A stretch of 64,000 nt of DNA from Leucoraja erinacea (GCF_028641065.1 NC_073382.1:23560001-23624000); one strand, 5' to 3'; positions 1-64,000 are shown, counted from the first letter of the stretch. The notes: generated by a model from the sequence alone, not told the origin. Program-made: numbers and translations.

Positions 1-857
1 GTCTCCCCATCTCCCCAGGCCCGCAACCTTGGCGTGATCTTTGATTCCACCCTCTCCCTTGAGCCTCACATCCGCCATGTCATTAAAACCTCCTTCATTC
101 ATCTCCGCAACATCGCCAAACTCAGACCCTCTCTCACACCGCCCGCTGCTGAAAGGCCTTCATCCATGCCTTCATCTCCTCCCGACTGGACTATTGCAAC
201 TCACTTCTCCTTGGCATCAGCTCCACCTACATCAACCAACTCCAACTGGTCCAGAACGCAGCCGCCCGACTCATCACCCATACCAAATCCTGGCATCACA
301 TCACTCCAGTCCTCAAACAACTTCACTGGCTTCCCATCTCCCACTGGATCACCTACAAAATCCTGATCCTCACCTACAAAGCCCTCCACCATCTGGCCCC
401 CGCATATCTCACTGACCTCCTCTCCTCCTACCAATCCTCACGGTCCCTCAGATCCACATCAGCCGGTCTCCTATTAATCCACAAGTTCAACCTCCGCAGT
501 TTTGGGGACAGAGCCTTCTCCAGAGCAGCTCCCAGGCTCTGGAACTCCCTCCCCCAACTGATCCGCAATTCCATGTCCCTCACCATCTTCCAGTCCCGCC
601 TCAAGACCCATCTCTTCACCTCTGCCTATCCTTAGCCCCACGTGCCGTCCCTTTTCATCTGTGCATTAATTGCCTCATACTGTGTTTTGTATTGAATTCT
701 GTATTTACTTTGTGTACTAGTCATGTCTCTACTATTTATTTAATTCCCCTTACATGTTTTTCCTCTACCTGCTAAATTTTTGTAAGGTGTCCTTGAGACT
801 CTTGAAAGGCGCCCATAAATAAAATTTACTATTATTATTATTATTATTATTATTATT
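1..857 (+). mobile_element. L2-clade LINE 3' part (frameshifted ORF2 C-terminus, 3' UTR, (TTA)n tail)
   Basis: NLGVIFDSTLS, HLRNIAKLRP, SRLDYCN, LQLVQNAAAR and LHWLP motifs across frames; aataaa then (tta)n at ~829-857. Confidence 0.9.
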
Positions 858-1571
858 ATGTGTTCTTTTTTATTGCTCCAAGTCCCTAGTGGCGAGCAGA
901 GATCAAGGGTTTTATCCAAACCATCTCCTGGATCAATTGGAAAATCAGCAATCTATTCACTCAAAACTAAAATGCATGGTTGGCCTCTGTAAGTGCTTCT
1001 GTTTTCAAATTTTAGAGGTCAAGTTAACCCTAGAAATAGAACGGCCTATTTTGATGCATTTGATCTTTTACTTGCACAGTTTCTGCAGGGTTTTTTTTTA
1101 CCTGTTTAAATCTAGTCTAAGCTTGTTATGTTATCCACATGGAGTTCCTATTTATTTAACTGGTGGAAGCCATGATGTGAGCTGTAATTATGGAATGCAA
1201 ACCATTAAGGTAAATTGGTATCAGGGAGGGTGTGTTTTTTTTTTACCCTGATGATTCTGCAAATATGACATTTTCTCTCTTTGCAGGGTTTTCTTTTCTC
1301 TCCAAGGGGATATCCGTGCTCCTCCCTGGCTAATAATGGTTCTTAATTGATCTTTAAAGAGCAACACATGCTCCGGCCTTCACTGATGGTCTCACACACC
1401 ACAAGACATCAACCAAGCTGGGCTCATTTAATTAGCTCAACCTCACATTCCTGCAGGTCACCCTTTCCTTCCTGTGCACAGAAAGAAATGCATTAGCCGT
1501 CAGCTGTTCTTGTTTCTGTTCCATTAATGGAGCACTGTTATCCTGTTTTGGCTCTGTTAACTCGCAACTTC

Positions 1572-2145
1572 CATAAGTTCAGAAGTTATAGGAGCAGAAT
1601 CAGAACATTCGGCCCATCAAGTCTACTCTGCCATTCTTGATGGGCCGATTGATCTATCTTTCCCTCTCAATCCCATTATCCTGCCTTCTCCCCTGACACC
1701 CTAAAGGGCCTGTACCACGAGCATGTGACTCCATGCGGCAAGTGCGACCCAACGTGGTCGCTTGAGCCGTACGGCCTCGCGGGGCCGGTCCCACTTCGAC
1801 CGCCGGAGCCTCAAATGCATCAAAATAGGCCGTTGTGGAGTTGTGCGGAGCTGGTCCTGAAATCGCTCGAGGCTCCGAAAAATTGTCTTCAAAAATTCCG
1901 CGCGGTAACGGCCTGCCGGCCCACAGCCGCCTCGACGCCGTACGTCACGCGCGGACTTCGCTCGAACTTCATGTCACTGACTCGACCTCCGCGCGGCCCC
2001 CTCTTCTGGTTTGGTCGCACTTGTCGCACTTGTCGCATGCTCGTGGGACAGGCCCTTTAGGTCACGCTTGCCGCATGGAGTCACATGCTCGTGGGACAGG
2101 CCCTTAACTAATCCAGAATCTGTCAATCTATGCCTTAAAAATAAC
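1572..2145 (-). mobile_element. CR1 LINE 3' end, interrupted by the MITE at 1705-2104
   Basis: Reverse complement of the CR1 tail seen at 10150-10290 and 25740-25950; continues across the MITE (ctgacaccc|ctaatccagaatctgtc). Confidence 0.75.
1705..2104. mobile_element. PIF/Harbinger-type MITE with an extra internal end
   Basis: TIR AGGGCCTGT(A/C)CCAC...GTGGGACAGGCCCT; TAA TSD at 1702-1704 and 2105-2107; another TIR ends at 2056; same family as 31195-31659 in opposite orientation. Confidence 0.85.
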
Positions 2146-2451
2146 TTCCTTTTCAACCTTCAGCTTGAAGTTTGTTGAAGCTAACTAGCAGTTTATTCAA
2201 ATTGATTTTTCACACGCTATTTGGCTATGGAAGGCTTCATGGCTACCCTCATCTGATATCCATGCACAGTTATAGTGGTTGTGGCCATTAAGTAAGTAGT
2301 CAGGAGTCCTGGGCAATTTTCTGTCCTTTTTTCTGCAGGTACTGTGGCCAACTGTAATGGATATACCTCTATTGAGTCCTTCTTTATAATGAATCAAATC
2401 AGAGACATGGCTCTGGGGCAGATTTATACAGCAGCAGTGAAAAAGGAAGAT

Positions 2452-2838
2452 TTAGATATAAATAATGCCTTTCACAAAGGCTCCAAAGTGCTTTACAAGC
2501 AATGAATTACATCTGAGATGCAGTTACTGTTGTAATATAGGGACTGTAGCAGTTCTTTACACACAGCAAGCTCTCAGTAACTCCCATAATGGCATTGGCT
2601 AGGTAATTTATTATTTTTAACAGTGTTGTGGGTTAGTATTGAGCGGGACAGTACTGGAAAACTCTCCAGAACTACTTCAAAATGGGTCTTTTCTATCCTG
2701 CTCGATCATAAAATACAACCTTGCTTCAATCTCTTATCTGCACTTTGGCACCACCGTTAAAAGTAGCTCAAGTCCCACGTGAGAAAGCTGAACCCTCAAA
2801 CTTCTTATTCAAAGGGATACATGCCACCGGCTAAGACA
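2452..2838 (-). mobile_element. Ancient Deu-domain SINE (SacSINE1/AmnSINE-like)
   Basis: Minus strand reads gagcttgctgtgtgtaaa...tattacaacagtaactgcatctc...cattgcttgtaaagcactttgg...tgaaaggcattat, resembling the DeuSINE 3' region as recalled; decayed tRNA-like head near 2785-2838. Confidence 0.65.
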
Positions 2839-3240
2839 AGGGGAAGAACAGACATCTCAGCAATGTGGGAGGTCTGAGGGTCCTGACAACCTACACTGTT
2901 TGGCAACCCACCTGTCCATTCCCCTGTAAAGATACTGCATGGCTTGCCGAGTTCCCCACAAGTTGTTTCTGCTCATCTGCAGTCTCATATGTCCCACTTT
3001 TTGTTTGTTCTGTTCCCACTTGCGTTGAGTTTACTTTATTACCACGTGCAGTGAAAAGGTTTCGTTGCGTGCTAACCCAGTCAGCAGACAGACAATGCAT
3101 GATCACAATCGAGCCTTCCACACTGTACTGATACATGATAAAGGGAATAACATGAATAACATTTAGTGCAAGATAAAGCCAGTAAAGTCAGATTACTGGG
3201 CGGCTGAACAAGCGTGAAGCCGGGGTGGGCAACCAGTGTA

Positions 3241-3268
3241 GGGGGGGGGGGGGGGGGGGGGGGGGGGG
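3241..3268 (+). repeat. G28 homopolymer
   Basis: Directly visible. Confidence 0.95.
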
Positions 3269-3414
3269 TGGTGGCAGAGGTCACAATCAGCTGTAACAAA
3301 GACAGGTTTCCTCTAAGGTACAAGGATGGAGATATGTGCAGTTTTGGTCTCCAAATTTGAGGAAGGACATTCTTGCTATTGAGGGGGTGCAGTGCAGGGC
3401 AGATTCACGAGGTT

Positions 3415-5817
3415 TATTTCACCGTTGACTCTGGCGACTGTGCAATCCTGCTCCTTCTCAAACTCAGCGCAGCATTTGATACTGTCGACCACACCATCCT
3501 AATGGACTCCGATACGGGGTTGGTATTGGTGGCACTGCCCTGAACTGGCTCATCTCCTACCTCAAAGGTAGGAGTTTCTCAACTAACATAGGCAACTATT
3601 TCTTCTCCCCAGCTAGCCTCTGCTGTGGGGTTCCACAAGGTTCCATCCTTGACCCCATTGTCTTCTCCCTGTAGATGTTCCCCTTAGGCCAAGTCATTCA
3701 AAGGCACGGCATTTCCTTCCATTGCTACGCAGACGATACACAACTCTATCTCCCCCTGAAGGCCAAAAACCAATCAAATCAGCTTAAACTTATCCGCTGC
3801 CTCGAGGATATAAAGTGTTGGATGGCCCAGAACTTCCTCCAACTAAACGCGAGTAAGTCTGAGGTCATCCTTCTCGGCCCTTCGGTCTCGATCAAAATGA
3901 TAGCAGGCAGCCTTGGAAGCCTTACCCCACTACTCAAACCTCACGTCAAAAACCTTGCCGTAATATTTGACTCAGCATTGAAATTTGACAAATCAATGCC
4001 GTGGTAAAAGCTAGCTTCTTTCAGCTTCGTACGATAGCTAAAATAAAATAATTCACACGGTATTGGAGGTTCAGTATTGATGTGGATAGAGAACTGGCTG
4101 GCAGACAGGAAGCAAAGAATAGGAGTAAACGGATCCTTTTCAGAATGGCAGGCAGTGACTAGTGGGGTACCCCAGCTATTTATAATATATATTAATGATT
4201 TGGACGAGGGAATTGAATGCAACATCTCCAAGTTTGCAGATGACACGAAGCTGGGGGGCAGTGTTAGCTGTGAGGAGGATGCTAGGAGGCTGCAAGGTGA
4301 CTTGGATAGGCTGGGTGAGTGGGCAAATGCATGGCAGATGCAGTATAATGTGGATAAATGTGAGGTTATCCACTTTGGTGGAAAAAACAGAAAAGTAGAC
4401 TTTTATTTGAATGGTGACCGATTAGGAAAAGGGGAGATGCAACAAGACCTGGGTGTCATGGTACACCAATCATTGAAAGTAGGCATGCTGGTGCAGCAGG
4501 CAGTGAAGAAAGCGAATGGTATGTTAGCATTCATAGCAAAACAATTTGAGTATAGGAGCAGGGAAGTTCTACTGCAGTTGTACAGGGTCTTGGTGAGACC
4601 ACACCTGGAGTATTGCGTACAGTTTTGGTCTCCTGATCTGAGGAAATACATTCTTGCCATAGAGGGAGTACAGAGAAGGTTCACCAGACTGATTCCTGGG
4701 ATGTAAGGACTTTCATATGAAGAAAGACTGGATAGACTCGGTTTGTACTCGCTAGAATTTAGAATATTGAGGGGGGATCTTATAGAAACGTACAAAATTC
4801 TTAAGGGGTTGGACAGGCTAGATGCAGGAAGATTGTTCCCGATGTTGGGGAAGTCCAGAACAAGGAGTCACAGTTTAAAGATAAGGGGGAAATCTTTTAG
4901 GACCGAGATGAGAAAAACATTTTTCACACAGAGAGTGGTGAATCTCTGGAATTCTCTGCCACAGAGGGTAGTTGAGGCCAGTTCATTGGCTATATTTAAG
5001 AGGGAGTTAGATGTGGCCAATGCCTTAGAGTTAAAGGTATCAGGGGATGGAAAGAAGGCAGGTACAGGATACTGAGTTGGATGGTCAGCCATGATCATAT
5101 TGAATGGCGGCGCAGGCTCGAAGGGCCGAATGGCCTGCTCCTGCACCTATTTTCTATGTTTCTATGTTTCCATTCCTCCAGTTTGATGACCTTGAAAAGA
5201 TCATCCACACATTTATCTCCTCCCGCCTAGATTACTGCAACACCCTCTACACTGGCATCAGCCAATCTTCCCTGTCCCGCCTGCAACTGGTCCAAAATGC
5301 CGCAGCGAGATTCCTGACACCCAAAAAAGGGACACATCATCCCGATCCTGGCCTCTTTCCACTGGCTCCCTGTGCGGTTCCGAATAAATTTCAAGATCCT
5401 CTTTTATGTCTACAAAGCCCTTAATGGGCTTTCCCCCACCTACATCAAAAGTCTGCTTACCCACCACACCACCTCCAGGTCCCTCAGATCGGCCGACTTG
5501 GGTTTACTGAACATAAGGCATAAGCTCGGGCGACCGCGCCTTTGCGGTTGCAGCTCCTAGACTGTGGAACAGCATCCTTCTTCCCATCAGAACTGCCCCC
5601 TCCATCGACTCCTTTAAATCGAGACTTAAAACTCATCTCTACTCCCAAGACTTTCTTGAATTCTTCTGAGCGAGGGCTATATGTATGTAGTGATGTTTGT
5701 ATTTAATCTATGAACCATTGTTGTATAACGTTAGTACCTCCACCAATGTAAAGTACTTTGGCCAACGAGAGTTGTTTTTTAAATGTGCTATATAAATAAA
5801 AGTGACTTGACTTGACG
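3415..5817 (+). mobile_element. L2-clade LINE (RT domain to 3' end), split by a CR1 insertion
   Basis: LSAAFDTVDH, GVPQGS, YADDTQLY (ORF 3675-4007); host frame IAKIK|PFLQFDDLEK resumes at 5170; SRLDYCN; tail aataaaagtgacttgacttgac. Confidence 0.9.
4049..5169 (+). mobile_element. 5'-truncated CR1 LINE, young subfamily, nested in L2
   Basis: ORFs 4077-4706 (SGVPQ, FADDTKL, RPHLEYCVQFWSP) and 4743-5075 (FFTQRVVNLWNSLP); (tttctatg)n tail. Confidence 0.95.
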
Positions 5818-6286
5818 ACTTAATTCCCGGGATGACGGGACTGTCATATGTTAATAGAATGGAGCAGCTGGGCTTGTTTACTCTGGAATTTAGAAGAATG
5901 AGAGGGGATCTTATTGAAACATGCAAGATTATTTTGGGTTTGGACACGCTAGAGACAGGAAACATGGTCCCAATGTTGGGGGAGTCCAGAACCAGAACCC
6001 ACAGTGTAAGAATAAGGGATAAGCTATTTTGGATGGAGATGAGGAAAACGTTTTTCACACACAGGGTTGTGAATCTATGGAATTCTCTGCCTCAAAAGGC
6101 AGTGGTGGCCAATTCTATAGATGTTTTCAAGAGAGAGATGGATAGAGCTCTTAAAGATAGGGGAATCAAGGGATATGGGAAGAAGGCAGGAACAGGGTAC
6201 TGATTGTGGATGATCAGCCATGATCACAGTGAATGGCGGTGCTGGCTCGAAGGGCCGAATGGCCTACTGCACCTATTGTCTATTGT
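5818..6286 (+). mobile_element. CR1 LINE 3' fragment
   Basis: ORF 5832-6203 (LEFRRMRGDLIE, RVVNLWNSLP); (tattgtc)n tail. Confidence 0.9.
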
Positions 6287-6321
6287 CTACTCTTCATGTC
6301 CTTGTAATGCATAAGAATAAC

Positions 6322-7290
6322 ATAGAAATGTACAAATGAGTAGTAACAGGTCCACTGAGCCAGCACTGCCATTTAATAAGATCATGGTTGATCTGATTGA
6401 AACCACAGCCCTATTCCTGTCTAGTGGGCAGGTGCTATAGACCCGCACGGGAAGGCAGACGTTCCCGCCCCCACGAGTCTCGGGCAGATGGGGCTCGTCA
6501 GCCTGGGAAGGCAATCCATCTAGGAGAGGGAAAACTCTGATTTAAAACCTCGACTGCCATGTGGCCATATCCAGTCATGGAAAAGGCTCCAGGAGTAAAC
6601 CTCAAGAAAATCCAGTCGGAGCCCCTTAGGCAGTTTGTCGTTGTCTGCAACCTCGCTCTGGCAGCTTCTGTGATGGCGCTGGTGCCAAACTGTAACGGCG
6701 ACGTGGAGAGGGGGGACGTGCTGCATGGGCAACAGCCTGTCCTCCATATGACATTGCCCAGGCTTGCATCCGACCAGGATGCATCGTCCACGGTCAGTCA
6801 TGACCGAGGGCGGCCTACTAAGATTCCTGTCTACCCCACTACCCTTTCAGTTGTTTGCTTTTTAAATATCTATCCACCTAAGCATTAAAAATGTTCAGTG
6901 TCTGCTTCTGCCAATCTTTCAGAAGAAAGATCCAATCTCACGACCAGTTGTGAGGGAAAATGAATCACCTCTATCTTAAGTGTGTGGTGACTTACTTTTA
7001 AACAGTGACCCTTAGTTCTTGATTCTCCCGCAATAGGAAACAAACACTTTACATCTGCCCTGCTAGGTCCTCTCATGGGATTATTTGTATCATTCATGTC
7101 ATATCTCAAAATTTCTAAACTCTGGCAGGTACATGTCCAGCCTGGCATCTCCTCAAAAGATAACCTCACATTCTAGGTATCAATCTAATCAGTCCCTGGA
7201 CTGCTTATAACACATTAACATCTTACCTTAAATAAGAAGGCTGAACTGAACTCTAGATGTGATTTCTCACCAAGGCATAACCCCTTAATA
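6322..7290 (-). mobile_element. Old CR1 3' fragment, interrupted at 6424-6822
   Basis: Minus ORF 6885-7169 contains LFPIAGESRTKGH, typical of the CR1 ORF2 C-terminus. Confidence 0.65.
6424..6822 (+). mobile_element. Non-autonomous RTE-like (bipartite) retroelement
   Basis: 11-bp TSD attcctgtcta (6413-6423, 6823-6833); RTE-5'UTR-like ggggctcgtcagcctgggaaggcaatccatctaggagagggaaaactctga; ends cctacta; second copy at 14491-14745. Confidence 0.7.
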
Positions 7291-8837
7291 TTTGTACTCC
7301 AGCACTTTGTGTCTTTTTTTGTAAACCAGCATCTACAGTTCCTTGTTTCTACCACTCCTTATTTTTGTATTTAATTATTTTCAGGGTCTTATATGATTAA
7401 GTCCACTTGGCAAATCTCTTTAAGTTTTTTTTTAAATCAGATTTCAGCCACACAGTATTAATCCAATTTAAATATGTTTTGGGAGCCCTGAATAAGAAAA
7501 CTTAATAACATCCACAGAAGTAAAACAAAAGTAAGAATGCATTTTAAAATATCACACTGCCATTCCTTACCAAAGCAGGAGATAATATTTAGGCTTTTGC
7601 CATGTTATGAGATATTATCCTTCAATCTCATTTACGTTATGTTAAAAAATGAGAAGAGAAAGATTTCTCAGGATTCCCATTTACACAGATAACGTGGTCT
7701 GCATTATTTTCATTCAGACGTTTGAGATAAAATGTACATGGAGGTCGTCATAGTCTCACTGAGCTACTATCTACCTCATTGGAGACCCTCGTACTAACTT
7801 TGATCGGACTTTACTGGGTTTATCTTGCACTAAACATTATTCACGATATTGCCTTTATCATGTATCTGCAAACTGTGGATGGCTAGATTTTATTCATGTG
7901 TTGTCTTTCCACTGAATGGGTAGCACGCAACAAAAGTCTTTCATTGCACCACTATACGCGTGACAAAACTAAACGAAGCTCACTGGTTGACAAGCACTTA
8001 ACAAGAAGGCAAGGAGGAAAAGGGACGGGCAAAGCCATTGAATGGAAAAGAAGGAGTAACTGCTGATTTTAGACTGCACTTCACCATGGCTCAGGAAGCA
8101 TATGATTGAGATCACATTACTGGTCATGTAATTGAAGACATTTTTCAATTAAATTGAAGCAAAACCATTCTCATTTAATTTCATTTTGTCACAAAATGTT
8201 TCTGAGATAATGGACTTGCCTCCATCATCGTTCATTAAGGCAGATTTACATGAATAAGCAGAAGACTAGTTTACAGATATTCCAAAAGCTTGCTTGAAAA
8301 CCCACTTCATTCTTGTGGCTTGGGAGATCTTACAAACCTCTTAATTGATAATGATCTGACACATAAACTTAACTATCACGCATATTATATACAAGATGGA
8401 CTACATTTAATTTTTGTCTGCACCGTCTCCTTTTTTCTGCAGGAATTGCAATTGATTTCAACATAAAGAATATCAATAAAATAACTAGGAATGTCACCCA
8501 ATTGAAAATAATTTATAATGCCCTTATTTACAACTTTAACCTCCTCCAGTCATTTAGCTCTCAGAGATAAAAGCAGTCCCCCCCTCCCCCCCACACCCAA
8601 CACTCTCTTGCTTATCCATTGTCTATCTAACTAAATGATCCAAGGACTCTGCTTGCATTGTCCACCTCTCTACTTTACATTTATCCATTTAGACTCGTCA
8701 TACAAACCTCTCTCTCATCACCTTTCCAAAGATTTCATCACGTAGGCCAATGAAACTGCTGTGAAGTACTTTGAGATCTTTGGCAGTATGAAAGACCTCT
8801 GCAACATTTGTGGTTAATACCACAATTAGTGGTACAG

Positions 8838-9130
8838 CAGGTGGTGCAGCGGTAGGGTTGCTGCCTAACAGAGGCCTGGGTTCAATTCTGACTACGGGTG
8901 TTGTCGATATGAAGTTTGTACATTCTCTGCGTGACCTGCGTGGGTTTTCTCCAGGATCTCTGGTTTCCACCGACACTCCAAAGACATACAAGTTTGTTGG
9001 TTAATTAGCTTGGTATAATTGTAAATGTCCCTAGTGTGTGTAGGATAGTGTTAGCGTGCTGAGTTCGCTGGTCAGCACGGACTCGGTGGGCCGAAGGGCC
9101 TGTTTCCGCGCTATATCTCTAAATTAGTTT
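8838..9130 (+). mobile_element. HE1-like tRNA-derived V-SINE
   Basis: A box ggtgcagcggtag, B box ggttcaattc, V-domain tgcgtgggttttctcc, CR1-like tail gggccgaagggcctgttt. Confidence 0.85.
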
Positions 9131-9639
9131 ATTACTTTATTCCTGCAATAAGAAATCGTTTTTGCTTTGAACTTTAGTTTACTTACTTATTGCAGGAATA
9201 CAGCAATATTCTACACTATTGGCCCATGATCTTTCCACTTCATTACAACAATGGAACACTACTGAAATGCATCTTGTGTGATGGTACTAAGATTGGAGCA
9301 GGCGTTAATGTTTAATGAGGTATACATCCACAATGGTGTTTAGTGTCAGTGATCCAATAACCCCAGGAGAGCTGTTCCACATTGGGATTTGTAATCAGGT
9401 TGTTGATGGGATGATAACTTTACATGTGTAAATACTGTAAACCCTCATTGCAAAGGACTACAGGGTGGGTAATGGTGTCCATTATTGCTGATTTTCCACG
9501 AGAAGCGAGTAAGATATTATCATTGTATTAGTAGAAACAAACATCTGCAGTTGATAGTTGATACATAAAAAGGCACAAAGTGCTGGAGTAAATCGCCAGG
9601 CCACGCATCACCTCTGGAGATCATAGATAGGTACAGGAA

Positions 9640-9920
9640 TACCATTTGGAAACAGAAACTTCGGCCCGCCAAGTCCACGCCGACCAATGATAACCCACAT
9701 TCTAGTTCTATCCTACACATTAGTTACAATTTACAAAAGTCAATTAACCTACAAACCTGCACGTTTTTGGAATGTGGGAGGAAACCGGAGCACCCAGACA
9801 AAACCCATGCGGTCCCAGGGAGAATGCACTAACTCCATACATACAGCACCCATAGTCAGGAACGAACCCGGGTCTCTGGTGTTGTAAATCAACAACTCTA
9901 CCACTGCCGCGCTGTACCAC
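9640..9920 (-). mobile_element. HE1-like SINE
   Basis: Reverse complement of the 8838/25283 copies. Confidence 0.8.
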
Positions 9921-10149
9921 CCCATCCAAGGCAACAGCAACAAATCGCAATTTAGATAGCACAGCAAAAACATCTCAACAATCTGAACAGGGAATTACCA
10001 AAACAAATATACTGAGGTAGAACCACACCATGAGACATCAGAGCTGGTAAATAGAGAGTGCATCTTATCAGTAGGTTTACAGAACTGCCATAAAGGAGGA
10101 AGAATGAAAAGAGTTGCAAAGAGCTTCTGGGAGAGTAGCCCAACTTTCT

Positions 10150-10290
10150 TCATTAGTACGGGTGTCACAGGTTATGGGGAGAAGGCAGGAGAATGGGGTT
10201 AGGAGGGAGAGATAGATCAGCCATGATTGAATGGCGGAGTAGACTTGATGGGCCGAATGGCCTAATTCTGCTCTAATCACTTATGACCTC
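10150..10290 (+). mobile_element. CR1 3' tail fragment
   Basis: ggttatggggagaaggcaggagaatggggt...atcagccatgattgaatggcgg. Confidence 0.8.
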
Positions 10291-10459
10291 GAGAGTTGAA
10301 GATAGGGTCACCAACGGTGGGGGGAATTAAGTCAGGCACAGATATCCCCAAGGGTACAGTGCTGGTTTCAGAGAGAGGCAGCCATGAGACCATCTGATGA
10401 TTTGAAAAGATGAAAAAGTCCAGGGACTGTTTAATGCAGGAAATTAGTTAATGGGACAT

Positions 10460-11010
10460 GTGTAGGAACGAATTGCAGATGCTGGTTTAAACCAAAGATA
10501 GACGCAAAAAACTGGGGTAACTTAGCAGGACAGGCGGCATCTCCGGAGAGAAGGAATGGGTGTCGTATCGGGTCGAGAGCCTTCTTCAGAATGGTTAGGG
10601 ATAAGGGAAATGAGAGATATAGACGATGATGTGGAGAGAAAAAGAACAATGAATGAAATATATGCAAAAAAGTAACGATGATAAAGGAAACTGGCCATTG
10701 TAAGCTGTTTGTAGGGTGAAAAAGAGAAGCTAGTACGACTTGGGTGGCGGAGGGATAGAGAGAGAGGGAATGCCGGGGGTAGCTGAAGTGAGAGAAATCA
10801 ATATTCGTACCACTGGGCTGTAAGCTGCTCAAGCGAAATATGAGATGCTGTTCCTGCAATTTGCATTTAGCCTCACTCTGACAATGGAGGAGACCTAGGA
10901 CAGAAAGGTCTGTGTAGGAATGGGAAGAAGTGACCGGCAACCAGGAGATCAGGTCGGTTCAGGCGGGCTGAGCGAAGGTGTTCCGCGAAACGATCGGTCA
11001 ATCTACGTTT
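10460..11010 (-). mobile_element. Penelope-like element 3' part: GIY-YIG endonuclease C-terminus plus terminal repeat with hammerhead motif
   Basis: Minus ORF 10431-10940 begins HSYTDLSVLGLLHCQSEAKCKLQEQHLIFRLSSLQPSGTNIDF (PLE endonuclease tail), followed by tctgaagaaggctctcgacccgatacgac. Confidence 0.85.
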
Positions 11011-11397
11011 GGTGACATGATGTCAGGTGGGAAATGAGTTTTGAAAGTGTTTTGAAAGAGTTCAATTGCAAAGATGGAATGAAGAAGACCAGCTGTGATT
11101 GCATTAGTATAGAAGAGTACATGGGTGACAAAACTAGGGATGAAGGTTCCATCAGCAAGGAGCTGGCACAGAGCCAACGATAGAGTAGAGATACGCAGTC
11201 TTAGTGATGGTATGATACGAGGAGCAGATTTCATTTGCATATAATTTGACCGCAAGGTTGTGAATATTCTGACAGGTGCTTCGAATTTGAATATACCACA
11301 TGACTAAATGAAGCGATAATTGTATCCGACCTCGGATAATCTCAATAGACTGATGATGGCTTTAGGGTATTTAATGGTGACAAATGTTTTACTCTTA

Positions 11398-11482
11398 AAG
11401 CCCTGTCCCACTGTACGAGTTCATTCAAGTGCTCTTGCGAGTTTAAAAAATAATCAAACTTGTAGTAAGTACGTAGAATGCA
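11398..11482. mobile_element. Single end of a Harbinger-type MITE
   Basis: agccctgtcccactgtacgag...; reverse complement of the right end of 18533-18816. Confidence 0.7.
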
Positions 11483-12360
11483 TCATATAAATTAAAACAA
11501 TCAGCAAACACCAGAAATGTTCTCATTATTTCCAAGTGCACAGAAAAATAAAATAATGGATATTTTTAGCCACATTTAAAAGTTATTTGTGCCCTGTGTA
11601 ACTCAGCAGCAAACACTCTAGCATTCTTTCAGATACTAGAACATAGCAAAATACAGCACAGGAATAGGCCCTTCAGCCCACAATGGCAAAAATGACACGA
11701 AGATAAACTATTCTCATCTGCCTGCACATAATCCATATCCCTCTATACCCTGCAAATCCATCTGTCTATCTAAAAGCCAGATGGGTGTGTTGCAAGCATG
11801 CAACCCAACTATTCTATTCCAGCTTTTATTCACATAAACCCTTCACCTCGAAAGACTCTGATCATCAAAATGAGCTTGGATCCAACCATATCACAGTTAT
11901 TACATCTCCTTACTGAAAAAAAAATCTAGTGCCTGGTTAAATCTAATTCAACTGCTCTAAATGCTGAACTAACACAAAGTAGAATTGGAAAGATGTCAAA
12001 TCACAATACTGCACCACAGATAGACCCCGCTGAACGGCGTGAATCTCCCTGTCTGGAGATAATGGGATTGGGTTAAGGAGAGCTCTTGCTCTGGCGGCTT
12101 GATGACAACACAGCTATTGGACTCCAGGGATATGTTAGAATTCACTTTGCACAGCAGCAACATCAGAAAACAAGTGCATGTTCTCGTCACAATGATACAG
12201 TGCAACATCATAAAATAAAGCAGGAAGATTTTGCCCACAATCTGGTTGTTGTGGTGGCCATTGTGATTAGATATTGGTGCGCACTATCACTAGCCTGTAA
12301 AAATGGAAAGCCACATCTCAACTATTATTGTCAGTTTATTTAGCGCGATGGTAAAAAAAA

Positions 12361-12364
<4 letters not shown>

Positions 12365-12405
<41 letters not shown>

Positions 12406-12460
12406 TACACACACACACACATACATATATACACACACATGCACACACGTATACATATAT
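12365..12460 (+). repeat. (CA)n/(TACA)n microsatellite
   Basis: Directly visible. Confidence 0.95.
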
Positions 12461-12819
12461 ATTCGGAACTTTCTTTTGTTATTGTGAGTTTTACCGTGTA
12501 CTATGATTACATATCTGTTGTGCTGTTGCAAGTAAGAATTTCATTATTCCATTATCGGGACATTAGACAGTAAAACACTCTTGATTCTTGTCGAATTATT
12601 AGATATGGGCCTATTTGAGGAAAATCCTCAGATTGTTGTCAGAGGTCTGGGGCACATGGCTTGCAGCTTATTTCATGCATCCAAAACTAAAATTTGCTTG
12701 AACCAATGTGAATTCCATGTATTTAAACAGTAGCTTGCTTATCATGTATTTAGTTGAGATTTTAAATAGCATCCTGTCACAATTATTGCTTATTCACCTA
12801 TACAAATACTTTCTTTTTT

Positions 12820-13035
12820 CGAGTGGCTCCGGTTTCCCACCACTCTCCAAAGACGTGCGGATTTTCAGGTCAATTGGTGTCTGTAAATTGCCCCCATTGT
12901 GCAAGGTGCGGATGGGTAAATGGGATAGCATAGAATGTGCAGGGGTGATTAATGGTCGGTGAGTACTTTGTGGGCCAAAGGGTCTGTTTCCATGCTGTAG
13001 TTCTAAACCAGACTAAACTAAAACTAAAACTAATG
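12820..13035 (+). mobile_element. 5'-truncated HE1-like SINE
   Basis: ctccggtttcccaccactctccaaagacg...(ctaaa)n tail. Confidence 0.75.
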
Positions 13036-13077
13036 TAATTTCCTTCCATAAATATTTCTAAATGGAGAGTGAATGGA

Positions 13078-13190
13078 TAGGAAGGAATTGCAGATTTTGG
13101 TTTAAACCGACGACCCAAAACATTACCCATTCCTTCTCTCCAGAAATGCTGCCTGTCCCGCTGAGTTACTCCAACTTTTTGTGTCTATCT
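13078..13190. mobile_element. Short PLE fold-back unit
   Basis: Antisense PLE tail (taggaaggaattgcag...) joined to a sense arm ending gtgtctatct. Confidence 0.75.
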
Positions 13191-13604
13191 CTGAGTGATT
13201 TCAAATATTAGTTATAATTCCGCTTCACTGTGATGGATTGTATGCACGTTCCAACAATTATTTAACACAGTAAAGTGTTTTTTTTTTAAAGCAACTGTTT
13301 CCTGCTTTGCTCTTAATTTTCTATGATATGACTGGGTGTTCTTAATGTCATTGGGGATGTTGAGCAGCAGGGTTAGGTTAGAATTGATGTCTGACATCAG
13401 TCAGCATTAGAAAAAGCAGATGTTCTTGTTACATAGATCACTCAACCTTCAGTGGGTAGAGTGGGACCCCATGTTGTTGAATGAAAATTCTGGGCCAAGC
13501 TATCTGTATGTGTAAAGGATTGGCAATTAATCAGCTTTAATGTAATTTACCATGTACATTCTTAAATATTTAATTGCAAAGAAAATAGAGATAACATCAT
13601 CATT

Positions 13605-14145
13605 TTAGTTTAGCTTAAGTTATTGTCACGTGTGCCGAGGTAGAAAAAAACATTTTTGTTGTGTGCTATCCAGTTAGTGGAATGATTATACATGAATACA
13701 ATCAAGCCACCCACAGTGCACAGTTACAAGGATAAAAGGAATAATGCTTTTTTGTGCAAGATAAAGTCCAATAAAGCCCGATTCAAGATAGTCCAAGGGT
13801 CTCCAATGAGGTAGTAGCTGAGATGGTAGTTCAGGCCCACTCTCTAGTTAGGGTGATTCAGTTGCCTTATAACAACTGGGAAGAAACTGTTCCTGAATCT
13901 GAAGAAATGTGTATTCGCACTTCGGTACCTCTTGCTTGATGGAAGAGGGGCAAAGAGGGAGTGTCAGAGTTGAGTCATCTTTGATTATGCTGGCAGCCTT
14001 GTCGAGGCAGCGTGGGTGTAGATGGACTCAATGGAAGGGATGTAAGATTGTGTGATGGTCTGGGCTGCATCCACAATTCTCTACAATTTCTTGCGGTTTT
14101 GGATGGAACTATTCCCAAACCAAGCTGTGATGCATCCCGATCATA
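13605..14145 (-). mobile_element. Rex1/Babar-like LINE 3' fragment
   Basis: Minus strand has AWFGN and RFRNSFFP-like coding remnants and a gtgacaataa end. Confidence 0.7.
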
Positions 14146-14490
14146 TACTCCATTATACCTCTTTTCTAAAAAAGTGGTCTGCAATAATTCCCACTGATAA
14201 CATGTAGGAAGGGATTGAGACAGGTGGAGCCTCTCACTCCTCTCCCCTTATAGAACCTGGTCTAGAAAAACCCTATCCCTAGCATGAAAACAGCAAAGTG
14301 TATAACATGGCAATTTGCTTTTGTGCCATACAATCTCTGCTGGTTGGGATGAGAGAAATTAAAGTGTGATCTGAACCTTCATGGTCTGGAAGAGGTTCCA
14401 GAAATTGAATGGAAAAGCTTACAATGGATTTAAATACAAAGTAATTATAAATGAAACCGTTTCCTTTGAACCAAATGTAATTACAAAGTA

Positions 14491-14745
14491 GTAGGCCCTC
14501 CTCGGTCATGACTGACCATGGATCCTGGTTGGATGCAAACCTGGGCGATGTTATATGGAGGACAGGCTGCTGCCCATGCAGCACGTCCCTCCTCTTCTCG
14601 TCGCTGATCGATCCAAAGGAACGACAGGGCTGTTACAGTTTGGCACCAGCGCCATCGCAGGAGCTGCCAGAGCGAGGTTGTAGACAACGACGAACTGCCT
14701 TAGGGGCTCCAACTCTGGATTTTCTTGAGGTTTACTCCTGGAGCC
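14491..14745 (-). mobile_element. 5'-truncated copy of the RTE-like element at 6424-6822
   Basis: Reverse-complement homology; 10-bp TSD ttacaaagta (14481-14490, 14746-14755). Confidence 0.8.
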
Positions 14746-14756
14746 TTACAAAGTAT

Positions 14757-15058
14757 ATAGGCACAAAATGCTGGAGTAACTCAGCGGGACAGGCAGCATC
14801 TCTGGATAGAAGGAATGGGTGATATTTCTTCAGACTCTTCAGTCTGAAGAAATAATCTTGGCCCGAAACGCCACCCATTCCTTCTATCCAGAGATGCTGA
14901 CTGTCCCGCTGAGGTATAATGGAGTATATGATCGGGACGCATGACAGCTTGGTTTGGGAACAGCTCCATCCAAAACCGCAAGAAATTGAAGAGAATTGTG
15001 GACGCAGCATTTTGTGTCTATCTTCGGTGTGAACCAGCATCTGTAGTTCCTTCCTACA
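14757..15058. mobile_element. PLE fold-back unit containing a Rex-like fragment (~14914-15006)
   Basis: Inverted arms around ttcagactcttcagtctgaa; long arm ends catctgtagttccttcctaca. Confidence 0.75.
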
Positions 15059-15502
15059 CTTTAAGTACAAAATGTTTTCCATGGAACTGTATGAAAACAT
15101 TGTTGTTTGCACACAGATTAAACTGTAGTCAGCTTGTTTATTGTAATCATTCAAAAGTGATTATCTGCAGAAATGAATATATGTTAAATCCTTTTATTTT
15201 AGTCTATCCATAAATGAAATGGCACAGCTATTGAAACCTCACTTTCATCTGACAAAAGGTAAAACCTAGCATACATGCAAATAAAATCAAAGCTTTGCAT
15301 TGTCAGGTTTATACACAACAGAAAATATTTATAAACACTAATGACAAAAAAACTTGCAAAGGTCTAGATAAGGAGGAATACAAATAAATTGATAAAGAAA
15401 CATTGTACAGGATCAGAAAATAAAGAACATGAATAGAATTAGAATGCAAATTGTAACGAAAGTTGTGTTGGAGAATAGCAATTGGGAATATAAGAAAGAT
15501 AT

Positions 15503-15716
15503 TGTGGTGCGTGGGTCTCAAAAGGAGGCACAAAGTCCAGTGTTTGAGAAGCACCTTTATTGTATTCCTCCCGTTTGAAGGGAAGACGAAACCAGAGGAA
15601 AATGGCACCCAAACCCTGCCTTTTAAACCCTCCGGCTGAGGGCCGCCTCTGGACTGCACCACTCCTGTGCCGAGGGGTTCAGCAGTATAATGGCACGACC
15701 CTTAGGAGCCGCCACA
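15503..15716 (-). mobile_element. Solo LTR (Gypsy-like), 214 bp
   Basis: TGTGG...CCACA termini; 4-bp TSD ATAT (15499-15502, 15717-15720); on the minus strand TTTAAAA (15621-15627) precedes AATAAA (15556-15561). Confidence 0.8.
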
Positions 15717-17394
15717 ATATAATCTATTGTGTAGCACCAGTACTAGGCTATCTCCATGAATATTAAATCCTATTATGAAATACTGCTACACCACTGCAGA
15801 AAAATGTCTTTCAATAGTTTAACACGCAGTAAAGATCAAGAACAATTTTCTAGGATTTAAGGAATTTCCAGAGCAGGAAAATCCTGAGCAAAACGCAAAG
15901 TGTTTGGGTAACTCAGCAGAATTTGTTACTGGTGGAGGGAATGTATAGATGACGTTTTGGATCGGGGAACTTCTTGAGTTACCTGGCATTTTGTATTTTG
16001 CTCAAGATTGCGCATTCCATATGGAAATGATCATTACAATCTATCCGGAATTACTGGATGAAAGGGGTGCTTTAATTCTAAACAATTGGGGAAAAACAAT
16101 AGGAGATATTTATTCCGTCACTGGTAAGGTGCAAGTCTGGACCTCTGTGATTACCAGGGTGACATAGATTAAGAACTGCATCAGCTTTAAAGGAAATCTG
16201 AATGATGGACTATAACCCTTGAGGCTATTGAGAAGGAAAGAAATGAGTGAGTCTAAGTAACTTATTCAATTGACATGGAGACAATGAGCCAAATGACCTT
16301 CTGTACTATATATTTCTGACCGTATGGACGAAATGTGCTGTGAAGAATGCATTCACATTTTAATGCCTTCAAAAAAATATATAAAGCTAACATTTTCTTT
16401 AATTTCCGAGTCTCAAAAGGCAAGCGAAAATGCACGAAAAAGGCCAAAGATATTATGGACTGAAGTTTGACAAAATTCTTTGTTTCAGTAATCTCTCACA
16501 CGCACCATGATAGCCGAGCTAGATAACGTAGCACGCTTTACTGGAACACTAAACACTTTCCTGCTAACATCACAAACGTCACCCCTGCAAAATAAATTAA
16601 ATCATGCACTAACATATTAAGCAGGTGAAATCTAAAATATACCAGACAATAGAGTAGACATCTGTGTGTAGGACATTCAGGGTCAAGATTAATGGTCTAA
16701 ATAATGTGATGCATCTGAATGATTTCATTGACGTTCAATCCCCATTCTGATGCAGAGGAAAAAGATAGAGGAAGACAGCGAGGATAATGGGGAGGAGAAG
16801 CATCAAGCCTTAATACTTCCTCCGAACCATTAGCAATTTGTGCAATTGTAAAATACTGTTGCAATATTGATCCAATGGATGAATAATTTATGATTTATAG
16901 ATTGGCAGAGATAATGATTGAGAGCAGGATAAATATATTAAAAAAACCCTGGTTGTGATATTTTTAAGGATTACCACGTTGGGCTTTTCCACATTCTGAT
17001 CAACCCGTGTTCAATTGAAAGATTAATGAGAATTGGCAAATGAACTGGAAGTTTGGCAGGTGTAAAACTGCACTTGGAAAATTGGAAAGCATTTGGGAAG
17101 TAATAACAAAATCTAGAAAATTTAATATGGCAAAGTGGCAGTGCCTTGCAGCTATTTCATTTTAAAAGCAGGTGATTTATTACAAACGGCTGTGCTTTTT
17201 GGTAAACGGTCCACAATTGCAAACCTGCGCTTCACGGGTTTATTGTAGCAAATTGGATCCACTGGCAATAAGTTTCAATCCTTGATCTGTGCTGAAGGAT
17301 GGTATTTTAAGATTATGAAACGGTAGATGCAGAGGTGGTGGCGTGGGAAGGGCATTGGAGGGCAAATTGAATAGTTCTAAAGGCAAGATAGTTA

Positions 17395-17616
17395 TGCCCG
17401 TCCCACTTAGGAAACCGGAACGGAGACTCTGCTGGAGACTTTGCGCCCCATCCAAGGTTTCCGTGCGGTTCCCGGAGGTTTTTGTCAGTCTTGCTGCTTC
17501 CACTACCTGCAACCTCCGGCAACCACCTGCAACCTCCAGGAACCGCACGGAAACCTTGCGTGGGGCGCAAAGTCTCCAGAGGTTTCCTTTCAGGTTTCCT
17601 AAGTGGGACAGGGGCA
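17395..17616. mobile_element. Harbinger-type MITE, almost fully palindromic
   Basis: TGCCCGTCCCACTTAGGAAACC...GGTTTCCTAAGTGGGACAGGGGCA; TTA TSD (17392-17394, 17617-17619); ~85-bp inverted arms. Confidence 0.9.
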
Positions 17617-17627
17617 TTACTATTAAT

Positions 17628-17895
17628 GTGTATGAAGGAACTGCGGATGCTGGTTTAAACCAAAGATAGACACAAAATGCTGGAGTAACTCAGCAGGCCA
17701 GGTAGCACCACTGGAGAGAAGGAATGGATGACGTTTCGGGTCGACACCCTTCTTCAGACTCTTTTCGGATCAAGACCCTTCCTCAGACTCAGACTCTGTA
17801 GTCTGAGGAAGGTCTCGACCTGAAATGTCACCCATTCCTTCTCCCTAGAGATGTTGCCTGTCCCGTTGAGTTACTCCAGTATTTTGTGTCTATCT
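17628..17895. mobile_element. PLE fold-back unit with hammerhead motifs on both strands
   Basis: Inverted arms; intact minus-strand core at 17730-17757; 15-bp TSD atagttactattaat (left copy split by the MITE). Confidence 0.85.
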
Positions 17896-18359
17896 ATAGT
17901 TACTATTAATTTGCAATCAGAATTCAGTGTTTAGAATTCAGAAATCCAATCTTTAACCCAGATTCTTATAGTTTATTATGAGATTTGCCAGAGGAAAATT
18001 AAGAAGGGAGACAGCAATATGCTTTACTGACAGGGTTAAGAGACAAGGGCTGAGAGGAGGCTTGGGTGAGGCATCGACTTTGGCTTCAAGATCATGCAGG
18101 CTGAATTAGCTACCTCTGTTCTTTTCAATGGCTGGAGCAGAGGTGTCATAATTGGCTTGTGCTCCTGGCCTCAAAGTGGGAACATTCACAGAGTTTCTAT
18201 TTTTAACTGCTACCTTTGCGAGTTTGTTGAAGCATGTACATTTTGGTTCACTCTGGTACACCACCGCTGACTCCCTTCATGCTACACAGAGGAGCCACTT
18301 CACTGAGATGTTGAACGATACTTAACACAGAGAAAATTGTACCTCGGCAGGTTTGGGGA

Positions 18360-18925
18360 TGAAACATAGAAAATAAGTGCAGGAGTAGGCTATTCAGCCT
18401 TTCGAGCCAGCACCGCCATTCAATTTGATCGGCTGATCATCCAAAATCAGTACCGTGTTACTGCTTTCTCCCCACACTCCAGAATCCGTTAGCCCTATAT
18501 CTAACTCTCCCTTGAATACATCTAGTGAATTAAGGGCCTGCCCCACTGTACGAGGTAATTCTCCCGAGTGTCCCCTGATTTGGAGAATTACGGTAATAGA
18601 CGCTCGTAGGAACTCGGGGCTCTCGTGGACATTTTTCACCATGTTGAAAAATCTTCACGAGCTTACCGTGTTTCCCGAGTACCTGCCGTTAGCGTTACGA
18701 GCCACTAAGAGACTTCCCGAGCTCCGACGTACCCGCTACGTACATTCTACGTATTTACCACGAGTTTGAAATTTTTTTAAATCTCTTGAATTACCTCGTA
18801 CAGTGGGACAGGTCCTTCAGCCTCCACTGCCTTCCGTGCCAAAGAATTTCACAGATTCACAACTGTCTGGGTGAAAAAGTTTTTCCTCATCTCAGTCCTA
18901 GATGGCCTACCCCTTATTCTTAAGG
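18360..18925 (-). mobile_element. CR1 3' fragment interrupted by a MITE
   Basis: RIRGRPSRTEMRKNFFTQTVVNL on the minus strand; tail gaaacatagaaaata on plus. Confidence 0.85.
18533..18816. mobile_element. Harbinger-type MITE
   Basis: AGGGCCTGCCCCACTGTACGAGGTAATT...AATTACCTCGTACAGTGGGACAGGTCCT; flanks TTA/TCA. Confidence 0.85.
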
Positions 18926-19414
18926 TTAATAGGTTTGAGTGCGTTTTAGGAGTGATGATAATTTCTACGTGGTTAAGAACTAATAATATTGATTTAGCAA
19001 GTGCAGTTTCCCAGAATTTTTTTGGAAAAATCACACATTATTATGGCAGCAAAATCCTATTGTGTTAACCATAACAAGTAGCCAGTAATAGGCTACTCAT
19101 CTCCTTATGCCTTTTTAGCCATTTAGTAAGATTATGTTTGGTTTTTCACTTCAGTACCACTTCCTGGCATTGCACCATATCTCTTAGATATCAAGATCTA
19201 TCTACTCTGGATAGATAGATCTGTATTCTGTGTTGAATAGTCATAGTCATGCAGCATTGAAACAGGCCTCCAAGCCCACTGAGTGTGTGTGTCCATCAAG
19301 CTCTTATTTACACAAATCCTGGTACTTAAAAAAATGTCCCCATATTCCTCTACACCACCCCCCGTCCCTCCCCCCATTCACCTATCTCTCTCTTACTTAC
19401 AAACTAGGGTCACT

Positions 19415-20108
19415 TTATAGAGTATAGAAGCTGGGATGTAATGTTAAAATTGTACAAGGCATTGGTGAGACCAAATCTGGAGTATGGTGTACAATTTTGG
19501 TCGCCCAATTATAGGAAGGATGTCAACAAAATAGAGAGAGTACAGAGGAGATTTACTAGAATGTTGCCTGGGTTTCAGCAACTAAGTTACAGAGATAGGT
19601 TGAATAAGTTAGGTCTTTATTCTCTGGAGCGCAGAAGGTTAAGGGGGGACTTGTTAGAGGTCTTTAAAATGACGAGAGGGATAGACAGAGTTGATGTGGA
19701 CAAGCTTTTCCCTTTGAGAATAGGGAAGATTCAAACAAGAGGACATGACTTCAGAATTAAGGGACAGAAGTTTAGGGGTAATATGAGGGGGAACTTCGAA
19801 TGCATTTCGTTGTCTCTGTACTGTACACTGACAATGACAATTAAATTGAATCTGAATCTGAATCTGAATTTACTCAGAGAGTGGTAGCGGTGTGGAATGA
19901 GCTTCCAGTGGAAGTGGTGGAGGCAGGTTCATTAGTATAATTTAAAAATAAATTGGATAGGCATATGGATGAGAAGGGAATGGAGGGTTATGGTATGAGT
20001 GCAGGCAGGTGGGACTAAGGGGAAAAAAAGTTGTTCGGCACGGACTTGTAGGGCCGAGATGGCCTGTTTCCGTGCTGCAATTGTTATATGGTTATATGGT
20101 TATATGGT
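19415..20108 (+). mobile_element. CR1 3' fragment with a ~75-bp Rex-type tail inserted at ~19797-19869
   Basis: ORF 19441-19887 (RPNLEYGVQFWSP); the insert matches the 3' end at 53709-53767 with (tgaatc)n; CR1 tail (tatatggt)n. Confidence 0.9.
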
Positions 20109-20132
20109 TTACAGTGGTGAATTTATCTACTA

Positions 20133-20605
20133 CAGGTCCACCACCGGTTTTCTGGCAACTGGTGGTCCGCACCACCTTAAGAGATTACATCATTACAAAA
20201 GCAGAATTAATAAACCCCTTTCCCCCTGAAAATATGGCACCGGGTGATGTGGCCAATCTTGACCTCATTTGTACTTCCGCGTCGTTCGGCCACGGCTCTA
20301 GAACTCCAGCCTGGCTGGAGACTGCAGATCCGTTCCCGACTTCCACAGCCGATCGGTGGGTCAAATTAGCTCCCTGCAACTGGGGCTCTGGAACTCTTGC
20401 CCAGTCAGAGCCAGCAGATCTGTTCACTTGGCCAACTTCCAAGGCAGACTTTGCGGGCCAATGTCTCGGCTCCTTGACTGCCTAGATGGACCATTCCAGT
20501 ACCATTGGACTCCTTTTGGAGGTCATGACCTCTGTTGGTCTGGCGAAATGGATAATCCAAAAAGGCTTTGGAAACAAGGATGCCGTAAAATTGGTGGTGG
20601 ACCTG
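20133..20605. mobile_element. Tc1/mariner (pogo/Tigger-like) MITE
   Basis: 25-bp imperfect TIR caggtccaccaccggttttctggca / tgccgtaaaattggtggtggacctg; TA on the left only. Confidence 0.65.
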
Positions 20606-20834
20606 CGTTTATCTTTGGGATGCGGGAGGATACAAGAGTACCCTGAGCAACGCACACATTCATGCAGAGAGCCTGCAAATACCACACAGGCAGCACCTGA
20701 AGTCAGGATTGAACATAGGTCTCTAGAGCCGTGAGTTTGCAGCTCCGCCAGTTGTACTCATCCTGCTGTGTGATGCCTCATTGTTGCTACTGAATCATCA
20801 AATCACATTCAGCAACTTTATCCCATATGATTTA

Positions 20835-21246
20835 CATCATGGGAGTTCCCCCCGCCACGGGTACCATGTAATCCCGAGCTACCTGCTCCATGGTCGGATA
20901 GTTGGCGACTAAACCGTCTCCCCCACCTGGTTTGCCAGGTGAAGAGGGGGCTGTAGACCCCCAGCAGGTCCAAAAACAAGACCTGTCAAAGGGCAGATGA
21001 GCTTCTAGCGAGCCAATGGCCATCCCCACTTCAGTAGAATTTGCGATCTCTGTCGTACATAGCATTGTAAGGAATGATGAAAAGCACACACACCAAAATC
21101 CTATACTTCCAGTGGAGGAAGTCTGCAAGAACTGGAGGACAGAGATGTGTGATGCGTCCATCACCGTTCCCGTCAGAAGCCAGCACCACTGCGTCACTAA
21201 TGTTTTCAACGATGATGAATGAATTAATGAATGAATGAATGAATGA
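20835..21246 (+). mobile_element. Probable non-autonomous non-LTR retroelement with (TGAA)n tail
   Basis: GC-rich structured 5' part, microsatellite tail 21213-21246, weak TSD atgattta/atgactta; no clear pol III boxes. Confidence 0.5.
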
Positions 21247-21319
21247 CTTAGAGACTGGAGAGGTTGTATGTACTCTCTTAAAGCAATGTGAAGCAATTCA
21301 ATATCATGCTTTTCATTAG

Positions 21320-21620
21320 AGGAGAAGTTGTTTCCACTAGTGGGAAAGTCTAGGACTAGAAATGACAGCCTCAGAATAAAAGGACACCTTTAGAAAGAAG
21401 GTGAGGAGAGTCAGAGAGTGGTGAATCTGTGGAATCCATTGCAACTGAAGGCAGTGGAGGCCAAGTCAATGGATATTTTTAAGGTGAAGATTGACAGACT
21501 CTTCATTAATACGGGTGTCAGGGTTTACGGGGAGAATGAGATTGAGAAGGAAAGATAGATCAGCTATGATTGAATGGCGGAGACATGATGGGCCTAATTC
21601 TATAACATTAATTTATGAAC
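21320..21620 (+). mobile_element. Old CR1 3' fragment
   Basis: cagagagtggtgaatctgtggaat...gatcagctatgattgaatggcgg. Confidence 0.8.
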
Positions 21621-21766
21621 TTAAACGATAACCTGGTTCCTATAGCAGAGAGGTCTATAACCAGATGTTGCAGAATTAAGACAATTATCTAAAAGGGTGA
21701 GAGATGCAAAGCTCTTAGTTTCATTTGCGCTCAGTAAAGTCATGGTCCGGAATGCAGCACGTGTAA

Positions 21767-22075
21767 AGCCCCTGGACCACTTTCCCGAGTTACTCACGAA
21801 TTGTCCCGAGTTTTCCCCTTGATTCAAACTCGGAGAATGTCCGTAGTGAGTCTGTAGGAGTCCGTAGCGAGTCCGTAGATATTTCGTAGCGACTCGTAAT
21901 GCCAGCCGTAGGTACTCGGGGCATCAGGTAAGTCGGGATGTTTTTTCAGCACGTTGAAAAATGTCTCCAAGTAAAAAAAACAGCCCCGAGCACCTACGGC
22001 TGGCATCTCCGAGCTTGAATCAAGGGGAAAACGCGGGAGAATTTGTGAGTAACTCGGGAAAGTAGGACAGGGGCT
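21767..22075. mobile_element. Harbinger-type MITE
   Basis: AGCCCCTGGACCACTTTCCCGAGTTACTCAC...GTGAGTAACTCGGGAAAGTAGGACAGGGGCT; flanks TAA/TTA; ~60-bp inverted arms. Confidence 0.85.
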
Positions 22076-22651
22076 TTAGGAAAACTGGAAGTACATTTAC
22101 AGCTAACTTTTAATTGGGAACTGGATGAATAGCTTGCAGGGATAATCATTGTTTATGGCTGAGGACTCCCAGCATGTATAATACAAATACAAGGGATTTG
22201 GTCACTAGATGGTACTCTCTATGTGTTGGCACAACACAAAGGTCCAAATGGTCTCCTTCTATGCTGTGCCATTAGGATAGGACAAGGGTGAGAAAAATAA
22301 TGAAATGTTAAAAAATGATTTTAAAAACCGATTCCTTCTCTCCAGAGATGCTGCCTGTCCCGCTGAGTTACTCCAGCTTTTGTGTCAATTTTTGGTTTAA
22401 ACCAGCATCTGCAGTTCCATCCTAGACATGTGTGTCTTTGTGCTTTTTTTGTTATGACTGTATGGCAAACCAAATTCCTCGTAAGTTTTGCAAAACATAC
22501 TTGGCTAATAAATTATGATTATGATTAGATTATGACATGAATGGTAAATCAAATTTCACTGTACCTTAAATGGTACACGTGACAACAAAGGACCATCGAA
22601 CCATTTAGTACATCGCATGTTGTGTAGCCGCAAAAACAAATTCTTCACTCC

Positions 22652-22820
22652 AAGATTCAAGATTCAAGATTCAATTTAATTGTCATTTGGACCCCTTGAG
22701 GTCCAAACGAAATGCCGTTTCTGCAGCCATACATTACAAACAAATAGACCCAAGACACAACATAATTTACATAAACATCCATCACATCGCTGTGATGGAA
22801 GGCCAAAACAACTTATCTCT
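22652..22820 (-). mobile_element. LINE-derived 3' end, same family as 33360-34168
   Basis: (caagatt)n tail, aattgtcat, stem-loop tttggacc/ggtccaaa, shared ctgtgatggaaggc. Confidence 0.7.
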
Positions 22821-23311
22821 CCTTTATATACAGGGTTATATACAAGCCCCATTTAATGTAAAAATAAGGTACATACCTTTAATTGTTTGCTTTATAAAAC
22901 CCTGGGGCTGCGAGAGGTTGCGGAGTGAGAGAGTGATTTTTAAACTACTATAAATATTATACAAGGCCATAAAAACTAATAATACCTTTTGCGACGGGGT
23001 CTTTCAGCGATTTTCCGTTAATGATTTACTAGGCTGAACATTTTCGATTGGAACAGCCTAGTAAAAATCGCGTTTTAAACCCGCCCCCTCTAAACAGCGC
23101 CAAAATCACACACGCGGGGTAGGGCAGATGCTCAGCCACGATTCAGGTAGGTTTTGTAACATACCTAAACACAGGCCACAGTTTTGTGCTTTATGGGAGT
23201 GATTAACATAAATTCCAACTGGATATGCCAGAGGTAATATTTGCTTGGAAGTGGACAAGCCATTAGCGTGTGAAGAATGCGAGTAGAGGATGGTGAGTTT
23301 ATATTTCCTTC

Positions 23312-23512
23312 AGGGCCTGTCCCATTTGGGCGTCATTTGCGCATCACGCAGATGGCACATAAAGATTTTGTACATCCCAAAATCCTGGGGCGCCGCGTGC
23401 GACCGCGCGTCACTGCCTACATCACCACACACCATGCGCGCACGTCGTGCGTCATGACGCGTAAATGATCGTGTACATTACGCGTAAATGACGCCCAAGT
23501 GGGACAGGCCGT
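23312..23512. mobile_element. Harbinger-type MITE, CpG-rich
   Basis: AGGGCCTGTCCCATTTGGGCGTCATTT...AAATGACGCCCAAGTGGGACAGGCCGT. Confidence 0.85.
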
Positions 23513-25282
23513 TTACAACATAAAATTAAACTATTTGGGCCATTAAGTCTATTTTGGTTCCCAGAGAAATCCCATCAATCCTATGTTCCCACTATTTTGT
23601 CCCTGTAACTTACTAGAGTTATAGGGGTCAAGGAAAGAGTCCTCACATCACGGCTCTGTTTCCACAAATCTTTCCACCACTACGCACAAGAAGCACAAGA
23701 AGCGCAAGACACCATTGTATGCAGATGCGGAGAAGTGTGTTTAGCTCTGGCTGAACAATGTCTTAGCGTGAAGTGGACTCGATAAGAAGACTAGAATTAC
23801 AGAATACAGCAGAGATATGACTCTTGGTCCCACCGTGTGCATGCTAACCTTTTTGTCCATCGATATTGGACAATATACATCACCTCTACCAGAGGCAGTT
23901 TATGTTAGCCAATGACCCAACTGAGCTGGAAATCAAACGGTTCTGTTTAATCAAAGTTGGTCAAAGAGATGGGTTCTAGTGCACATTAAAAGAGAAAGAA
24001 GCACCAAGAGGGAGATGTTGAGGGGAAAAAATCAAAAACCTAATGAGGGATTGATTAAAATAGAGATCCATAGGAGGAAAGAATTGGAAGAGCGCAGAAA
24101 TGCAGGATTTATAAAAGAATGCAGAAACTGAGAGGGACAAGGCTAAGCGTCCACTTGAAGGTATGGATGAGAATGTTAAAACCTGCAGCCTAAAACTCTA
24201 GGGAAGTCACATGGAGCATGTGCAGTGAACACATAGACAGTACCAGGTTGAGACTGAATCTCTGGAGCTTTGTGCTACCTACACTACCTGCAGGTACATG
24301 AACACCATCCCACCAAAGAGTTTGTGAACAGAAGAACAGTGTGGAAGAACAAAGAGGAAAGAGACAGCCATTGCATTTTGTGGTTGCTATTCTGCAGCCA
24401 GCAGCTACGATACAGGAACCTGTGGCATCTGTCCAATATACTTGCCACATGGACCCAGTGGTGCTCTTTAGCCATCGGCATCCACATTAACAAATTCACT
24501 CATGTTCACTACAACCGGGTAATGCTATTTACTAGTTTCAACCTTTACAGTCCCTGCAGATACTAATTTTAGAAGAATTGCATGACGTGATCTGTGTATT
24601 TCTCTCTAAACCGTTCACTCACCATGATCCCACTTGCCAATTTCAAGACATCAGCTTGCCTGAGTCTCCTTTTCAAAGAATGGAGCTACAGTTTAAAACA
24701 GTACTCCCAAAATACAAAATGTCTCTCTTCTGTTCCTTGTATATAATGAAGCACAACAAAAATTATGTTAACTGTGAATGCTGGTCATCCTTTGCGACTG
24801 TGGATGGAAACAATTAACATGCAAAACATCAATCGAGGAGCGCATTTAAAGGATGATATCATGAAAGAAATATGTATCACATCACCGAACAGGCTGCCTT
24901 CTGCAACAGCAACTCGGAGTGGTGTACTTGCAACCGTCTAAGTGAGAATCTTTCATTTGTTATCTTGATTTATTTTCTGCACTGCGTGACGTTCAGTGCA
25001 GCTATAACCTTCTCTGGAGTGATTTTCAAGGCATCTGCTGCCGAATGATTTAAGGCGGCTTTCGCAGGGACTGTGGAGAGAGGGAGGGGGTGAAAGAAAT
25101 GAGAAATACTCCTCAATGGTTGCTTTTTATTCAACGTGAGATTTGCCAAAATCAGCAGCCATAAAATGCTACCGCAGAGCTCAGATTTGCTGAAATACAG
25201 TAGATGACACTTCAATCGCCCTGCAGCTTGATCTTCCTGCGCCCACAGCTGCTAAATCTTTAAACCAGAGCTGTTGATAAGC

Positions 25283-25592
25283 AGAGGTGGCGCAGCGGTA
25301 GAGTTGCTGCCTTACAGTGCCAGAGACCCGGGTTCGATTCTGACTACAGGTGCTGACTGTATGGAGTTTGTACGATCTCCCAGTGATCTGCGTGGGTTTT
25401 CTCCGGGTGCTTCAGTTTCCTCCCACTCTCCAAAGACGTACAGGTTTGTAGGCTGATTGGCTTGGTAAAATTGTAAATTGTCCCTAGTTTGTGTAGAATA
25501 GCGAGTAAGTGTGTGGGGATTGCTGGTCGGCGTGTACTCGTGAGCCGAAGGACCTGTTTCTCTGCTGTATCTCTAAACTAAAACTAAACCAA
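25283..25592 (+). mobile_element. HE1-like V-SINE, full length
   Basis: A box tggcgcagcggt, B box ggttcgattc, V domain, (ctaaa)n tail. Confidence 0.9.
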
Positions 25593-25739
25593 ACAGGGCT
25601 TCAGGGATCTCCGGAAAGAACCGAATGGTAACTCTGCCACTGTGCCACTGTCCCGCCCCTTAAAATTGAGATTTAAACGTTACAAATGTTAAAGTGGAAG
25701 TCATGCCAGTTTTGTTTGAGGTCATAGCTGGCAATATTA

Positions 25740-25952
25740 TGGAATTCTTTGCCACAGAAGGCTGGGGAGGCTAAGTCCATGGATAATTTTAAGGCAGAGA
25801 TAGATTCTTGATTAATATGGGTGTCAGGGGTTATGGGGAGAAGGCAGGAGAATTGGGTTAGGAGGGAGAGATAGATCAGCCACGATTGAATGGCAGAGTA
25901 GACTTGATGGGCTGAATGGTCTAATTCTGTTCCTATCTCTTATGAACCTATG
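25740..25952 (+). mobile_element. CR1 3' fragment
   Basis: tggaattctttgccacagaaggc...atcagccacgattgaatggc. Confidence 0.8.
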
Positions 25953-26309
25953 AAGAATATCCGAACATGACTAGCCATGATACACTGGGCAGGTCAATAC
26001 TGCAGATCCTGATCCCTCTGTGCCAAGACACGAGAAGGATGCATTACTACTTCAACTGTTGGGAGGTTTGACCTCCATTGGCAAGTGAGTAATGGTGAGG
26101 AGCAGAGTGCATTCCTAATGCCTGCTGTTACCTTGCCATCCGGGATCAGCATGTGGCACCTTTGTAATGGGTTCTCAGCTTTAAACAAGAAGGATTTACC
26201 AGATAAATTATTACCCTGGCATTCTAAGTGGGTCCCGTGGCAGTGCAACTCACACTGCTTCACACACACACAGGCTCGGTGGCAGTGCACACTCACACTG
26301 CTGCACACA

Positions 26310-26628
26310 TAAATTTTGGTTTGATGTGGGAGTGGAAAAGGGGGTAGAGTATCCTTCAAAAAAGTCTAATTTGTAAATATCTAAGAAAGTGTGAATTAGG
26401 TAAATTATATTTATTGGAGAGTTGTTCGAAAGACATAAAACAACCATCCAAAAACAAATCACGAAAAGCTACTAATCCCTTCCTCTTCCATAACAAAAAG
26501 ACTTGATCAATACTAGAAGGTTGGAAGAGAAAATTGGATAAGATAGGACTCGATAAGATAAAATCATTTAGTCAAAAAATCTTACGAAATTGAAACCATA
26601 TTCGAAACGTATGTCTTATTATTGGGTT
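26310..26628 (-). mobile_element. L1/Tx1-clade ORF2 internal fragment
   Basis: Minus-strand translation NPIIRHTFRIWFQFRK...LWKRKGLVAFRDLFLDGCFMSFEQLSNKYNLPNSHFLRYLQIR resembles the post-RT region of fish L1 ORF2. Confidence 0.75.
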
Positions 26629-27794
26629 GCAATTTCTCACTCCCAACTCCCACCCAGTGTTGGCAGCCCTGGTACACACACACTGCTGCTCACACAGTGG
26701 TGCCTGTAGTGTACTCACATTGCAACACACTCAATGGCCTCTGCACACTCGCAATGCTGCTCAGTAGCCTTCAAAAATGCTTAGATTATATTAATTGTGT
26801 ATGTGCGTTTTTACATGCATGCACATATGCATGTGCATGTGGGTGTGGTCAGTTGACAATATTGCACCAAGTGATGGATGAACCCAGGTTTTTCTTGCCA
26901 GTGTAAAGCAAACTTTCTAAAAGCAGAATTTACAACTATGGTCATCTTTAAAACACTTCTTAGCATTTGAGACATTATTGGGCTGTGACCTTCGAACACT
27001 GGAAAGAAAAGGACCCATTCTCTCACCATATTTACCAAGTCAAAGGGGTGAGCTGCTCAGTTCCTGTGTGCACTTCCAATGGCTGTGGTAACACCAATTT
27101 GTAACAGTGATTCCATCTAATTAAACAAACCTCCGCTCCATGTTGCTGGTAAGAAAATTGCTTCCTTACCACTGCCTTCTGCTTTGATACTTCCAAGACA
27201 CTGCAGGCATTTCAGATCAAAAGTAAACCACCGAGCGGCAGATATGTTTTACTTATATAGATATGTATTATAAATCATATATATATATATATAAAGCATC
27301 GTCATTTTTCCATTCCTTCCGAAAGAAAACATTCCAAGTAGCTGTAAGTCAAACACACGCCCTGTTTGGAAACCAGCTCTCAAAAGTTAATTCACTTCAT
27401 AAGTATTGAGAGTTCAAAAACATGTGTAATAGAAAGCAGGCTGTTGCCCTGGTTCCAATTACAATTGCTGTATTACTTCATGTTGGCCAAAATTAACTGC
27501 ATTTCAAAGGCATTAAAATCTAACCATGATGTTATGCTCAACTGAGAATTTGGCATTTTTGTGCAAAGTGATGTTAGTCTTGCCCTCCTGTTGTTACAGT
27601 TGCAATATTTAAAGTGGAACCACATGGTTTCTACTGGGTTTACATTGGAAATAGTTGCTGCAAGTGTAAAGGTTAAAGTTGGTAGAAAGATAACTTTGCA
27701 CGTGGTCTACGTGTCCTATGCATGGATGTACTTGCTCTTTCCCTTACAATGTGTCTATCGAGAAATCCATGAGAGGAATATCATTGTGTACATA

Positions 27795-28430
27795 ATCGTG
27801 TAAGGAATAGATTGGGTAAACACACAGAGTCTTTTGCGTAGAGTAGGGGAATCGAGAATCTGAGGACATGGGTTTAAGGTGAGGGGGAAACGATTTAATG
27901 GTAACCTGAGGGTAACTTTTTTTACACAAAGGATGGTGGATGTAAGGATAAAGCTGCAGAGGAGATAGTTGAGGCAGGTACTATTGCAATGTTTAAGAAA
28001 CATTTAGACAAGTACATGGATAGTTTAGTTTAGAGATACAGTACGGAAACAGGCCCTTTGGCCCACCGAGTCTGCATCGCCCAGCGATACCCGCACATTA
28101 ACGCTATCCTACACTTACAAGACACAATTTACAATGTTCCCAAGCCAATTAGCCTACAGACCTGTACTCTTTGGAGTGTGGAAGGAAACCGGAGCTCCTG
28201 GAGAAAACTCACATGGCCATGTGAAGAACGTACAAACTCCATACAGACAGCACCTGTAGTCATGATCAAACCCGGGACTCTGGCGCTGTAAGGCAACTAC
28301 TCTACTGCTGCGCCACCATGCCGCTCGTCGAGGCGGAAGTTTGGATAGGGGCCAAAAGCAGGCAGGTGGGACTAGTTTAGATGGGGCCTGTTGGTTCGCG
28401 TGGGCATGTTGAGCCAAAGAGCCTATTTGT
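27795..28430 (+). mobile_element. CR1 3' fragment split by a minus-strand HE1-like SINE (~28022-28322)
   Basis: gaggggtaactttttacacaaagg-like CR1 text to 28021; reverse-complement HE1; CR1 tail resumes near 28345. Confidence 0.8.
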
Positions 28431-28813
28431 GGAGTGCATTGAGCACCATTTCAGAGCAATCCCATTATTTTTCATTCTCCCAATATTCCTGTCAACATCT
28501 AGTCTCCAAATTCTACCTCTATATAAGAGGCAATTTATGATGTCTTTTTTTTTAAAAAAGTTAAATTATTTTTATTAGAAGCAATTGTACAAGAATAAAA
28601 TAATCGGCATATAAAATTATACAATTATTGTACAGCTTCAATTTTAACCTTTTAACTTGAAAATAAGGGAAAAGAAAAGAGAAAGAACAAGAAAGAGAAA
28701 AAGTGAAAAGTGACAAGATAGGACCCCTAGACTACCAAAGTAATGTGGCTAAAGAGTGAATAAAGATATATGTGAGAAGGAAAAAAAGAGAAAAGAAAAA
28801 AAAAGTGGAGATA

Positions 28814-30757
28814 CAGTGCATTGAGAAAGTATTCAGACCCTTTCACTTTTTCCACATTTTGTTACATTACAGCCTTATTCTAAAATTGGTTAGTCATTTT
28901 TTTTATCATCAATCTACGCACAATACCTCATAATATAAAAGCGAAAACAGGTGTTTAGTAATTATTGCAAAATAATTAAAAAATAAATAACTGAAATATC
29001 ATATTTACGTAAGTATTCAGACCCTTTGCTTTGACTCTCAAAATTGAGCTTTGGTGCATCGTGTTTCCATTGATTATCCTTGAGATGTTTTACTACAACT
29101 TGATAGGAGTCTACAAGTGGTAAATTAAATTGATTGTACATGATTTGGAAAGGCACACACCTGTCTATATAAGGTCCCACCGTTGACAGTGCATGTCAGA
29201 GCAAAAAAACAAGCCATGAAGACGAAGCAATTGTCTGTAGACCTCCGAGACAGGATTGTGTTGAGACACAGATCTGGGGAAGGGTATAAAACATTTTTTG
29301 GAGCATTGCAGGCCCCGAAGAGCACAGTGGCCTCCGTCATTCATAAATAGAACTGTCTTCATAGAGCCTGGCCAAACTGAGCAATTGGGGGAGAAGGACC
29401 TTAGTTGTTGTTGTTGGGGAAGTCCAGGACAAGGGGTCACAGCTTAAGGATAAGGGGGAAATCCTTTAAAACCGAGATGAGAAGAACTTTTTTCACACAG
29501 AGAGTGGTGAATCTCTGGAACTCTCTGCCACAAAGGGTAGTCGAGGTCAGTTCATTGGCTATATTTAAGAGGGAGTTAGATGTGGCCCTTGTGGCTAAGG
29601 GGGTCAGAGGGTATGGAGAGAAGGCAGGTACGGGATACTGAGTTGGATGATCAGCCATGATCATATTGAATGGCGGTGCAGGCCGAATGGCCTACTCCTG
29701 CACCTAATTTCTATGTTTCTACGTTTATGTTAGGATAGAGACTTACTAACATATTCAGGGAGGTGACCAAGAACCTGATGGTCACTCTGACAGAGCTCCA
29801 GAGTTCCTCTGTGGAGATGGGAGAAACTTCCAGAAGGACAAGTATATCTGCAGCACTCCACCAATTAGGCCTTTATTGTAGAGTGGCCAGACAGAAGCCA
29901 CTCCTCAGTTAAAGGCACATGACAGCCCGCTTGGAGTTTGCCAAAAGGCACCTAAACAAGATTCCCTGGCCTGATGAAACCAAGATTGAAATCTTTGGCC
30001 TGAATGCCAATTGTCACGTCTGGAGGAATACAGGCACCGCTCATCACCTGGCCTATACCATATCTACCGTGAAGCATGGTGGTGGCAGCATCATGCTGTA
30101 GGGATGTTTTTCAGTGGTAGGAACTGGGAGACCAGTCAGGATCGAGGTAAAGATGAATGGAGCAAAGTATAGAGAGATCCTTGATGAAAACCTGCTCCAG
30201 AGCGTTCAGGACCTCGGACTGGGGCAGACGTTCACCTTCCAACTGGACAACGACCTAAAGCTCACGTCCAAGACAACGCAGGAGTGGCTTTGTGACAAGT
30301 CTGTGAATGTCCGTAAGTGGCCCGGCCAGAGCCCGGACTTGAACCCGATCCAACATCTCTGGAGGGACCTGAAAATAGCTGTCCATCAACACTCCCCATC
30401 CAACCTGAGAGAGCTTGAGAGGATCTGCAGAGAAGAATGGGATAAATTACCCAAATACAGGTGTGCCAAGCTTGTAGTGTGATACCCATGAAGACTTGAG
30501 GTTGTAATCACTGCCAAAGATGCCTCAATAAAGTACTGAGTAAAGGGTCTGAAAACTTATGTAGATGTGATATTTCAGTTATTTACTTTTAATAATTTTG
30601 CAAAAATTTCTAAGCACCTGCTTTCACTTTTTTATTGAGGGCTATTGTGTGTAGATTGCTGATAAAAAAAAAAGAATTTAATCCATTTTAGAATAAGGCT
30701 GTACCTTAACAAAATGTGGAAAAAGTGAAGGGGTCTGAATACTTTCTGAATGCACTG
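28814..30757 (+). mobile_element. Tc1-family DNA transposon (IR/DR type, DD34E), decayed, with a CR1 insertion
   Basis: TA TSD (28812-28813, 30758-30759); ~215-bp TIRs starting CAGTGCATT with an internal direct repeat aagtattcagaccctt; MKTKQLSVDLRDRIV start at 29216; WPDETK, QLDND and SPDLNPIQ with 34-aa spacing (E replaced by Q). Confidence 0.95.
29405..29754 (+). mobile_element. Young CR1 3' fragment inserted in the Tc1 transposase
   Basis: Near-identical to 4845-5169; Tc1 text gaaggaccttag|tcagggaggtgacc is contiguous across it. Confidence 0.9.
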
Positions 30758-31194
30758 TATACCTGCCTCTCGTCCCCCCCCCCCGCCCACCTCACCCAAC
30801 CCATAGTTGGATTTAAATCCAAAGTTGTGTTGCGCCATACTATCCTTGTAAGAATTCAGTGAAGGGTGTCCATGTCTTGAAAAATTGATCTGGGTTTTCT
30901 GCCAAGACAAGCCTAATATTTTCCAAATGTAGTGTCTCGGGCATGTTTGTAATCCACATCTTAACAGTAGGGACTGATGTGTGTTTCCAAAATTTAAGTA
31001 TTCATTTTTTCGCCGTTATCAGGCCATAATTAAGGAAATGTCTTTGAAATAATGTTAGCTCAGAACAGGCTTGTGACGTACCTAGCGATTTATAATGTCC
31101 ATGTACCCTGCAGACCTGTATAACTTTGGTAGTTGTATGGAGCTGGAGGAAACGCATAAAAATTCATAAGGTAACTGTGCAAACTCCATACTTA

Positions 31195-31659
31195 AGGGCC
31201 TGTCCCACGAGCATGCGACATGCATGCGGCAAGCGCGACCAAACTGGAAGCGGGGGCTGCGCGGGAGCCACGTGGAGGTCGAGTGATCCCCGTACAGGCC
31301 CGGTCCCACCAGCATGCGCCTGCATGTGGCGAGCGCGAACAAACCAGAAGCGGGGGCCGCGCGGAGGTCGAGCGAGTGACGTGAAGTTCGAGCAAAGTCC
31401 GCTGGAAGTTCGCACGTGATGTACGGCGTCAAGACGCTACGTACGGCGTCGAGGTGGTTGCGGGCCGGCAGGCCGTTGCCGCGCGGAATTTTTGAACGGT
31501 CAGCTTTTCGGAGCCCCGCGCAATGTCGGGACCAGCTCCGCACAACTCCATACAGCTCCGACGATCGAAGTAGGACCAGCCCCGCTAGGCTGTACGGCTC
31601 AAGCGACCACGTTAGGTCACGCTTGCTGCATGGAGTCGCATGCTCATGGGACAGGCCCT
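31195..31659. mobile_element. Harbinger-type MITE with duplicated left end
   Basis: TTA TSD (31192-31194, 31660-31662); TIR AGGGCCTGTCCCA; second left-end copy from ~31276. Confidence 0.9.
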
Positions 31660-32534
31660 TTACTTATTTAAATTATTTACTACGATCAGCCTCAAAATAT
31701 TTATTAAAATCTTTAAGAATCTGGTATTAGGCTATTCTTCAATCACTGTGATCTTTCATTCTAAATCTAAAAAAGGTCCTATCATCAAATTACACCAGAT
31801 TTGAATTATGGAAATGACATGCACATGTAAAATTGGAGGCAAATATTATATTCTGCAGAACAGAAGAAACCAAATTTCAAAAGCATGGTGCTGTTGATCA
31901 GTTGCTTTACGACAGCCCAATATTGTGAAAGATTATAAATGCCAGCATTCCTTTCATCAATCTTTTTGTTCTTTTCTTGAAAAACAAATTTATTTCACGA
32001 TGTTGATATTTGATCCAGTTTACGTTTAATCTGCTTTTTGTATATAATCGGTGGCTATTGTTTATCTGAATGGTTACCTCCTCTCCCAATGTTGCTGACA
32101 TATATTCAACTTTAGTTCAACTGGCAAACCAGACAATCTGGTACATTGCACAATCTGGTACATTGCACATTTATACATCAGTGAAGACTGTAGGTATCTA
32201 ACCTGCAAGTATCACCGTAACCCCAACTCTCAAAACTGGATTTGCATGCCTTCTTGTTAAGACTATTTCTCAGTGAAAATAACCGTATATAGTGTGAGGA
32301 AGATACAGCTAAATACTGATTTTAGGAGGGATAACAACATTCATGTGTGGTGAAGGGGGTCACTATAACATTTAAATTACAACGTTGTATCTAATAATCA
32401 TTATGCTGAGAATTACATACCTATAATTAAAAATATATAGGATTATTCAATAGTGATGGTGAAATGGAAAATCTTCCGAGTTAAAATGAGATCATGTCTT
32501 AATAGTTTTACTAGTTTTCATGCCTTTCACCAAC

Positions 32535-32825
32535 AGCACAGTGGTGCCTTTACAGCACCAAAGATCCGGGTTCAAACCTGACTACAGTCGCTGTCTATAT
32601 GGAGTTTGTAGTTCTCCCTGTGACTGCATGGATTTACTCCGGGTGCTCTGGTTTCCTCCCACATCCCAAAGATGTGCGGATTTGTAGGTTAATTGGCTTC
32701 TGTAAATTGCCCCTAGTGTGTAAGAAAGAACTAGTGTATGGGCGATAACTGGTTTATGTGGACTCAGTGGGCCGAAGAGCCTGTTTCCACGCTGTATCTC
32801 CAAACTGAACTAAACCAAACTAAAC
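32535..32825 (+). mobile_element. HE1-like SINE
   Basis: B box ggttcaaacc, V domain, ctaaa tail. Confidence 0.85.
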
Positions 32826-33359
32826 AACAACTGTGCAGACAAGTGTTAGGAATTATGTTTCTTACTGTTGGAAGTGTAACATAAGTATATTTTTATTAGC
32901 CAACAACCAGGGAGAGGCAGGAAGGAATACCTAATTCAGGGGATGGCAGCTAATGCAGAGATGCCTTTGATTGATATTAGCCTTTGATTTAAAGTTGGAA
33001 AGCTGTTAGACCATATTTTTCCACTTAACGTAATGGCATAATTTGAAGTTTCTACCTCTCCAGGCACATGCATTTCTTAAGTCAATTTGGATTCCTGTAG
33101 CTGTGGGCACAAGGAAACAAACCTTTATTTTGGAATACATTACAACTACTGTTACAAGGGAGAGGATGATGAAAGTGTCCAGTCTCTTTCTTTCTACTTA
33201 AATTAAATGTGTATTCTCCCTACTTAACATTCTCACCATATTCCTCTCCCCAATTAACTTTTCCCCCAATCCTCCCTCTATTTACCACTCATCCTTTGCC
33301 TCTCCACCTTTCTTCATCCCGCACTCTCACCCTCACTCTGTTACTCACTTCATGCCTTC

Positions 33360-34168
33360 TCAAAGTCAAAGTCAAAGTAGCCTTTATTGTCATTCAGACC
33401 TTTCGGTCTGAACGAAATTTTGTTGCCTTGCAGTCATACATATAATAAAAATGCCAAAAACACACAATAAACACAAATTTAACATCCACGACAGTGAGTT
33501 CACCAAACACCTCCTCACTGTGATGGAAGGCAAAAATCTTAAAGTCCTTGTCTTTTCCCTCCTTGTTCTCCCTCTGCTCCAAGGCGACCTGTGAGCTCCC
33601 GACGTTGTCGTCCACCGTCCACCTCCGAGGTTGGATCGCCGCTGCCGCCGGAATGCCACAGCTCCGATGCCGGGTCGCCGCTGCCGCCGGAACGCCACAG
33701 CTCCGATGCCGGGTTGCCGCTGCCGCCGGAACACCACAGCTCCGATGTCATGTTGCCGCTGCTGCCGGAACACCACAGCTCCATTGTCATGTTGCCGCTG
33801 CTGCCGGAACGCCACAGCTCCGATGTCGTGTCGCCGCTGCCGCTGGAATGCCACAGCTCCGTTGTTGCCGCTGAAACACCACAGCTCCGATGTTGCGGCA
33901 GGAACGCTGCCCCAGCTCCGAGGCCGCCAGCTCCGCCATTAGGCCTCGGCGCAGACGGAGACAGACACGGGGGATACGACAAGAGAAGTCGCATCCCCCA
34001 AAAGAAGAGACCAAAAACACGTTTCTCCCCCTCACCCATACACAACATAATAAAATAAAACCAAAAATTAACTAAAACAGGACAAAAGAACGAAAAAAAC
34101 AAACGTACTGCAAGCGAGCCACAGCTGCTAAGGCAGCACCGCCATCTTAACGCCATCTTCTCCTTCCC
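33360..34168 (-). mobile_element. Non-autonomous LINE derivative (5' UTR, minisatellite, 3' UTR)
   Basis: Minus 5' end with tandem aagatggcg; 3' stem-loop, atgacaataaa and (ctttga)n tail; 10-bp TSD tcatgccttc (33350-33359, 34169-34178). Confidence 0.75.
33638..33920. repeat. GC-rich 39-bp minisatellite, 5 full units plus shorter units
   Basis: Unit gccgctgccgccggaacgccacagctccgatgccgggtc; explains the 13-aa repeats in the overlapping ORFs. Confidence 0.95.
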
Positions 34169-36397
34169 TCATGCCTTCCTCTTTATCACCGTTTTATCTT
34201 TCCCTTTACTTCCTCCATCTCCTTAAATGACACTTATCCCCATCTCTTCATCCATTCATTCCCATTTACCTTGTCCTCTCCCGCTCACTCTTTACACTTC
34301 TCTTTCCCTCCATCATTCTTTATCCTTCTCCCTGCATCTCCCCAAATCCCTCTCAATCCACCTCATACTTTGTCCCATTCTCTCCCTCCATCTCTCTCAC
34401 TCCCACCATCATTTTATGTTCCTCTCCCTCCCCCTCAGTCTTTATCCCTCACTCACAGTAAACTTATTTCCCTCATTTTTTACCTTCTCTCCCTCCATCC
34501 ATTTCTCTCACACTTTAGGAGGGAGAGATAGATCAGCCATGACTGAATGGCGGAGTAGAGTTGATGGTCCGAATTGCCTAATTCTACTCCTATCACTTAT
34601 GACCTTGTCCATTTATCTCACCTATCTCTCCATTTCACATCTCTCTCTCTCTCTGTTTAAACATTTCTCATCCTCTCTCTGTTCTTCTCTTTCACATGTT
34701 TCTGCTGTAGAAAGAGTATCCAGGGCCCTCATAGTCCACATAATCCTTGGCCCTTTCATATAAATACAAAAACATAAAATAACAAAATATTTGAAAAATG
34801 CACTTTTCACTGAGCTTTGTTTAAATCAATGCTGCTGTCCCCCTGTATTCTGCATCATCCTATTTAGACCATTAATTATCAAGCATATTTTTCTGGTACA
34901 TACAAAATGGCTGTACCGCACAATCTCCAAGGCCATAACTAAACAACCAAGAGGATGTTATTTCACTAAACAGGGGGACATGATTAGGGTCACATTGAAA
35001 GTTGGTCTCCTCCTTGCAAAATATGAATGTAAATTATAAATCTTAGAGCTGTCTCAGTATACTCGTTGTGCACTAGACTTTAATTATTTTAAATAGTTGT
35101 TGAAAAATTCAATACATAATTCAGTAGATCTAATGTGACATCAACCATTAACATCTTGCTTTCTATATTTTACACCGCTTTAAAATAAAATACAAGCAGT
35201 AAATTACACAGTCAAGGTAATCAGATTCAGGAATAGATAATTTCAATTCTCACTATGAACAGTGCACATTCAACCATTCCATTATTCTAAATTCATTTGC
35301 ACAATTAAGTCCTGGTGTCCATGTCTCACAAGGGCAGGATGAGATCATTCAGATACTCAGGTTTCCAGCACCATTCACTGCTGCCCTATATCATGAACTC
35401 ACGGTGTTTCTATAAGCTCCTCTATCCATCCCCATTTCTCATCACATGGCTTCAATGGCCTTCGAAAGGCTGAATGATCTTAATTTCTTCACTGTGTGTG
35501 AAAATGTGTTTAGTTCTTTAAGGACGTGTTTTAAGGCATTTAAAGACAAGATCACCAAAATATTGAGAACCTGCTTGTGGGGGAAAATGTATTTCCACTT
35601 ATTCAGCAAAGAGACAAAAAGTGCTGGAAAAGTAGATTCAGCACTTCCCAGCTGTAACCAGACAAATGAACCATCTTCTCACCATCTGGAGTGCAGCCCT
35701 GATCTCACATCTACCTCACTGGAGAGCTGTGAACTATCTTTAATCGGACTTTTTCTTGCACTAAATGTTATAACCTTTATCCTGTATTTGTACACTGTGG
35801 ACGACCTGAATCATGTATAATCTTTTCATTGCTGAATAACACACACAACAAAAAGCTTTCACTGTAGGTCAGTACACATGACAATAATAATCTAAACCAA
35901 TAAACGAAACTAGCTTTTTTTGCTAGTACGCGTACCTCAAAAATTAAACATTATTATTTAGTTTTATGACATTTTTCAATCTACAACAAAGTCACTGTAA
36001 GAACCCATGCCTTGCTGCTCAATGAAGACAATCACAGTGGGTGGAGAACACTCAAGGGATATGTCCCTCTACTTGTGTTTTCCACAGCCACCTTTTCTAA
36101 TATGTGTTGGCTGTCATAGAGTTCTTTAAGGCGCTGCCATACTTTGCATGATTACCAGTGACAAAAGAAAGACATTGTTGATCTTTACAATTACATTTGA
36201 GATCTGTGCCATCCCGAGCATTCAGGTTGAGAAACACCCTAACAATGTTTCAAAGATAAAATTCTACAAGTTTACAAACATTTGGGGTGTTCCCCTACTT
36301 GGGTTTAGGGCTAAACATAGCAATATACCCAATAAGGTTGGATCCAACTACTAGTTAATTTATAACTACTGGGTCAATTCATAAACACAAATGAAAT

Positions 36398-36589
36398 GTG
36401 TAGGAAGGAACAGCAGGTGCTGGTTTACACCAAGGACAGACACAAAATGCTGGAATAAATCAGCGGGTCACGCAGCATCTCTGGAAGAAGAGTCTGAAGA
36501 AGGGTCTCGCCCCGAAACGTCACTTATTCCTTTTCTCCAGAGATGCTGCCTGATCCGTTGAGTTACTCCAGCATTTTGTGCCTATCTTC
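36398..36589. mobile_element. PLE fold-back unit with hammerhead core at 36494-36521
   Basis: Inverted arms; CTGAAGA A GGGTCTCGCCCC GAAA CG TC; imperfect TSD aacacaaatgaaatgt / aacacaataaaatgt. Confidence 0.85.
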
Positions 36590-37399
36590 AACACAATAAA
36601 ATGTCCGGTTCACTAATATTTTAGATCAAACATTGAACAACAGTCGCACTCACAAAGGCTTTGACAGAACATGCCATTTGCATTATTCTTTGCAAGTGCA
36701 CCGCCTCTGACTGCCTTCTAAACCCCCATCAATAATGCCAGAACAAAGTCACATTAACAAGCACCAAGGGAGTTGTGATCTTGACTGTTGCAGCATATCA
36801 ACACTTCAAACAGCAAAATCAAGTGGTAAATGGGGTGGTTTGTAAAGGCTGACTACATATGCAAACACTCCTCTGATACTGTGCTTTGATGTCCCAAGGA
36901 ATAACTTGAGGAATCAGGCGCACATTCCTCATACAAATGTGTTCCTCTTTCCATGGATGGGGAGACATGATGTACAGTTATTAAGACCCAGGTAGAACTG
37001 TTGGGATCATACATCAAAAATCTATGGCTTAATTGCAGACAGAGAGACGAAAGAATGGAAAGTAATATTGAATTCTATTAATTGTGGCAACGAGGATTAG
37101 CTTCTGGAGCGAGAGAAATTATAATCTAGCAAACATTTTATACATTTTTTTATTCAAACACTTAAATCATATTATTAGATCATTATCTCAGTTTTACTTC
37201 AGAACTTACTTTTTATTTCAAAACAACTTACACTTGTAGTTAGTATGAATGTGCCTAATATACAGTAGGATTTGTCACTGAACTGTGCGCAAGAAATATA
37301 TTTCTCTGTACTTAGATACCCGTAACCATAAAGTAACATTGAACTATTGATTCCTCAGACAACTGTTGCCCATTGCTCCAATCTAGGCATGTGAATAAT

Positions 37400-37795
37400 A
37401 TGGTCAGTCGCTGCCTCAAAAAGGCTGCCAGCAACATCAAAGATCGACACCATCCTGGCCACTCACTCATCTCCCTGCTGCCTTCAGGTAGAAGGTACAG
37501 GAGCCTGAAATCTGCAACATCCAGGTTCAGGAACAGCTTCTTCCCCACAGCTGTCAGGCTATTAAACTCAACTCAAACAAAACTCTGATCATTAATAGCC
37601 CATTGCATTTTATCTGTTTATTTATGTGTGTGTATATATATATATATATATGCATTGGTATATGGCCACACTGATCTGTTCTGTTCTGTTCTGTATTTAT
37701 TTATGCCTACTATATTCTGTTGTGCTGAAGCAAAGCAAGAATTCAATTGTCCTATCTGGGACACATGACAATAAACTCTCTTGAATCTTAAATCT
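37400..37795 (+). mobile_element. Rex1/Babar-like LINE 3' end, followed by a PLE terminal repeat (~37795-37925)
   Basis: RCLKKAASNIKDRHHPGHSLISLLPSGRRYRSL...RFRNSFFP; atgacaataaa and (tcttgaa)n-like tail. Confidence 0.85.
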
Positions 37796-38521
37796 TGAAG
37801 AAGAACCTTGACCCAAAATGCCACCCATTCCTTCTCTCCAGAGATGCTGCCTGTCCCGCTGAGTTACTCCAGCATTTTGTGTCTATCTTCATTTTATACC
37901 ACCAACTGCAGTTCCTTCTTACACATAATATGGTCAGTAGTGTCTGCTTTCAAGCAGGAGTATCTGGAGTCCGGGACCAGTCAGACAAATGGAAATCACC
38001 AAGGGCGGCCGAGAGGGAGGTCAGAACCTTGGTACGGTTTAAGTGGAGGGGGATGTGAGGATCCTGGAAAAGACCAGAAGGGGAAGCTAGAAATCCCAGG
38101 AGCAGGTTCAACAATCCAAATAACTGAGTATTTCACAATACTGCCTCTACCGCAGGGTTTTAGCGAGATGTTTATTGGTGGTAAGGGAGGCGGGAATGTG
38201 AGGATGCTGGTTTCAAAATAAAATGAAACTTTCTTCATCTTCTTAAACTGTGTGTAGTCCAACTGTGCATCTGAGTAACCTGGGAGTGATGCACACACGC
38301 AAACAATTGACAGGCAGAAAAACAATATAAATTAGTTGAAAGGATTTTGGACAAGGTGAAATACTATGCACGAATGTATGGTGAAGCAAAGATTTCATGT
38401 TCAAATACTGTCCACTGGAAGCTGGGCTGAAAACATAATTGCATTGGACTTTGCTAAAATTCCCCATTACATCAGTATTACATTGGTGCCCCCAACAAGT
38501 CCATTATTTCAACCCACTTAC

Positions 38522-39047
38522 CTTTCATTTGAGTCCGCCCATCCTCCAGCATTGGGAGTACGATGGTCGAATTCCTCTGCGACCTCATGGCTGTGTATAC
38601 CACAGGAACAGATTGTACAACCACTGGAATGCGGTGCAGTTTGTTGGACGGAAAATTCATTGCATTTGAAGGTGGCATCGGGTGGATTATGTGCAAGTAC
38701 TGTTGGCCCCCGACACCTGGCGAAGATGTCACAACGGAGCCCGGCGCTAATACTGTAGACATGCCTGTCGATGAAGTCACTGAGGTTATCACAGTTGGGG
38801 ATGAAGTCAATCGAGGAGCACAAGAGGATATTGGAGGGATTGAGGTTATTGCCACTGAGCTGGGAGAGGAACGTGACGATGATACAGATGTTGGTGATGT
38901 CCGGGCTTTGTTAATGGACAAGTCCACTGGCTCAGTTTGTGTTTGATATTGATCAGTGGATAGTAAGACCTCTGGAGGCCCAGCTTTCACATTGTTAAGC
39001 AAAATAGGTACAGCTTCCATATCTGAAAAGTTAGGGGCTTGCGGAGA
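38522..39047 (-). CDS. KLF12: Internal coding exon of a Kruppel-like factor 12 (KLF3/8/12 group) gene: N-terminal repression domain with PVDLS CtBP-binding motif
   Basis: Translation SPQAPNFSDMEAVPILLNNVK...QTQTEPVDLSINKARTSPT...GVGGQQYLHIIHP...HRIPVVVQSVPVVYTA...LEDGRTQMK matches vertebrate KLF12 as I recall it. Acceptor ttttaacag ends at 39048 (phase 0); donor G|gtaagt at 38522/38521 (phase 1); 526 bp. No other exons or zinc fingers recognised in the window. Confidence 0.9.
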
Positions 39048-39539
39048 CTGTTAAAATAAAACACAAATAAATATCACTGAGCATTTCATACTAAAACAAA
39101 TGCAGAAATAAAACTGTCGCAAAGCAATATATCTAAAAGATCACATACATTGGCTTGAATTTGATTGAAGCGGAAAAGATAAAAGTAATCTTTGCTATTC
39201 AGCTTAAGCCATTTTAATCAAGAACATAAAGCTAATAATTTCCAACATTCAACAGTTAGTCCAAAGTTCATAGATCTTTTAAAATGAATGGATAAATGAT
39301 TAAAATGAGTTAATTTAGTTTTAAAATCCATCCTGTTCTCACTTACAAAGTTTGGGCCAGGTTGTGATAGGAGTTATCTAATCCTCTGACTAATAAACTA
39401 AAGATAAATTGTGTCAAAAACTGCCTCTGCTTGTTGTGCTTTTACGGTTGAAGAACAATAATGCAACGGCCAGACTTTTGGTCAAAGAATACCTACCCTT
39501 TTGGGACATTCAAATTCCAAAACAAGAACAAAATATGGT

Positions 39540-39802
39540 TTGGTGCGGTGGCTCAGCGGTAGAGACACTGCCTTATAGCGCCAGAGACCCGGGTTCAACC
39601 CTGACTGTACAGAATTGTACATTCTCACTGGGACCTGCGTGGGTTTTCTCCGAGAACTGTGGTTACCTCGCACACTCCAAGCTAATTATTTGGTTAAATT
39701 ATAAATTGTCCATAGTGGGTGTAGGATAGTGTCAGTGTGCAGTGATTGCTGGTCCGAAGAGGCCTGGTGCTGCGCTATATCTCTAAAGTAAACTAAACTA
39801 AA
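39540..39802 (+). mobile_element. HE1-like SINE
   Basis: A box tggctcagcggt, B box ggttcaacc, ctaaa tail. Confidence 0.85.
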
Positions 39803-42799
39803 CATTGCTCATTGCTTACCTTCGATCTGGACCCATTTAATAAACTCATTAACAACAGGGTTTTCCACTGGATGATTAGGATTATCCATAGCTGAACACA
39901 TTTAATTAAATACTCCCATCACCAGGGGGTCCATTATCTAATCTGTACTAACAAAATGTATCAAGGGCGTTACTCATTTTAGTAACTGTTTGATAAGCTG
40001 GGGCAGTTGGTGGCATTTCACTATAGAATACCAAAACAAAAAACACACTTGTTCAAATGCAGATATGCACGCAAAGGCTTTTATGAGATTGTTTGCATGT
40101 ACTTTTGCTATTTAGTATGTTGGTTTCTGTTGTTAACTTAAAACAAACTTTTAAAACTATTCAGTGAGATGTATCCTAGCACATCCCTTGCCAGTTGGTG
40201 TGTTGTGGGTGAAAGCATTGTAAATTGAAACAGCAAGAAATTCCCGAGACCCCTTTTTACTTCTACATGTTATCATCTACCAAAGCTCCTGGCCACTCTT
40301 TAGCAATCTCTTCTTGGAAGTTGGCACCCTATCCAACCACACAATTCATCCTTGGTTACAAAAGGATACAAAGTTCTGGAGTAACTCGACCGGTCAGGCA
40401 GCATTAGTTTAATTATTGGGTGGTGTACGGTAAATACTTAAGTAAATGAAATTATAGCAAGTTTACGAACAGCGATATGCTATAGGTAATTTTAGAACGT
40501 GGATGTTTCTGACTTTGAGATTTCGGCTAACGAACAGTTGACTGGAGCAGGATCCTAGCATAACACAAGGACTGCCAACATCACAGAGACACCGCGAGTC
40601 ACAATAAATCAGTGAATGGAAAATCACAAGGATATTCTTAATTAGGGCAATCCACCCCAAAAAGCAAGATGACATGGGTGAATATTTTGGAGGGATTATA
40701 TTTGTTGAGCCTATAACCAAGGACATGAATGAAAGTGGGGGGGGGGGGGGGGGAACCCTGCAGGGTTTAAAGGGGAAGAATAGGTATGAAAATTTCAGGG
40801 CAGTGGCGACACAGAAAAATAATATTCAAGAGAGAATCAAAAGTGCTGAACTGACATCAACAATTTAGCAAGATTCTTGGATGTAGAACATCCTGAGAAA
40901 ATGGCAGCTTTATGTTAATCACATTATAATGGTCATAATGCCAGATGATCTCAGTGATAGCACTCTTATCTCCAATATAGAAGAAGGTGGGTTAAAGTCT
41001 CATTTCAGACTCTAGTAAACCAAAAATGAAGTTGATTTCCGGCACAGCATTGCACTATGAGAGGTGCAAGAGTAGGCCATTCGGCTCATCGAGCCTGCAC
41101 TGCCATTCAATATGCTCATGGCTGATCATCTAAAACCTGTACACCATTCCTGCTTTCCCCCCATATCCCTCGATTCCTTTAGCCCCAAGAGCTAAATCTG
41201 ACTCTCTCTTGAAGGTGAGAAATTAAAGTGTAGCCTCCAATGGCCTATAAATGCATGTCACTCTTGCGAAATGTGTGCTACGTGATACTACGTCAATGGA
41301 TATCAGGACAAAGAAGGTTACTGCTAATTTTCATGTAACTGTGTGGTTTTGCCGTTTCTCTCATTTCGCTCATTTTAACAGACACTATATTTTGAATATA
41401 CTTAAATTGTTAGAAATCAATTTCAACGTCCCAAGATTGCAAATGTACTACACTAATGCTGTACTTACATTTTAGGAAGTTAGTTTTGCTGCTAACAACA
41501 ATATCCACGTGACTTCAGATGGCAAGAGTGAAATCAGCCACAGTTCGACCTCTTATCAGGAATGGCAGAAATAGTAAAACCAAACATGAAAATCAGCAGT
41601 AATCTATTTATCAGGTCAGTGCTAACACTGTTTGGAAAGAAAAGCTTGAAAAACTATGAGAGTTTGGTATTAATCTCAGGCACATAATAACAGGTATATT
41701 ATGTTTTGAGATTTGCACAATGTATCTTATGGATATATATACACAATGCTCTGCTTTAAAAGCCTTAAATGGCAATGTGATATCCATATAAACATACACA
41801 GACATATAAAGATGTGTCCATCTATCTAAACATATATAAAACTATTAAGAGCCTGTAAAGTGTCAGCTATTCTCTTACATGGATGAAGTAATACTGGTGG
41901 CTTACAGCTGAACCCAAGATCCACACTCAGTCATTTACTAATCATCCTTACCTCCAACAACAGTATTGATCTGCCTATTAATTTTAATAAAGCAAAGCAA
42001 CAAGGTATTTCATTAAAGGCGTAATTAAAAAAATGGCAACAGAGGGAAGGACATACAGGGGGGAAACTAAAAGTCCAGTTTCATGTAGCATTTTAAAGGA
42101 AGAAAGAGGCTGACGGCTTGGAGAAGAATTACCAAAGCCTAGTAGCTTGGCAGTCAATAGCACTGTCCCAGTGGTGGAGTGATTACATTATGGGGGATGA
42201 TTATGAGGTCTGAATTTGAATTGCACCGATACATTAGTGCTGTGGAGTTGCTGGAGAACGGGATAGGCAAGATTAACAATGGATCTGAGAATAAAGGGGA
42301 TCCAATACTTGAACCATTTACCATCACAAACCTCATACTCAAGAAGATTTTTTTTTTACCTGACGTAGTGAATCTTTTAGCCTCTCTAATTAGGTGCGAT
42401 GTCAATTATATTGAAGTTTGAGAAGGATACAGGAGGAAAATTAGTAATAAAACTGCAGCCATATTGGTGTTAGCTGACAAATGTACAGGATAAATGCACT
42501 GAAAAGGTTGATTAAAACTTCATAAAGATCTAGTACTTACATAAAAATAGACACCGGAATAACCGCAATCTACTTTTGTTATATAAATGCTATTAAGGAA
42601 TAATTTGCCATTCCTAAAATTGTACTGATTTCCTTAGGCTGATGTTAATACAATATTGAACGATATGAAGGAGGATCCTGACCCGAAACGACACCTATTC
42701 ATGTTCTCCTGGGATGCTGCCTGACCTGCTGAGTTACTCCAGTGCTGTGTGTCTTATTTTGTAAACCAGCATCTGTAGTTCCTTGTTGCTACATTGAAC

Positions 42800-43355
42800 A
42801 GGACCTTTGACCCATGACATCTGTGCCAATAATGATTCCTACTTAAACTAAACCCTTCTATGAGCACATGGTCCATATCCCTCTATTCACTATACATTCA
42901 TGTGCCTAATTAAAAATTAAATGCCACTATTTTATCTGGTTCTGCCACCATCCCTAGCTGTGCACTCTATAGTTTGATTTTTCCACCTTGGGAAAAAGGT
43001 TCTGACCTACCCTATCTGTGCCTCTAATAATTTCATACATTTCTATCATGTTCCATCTCAGCCTCTGGCACTCCACATTTGCTCAACCTCTCCTTCTAGC
43101 TAACACCCGCTAATCCAAGCAGGTGTCAGGGCACACCTTTTTAGCACTCTCCCCAAAGCTTACATAACCTTCCTATACTGGGGCAACCAGACTGCACACA
43201 TATTCTAAAAGCAACCTAACCAAAGTTTTATAAAGCTGTAACATGACTTCCTGACACATCGTACTCAATACCCCAACTGAAGAAGGCAAGCATACCATAC
43301 ACCTTCTTTACAATTTCATCTACCTGTATTGTTACTCTCAGGAAGCCAAGGACTT
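42800..43355 (-). mobile_element. Old CR1 fragment, preceded by a PLE terminal repeat (~42665-42795, +)
   Basis: Reverse complement of the CR1 ORF2 3' region (ggggtattgagtac...ctttataaaactttggttagg). Confidence 0.7.
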
Positions 43356-43366
43356 AAGACTTTAAT

Positions 43367-45336
43367 AGGCCTTTCTCACGGGGCGACTTGACGCAAGATG
43401 TAACCAGAGTGAAGTGGTCGTGGTCTAGCACGATATCACACGATATAACGGGGGGTAGACAAAGAGTTCCCATGGTACTCGGCATTTCTGTTATTTGTGC
43501 GAGTGACTTGTCCATCTCCCGAGCTTTCCCGTTAAATCTTGAATGAACATTGTGGACTGTCAAGTGTAATTAAATCATCACATGGCACAAATGATGTCAC
43601 TTTTTTTTTCACACACTATAAATATCCTCCCTTGGTTGAATTGGCTCATTTGGCCTGTACTAATGCAGTGACTTTACTGCAGGAAGATGCCACATTACTT
43701 AGGAGAGAGGGGGAGAGAGACAGAGAGAGAGGCACAGAGGCAGTGTGATGTACTTCGGGGTGACTGGCGGAAGAGAAAGAGCGCACATGACCTTGGTCTA
43801 TCTGTGTGTGTGGGAGCGAAGAGAGACTAAGCAGAATACATCAGTCTTATTGTGTGTGTGGGGGAGAAAGAGAGAGGTGGGGGAGGGGAGAAAGAGAGAG
43901 GTGGGGGAGGGGGAGAAAGAGAGAGGGTGGGGAGGGGGAGAAAGAGGGGGTGGGGGAGGGGAGAAAGAGAGGGGTGGGGGGAGGGGGGAGGAAGAGAGGG
44001 GTGGGGGGGAGATAGAGAGAAATGAGGGGAGATGTATATACACACACAAAGCAGAGTTTTACTGTGTATGTGGGAGACACAGATGGACTGAGCACAGTAC
44101 CTCGGTCTTACTGTGTGGGAGAGGGGGAGAAAGAGACGTACACTCACAGAGGCAGAGTCTCTCAGCCTGTGTGAGAGGGAGGGAGGGAGAGAGAGAGGCA
44201 CACACAAGGTGGATGTGAAATCTAACCAGCCTGTTTCAGTGACAGACACCCGCCGCCAGTAAATGAAGACACCCCCATCTGTCTCCCCCTCCTCTCCCTT
44301 GACTCCCCCACCTTTCCCTCCCAACTCCAGTCCCGTCCCGACCCCCTGGGAAGCTGAAGGGAGCAACAATTAACTGCTGCCTGCCCGCTGAGTTAAAGAG
44401 TTCCCACGGTAGTAAGACGATGTTAGTTGTAAATTGTAAATTGTAAATTGTAAATCTTTATTGTCATTTCCTGAGTATTCGCATACTCAGAGGAAACAAA
44501 AAAAACGTTTCTCGACCAGTGTCCATTCAGTTTTCGTTACAAAATAAATAGCAATTAAAGTTAAAATACATGTCATGAACAATTTAACCCTCTAATAACA
44601 TTCAATAACATTCAACAGCCGTTCCGACTGGCAGCGGGGTGTTTGTGCGCGATACTTGGCAGGGGGGAAAGTTCATCTGCGCCCAAGTTTAAGCTGTGGA
44701 GTTCAGTTGCATCCAAGTTTAAATTTCCAACGTGTGTTTCAGAGTAAAGAGTCAGCGCAGAATCCTTGATAATCAAAAACTGTCTGAATCAGCAAGTTAG
44801 ACACAAAATGCTGGAGTAACTCAGCGGGCCAAGCAGCACATATCTCTCAAAGAAGTACATGTGAAAAATTTCTCACGGACCATAAAAATGCGGGACCTTT
44901 CAGTAAAGTCCCTTTTAAAGATTATAGTTATTTTCTTGAATCTCATTAACATAACTCATGAATAAGTTGATGTCCATATGCGGATGCAAATCTTTATTTT
45001 TTAAATTCAATCCCACAGAAGACAATTTGTACTCACCTTCTGTCCCCTCTGTCCAGCTTCCGGGTTCACCGTTCGCAGGAGTTCCCACTGTACACGCAAG
45101 AGTCAGTACGGATATCGCACTGGCCACTACGTGCATATAATGTTGCAATGTTCAACCACAAGTCACTCTTGGAGAAATTCAAGCTTGTTTGAATTTTCTC
45201 CCGAGGCACCAAGTTACACGAGTACCTGCCGTTAGCGCCACGGTGGTCCACGAATGCCGTACGGTTATCGCAAGAGGTTCCCACGATGTTCAACTCTGGT
45301 TAACTCTTGCGTCAAGTCGCCCCGTGAGAAAGGGGT
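43367..45336. mobile_element. Large (~2 kb) non-autonomous Harbinger-type element with internal purine-rich repeats and nested LINE/PLE pieces
   Basis: ~40-bp TIR cctttctcacggggcgacttgacgcaag / cttgcgtcaagtcgccccgtgagaaagg; shares gagtacctgccgttagcg with 18533-18816; no transposase ORF. Confidence 0.8.
43860..44035 (+). repeat. G/A-rich low-complexity tandem repeat (ggggagaaagagagaggtgggggag)n
   Basis: Directly visible; many G-tracts. Confidence 0.9.
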
Positions 45337-45829
45337 TTAACTTAGTCTGAAGAAAGGTCTCGACCCAAAACATTACCCATTCTTTCTATCCAAAGATGCT
45401 GCCTCATTTTGTGTCTATCTTCGGTGTACACCAGCATCTGCAGTTCCTTACTACACATTTAGATCCTAAGATCACCTAAATTCACACCAGAATTATAAAC
45501 CCTGGTCTCAGCACAGCAATAAGATCTCTTTCACGATCGAAGATAATGAGATACACACACTTTGCAAAAAAAAAAGTTTTGTAATTTCAATGTGAAAAAT
45601 TGATCGAGTTGTTCACTAATACCATATCAAGCCACTAACTCAGGTTGCCAAGTCAATTGCAGCAAGGTAATAGTAAGCGGAGCCGTGTACGACTCATTGT
45701 ATTTCATTCACTAAAAGTGGCCCTTGAGCAATGCTAATAAAATGTCCTATTGAACAGAATTAAAACCACAAACGAGTCACAACATTTTCACACTTACAAG
45801 ATAATTAACAGTGATGTATGACATTAAAT

Positions 45830-46185
45830 TCATTAGTTCTAGGAGTAGAATCAGGCCATTAAGCCCGTCAAGTCTACTCCACCATTCAATCATGGCTAAT
45901 CTGTTTTACCCTCTCAACCCCATTCTCCTGCCTTATCCCCATAACCCCTGCCACAAGAATCTGTCAATCTCCACCGTAAAATTACCCATTGACTTGGTCT
46001 CCACAGCTTTCTGTGGCAATTAATGCCACAGATTCACCACCCTGACTTAAGAAATTCCTCCTCATCTCCTTCTAAAGATACGTCCTTTTATTCTGAGGCT
46101 ATGACCTCTGGTCCCAGACTCTCCCACGAATGGAACCATTCTGTCCACATTCACTCTAATGCAGACCTTTCACTATTCTTTAAGT
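45830..46185 (-). mobile_element. CR1 3' fragment
   Basis: ccattcaatcatggct...cagattcaccaccct...cttttattctgaggct. Confidence 0.8.
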
Positions 46186-46424
46186 GACTTTATGTGAGAA
46201 AGAACTTCACACTTTTATTACAGAAGACAGGTGTGGAAGGTTTGTCTTCACATTATATTCAACTAGATTTTCTTCCTGCTTCAACTCGATTTTCTTCTTA
46301 TTTCTGCCTGGAGCTGTAACATCAACCACAATGATGTGCGTTGACAGATCAGTAATGGCTCACATCTGTGGCTGTCTTCTGGATAATATAGGCTCTTTAC
46401 ATTTGGAGATATGAAAATGAGGTC

Positions 46425-46799
46425 AACAGAGGATGCCATCTCCCTTGCAGTATGTTCAGCTTTGACAATAAGAACCTCCGGCAGACGTTACAAGGCCTTC
46501 TACACCCGCACCTCCAGACTCAGGAACAGCTTAATTCCCAGAGGTATAGCGGCTCTGAACCGGCCCTGCTGAGTGCCCCCCACCCCCCCTGGACTGTCTC
46601 CCTCGGATAGTCACGTCACACAGACACATCTGCACTTTAGTCTGTTTTGACTGGTTTACTGTTTTACTGTTTTAATGTTCTTTTGACAAACCATGTTCTC
46701 GGGGTATCTAAATCTAAATGTTATTAGTTATTTAAGTTATGACATCGGATGGAAGCTGCATACCAAATCTCGTTGAACTTATGTGCAATGACAATAAGA

Positions 46800-46833
<34 letters not shown>

Positions 46834-47920
46834 AAACACAGAACAGTACAGCACACTAACAGTTCTCACTGTCTACCCTATCTATACCTCCAATAAGTTT
46901 ACATACCTCTATCAAATCTTACCCTTAACCTCTGACATTCTTACGACAAAGTGGGGAGGGTGAGGGGGAGGAGAGGGGGGCGGATGGGTAAATACAATCC
47001 TCTTCAATGGTGTTGCTGTAGAGATGGTCAACAGCTTCAAGTTTTTTTTGACATTCACATCACCAGCTATCTTCACACTGATGCCGTGATCAACAAAGCA
47101 CACCCGCATATTTACTTTCTTAGGTATGTTCGCGAGGATCCTGTTGGACTTCTACAGATGTACTGTTTGGATGGGATGCACCTGTCTGGTGTAGAAACCG
47201 CTCTATTCTTGACCGCCTGAACCTGAAAAGAGTATTGAATGTTGCCCAGCCCATCACAGACTCATCAGTTCCTTTCATCCAGTTCATCCTCACGTTGCAT
47301 CAGGAAGGCTGGAAGTATCATCAAGCATGCCTGCCACCCTGGCCATTCCCTTTTCTCTCTTCTACCATTTGGGAGAAGATACAGGAGCTTGAAAGTCCAG
47401 ATGCCCAGAATTAAGAACAGCTTCTTCCCCATTGCCATGAAACTCCTGAATCAATCAACTCTTTCACACTCCCTTTCTAGAGGTGCTGACACATATTCTT
47501 ACTCTTTACTCCACTTCACTCTGGAACTCTCTGCCACAGAGGGTAGTTGAGGCCAGTTCATTGGCTATATTTAAGAGGGAGTTAGATGTGGCCCTTGTGG
47601 CTAAGGGGATCAGAGGGTATGGAGAGAAGGCAGGTACGGGATACTGAGTTGGATGATCAGCCATGATCATATTGAATGGCGGTGCAGGCTCGAAGGGCCG
47701 AATGGCCTACTACTGCACCTAATTTCTATGTTTCTATGTTTCTATGTTCATTTTGTTATTCTGTTATTGCACTACTTCAGTATGCACTACAGTCATTGAC
47801 CCATTCTGTTGTCTTGCACTCATTGTGTTTATTGCATACTCATTGTATTTATTGTGTACTCTATGAGCTTCATGAGAACTAGAACTATCATTGCGCCCTG
47901 GTGTATATGACAATAAACTA
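46425..47920 (+). mobile_element. Cluster of Rex1/Babar-like LINE fragments with a nested young CR1 tail (~47515-47745)
   Basis: RCIRKAGSIIKHACHPGHSLFSLLPFGRRYRSL; atgacaataa ends near 46795 (with (tta)n) and 47915; CR1 (tttctatg)n tail. Confidence 0.75.
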
Positions 47921-47922
47921 GA

Positions 47923-48275
47923 GACACAAGGAACTGTAGATGCTGGTTTACAAACAAAGCCACAAGATTCTGGAATAACTCAGCATGTCAGACGTCATCT
48001 CTGGAAAACTTTTGATATGTGACGTTTCAGGCGGTGAATCTTCAGACTGATTATGGTGGGAGGCGGAAGAAACCTGGAAGAGAGATGGGGTAGGACATAG
48101 TCTGGCGAATGACAGGTGAATACAGGTGAGGGAATTTCTTGACAGTTGGACAAAGGCCAGATATGAAAAGAGAAAAGGTGTGAAATAATGATTGAAGAAC
48201 AAATTGTGAAGCCAGAGGAAGGAATATAGGTGGAAATGGAGGGGTAAGGGAAGAAATTAGTGCATGTCCAGGTGG
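47923..48275 (-). mobile_element. Older PLE 3' end
   Basis: aaggaactgtagatgctgg...gacgtttc...tcttcagact followed by purine-rich PLE 3' region. Confidence 0.7.
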
Positions 48276-48363
48276 GAGACAGGGAAGATGGGAAAAAAAG
48301 TCTAATAAACCAATTTGAATCTGAACGAAATGAGACCACTGCACCTGTCAATATTAGAAGGAA

Positions 48364-48652
48364 GATAGGCACAAAAAGCTGGAGTTACACAACGGGACAG
48401 GCAGCATCTCTGGAGAGAAGGAATGGGTGATGTTTCAGGTCAAGACCATTCTTCAGTCTGATGTTACTAACCGGGACAGGCAGCATCTCTGGAGAGAAGG
48501 AATGGGTGGTGTTTCTTCAGTCTGAAGAAAGGTCTTGACCCGAAATGTCACCCATTCCTTCTCTCCAGAGATGCTGCTTGTCCCGCTGAGTTACTCCAGC
48601 TTCTTGTGTCTATCTTCGGTTTAACACCAGCATCTGCAGTTCATTCCTAGAG
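48364..48652. mobile_element. PLE fold-back unit with internal partial duplication
   Basis: Two antisense arms then a full sense arm; 12-bp TSD tattagaaggaa (48352-48363, 48653-48664). Confidence 0.85.
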
Positions 48653-49299
48653 TATTAGAAGGAATTTGGCAGGCTGTAAATAGTAAAGAATGCCCAGAAC
48701 TTCCTACTTAGCTTTAATTAATGTGCCACACTATTCAAAATAATGTTTTACACGAATGTCTGGCGGGGGTAACATTTAAGATTCTTGCACCAACTAAGGA
48801 TGATGCCACTTTAAGACTGCTGCAGCAACATCCCCTGGTTTAAGAGATTACAAATGATTATTCTCTATCAGATTATTCTCTATCACAAGTAAAATTAGTT
48901 TCTTATCAGAGATGCAATATTGATGAGCCCAGTGACATTCTAAACTGAGGCGCTATATCTCATTCTCAGAAAGCAATCAGGATTATACATTCCCATTTTC
49001 AAGCAGAGGCTTACACGTTTTTGTTCAGCCATTCCAATTAGCCTGCAGCAGCCAGCAAAGTCATTCAGTGCAAGGAATGAGACTACTAATGAGCTGGTGT
49101 GGTACGACAAAGCAAATAATATAATGAAGTAGAAATTTATCCTTCAGTTGTCTGTACTAAATGTGCAACATAACTGCAATTGTGAACAATGCTCTGATTC
49201 CATTGGAGTGAATAGATCCTGAAGTTTGGAAAGAGTATAAATTGCGCATGCTTCCTTATCCTAAAAAAAGCACACAGTGCAGGAGTGACTCAGCAAGTC

Positions 49300-49985
49300 A
49301 CATGAAAGTAGGCGTGCATCATGAAGAAAGCAAATGACATGTTGGCCTTCATAGAGAGAGGATTTGAGTATAGGAGCAAGGAGGTCCTACTGCAGTTGTA
49401 CAGGGTCCTGGTGAGACCACACATGGAGTACTATGTGCAGTTTTGGTCTCCTAATTTGAGGAAGGACATTCTTGCTATTGAGGGAGTGCAGCATAGGTTC
49501 ACCAGGTTAATTCCCGGGATGGCGGGTTTGACATAGGATGAAAGAATAGATCGACAGGGCTTATATTCAGTGGAATTTAGAAGGATGATAGGGAATCTTA
49601 TAGAAAAATATAAAATTCTGAAGGGATTGCCAAGCAAGATGCAGGGAAAATGTTCCCGATGTTAGTGGAGTCCTGAACCAGGAGTCACAGTTTAAGAATA
49701 AGGGGTAGGCCAAGTAGGATTGAGATGAGGAAAAACTTTTTCACCCAGAGAGTTGTGAATCTGTGGAATTGTCTGTCACAGAAGGCAGTGGAGGATGATT
49801 CGCTGGATGTTTTCAAGAGAGTTAGATATAGCTCTTAGGGCTAACGGAATCAAGAGATACGGGGAGAAGGCAGGAATGTGTACTGATTTTGGATGATCAT
49901 ATTCAAAATGATCATATGATCGTATTCAATATTGAATGGCTCGCAGGGCAGAATAGCCTACTCCTACTCCTGCACCTATTTTCTA
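49300..49985 (+). mobile_element. CR1 3' fragment
   Basis: ORF 49321-49536 KKANDMLAFI...RPHMEYYVQFWSP. Confidence 0.9.
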
Positions 49986-50219
49986 TCATTCTATTATCAG
50001 GCAGAATGTGTGCGAAAATAAATAGAATCACTGTTTCAGGTTGGAGGCCATTCGGCAGAACGATAAAGTAGATCAAAGATGCTTGTAAAGCAGTAGGGAG
50101 AGGAGTTAATGTCACACATGCACGATTCAGCCAGACCAAAAAATCAAATGAGAGTGGTAGAATTTACTGGACTCCAAAGGGCTGCAACATGCCCAGATAG
50201 AGGATGAGGTGATGATAAA

Positions 50220-50556
50220 GGTTCCCGATGTTGGGGAAGTCCAGAACAAGGGGTCACAGTTTAACCAAAAGGGGAAATCTTTTAGGACCGAGATGAGAAA
50301 AACATTTTTTACACAGAGAGTGGTGAATCTCTGGAATTCTCTGCCACAGAATGTAGTTGAGGCCAGTTCATTGGCAATATTTAAGAGTGAGTTTGATGTG
50401 GTCCTTGTGGCTAAAGGGATCAGGGGGTATGGAGAGAAAGCAGGTACAGGATACTGAGTTGGGTGATCAGCCATGATCATATTGAATGGCGGTGCAGGCT
50501 CGAAGGGCCGAATGGCCTACTCCTGCACCTATTTTCTATGTTTCTATGTTTCTATG
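50220..50556 (+). mobile_element. Young CR1 3' fragment
   Basis: Near-identical to 4835-5169; (tttctatg)n tail. Confidence 0.9.
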
Positions 50557-50671
50557 ATCCTTAATCTTATGTTGCAGCTAGTTGCAAAAGTGCAGGGGAG
50601 CACAGACTGATAGATCAGAGTGGGAGTGGGATGGGGAATGAAAAATACAGGCAACAGAAAGCAGAGAATCA

Positions 50672-51062
50672 CCCCAAAACGTCACCCATTCTTTCTATCC
50701 AGAGATGCTGCCTGTGCCGCTGAGGTACTCCAGCATTTTGTGTCTACCTTTGGTGAAAAGCATCTGCAGTTCCTCCTTACACATTTAATCTATACTGTTT
50801 TTGGTTTCTCCAATGTAGAGGAGACCCGTGCAGAACTCGTTTATTTAATTGACTTCACCACTAACTTCCACCCTGCATTCAAATTCACCTGGACTATCTC
50901 CGACACCTCTCTCCTCTTCATTGACCCGTCTCCATCACAGGGGACAGACTATCAACTGGCGCCTACTACAAATCTAGAGACTCCCACAATTATCTGGACT
51001 ACATTCCTAATATATGTCTATCTTTGATGTGAACCAGCATCTGCAGTTCCTCGTTTCCTACA
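50672..51062 (+). mobile_element. PLE remnant: terminal repeat, RT C-terminal fragment (~50826-51005), terminal tail
   Basis: ELVYLIDFTTNFHPAFKFTWTISDTSLLFID resembles the PLE RT motif (FHPxLKFT...FLD), flanked by pLTR pieces. Confidence 0.75.
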
Positions 51063-51979
51063 CAAAGAAGGAATGGCAGGTTTCTTGCACCTAATTCAGG
51101 TGCGGTTTAGACCACCCCAAATCATTTCATGGCCGTCTTTATTGCAACTAGCTTTTTAATTCCAGATTGGTTTACTTACTTCAATTTAAATTCCCTATCT
51201 TCTGGGGTGGGATTAGAACTCATCCCTCCAAATCAATAAGCCAAGCCTTCGCATGTCGGTCCTGAATATTAACCACTTTGCAAGCATGTGTATTAAGCAG
51301 GTAATTTAGCTTGTCTTTTGTCTGACATTATCCTTGATCGTATTGTAATGAACTGATTCCACGTGTCACAGTGCTTTTCCTTTAAGCAAAAGTGAGATTC
51401 CATTGTGACGATGGGGGAAGGGGATAAGCAAACAAAGCTGTAACAGCCTGATGGTACATCTGGGACAAATAATGAGGCATACATCTCTTTCACTAGCCCA
51501 GGATTAACGATCAAAGCAAGCATTGGGTTGGACTGCCAAGCGTGTAGCTCACAGTTGCCACTGGCAGCAGTGGGCAACAGATGGGACATCATGGAGAAAG
51601 GAATGACAATTAAAGACTGTGGAGAATTGACACATTCAGAGCACGCTACATGTAATCTGGCCTACCCTGCCCTGAGGACACATGGGAGGAAATGCTTGCA
51701 GTGGAAGAGAATTCTCAAAAGATCCAGATGTCCAGATTAGACTTTTCCAGGAATGGGCAAATTCCCCAGAGGAGGCAAACCCGCATGAAAATGGAGCATG
51801 AGAATTAGAAAAGATGCTGCATGTTTTTGCTCTCAAAAACCTACCAGCTGCTCTGCCTCTCACAAGGTGGGCTCAGGAAGCGAGCTCCCGCCCAGTCAGC
51901 AGGGGGATACATTTAAGGGTGTAAATAGGACTGTCCTTGTAATTGGATAGGAGGGCAGGACTGAGTGGTGCATTGGAGA

Positions 51980-52455
51980 TGTAGGAAGGAACTGCAGATG
52001 CTGGTTTAAATCGAAGATAGACACAAAAGGCTGGAGTAACTCAGCGGGACAGGCAGCATCTCTGGAGAGAGGGAATGGGTGATGTTTCAGGACGAGACCC
52101 ATCTTCTAGTTAGGGATAAGGGAAACGAGAGATATAGACCATGATAAAGAACAATGGATATGCAAAAAGTAACGATGATAACAGAAACAGGCCATTGTTA
52201 GCTGTTTGTTGGGTGAAGAGGGAATGCCGGGGGGGATAGAGAGAGAGAGAGAGCGAGGGCGAATATCAGAGCCTACCTGAAGTTAGAGAAATCAATATTC
52301 ATACCACTGGGCTGTAAACTGCCCAAGCGAAATATGAGAAGCTGTTCATCCAATTTGCGTTTAGCCTCCCACTGACAATGGAGGAGACCTAGGACAGAAA
52401 GGTCTGTGTGGGAATGGGAAGGAGAATTAAAGTGTTTAGCAACTGGGAAATTGGA
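51980..52455 (-). mobile_element. PLE 3' part (GIY-YIG tail plus terminal repeat)
   Basis: Colinear with 10460-11010; minus strand encodes RKLDEQLLIFRLGSLQPSGMNIDF. Confidence 0.85.
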
Positions 52456-52670
52456 GGTACTATGGCACCAGCAATGCCCTTGAACATTCCTAAGGTTCCT
52501 AAGAGCCTTAGGAACATTAAGTTATTACAAAACATGAAGTATGGTACAAGGGATTGCGAATATAAAAGTGAAAATGTGGAGAGTGTGGATGGTGGGCATT
52601 TCAGTATTAATTCAGGCCATTTTTATTTTCTACTGCATGTTCTGGCACAGAGAATTGGTGTAGAGAAATG

Positions 52671-52995
52671 TGTATGGAGGAACTGCAGATGCTGGTTTAA
52701 AGCAAAAACAGACACACAATGCTGGAATAATGCAGTGGGACAGTCAGCATCTCAGGCAACTTCTGAAGGGTTTAAGAAGGAACTGCAGATGCTGGAAAAT
52801 CCAAGATAGAGAAAAGTGCTGGAGAAACTCAGCGGGTGCAGCAGCATCTATGGAGCAAAGGAAATAGGTAACGTTTTGGGCCAAAACCCTTCTTCAGACT
52901 TCTGAAGGGTCTCCACCCAAAACATCACCCATTCCTTCTTTCCAGAGATGTTGCCTGTCCAACTGAGTTACTCTAGCATTTTGTGTCCACCTTTG
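52671..52995. mobile_element. Composite PLE fold-back mixing two pLTR subfamilies
   Basis: Antisense arm of type A, antisense arm of type B (gctggaaaatc...), sense arm; flanking agagaaatg at 52662-52670 and 53000-53008. Confidence 0.75.
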
Positions 52996-53008
52996 ACACA
53001 GAGAAATG

Positions 53009-53767
53009 GCTGATGATTTGACCATCTGACAACAACCTGGCCCTTAACTCCAAGAAGGCCAAGGAGCTCATTGCAGACTTCAGAAAGTCTAGAGGCGGCA
53101 TGCACACCCCCACCCACATTAACGGGACGGAGGTGGAACGTGTTTCCAGCTTCAGGTTCCTGGGGGTCAAATCCGATGACCTCTCTTGGACCCACAACAC
53201 CTCAACTTTGGTCAAGAAGGCTCACCAGCATCTCTTCTTCCTGAGGAGACTAAAGAAGGTCCATCTGTCTCCTCAGATTCTGGTGAACTTCTACCGCTGT
53301 ACCATCGAGAGCATCCTTACCAACTGTATCACAGTATGGTATGGCAACTGCTCTGTCTTGGACCCACTGCAGAGGGTGGTGAAAATTGCCCAACACATCA
53401 CAGGTTCCTCGCTCCCCTCCATTGAGTCTGTCCAAAGCAAGCGTTGTCTGCGAAGGGCGCTCAGCATCGCCAAGGACTGCTCTCACCCCAACCACAGACT
53501 GTTTACCCTCCTACCATCCGGGAGGTGCTACAGGTCTCTCCTGCGGCTGTTACACTACTCAACACTGTACCTTGGTGATTGCCAATCACCCCCCCCCCCC
53601 GGACACTCCTTCCACCAGGAAAAAAATAATTGCACTACTACAACTATGCACGTAAATATATTTATTTATTGCTCATATTCTATGTCGCTCTTCTAGGGAG
53701 ATGCTAACTGCATTTCGTTGTCTCTGTACTGTACACTGCACAATGACAATGTTTGAATCTGAATCTG
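53009..53767 (+). mobile_element. Rex1/Babar LINE 3' part
   Basis: ORF 53100-53696 VERVSSFRFLGV...LFFLRRLKK...FYRCTIESILTNCITVWYGN; (tgaatc)n tail. Confidence 0.9.
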
Positions 53768-54287
53768 ATGTATGAGGTTAGCAATAAGAATAGTACAGGA
53801 AAGTGCCTGTTTGTCGTTTGGTCTTAAATCAAGCACTGTTTTTGATTTCCAAACTGGAACAGTGTTGTTCGCTGGCTGAGTCAAATTCTCCATGGCAACT
53901 ACATCACATTGCCATGATTGACAGAAACCATGCTGCCACATTCAACCTTCTGGGCAAAATCTTCTCTTCCACATTCCAAGCAGGAAGCTCAATGATTCCA
54001 TGATACTATATAACCACATGTACCTAGGTACCATGAAATTCCTTGTTTTGGGATACAATCTGGTAAAAGAAGAAGAAGAAGAAGAACCGAGGCAGCGCAC
54101 AAAGAGTTGCCACATTTCTGACGCCGACAAGGTTTCATTACGACCCAAAAATGCCAAATTCTGAGACCCCGTGGCTGTTTACAGTAGTGGACAATCTCAT
54201 GAAAAGACAGCGGTGAGATGGACTGATACCAGACTGCCCATCCATGCACTCAACTTTTCACTCACGCGGTTATTCATACTGGTGTAA

Positions 54288-55054
54288 AGGGCCTGTCCCA
54301 CTAACGCGACTTTTCAGCGACCGTCTTCGACCTTCAAGCTCGAGGGCACTCGCCTGAAAAACCTCGACCTGGGTTGACTGTCAGTGATGAAACCGTGAGC
54401 CAGATCGACCGTCAGCACTCACACGCAGACACACACAAACACATCGCAAAGGTGAGGGCAAGGGAAAGTGGGGGAGCACTATCTGAAATTCACACCCACG
54501 CTGAACAGGAAGGTAAAAGACAGCTGGCACAGTTATGGTATGTCCTTTAGCGAGCGCGGGGGGGCAGAAAAGGGGAGAGTGGAGGAGAGAAGGGGAGAGA
54601 ATGGGGGACAAGGGGGGGAGAAGGAGTGGAGACCATTTTAAGAAGCCAGACAACTTTTAATAAAGTTTAGCAGGCATTTAGCATTACCGGTCGGTTTACT
54701 TATCTTGTTTTTCTCAACAAGCTATTACCTTCGACTACCTTAGATTACCGTTGATTGCCTTTGATTACCTACGATAGCATTACGACCTACTACGACTTAC
54801 CTCAACTAAACCTATGAGTAAAAAAAATATTGATTTTTTTCCATGGCGACCTTATTTTAATCGTGGGCATTTTTCAGCTTGGTGAAAAAAACGCTGCGAT
54901 ATAACTGAGGCCTCGCGTATGCGGGGACTACTCTCGAGCATGAAGGAGATTTACAAAGATCTCCTAGGACCTCATGTCGACCATGCTGCGAGTATGAGTC
55001 GAGGGCAAACTCTTCTAAAGTCGCGAATTAGGTCCCCGCAGTGGGACAGGCCCT
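54288..55054. mobile_element. Harbinger-type non-autonomous element, 767 bp
   Basis: AGGGCCTGTCCCACT...AGTGGGACAGGCCCT; TAA on the left; ~10-bp internal repeats at 54724-54800. Confidence 0.85.
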
Positions 55055-55219
55055 CTACACTCTATTTAATTTCACTTTGTTTAGAAAGCAGTGTCAGGGA
55101 AATATCTATTAATAACCACGGAACTGTCACAATTCAGTCTTTTGCTTAACCATGCCTACAATCGACCTAGGACACTGGACTCTTAGTTCAAATTTAGTGC
55201 AAATTTAGGAAACTAAAAT

Positions 55220-56275
55220 CCTGTCCTATCCATGTACCTAAATGTATTTTAAACATTGCGATAGTTCCTGCCTGAACTACCTCCTCCAGCAGCTCTTTCC
55301 ATACACCCACCACCCCTTGTGTGAAAAAGTTACCACTCAGGTCCCTATTAAATCATTCTCCCCTCACCTTAATCCTACCTCCTCTCGTTCTCGATTTCCC
55401 TAACCTGGGCAAGAAACTCTGTGCATCTACCCAAACTAATATGGGAGTTAGATGTGGCCCTTGTGGCTAAGGGGATCAGGGGGTATGGAGAGAAGGCAGT
55501 TACAGGATACTGAGTTGGATGATCAGCCATGATAATATTGAATGGCGGTGCAGGCTCGAAGGGCCGAATGGCCTACTCCTGCACCTATTTTCTATGTTTC
55601 TATTCCTCTACATGATTACCACTCATCCTCCTGCGACTCTAGCAATAGAGTCGTAGTCTGCTCAACCTCTCCCTATAGCTCAGGTCCTCAAGTCCTGGCA
55701 ACATCCTCGTAAATCTTATGTGCACCCTTCCCAGCTTGACAACATCTTTCCTATAACATGGTGCCCAGAACTGAACATAATGCTCTAAATGTGGCCTCAC
55801 CAACCTCTTATATAACTGCAAAATGACCTCCCAACTTCTATGTTTAGGAAGGAACTGCAGATGTTAGTTTACACTGAAGATAGACACAAAATGCTGGAGT
55901 AACTCAACAGGTCTGGCAGCATCTCGGGAAAAAAGGAAAAGGTGATGTTTTGGATCAAGACCCTTCATCTCGACCCAAAATGTCACATATTCCTTTTCTC
56001 TAGAGATGTTGCCTGACCCACTGAATTACTCCAGCATTTTGTGTCTGTCTCCCAACTTCTATACTCAACACTCTGACTCAATACTGTGACCGATGAAGAG
56101 CAATGTACCAAAATAATTTTGACCACCCTATCCACCTGTAGTGCCACTTTCACCAAACTATATACCTGTCTGTCTAGATCCATTTGCTCAATAACACTCC
56201 CCAGAGACCTGCCATTCACTATGTCAGTCCTGCCCATGTTAGTTATCTGAAAATGCAACACCTCACATTTCACTG
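55220..56275 (-). mobile_element. CR1 fragment hosting a plus-strand CR1 tail (~55443-55602) and a PLE fold-back
   Basis: Minus ORFs 55639-55821 (RPHLEHYVQFWAP) and 55983-56312 (KCEVLHF). Confidence 0.85.
55842..56048. mobile_element. PLE fold-back unit
   Basis: 14-bp TSD ctcccaacttctat (55828-55841, 56049-56062) inside a CR1 host. Confidence 0.9.
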
Positions 56276-56626
56276 TCACACAGAGAATGTGCAAACTCCA
56301 CACAGACAGCACCCATGGTTAGGATCGAACCCAGGACTCTGGCGCTGTGAGGCCACGGCTCTACCAGCAGCGCCACTGTGCTGCAACACAGTGATGGTCA
56401 GTGCTGATTCAGTGAGCTGAAGGAGCCTGTTTCTGTGCTATATTCTCTCCGTGATTCCAAATTAAGGCCCCAAGCAAGCAACTTTGTCCATTATTACCTC
56501 CTTACCGAAATTAATTGGTGTTTCTTCTTGTAATTCATAATGTGTAGGGGGCAACAAAGATCAATTGTAATCAGTTCTCCCTGCAGGGACACTGTCAAAG
56601 AACAAGCAAAATATAAAAGATTAAAG

Positions 56627-56830
56627 GTAGACAAAAATGCTGGAGAAACTCAGCGGGTGAGGCAGCATCTTTGGAGCGAAGGAAATAGGCAACGTTTCGA
56701 GTCTGAAGAAGGGTTTCGGCCCGAAACGTTGCCAATTTCCTTCACTCCATAGATACTGCTTCACCCACTGAGTCTCTCCAGCATTTTTGTCTACCTTTGA
56801 TTTTCCAGCATCTGCAGTTCCTTATTAAAC
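56627..56830. mobile_element. PLE fold-back unit, second subfamily, hammerhead core at 56703-56730
   Basis: CTGAAGA A GGGT TTCG GCCC GAAA CG TT; TSD ataaaaga(t/g)taaag (56613-56626, 56831-56844). Confidence 0.9.
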
Positions 56831-57529
56831 ATAAAAGAGTAAAGACTGTTTAAGCACAGTAGCTGGGGCTGAATCTCAATTGGATTTCTCCTCACAAATA
56901 TTCCCACAAATTATTTTTCTTTATGCTACATTCGTATACAGTTCACTTTCTATCAACCCAAAAAATTAAGTGAATATTAAAACTTATCTTTGCCTGTGAT
57001 TTCTAATTCAGACAATTAGGAATGCTACCCCAAATCCCTTTTATTTGCAGACAAGTTAGCTGAGGATGCTGGCTGGCCAATATAACAAACTCCATGTGTA
57101 AATCATCCCCACCATGTTTTGGGATTCTGTCACTAACACTTTGAGCTGTTATGGTTGTTTTGCTGGCATCTCCCCCATGGAATCTCATGAGCAATGAGTT
57201 CACCACAGCAATGTGTGTAGGGACACATGCAGATGCTAGTTTAAACCACAGATAGACGCAAAAAGCTGGAGTAATTCAGCGGTTCAAGCAGCATCTCTGG
57301 AGGAAAGGAATGGGTGATTTCAGGTCGAGACCCTTCTTCTGCCTGACCCGCTGAGTTACTCTGCTAAATAAACCAGGTGTCTATTTGCCTGGCAATTCAA
57401 CCATGTAACGTGGTCTCTCTCAGTGCTGTGCAATCCAAAGCCAATCACATTTATGGCCACTACATGACCTGATCATGAAAATTTGACCTTGCAGTTTCTG
57501 CCATGAGTCACCTTTGTGACCCCTAAATC

Positions 57530-57990
57530 ATAGTTATACAGCACAGGCCCTTCACCCCAGCTACCCCTTGCCGACCAAGGTGTCTCATCTACACTAGTCC
57601 CACCTGCCAGCATTTAGCCTATATCCCACTAAACCTTTCCTATCCATGTACCTTTTGAAATGCATTTTAAATACTGTTATAGTACCTCCTCAATTACGTT
57701 CTCTAGATGCTCATTTCATCTACCCACCACCCTCTGTGTGAAAAATTTCCACCTCATTTCCTATCAAATCTCTCCCCTCACCATAAACCTATGTTCTCTT
57801 GTTCTTGATTGTCCTAATCTGGGTAAAATACTCTGTGCATCTACTCTATCTATTCCCCTCATGGCATTATGCACCTCTTTAAGATCACCTCTTATCCTAC
57901 GCTCTAAGGAATAAAAGTCCTAGCTTGTCCAACCTCTCCCTATAGCTCAGCCCTATAGCTCAAGTCCTAGAAATATCCTTGTGAATGTTC
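57530..57990 (-). mobile_element. CR1 3' fragment
   Basis: Homologous to 58895-59365. Confidence 0.8.
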
Positions 57991-58414
57991 ATCTTGCATG
58001 ATGCTGATGAGGTTATTTTGTGTGCAACAAACCTTTTGGAGCGATACCGGGGGAATGAGGTCAATGTTGGAACAATTTGGTCTTAGTCCTACAACTCAAA
58101 TGTCACTGTACCTTAATTGGTACATGTGACAATAAACTGACTTTGAAACCTTGAAACATCAACATGGAGGCTGACAGGGAAGAGCCTTTCATCCCCTCAT
58201 TACAGCCACCCACTGGATTCCTTCTAATCTTCCATTGCCTGCCAGTGCCAGATCTATCACCACCCTGTCCCCAACAAAATCGATGTGCCAAATGCCTGCT
58301 CTCCACAAAATGCACATGCAAATCTCCCCTTCCCTCCCAACTACAAGGATAGCCACAATCATTGGTGAGTAACTCTCCAAAGCATGTCCACCATTTACCT
58401 GACTCTAGCCAGGA

Positions 58415-58885
58415 TCAAATATTCCCCACTTGCCTGGATGACCACAGCTCCAACTACACTCAACACCATACCATATAGGACATAACCTGCTTGATGGGCA
58501 CACACTCCACAGCCATTCACTCCACCACCAATGCTTCAGTTTGTACCATCTACAAGATTCACTGAACCAAGCCGCCAAGAGCCCTTAGCTCACCTTAAAC
58601 TCACAACCTCTATTAGCTAAAAGGACAAAGGTAGCAAAAGCAGCGGAACACTAAAACCAGCACACTTCCCCCAAGCCACACACCACCATGAATTAGAAAT
58701 ACATTTCCGTTCCTTCACCTCCGCTGGGTCAAAATCCTGGAACTCCTCCATAACAGCATTGAGGGTATCCCCACACCTGAAGGATTACAGTGGTTCAAGA
58801 TGGCAACTCACCACCATCTTCTCAAGGGCTATTAGGAAAGGGAAACCAAATGCTGGCCCAGGCCATGAATATCACATCCCCTGAA
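58415..58885 (+). mobile_element. Ancient LINE 3' fragment (CR1/Crack-like)
   Basis: Decayed YSPLAWM..APTTL reading and 3' region gggtcaaaatcctggaactc...caccaccatcttctcaaggg. Confidence 0.55.
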
Positions 58886-58894
58886 TCTTGATAA

Positions 58895-59365
58895 TAGTCA
58901 TAGAGTCATACAGCGTGGAAACAGACCTTTTGGCCCAACTTACCCATACCGACCTACATGCCCCATCTACAGCAGCCCCACCTGCCTGCATTTGGTCTAT
59001 ATCCCTCTAAATCTATCCTATCCATGTACCAATCTAAATGTCTCTTAAACATTGCAATAGAACCTGCATCAACTGCCTCCTCCGGCAGCTCATTCCATGT
59101 ACCCACCGTTCTTTGTGTGAAAAGGTTACCCCTCAGGTTCCAATTAAATCTTTGCACCCTCAACTTAAACCTCTGTCCTCTGGTTCTTGATTCCACTACA
59201 CTGGGTAAAATACGCTGTGTGTTTACCCGATCTATTCCTCCCATGATTTTGTACAGCTCTGTAAAATTACCTCTCATCCTCATGCACTCTACGGAATAAA
59301 GTCCTAGTCTGCTCAACCTCTCTCTATCGCTCAGGCCCTCGAGTCCTGGTAACATCCTCGTAAAT
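58895..59365 (-). mobile_element. CR1 3' fragment
   Basis: Minus ORF 58954-59415 FTRMLPGLEGL...FTQRTVGTWNELP. Confidence 0.9.
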
Positions 59366-62039
59366 TGAATAAATATCAAAGCAAATTCTGAACTGCAAGG
59401 ACCAGTTCCTGCCACATGCCACTAATTTGGCCCCTGTGCTCTCGTTGAGCCCACCTTTGAAGAGGAAGGCCAGCTAGTACAGTAATTTGTCTGGGTTTTT
59501 CCATTGTGGCTATTGTGTGCTCCTTTTACATGAAGCAATTTTGTGACAGCCCATCTCAGGGAGAAGGGAAAGCCAGCGGGATTCTAACCATAAAGTCAAT
59601 TGTGCGAGCTCAGCGCATGGTGGTAATAGGAACCAGACCAGCAATCCTTCCAGCTACAGGATGGTGGCAACAGGCTGTGTTGATCCAACACCCAAAGGAG
59701 AGTGCTTGGAAGTCAAAAGTAAAGCTCCCCAAATGCTGGATAATTTATAGAGTTGTGTTGGTGCCAACACCAGAAGAAATCTCAAAGTTATTTGGCATCT
59801 CTCCCAGCGCTCAGTGGTCTGCAGTGCATACGGATAAATCAGTAATAGGCTCTTTCTGTGGTTGTGATTTGCACAAAATCTAAATAATGGTTTGTGCTTT
59901 GTAGCTATTATTATCTGCACAATATTTTTCACTGAAGATAATGGAAAGAGTATGGGTGCTTTTGAGAGTGTACATGGTGGTAATGCATGGTGTGAGATGG
60001 TGGTAATGCATAAAATTTCACCCTCCCCTTATATCCTAATTGTTACTATTATACTTGGAAAATGCAGTCTGCAAATGCCTCTGCCACAAGCACTGACAAA
60101 TTTAAGCAACAGCATCACTCTATCTATGCCTCCAACATTCAGCAGGATAAACATAACTGTAAAGTCTCGTTGTTGAGGAAGTTGAGGAAATACTTTGGGT
60201 TAGGAACATGCATGAGAGAACCTCTGCAGCATTTCTGCTTGCTCCTCTGCACCGTCCCAAGTTAACACCATTTTCCAGCTCTTTCAAGCCTCTCACAGTT
60301 GCATCTTCACCATGAGATTTGCATCCTATTCCCTCTGCACAGATGACTAGATGAGTCAACTTGTTAGCCCAAACCCACGCACCTTTTGCAAAATGCCTTG
60401 ATCTGATGTTGTTCTTCATGTTTGCAAATATCCTGGGTTGATTGGTTATCTATGCCCAGTACTGCATTGCCTCAACAGGAAACAAAACACAATTGGATCA
60501 TGCATTAAGAAAGTACTTGGTGTTGGTCAAAGGCGGGCATGTGTGGGGGGAGTCATGAACAGTGGATGGACACAAAATGCTGGGATGATTCGGCAGGACA
60601 GGCAGCATCTCTGGACAGAAGGAATGCGTGATGTTTCAGGTTAATAACCTTCTTCAGAATGAGAGTCAGAGGAGAGGGAGACATACAGATATGGAAGGTA
60701 AGGTGTGAAAACACTGATCAGTGGAACTAGGTGAACTAAAGTTTCCTGAAGCCACAGAGATTTTAGAAAAAAAAATACAATGATGCTCCAGCCATTGTTT
60801 AGTTGAAGCCATAACTTGGAAGTAAGGAAGGAAAAGACCCAACCCATACTCAGCATAACGTAATCTTATCTGAGAAAACGGAAATCAAAGTTGAAGTTAG
60901 GCCCTTTATTGCCTAGGAGATGACGTGGAGGAGTCTGGAGCTTCCTGACAGGTACGGAGCGTTAAGTTGGCAGTTCCACAGGAAACATTTCACAGAAAAA
61001 TCTGGACCAAACGATTACAATGATAGCAACAAAAGTGAGAAATGCCTTATGTAGAAATTAAGCATACAAGTTTAATTATCTTTTGGCACATTTAGCTTTA
61101 TTAGAGACAAATAAACCATTTCATTGAGTATTTATATATCACTGTCAAATAAGTATGCTGTTTTTTAATGGAACTTTCGTTTATATTGGTTTGGACTGAT
61201 ATCAGACAGGCATTATTTAGTTAATAGTTTACAGCGTTTAATTCTGATGGCCAAACATTCTTTGCCACACTGAAACATTTCTACTTAAAAATAACACTAA
61301 TGCCTGAAACAATAGTAAATTCAAAATATAATGCAAAACATGCTACCACCTACAATGGATGAATTATGACAATGAGAAGTTTAAGACACCTTTATGATAA
61401 GTGAACGTATTTATCACCGAGGTTGCATTGTCAAATTCTGTTTTATTAGAGCATGTACAAATTATGTTTATTCTGAGAAATGGTAGCCAATTGCAAAAAA
61501 TAATGATTTTGAAATATAAATATATTTTTGTTAGCATGAAAATGCACAAAAATTAAGATATGTACTTCTGAGCTGCTCAAAATAAGTTTGGTAACAATTT
61601 CCCCAACCTTTCCTTGGTCTCCTTCCAAACCAATGTAAAGAGGTGCAAGCGTTAATAATTGTCCACTTTTGGCACGTGAATCTCAATGAGGTTTCGACTC
61701 TCCTGAAATATGTGAAATGAGTCTTAACCTACTGATGACAATGTTCACCACAAACCAATAACAAATCTGATTTTTTTTTTAACGTTTCTAAGCCATGCCT
61801 CGAGGAGTTACATAAAAAATAGATTTCTGCCAACTAGGACAAAAAGAAAGTAAAAATAATCCATACTGCATAATAAAGGGGTGGTATGTGTAGACAATTA
61901 CAGGGTTGAGATCATCTTTTTATCCGTAAATCAATTTATCTCTCATCTTTCCTTCACTTCCCCCCTCTGTTCACTTTGGGTTTCTTCAACAATTCACAGA
62001 GTATAAATTTCTCACAGGAGTAGGGTGTACATAAGTCCA

Positions 62040-63045
62040 TACGTCATAGGAGCAGAATTTGGCCATTCAGCCCATTGAGTCTACTCCACCATTCAATCAA
62101 GGCTGATTTATCTTTACCTCTCAACCCCATTCTCCTGCCTTCACCCCATAACCTTTGACACCCTTACTAATCAAGAACCTATCAATCTCCGCATTTAAAA
62201 TACCTAAAGACTTGGCCTCCACCACCACCTGTGGCAATGAATTCCACAGATTCACCACCCTGTGGCTAAGTAAATTCCTCCTCATTTCCTTTCTAAAGGT
62301 GCGTCCTGTTATTTTGAAGTTGTGCCTTCTGGCTGTAGACTCGCCCAACAGTGGAAACATCCTCTCCACATGCACTCTTTCATTATTCATTAAGTTTCAA
62401 TGAGATACCCCCTCATCCTAAACTCCAACAAGTACAGGCCCAGAGCCATCCAATGTTCATCATATGTTAACCCACTCATTCCTGGGATCATTCTCGTAAA
62501 CCTCCTCTGGACCCTCTCAAGCGCCAACACATCTTTCCTCAGATATGGTGCCCAAAATTGCTCCCAATACTGCAAATGCGGTATGACCAGTACTCTATAA
62601 AGCCCCAGTAATAATTCCTGCTTTTACATTCTAGTCCTCTCAAAATGTTTGCTAACATTGTATTTGCCTTTCTTACTACCGATTCAACCTGCAAATTAAT
62701 CTGTTGGGGATGCTGCACCAGCACTCCCAAGTCCCTTTGCACCTCCGATTTCTGAATCCTCCCCATTTAGCCTTTATTCCTACTACCAAAATGCATGACC
62801 TTTCACTTGACTACGCTGTATTCCATCTGCCACTTCTTTGCCCACTTTCCCAACCTGTCCAAGTCCTTCCGCAGAAGCTCTGCTTCCTCAACACTGCCTG
62901 CCCCTCCACCTATCTGCTTACCATCCACAAACTTCGTCACAAAGTCAATAATTTTATCATCCAAATCGTTAATATACGACGTGAAAAGTAGCGCACTCAA
63001 CACCGATCCTTATGGCTTGCTAGTCACCGGCAGCCAACCAGAGAC
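62040..63045 (-). mobile_element. CR1 LINE fragment (RT to 3' end)
   Basis: Minus ORFs 62803-63003 (YINDLDD...KWQMEY), 62539-62766, 62390-62575 and 62121-62390. Confidence 0.9.
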
Positions 63046-63324
63046 AGTGGACATAAGTAGATCTTCCCACAAACACTAGCCTTTTATCCAACTCTAAAGA
63101 CTATGTTAGAAGAGGAAAGGGAGTAAGTACTCCAAATGTTGGATCCTTGGCAGCTGACAACAGTGACCAGTGTGAGATTAATGAAATTAAGTACAATGAA
63201 TTTAAAAAATGGTACACAAAATCATGAGTGGCATGGATAAGGTATACAGTTGGAAACATTAACATATTGTAGAGGTATCTAAAGCCAGGTTTAGGGTGAG
63301 AGGTACAAAGTTTAGATGAGATGT

Positions 63325-63551
63325 AATAATAATCTTATTTATAATAATCTTATTTATATAGCACATTTTTAGTCAACTTGCATTGACCCCAAAGTGCTTC
63401 ACATAATTACATTACATTTACACACAGGTAAAGGTGGGTGAAGTGTCTTGCCCCAAGGACACAACGACAGTATGCACTCCAAGCGGGATTCGAACCGGCC
63501 ACCTTCCGGTCGCCAGCCGAACACTTAGCCCATTGTGCCATCTGTCGTCCC
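63325..63551 (-). mobile_element. tRNA-derived CORE-like SINE with L2-type tail, nested in an old CR1 (~63200-63780)
   Basis: A box TGGCACAATGG, B box GGTTCGAATCC, gtgtccttggggcaagacacttcacc, (tta)n tail; TSD agatgt (63319-63324, 63552-63557). Confidence 0.85.
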
Positions 63552-64000
63552 AGATGTGAGGAAGAATGTTTTCTTGGTGGTTGGCATATGGAAAACAATC
63601 ACTGAGAAGATGGTGGTGACAGAAACTCTTACAGCATTTAATAGGCAACAAGGTATTGAAGTACATGGGCTAATTTCTGGTAAATGGGAATAGTGAGGAT
63701 GGAGGATGGATATGTGTTGGTTGGAATGAACATGGTTGGATAAAGAGCTTATTTCTGCGCTGTATGATCCTATGACTCGGACACTGCTGGAGATGGTTAC
63801 TGACATATGGAGGGTCAAGGTCATGAGAAAATTTAAATCAAAGAGTGACATTTTTGAATTTATGCTGACCCAGCACTATACTCAATGCCTCTCAGTGAGC
63901 ACAAAGATTGAAGAGTGATGGGAACTAGTATCATCATATTGATTTATATAATCACATCATTTGTCATTGCCCTGGTGAAATGTCATGCCTAGGTGTTCAG

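Follow-up and report, generated by a model that had tools for sequence, protein, structure and literature searches.

Canonical EN+ insertions of Penelope-like elements (PLEs) consist of an inverted, 5'-truncated pLTR, a tail of 30-40 bp at one end and a short target duplication (TSD), according to the accessible parts of several reports (PMC3846280; PMC8557442; PMC8969392), one of which describes the PLE transposition cycle as unresolved (PMC8557442). In the case of the lizard PLE Poseidon, an element different from the skate's and studied in vitro, both target strands are cut and extended, two reverse transcriptase (RT) starts bound the tail, and a dimer has been predicted; the minimal RNA reaches ORF +172, with RT starts at +111-118, and the experiments, in the portion of the report available, stop before the joining of the products (PMC11167929). 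In Schistosoma mansoni, minimal hammerheads that occur in pairs, one on each strand at a spacing of 100-700 bp, have been reported as probable truncated PLEs (PMC4209133).

Here we have analysed one strand of a 64,000-nt stretch of the skate Leucoraja erinacea (GCF_028641065.1 NC_073382.1:23560001-23624000), referred to as the window. Each of the fold-back units that it contains is a single TSD-flanked insertion of two head-to-head PLE 3' ends, most likely made on site by an element protein that nicked the target on both strands and started a short cDNA at either nick.

The repeat and its parent element

The building block of the units is the hammerhead-bearing 3' end of a PLE, about 135 nt long, of which an HMM of 135 positions, made from ten natural copies, finds 40 pieces in the window. 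The hammerhead is a candidate ribozyme recognized by its sequence pattern: the features of the minimal type I class, namely the core, an extra base after A9, G10.1-C11.1 and a palindromic stem III, taken from a published list (PMC4209133), are matched at 36494 and 56703, which are the only two intact cores under the strict pattern, with one further loose match. Stem II, of 4 bp, is paired in 80% of the cells of 11 copies and shows no compensatory change among them. No hammerhead family of Rfam was matched, RNAalifold on 11 full arms returned a weak, uninformative structure, and an 8-bp pairing between model positions 50-57 and the tail, although 90% paired, has no compensatory change and is not better than shuffles. 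Pattern scans gave 0 matches in viral contigs, and the sole match in metagenome contigs, L001, was set aside as a chance match within unrelated sequence.

The longer copy at 10459 shows the parent element of the repeat. In this copy and in that at 51980, the C-terminus of P0122 lies upstream of the repeat, and P0122 itself scores 23.2 bits for GIY-YIG (cut-off 22.6), with RVT_1 below the cut-off; as predicted from P0122, the parent is an RT element with a C-terminal GIY-YIG domain. The window's own PLE fragments have no Pfam or NCBIfam match. Among 17 aligned lone copies, 14 carry the tail end vs 3 the short end, and by this measure the primary end would be that with the tail.

Reads and contigs were aligned to the copy at 51980. 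Loose ends accumulate at 51980, where the tail ends, and at 52013-52014, which corresponds to the short end, both in contigs from three organisms and in RNA reads, four runs altogether, and between 206,000 and 266,000 contig pieces were placed per run, indicating a very high repeat copy number. RNA depth drops about 20-fold at the 5' edge of the ribozyme. In 6% of the polyA library of a related organism, a library type in which circles would be lost, there is no site where many molecules begin or end. A tail-to-tail structure, suggested by the top joints between tail ends and short ends on opposite strands, was rejected, as these joints fit unique DNA between neighbouring repeats; the list of joints contains no pair that overlaps on the reference, and fold-back junctions seem to be hidden likewise, so that not finding them in it says nothing against them.

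Ends, target duplications and lineage of the units

The first-pass annotation had listed eight fold-back units, and HMM pairs are found at all eight places; a ninth, at 57215, is added here (Table 1). They measure 118-329 bp. The first-pass description of units made only of two inverted copies applies to most, the exceptions being 52671 with its nested arm, 14757 with a piece of local DNA, and 17628 and 48364, each with a third, partial arm. At the centre of unit 3 stand 28 nt of ribozyme sequence, copied a second time, and a repeat of 6 nt.

Table 1. Fold-back units and associated features of the window (model, position in the 135-position repeat HMM; TSDs with the positions of both copies)
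Feature	Coordinates	Strand	Description	TSD
Longer PLE copy	10459..11013	-	5'-truncated; broken GIY-YIG C-terminus, ~270-nt 3' region, ribozyme repeat, tail	
Unit 1	13077..13192	.	Tail-only arm (minus, model 98-133) and short-end arm (plus, 19-101); almost no overlap between arms, a twin-priming geometry	No clear TSD
Unit 2	14757..15059	.	Left short-end arm without ribozyme stem II, pivot junction 14838, right tail arm, interrupted by 91-bp local piece	No clear TSD
91-bp piece in unit 2	14916..15006	-	Inverted copy of 14066-14156, 94% over 98 bp	
MITE-like element	17395..17616	.	Unrelated, TTA-flanked; later insertion into left TSD copy of unit 3	
Unit 3	17628..17895	.	Tail arm (model 1-135), central pieces, short-end arm	11 bp exact (17617/17900); 15 bp after removing the later MITE from the left copy
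Unit 4	36400..36589	.	Tail arm cut off at model ~41-43; short-end arm beginning at model 1 and carrying an intact ribozyme core (36494)	7 bp exact; ~15 bp with one indel and one mismatch (36384/36590; by eye)
KLF12b coding exon	38523..39047	-	Only one found in the window	
Unit 5	48364..48652	.	Short-end arm, extra partial arm, tail arm; pivot junctions 48452 and 48516	12 bp exact (48352/48653)
Second longer PLE copy	51980..52503	-	GIY-YIG C-terminus, ribozyme repeat, tail; reference for reads	
Unit 6	52671..52999	.	Tail arm, cut off at model 47, paired with a short-end arm	9 bp exact (52662/53000)
Nested PLE end in unit 6	52772..52897	-	Single arm of a different subfamily, at the older unit's ribozyme	13 bp exact, its own (52759-52771 / 52898-52910)
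Unit 7	55842..56048	.	Inside CR1 ORF2 fragment (minus strand)	14 bp exact (55828/56049)
Unit 8	56627..56830	.	Both arms of second subfamily, 92% alike, mutual best matches; intact core 56703	8 bp exact; 14 bp with one mismatch (56613/56831); part may be arm sequence
Unit 9	57215..57361	.	Damaged; full tail arm and 24-nt inverted arm	None

All nine pairs have their arms head to head. The outer ends are equally regular: in 8/8 listed units one lies at model 132-135 (the tail) and the other at 96-103 (the short end), as expected from the earlier observation that one arm stops short and the other carries about 35 nt more, and were the two ends independent, such a one-tail-one-short arrangement throughout would have a P of at most 0.5^8 = 0.004. 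At the opposite side, 13 of 20 arm 5' ends fall at model 1-9, the 5' edge of the ribozyme. The junctions had been said to differ between copies, and most junctions and lengths do differ, except that one palindromic pivot recurs at 14838, 48452 and 48516, that is, three junctions in two units.

Target duplications of 9-15 bp flank six of the eight listed units (6/9 counting 57215), in the number and size range claimed at first pass, and this frequency is above chance, since none of 400 random pairs reaches 9 bp exact; with one mismatch allowed, 7/400 reach 10 and 1/400 reaches 12. The duplicated sequences are unrelated among units, and those at 13077, 14757 and 57215 have no duplication above chance. 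Unit 55842 allows the reconstruction of the empty site that had been anticipated there: once the unit is deleted together with one duplicate, the host frame is restored at the protein level and aligns without gaps to two further pieces of CR1 ORF in the window, and this match is broken if both duplicates are kept or both deleted. A blastn search for empty-site copies within the window found none for the eight units, 55842 included; the protein-level CR1 comparison is the only empty-site test that succeeded.

With regard to lineage, the two arms of a unit agree at non-CpG diagnostic columns, chosen from the same data as tested, more often than shuffled arms do (0.78 vs 0.65; for eight units, with the full set of 40,320 pairings evaluated, P=0.003; P=0.026 without the unit of the second subfamily). 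No column separates tail arms from short arms in the units of the window, tail-tail identity (0.78) is not above tail-short identity (0.80), unit arms are mixed with lone copies in a tree of weak support, and several subfamilies produce the same fold-back shape. The 91-bp piece of unit 2, taken from a source 0.8 kb away, has short microhomologies at both ends. The subfamily-matched arms, the lack of a tail-arm lineage, the several subfamilies and this local piece favour formation at each site over an amplifying MITE or retrozyme, in a sample of nine units from one window. Gene conversion after insertion, or different periods of activity of the subfamilies, could alternatively account for the similarity of arms within units, and later repair for the local piece. 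In run X1, where 843 contigs are clipped, the recurrent pivot seems to be the most frequent continuation, with a per-column agreement of only 0.48; an amplifying hairpin would give the same.

Formation of the units and alternative readings

We propose that the endonuclease would nick the two target strands 9-15 bp apart, that one 3' end would prime at the outer RT start and give the tail end, and that the other would prime at an inner start about 35 nt upstream and give the short end, all by extension from the lizard PLE work as far as its text is accessible (PMC11167929). Both primings probably use a single RNA, or else the two RNAs held in a dimer, and therefore the arms would belong to one subfamily. 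As the window suggests, cDNA length would be limited by run-off or stalling at the ribozyme's 5' edge, which lies 100-135 nt from the starts, or by an earlier stop. The 3' ends of the cDNAs may then join by microhomology, often via the near-palindrome at that edge; in some cases slippage, omission of stem II or a switch to host sequence close by would have come first. Repair would fill in, leaving the target duplication. Products that end at an RT start site would be without the downstream RNA needed by the lizard protein and thus likely cannot spread. The units are most likely a very short, dead-on-arrival form of the known PLE insertion pattern and not a new self-copying element, and no host function is implied.

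An origin from a single primer is an alternative: self-priming on an antisense template was proposed for head-to-head repeats with palindromic junctions (PMC3846280) and the tail was ascribed to endonuclease resolution (PMC8557442), in the accessible text of both papers. Here cDNA or antisense RNA would prime itself at the ribozyme palindrome and copy back de novo, with endonuclease resolution setting the short end, in keeping with the recurrent pivot and with arms that share a subfamily. A copy-back arm, however, cannot contain sequence that is absent from its template, and in 13077, 36400 and 52671 the short-end arms reach model 19, 1 and ~3-9, whereas the tail arms stop at 98, 43 and 47; as 56627 shows the reverse, neither arm can always have been the template. 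The short end also fits a second RT start, as given in the available part of the Poseidon report (PMC11167929), and we regard copying from one primer as unlikely. Two separate single-arm insertions, adjacent or nested, are extremely unlikely. Nesting does occur, the middle arm of 52671 being such a later insertion, but in 6/8 units a single TSD brackets both arms, and neither of the outer arms has a TSD on its inner side; deleting both arms and one duplicate restores the CR1 frame, and the one-tail-one-short pattern is strict.

The first-pass annotation had left a choice between de novo formation during PLE reverse transcription, which it favoured, and a self-propagating, non-coding MITE- or retrozyme-like family, whose hairpin would be transcribed and re-inserted whole by the PLE protein. 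The subfamily-matched arms and mixed lineages support the former. Propagation as a family would agree with the very high repeat copy number and the recurrent pivot, and non-autonomous PLE derivatives are known (PMC8557442, in its accessible part; bioRxiv 10.64898/2026.07.22.740005), but this branch is not supported, on several counts: the ribozymes lie on opposite strands, not in tandem, and few have intact cores (two strict, one loose); no arm-specific lineage is seen, and several subfamilies have the same shape with mostly different junctions and lengths; the TSDs vary from 9 to 15 bp, unlike those of a cut-and-paste MITE; and the outer ends differ by about 35 nt and so are not symmetrical terminal inverted repeats. 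We consider it very unlikely.

Within the two-primer scheme, a more specific reading is put forward only tentatively, namely that the units may be a fossil record of PLE strong-stop cDNAs: a capped transcript would start at the first base before the ribozyme core, and two run-off cDNAs of 100-135 nt, with a cap-derived base added, would be joined via the near-palindrome. The pLTR-ORF-pLTR transcript would have its only complete RT-loading site at its 5' end, so that a dimer would mostly make two run-off cDNAs, and a cDNA could slip back, telomerase-fashion, using the cap-derived base. In units 17628 and 14757, four run-offs have an extra G immediately ahead of position 1; all four long copies are without it. 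Two slip-backs need this G for microhomology, two further cases are ambiguous, and three run-offs are without it. Arms that stop at the ribozyme edge, in part preceded by an untemplated G, thus hint, at the level of sequence, at run-off from a capped RNA start; the drop in RNA depth at this edge agrees with it, and the site resembles an initiator motif. Splicing to a 3' site at this edge, as described in D. virilis (PMC4209133), is not favoured, no common upstream exon sequence being seen in the arms. If the strong-stop reading is true, it would explain the need of PLEs for tandem copies in order to spread, as well as the hairpin litter in fish genomes.

Genomic context and relation to known systems

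KLF12, as first annotated, is present in the window on the minus strand. Long hairpins in the pre-mRNA had also been foreseen, and they are predicted for seven of the nine units (z -9 to -23), 13077 and 57215 being the exceptions; such units would contribute much double-stranded RNA from introns. Rfam miRNA hairpin matches to the units are weak, all under the gathering score, and repeat pipelines could mislabel such hairpins as MITEs or microRNA precursors. A genome rich in minimal inserts is a ready dataset for nick spacing (from TSD length), RT-start use, cDNA stops and joining.

A search of the openly accessible literature, Repbase and Dfam not included, turned up no publication that deals specifically with ORF-less fold-back units of PLEs in cartilaginous fishes. 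The novelty suggested at first pass is nevertheless largely removed, as the combination of inverted truncated pLTR, tail and TSD, together with junction palindromes, can be read in the available text of earlier work (PMC3846280, PMC8557442). Metazoan non-LTR retrozymes are likewise non-coding, of 150-300 bp, PLE-derived and provided with type I hammerheads (PMC7761336; bioRxiv 10.64898/2026.07.22.740005), but they form head-to-tail tandems with at least two same-strand ribozymes and circular RNA, whereas the skate units are inverted and end at PLE RT starts; none of the nine has two intact same-strand hammerhead cores. The S. mansoni pairs share opposite-strand minimal type I hammerheads at this spacing; the paper gives them a single sentence, which does not cover TSDs, asymmetry of the tail or junctions (PMC4209133).

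In L1 twin priming, as in the skate units, a second cDNA from the other target strand gives an inverted product with an intact TSD and microhomology at the junction; the second priming site, however, is fixed about 35 nt inside the first in the skate and varies in L1, and the arms usually overlap by 50-100 nt in the skate and hardly at all in L1, to judge from the accessible part of the L1 study (PMC11702581). Poseidon of Anolis carolinensis is comparable, with two RT starts bounding the tail and extension of both target strands; counted past ribozyme stem II, its starts lie at ~110-120 nt and the skate tail end at ~120-124 nt, and the available portion of that paper describes neither the joining of two cDNAs nor ORF-less fold-back products (PMC11167929). 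The units agree with EN+ PLE insertions in the head-to-head inverted copy, the tail at one end, the short TSDs (9-15 vs 8-10 bp), the junction palindrome, the hammerhead in the repeat and the parent with RT and C-terminal GIY-YIG. They differ from them in halves of at most 135 nt that leave no ORF and in being common, with nine in 64 kb, the published insertions being drawn mostly as ORF-bearing copies in the text accessible. The fold-back architecture itself is already known, and the mechanistic lead lies in the 5' ends at the ribozyme edge and in the untemplated G.

Anatomy and insertion of the fold-back units

Comparison of the window with itself revealed a repeat family of about 30 copies and eight local inverted pairs, and a search with an HMM of 135 positions, built from ten natural copies, returned 40 repeat pieces. 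The hammerhead core occupies model positions 4-10, three bases on from position 1, cleavage is predicted right after position 31, and arms end either at 96-103 (short end) or at 131-135 (tail end). The inverted pairs lie at the eight coordinates where a first-pass annotation had placed fold-back units of Penelope-like element (PLE) terminal repeats (pLTRs), each named here by its start, and a ninth was added at 57215; all nine are head-to-head, with 3' ends facing outward. The extra ~35 nt (tail) already ascribed to one arm is found at exactly one outer end in 8/8 listed units (P ≤ 0.004 if ends are independent), and among aligned single arms of the window 14/17 carry the tail and 3/17 have none. 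An 8-bp complement, which could be part of an RT-start stem-loop, joins the tail to model positions 50-57 in every subfamily (e.g., 48568-48636), with 90% of cells paired and no compensatory change.

Six units are flanked by direct duplications, as first described from the sequence at 9-15 bp (see table); 9 bp exact was reached by 0/400 random pairs. Units 13077, 14757, and 57215 have no flanking duplication above chance. The empty site thought to be reconstructable within a CR1 host was indeed regained at 55842, where taking out the unit together with one duplicate again gives a CR1 ORF2 match without gaps; neither control does. The left duplicate at 17628 was later split by insertion of a MITE flanked by TTA. 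The middle arm of unit 52671 (52759-52910), sited at the ribozyme of an older unit, is of a second subfamily and is flanked by an exact 13-bp duplication of its own; it therefore inserted later, into the centre of that unit, which may reflect PLE homing to its own pLTR.

Positions of duplication-flanked units and of other features in the window
Feature	Position	Exact flanking duplication (bp)	Observation
Unit	55842	14	
Unit	48364	12	
Unit	17628	11	15 bp exact once MITE removed
Unit	52671	9	
Unit	56627	8	14 bp with one mismatch
Unit	36400	7	about 15 bp with an indel and a mismatch
Lone single-arm copy, divergent subfamily	42664-42791	7	9 bp with one mismatch; single-arm insertions occur too
Lone tail-bearing copy	22327-22428		begins at model 32, the exact predicted hammerhead cleavage site
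Lone copy	9540		begins at about model 31; with the 22327 copy, too few cases to judge
Three subfamilies	10590-10610, 47927-48345, 60565-60730		upstream regions unrelated
Lone PLE end	50659-51063		a broken piece of PLE RT (50833-51002) comes next and is fused directly to a tail; the tandem is partial and has a large jump inside it
MITE	17395-17616		TTA-flanked, within the PLE target duplication of unit 17628
MITE-like elements	1700-2105, 17395-17616, 18532-18817, 21764-22078, 23299-23525, 31194-31660, 54290-55055		internal hairpins; terminal inverted repeats related to one another; includes the TTA-flanked copy listed above
GC-rich tandem array	33390-34058		long open frames on both strands

Longer copies (10459-11013 and 51980-52503) run upstream through ~270 nt, less in the second, into a reading frame whose matches are the C-terminal ends of RT- and GIY-YIG-domain proteins from sharks and skates. 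The hammerhead of the repeat is of the minimal type I, showing the features that excerpts of PMC4209133 list, and two intact cores match a strict pattern. The host gene, expected to be KLF12, is KLF12b on the minus strand; one exon lies within the window, so the remainder is probably intron. Judged by these protein hits, the fish is probably skate- or ray-like.

Formation at each site or an amplifying family

In eight units (57215 and the seven whose arms overlap sufficiently; 13077 was excluded because its arms do not overlap), the true mates, one arm ending with the tail and the other ~35 nt earlier, agree in 0.78 of cells versus 0.65 when shuffled (20 non-CpG variable columns; P = 0.003, or 0.026 without the second-subfamily unit), and their plain identity is 0.85 versus 0.80 (P = 0.010). 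No alignment column sets tail arms apart from short arms, between-unit identities are 0.78 (tail-tail), 0.82 (short-short), and 0.80 (tail-short), and a weakly supported tree of 74 columns, with at least three groups, intermixes arms of units and lone copies. Inside unit 14757, moreover, 91 bp (14916-15006) are an inverted copy of 14066-14156, 0.8 kb away (94% over 98 bp), with microhomology at either end. Because the KLF12 sense strand would have served as cDNA template for this piece, it may stem from a jump onto nascent KLF12 RNA or nearby DNA; later templated repair could also account for it.

Together, mate likeness, the lack of arm-specific columns, the mixed tree, and the local piece lead us to favour formation at each site, the preference of the first-pass annotation. 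On the other side, one junction, a pivot on the near-palindrome at -1 to 6, recurs at 14838, 48452, and 48516, so that the annotation's statement that junctions differ holds for most junctions only, and of the continuations in 843 clipped X1 contigs this pivot seems the most frequent (agreement 0.48), as an amplifying family would also produce; the sample comprises nine units only, and mate similarity is explicable by conversion or timing. Microhomology joining alone, however, predicts a recurrent pivot with no need for an amplifying master.

Proposed mechanism and the ends of the arms

In excerpts of PMC11167929, a lizard PLE protein, a predicted dimer, cuts and extends both target strands and begins reverse transcription at two internal sites bounding the tail; it requires RNA to ORF +172, yet starts at +111-118. 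By analogy, priming would occur at the tail start from one nick and at the inner start from the other, and the stagger between the nicks would give the target duplication. In unit 13077 the tail arm stops at 98 and the short arm begins at 101, a geometry matching L1 twin priming (PMC11702581, in part); the arms of the other units overlap, which requires either a second RNA or displacement on a single one. The units are likely dead on arrival, because, ending at the RT start site, they would be without downstream RNA for loading. Arm 5' ends fall at model positions 1-9 in 13 of 20 hand-curated cases (binomial P ~2e-9 under a crude uniform null, with arms that are not independent), and two arms skip ribozyme stem II via microhomology.

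The site at position 1 resembles an initiator motif. The three subfamilies are alike only from the base preceding the ribozyme onward, and the ribozyme 5' edge is therefore a functionally conserved boundary, be it a promoter, a splice acceptor, or stem I of the ribozyme. The D. virilis PLE promoter is located within the pLTR (PMC2377424, in part). Three long copies have C at the base preceding position 1, and the fourth has T. Among arms that reach the model start (run-offs), four have G here (three from 17628 and one from 14757), two (36400, 56627) have a G that is ambiguous, three have a base other than G (the right arm of 17628, the nested arm at 52772, and the lone copy at 45344), and in three the pivot masks the base. 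A G derived from the cap has been described for L1 RT (PMC11702581, in part), and we regard capped strong-stop cDNA as a tentative, rather doubtful source of the extra G; in 17628 and 14757 the bases after it fit slip-back using that base. The bulk loose-end consensus has a non-G base there, and is neutral on this reading because the pivot and the long copies both yield that base.

On a lone reference copy (51940-52235, 80% likeness), three contig sets (organisms A, F, and D) placed at least 206,000-266,000 pieces per run, and one polyA RNA run (D) at least 18,721 reads. Loose ends accumulate in 4/4 runs at the tail end (51980) and at the short end (52013-52014), the latter possibly sharpened by reference mismatches at 52011-52013. 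In the RNA run, reads are equal on both strands, with no site where many molecules start or end; tail depth is ~0.4 of core, and depth falls from ~3,980 to ~190 across the ribozyme 5' edge, an upper bound on the drop, as other subfamilies differ upstream and the reference lacks 4 nt at this edge.

Comparison with known systems

Retrozymes are by definition same-strand tandems (PMC7761336 and bioRxiv 10.64898/2026.07.22.740005, both in part), which the present units are not. Minimal hammerheads on opposite strands, 100-700 bp apart, are described as probable truncated PLEs in excerpts of PMC4209133. A literature search, which took in neither Repbase nor Dfam, turned up no paper dedicated to ORF-less units of cartilaginous fishes; searches by sequence and by position also gave nothing. 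Canonical PLE insertions have an inverted truncated pLTR, a tail at one end, 8-10-bp target duplications, and palindromes at head-to-head junctions (PMC3846280 and PMC8557442, in part; summarised in excerpts of PMC8969392). The units, real and well-formed, are the shortest form of this standard PLE insertion.
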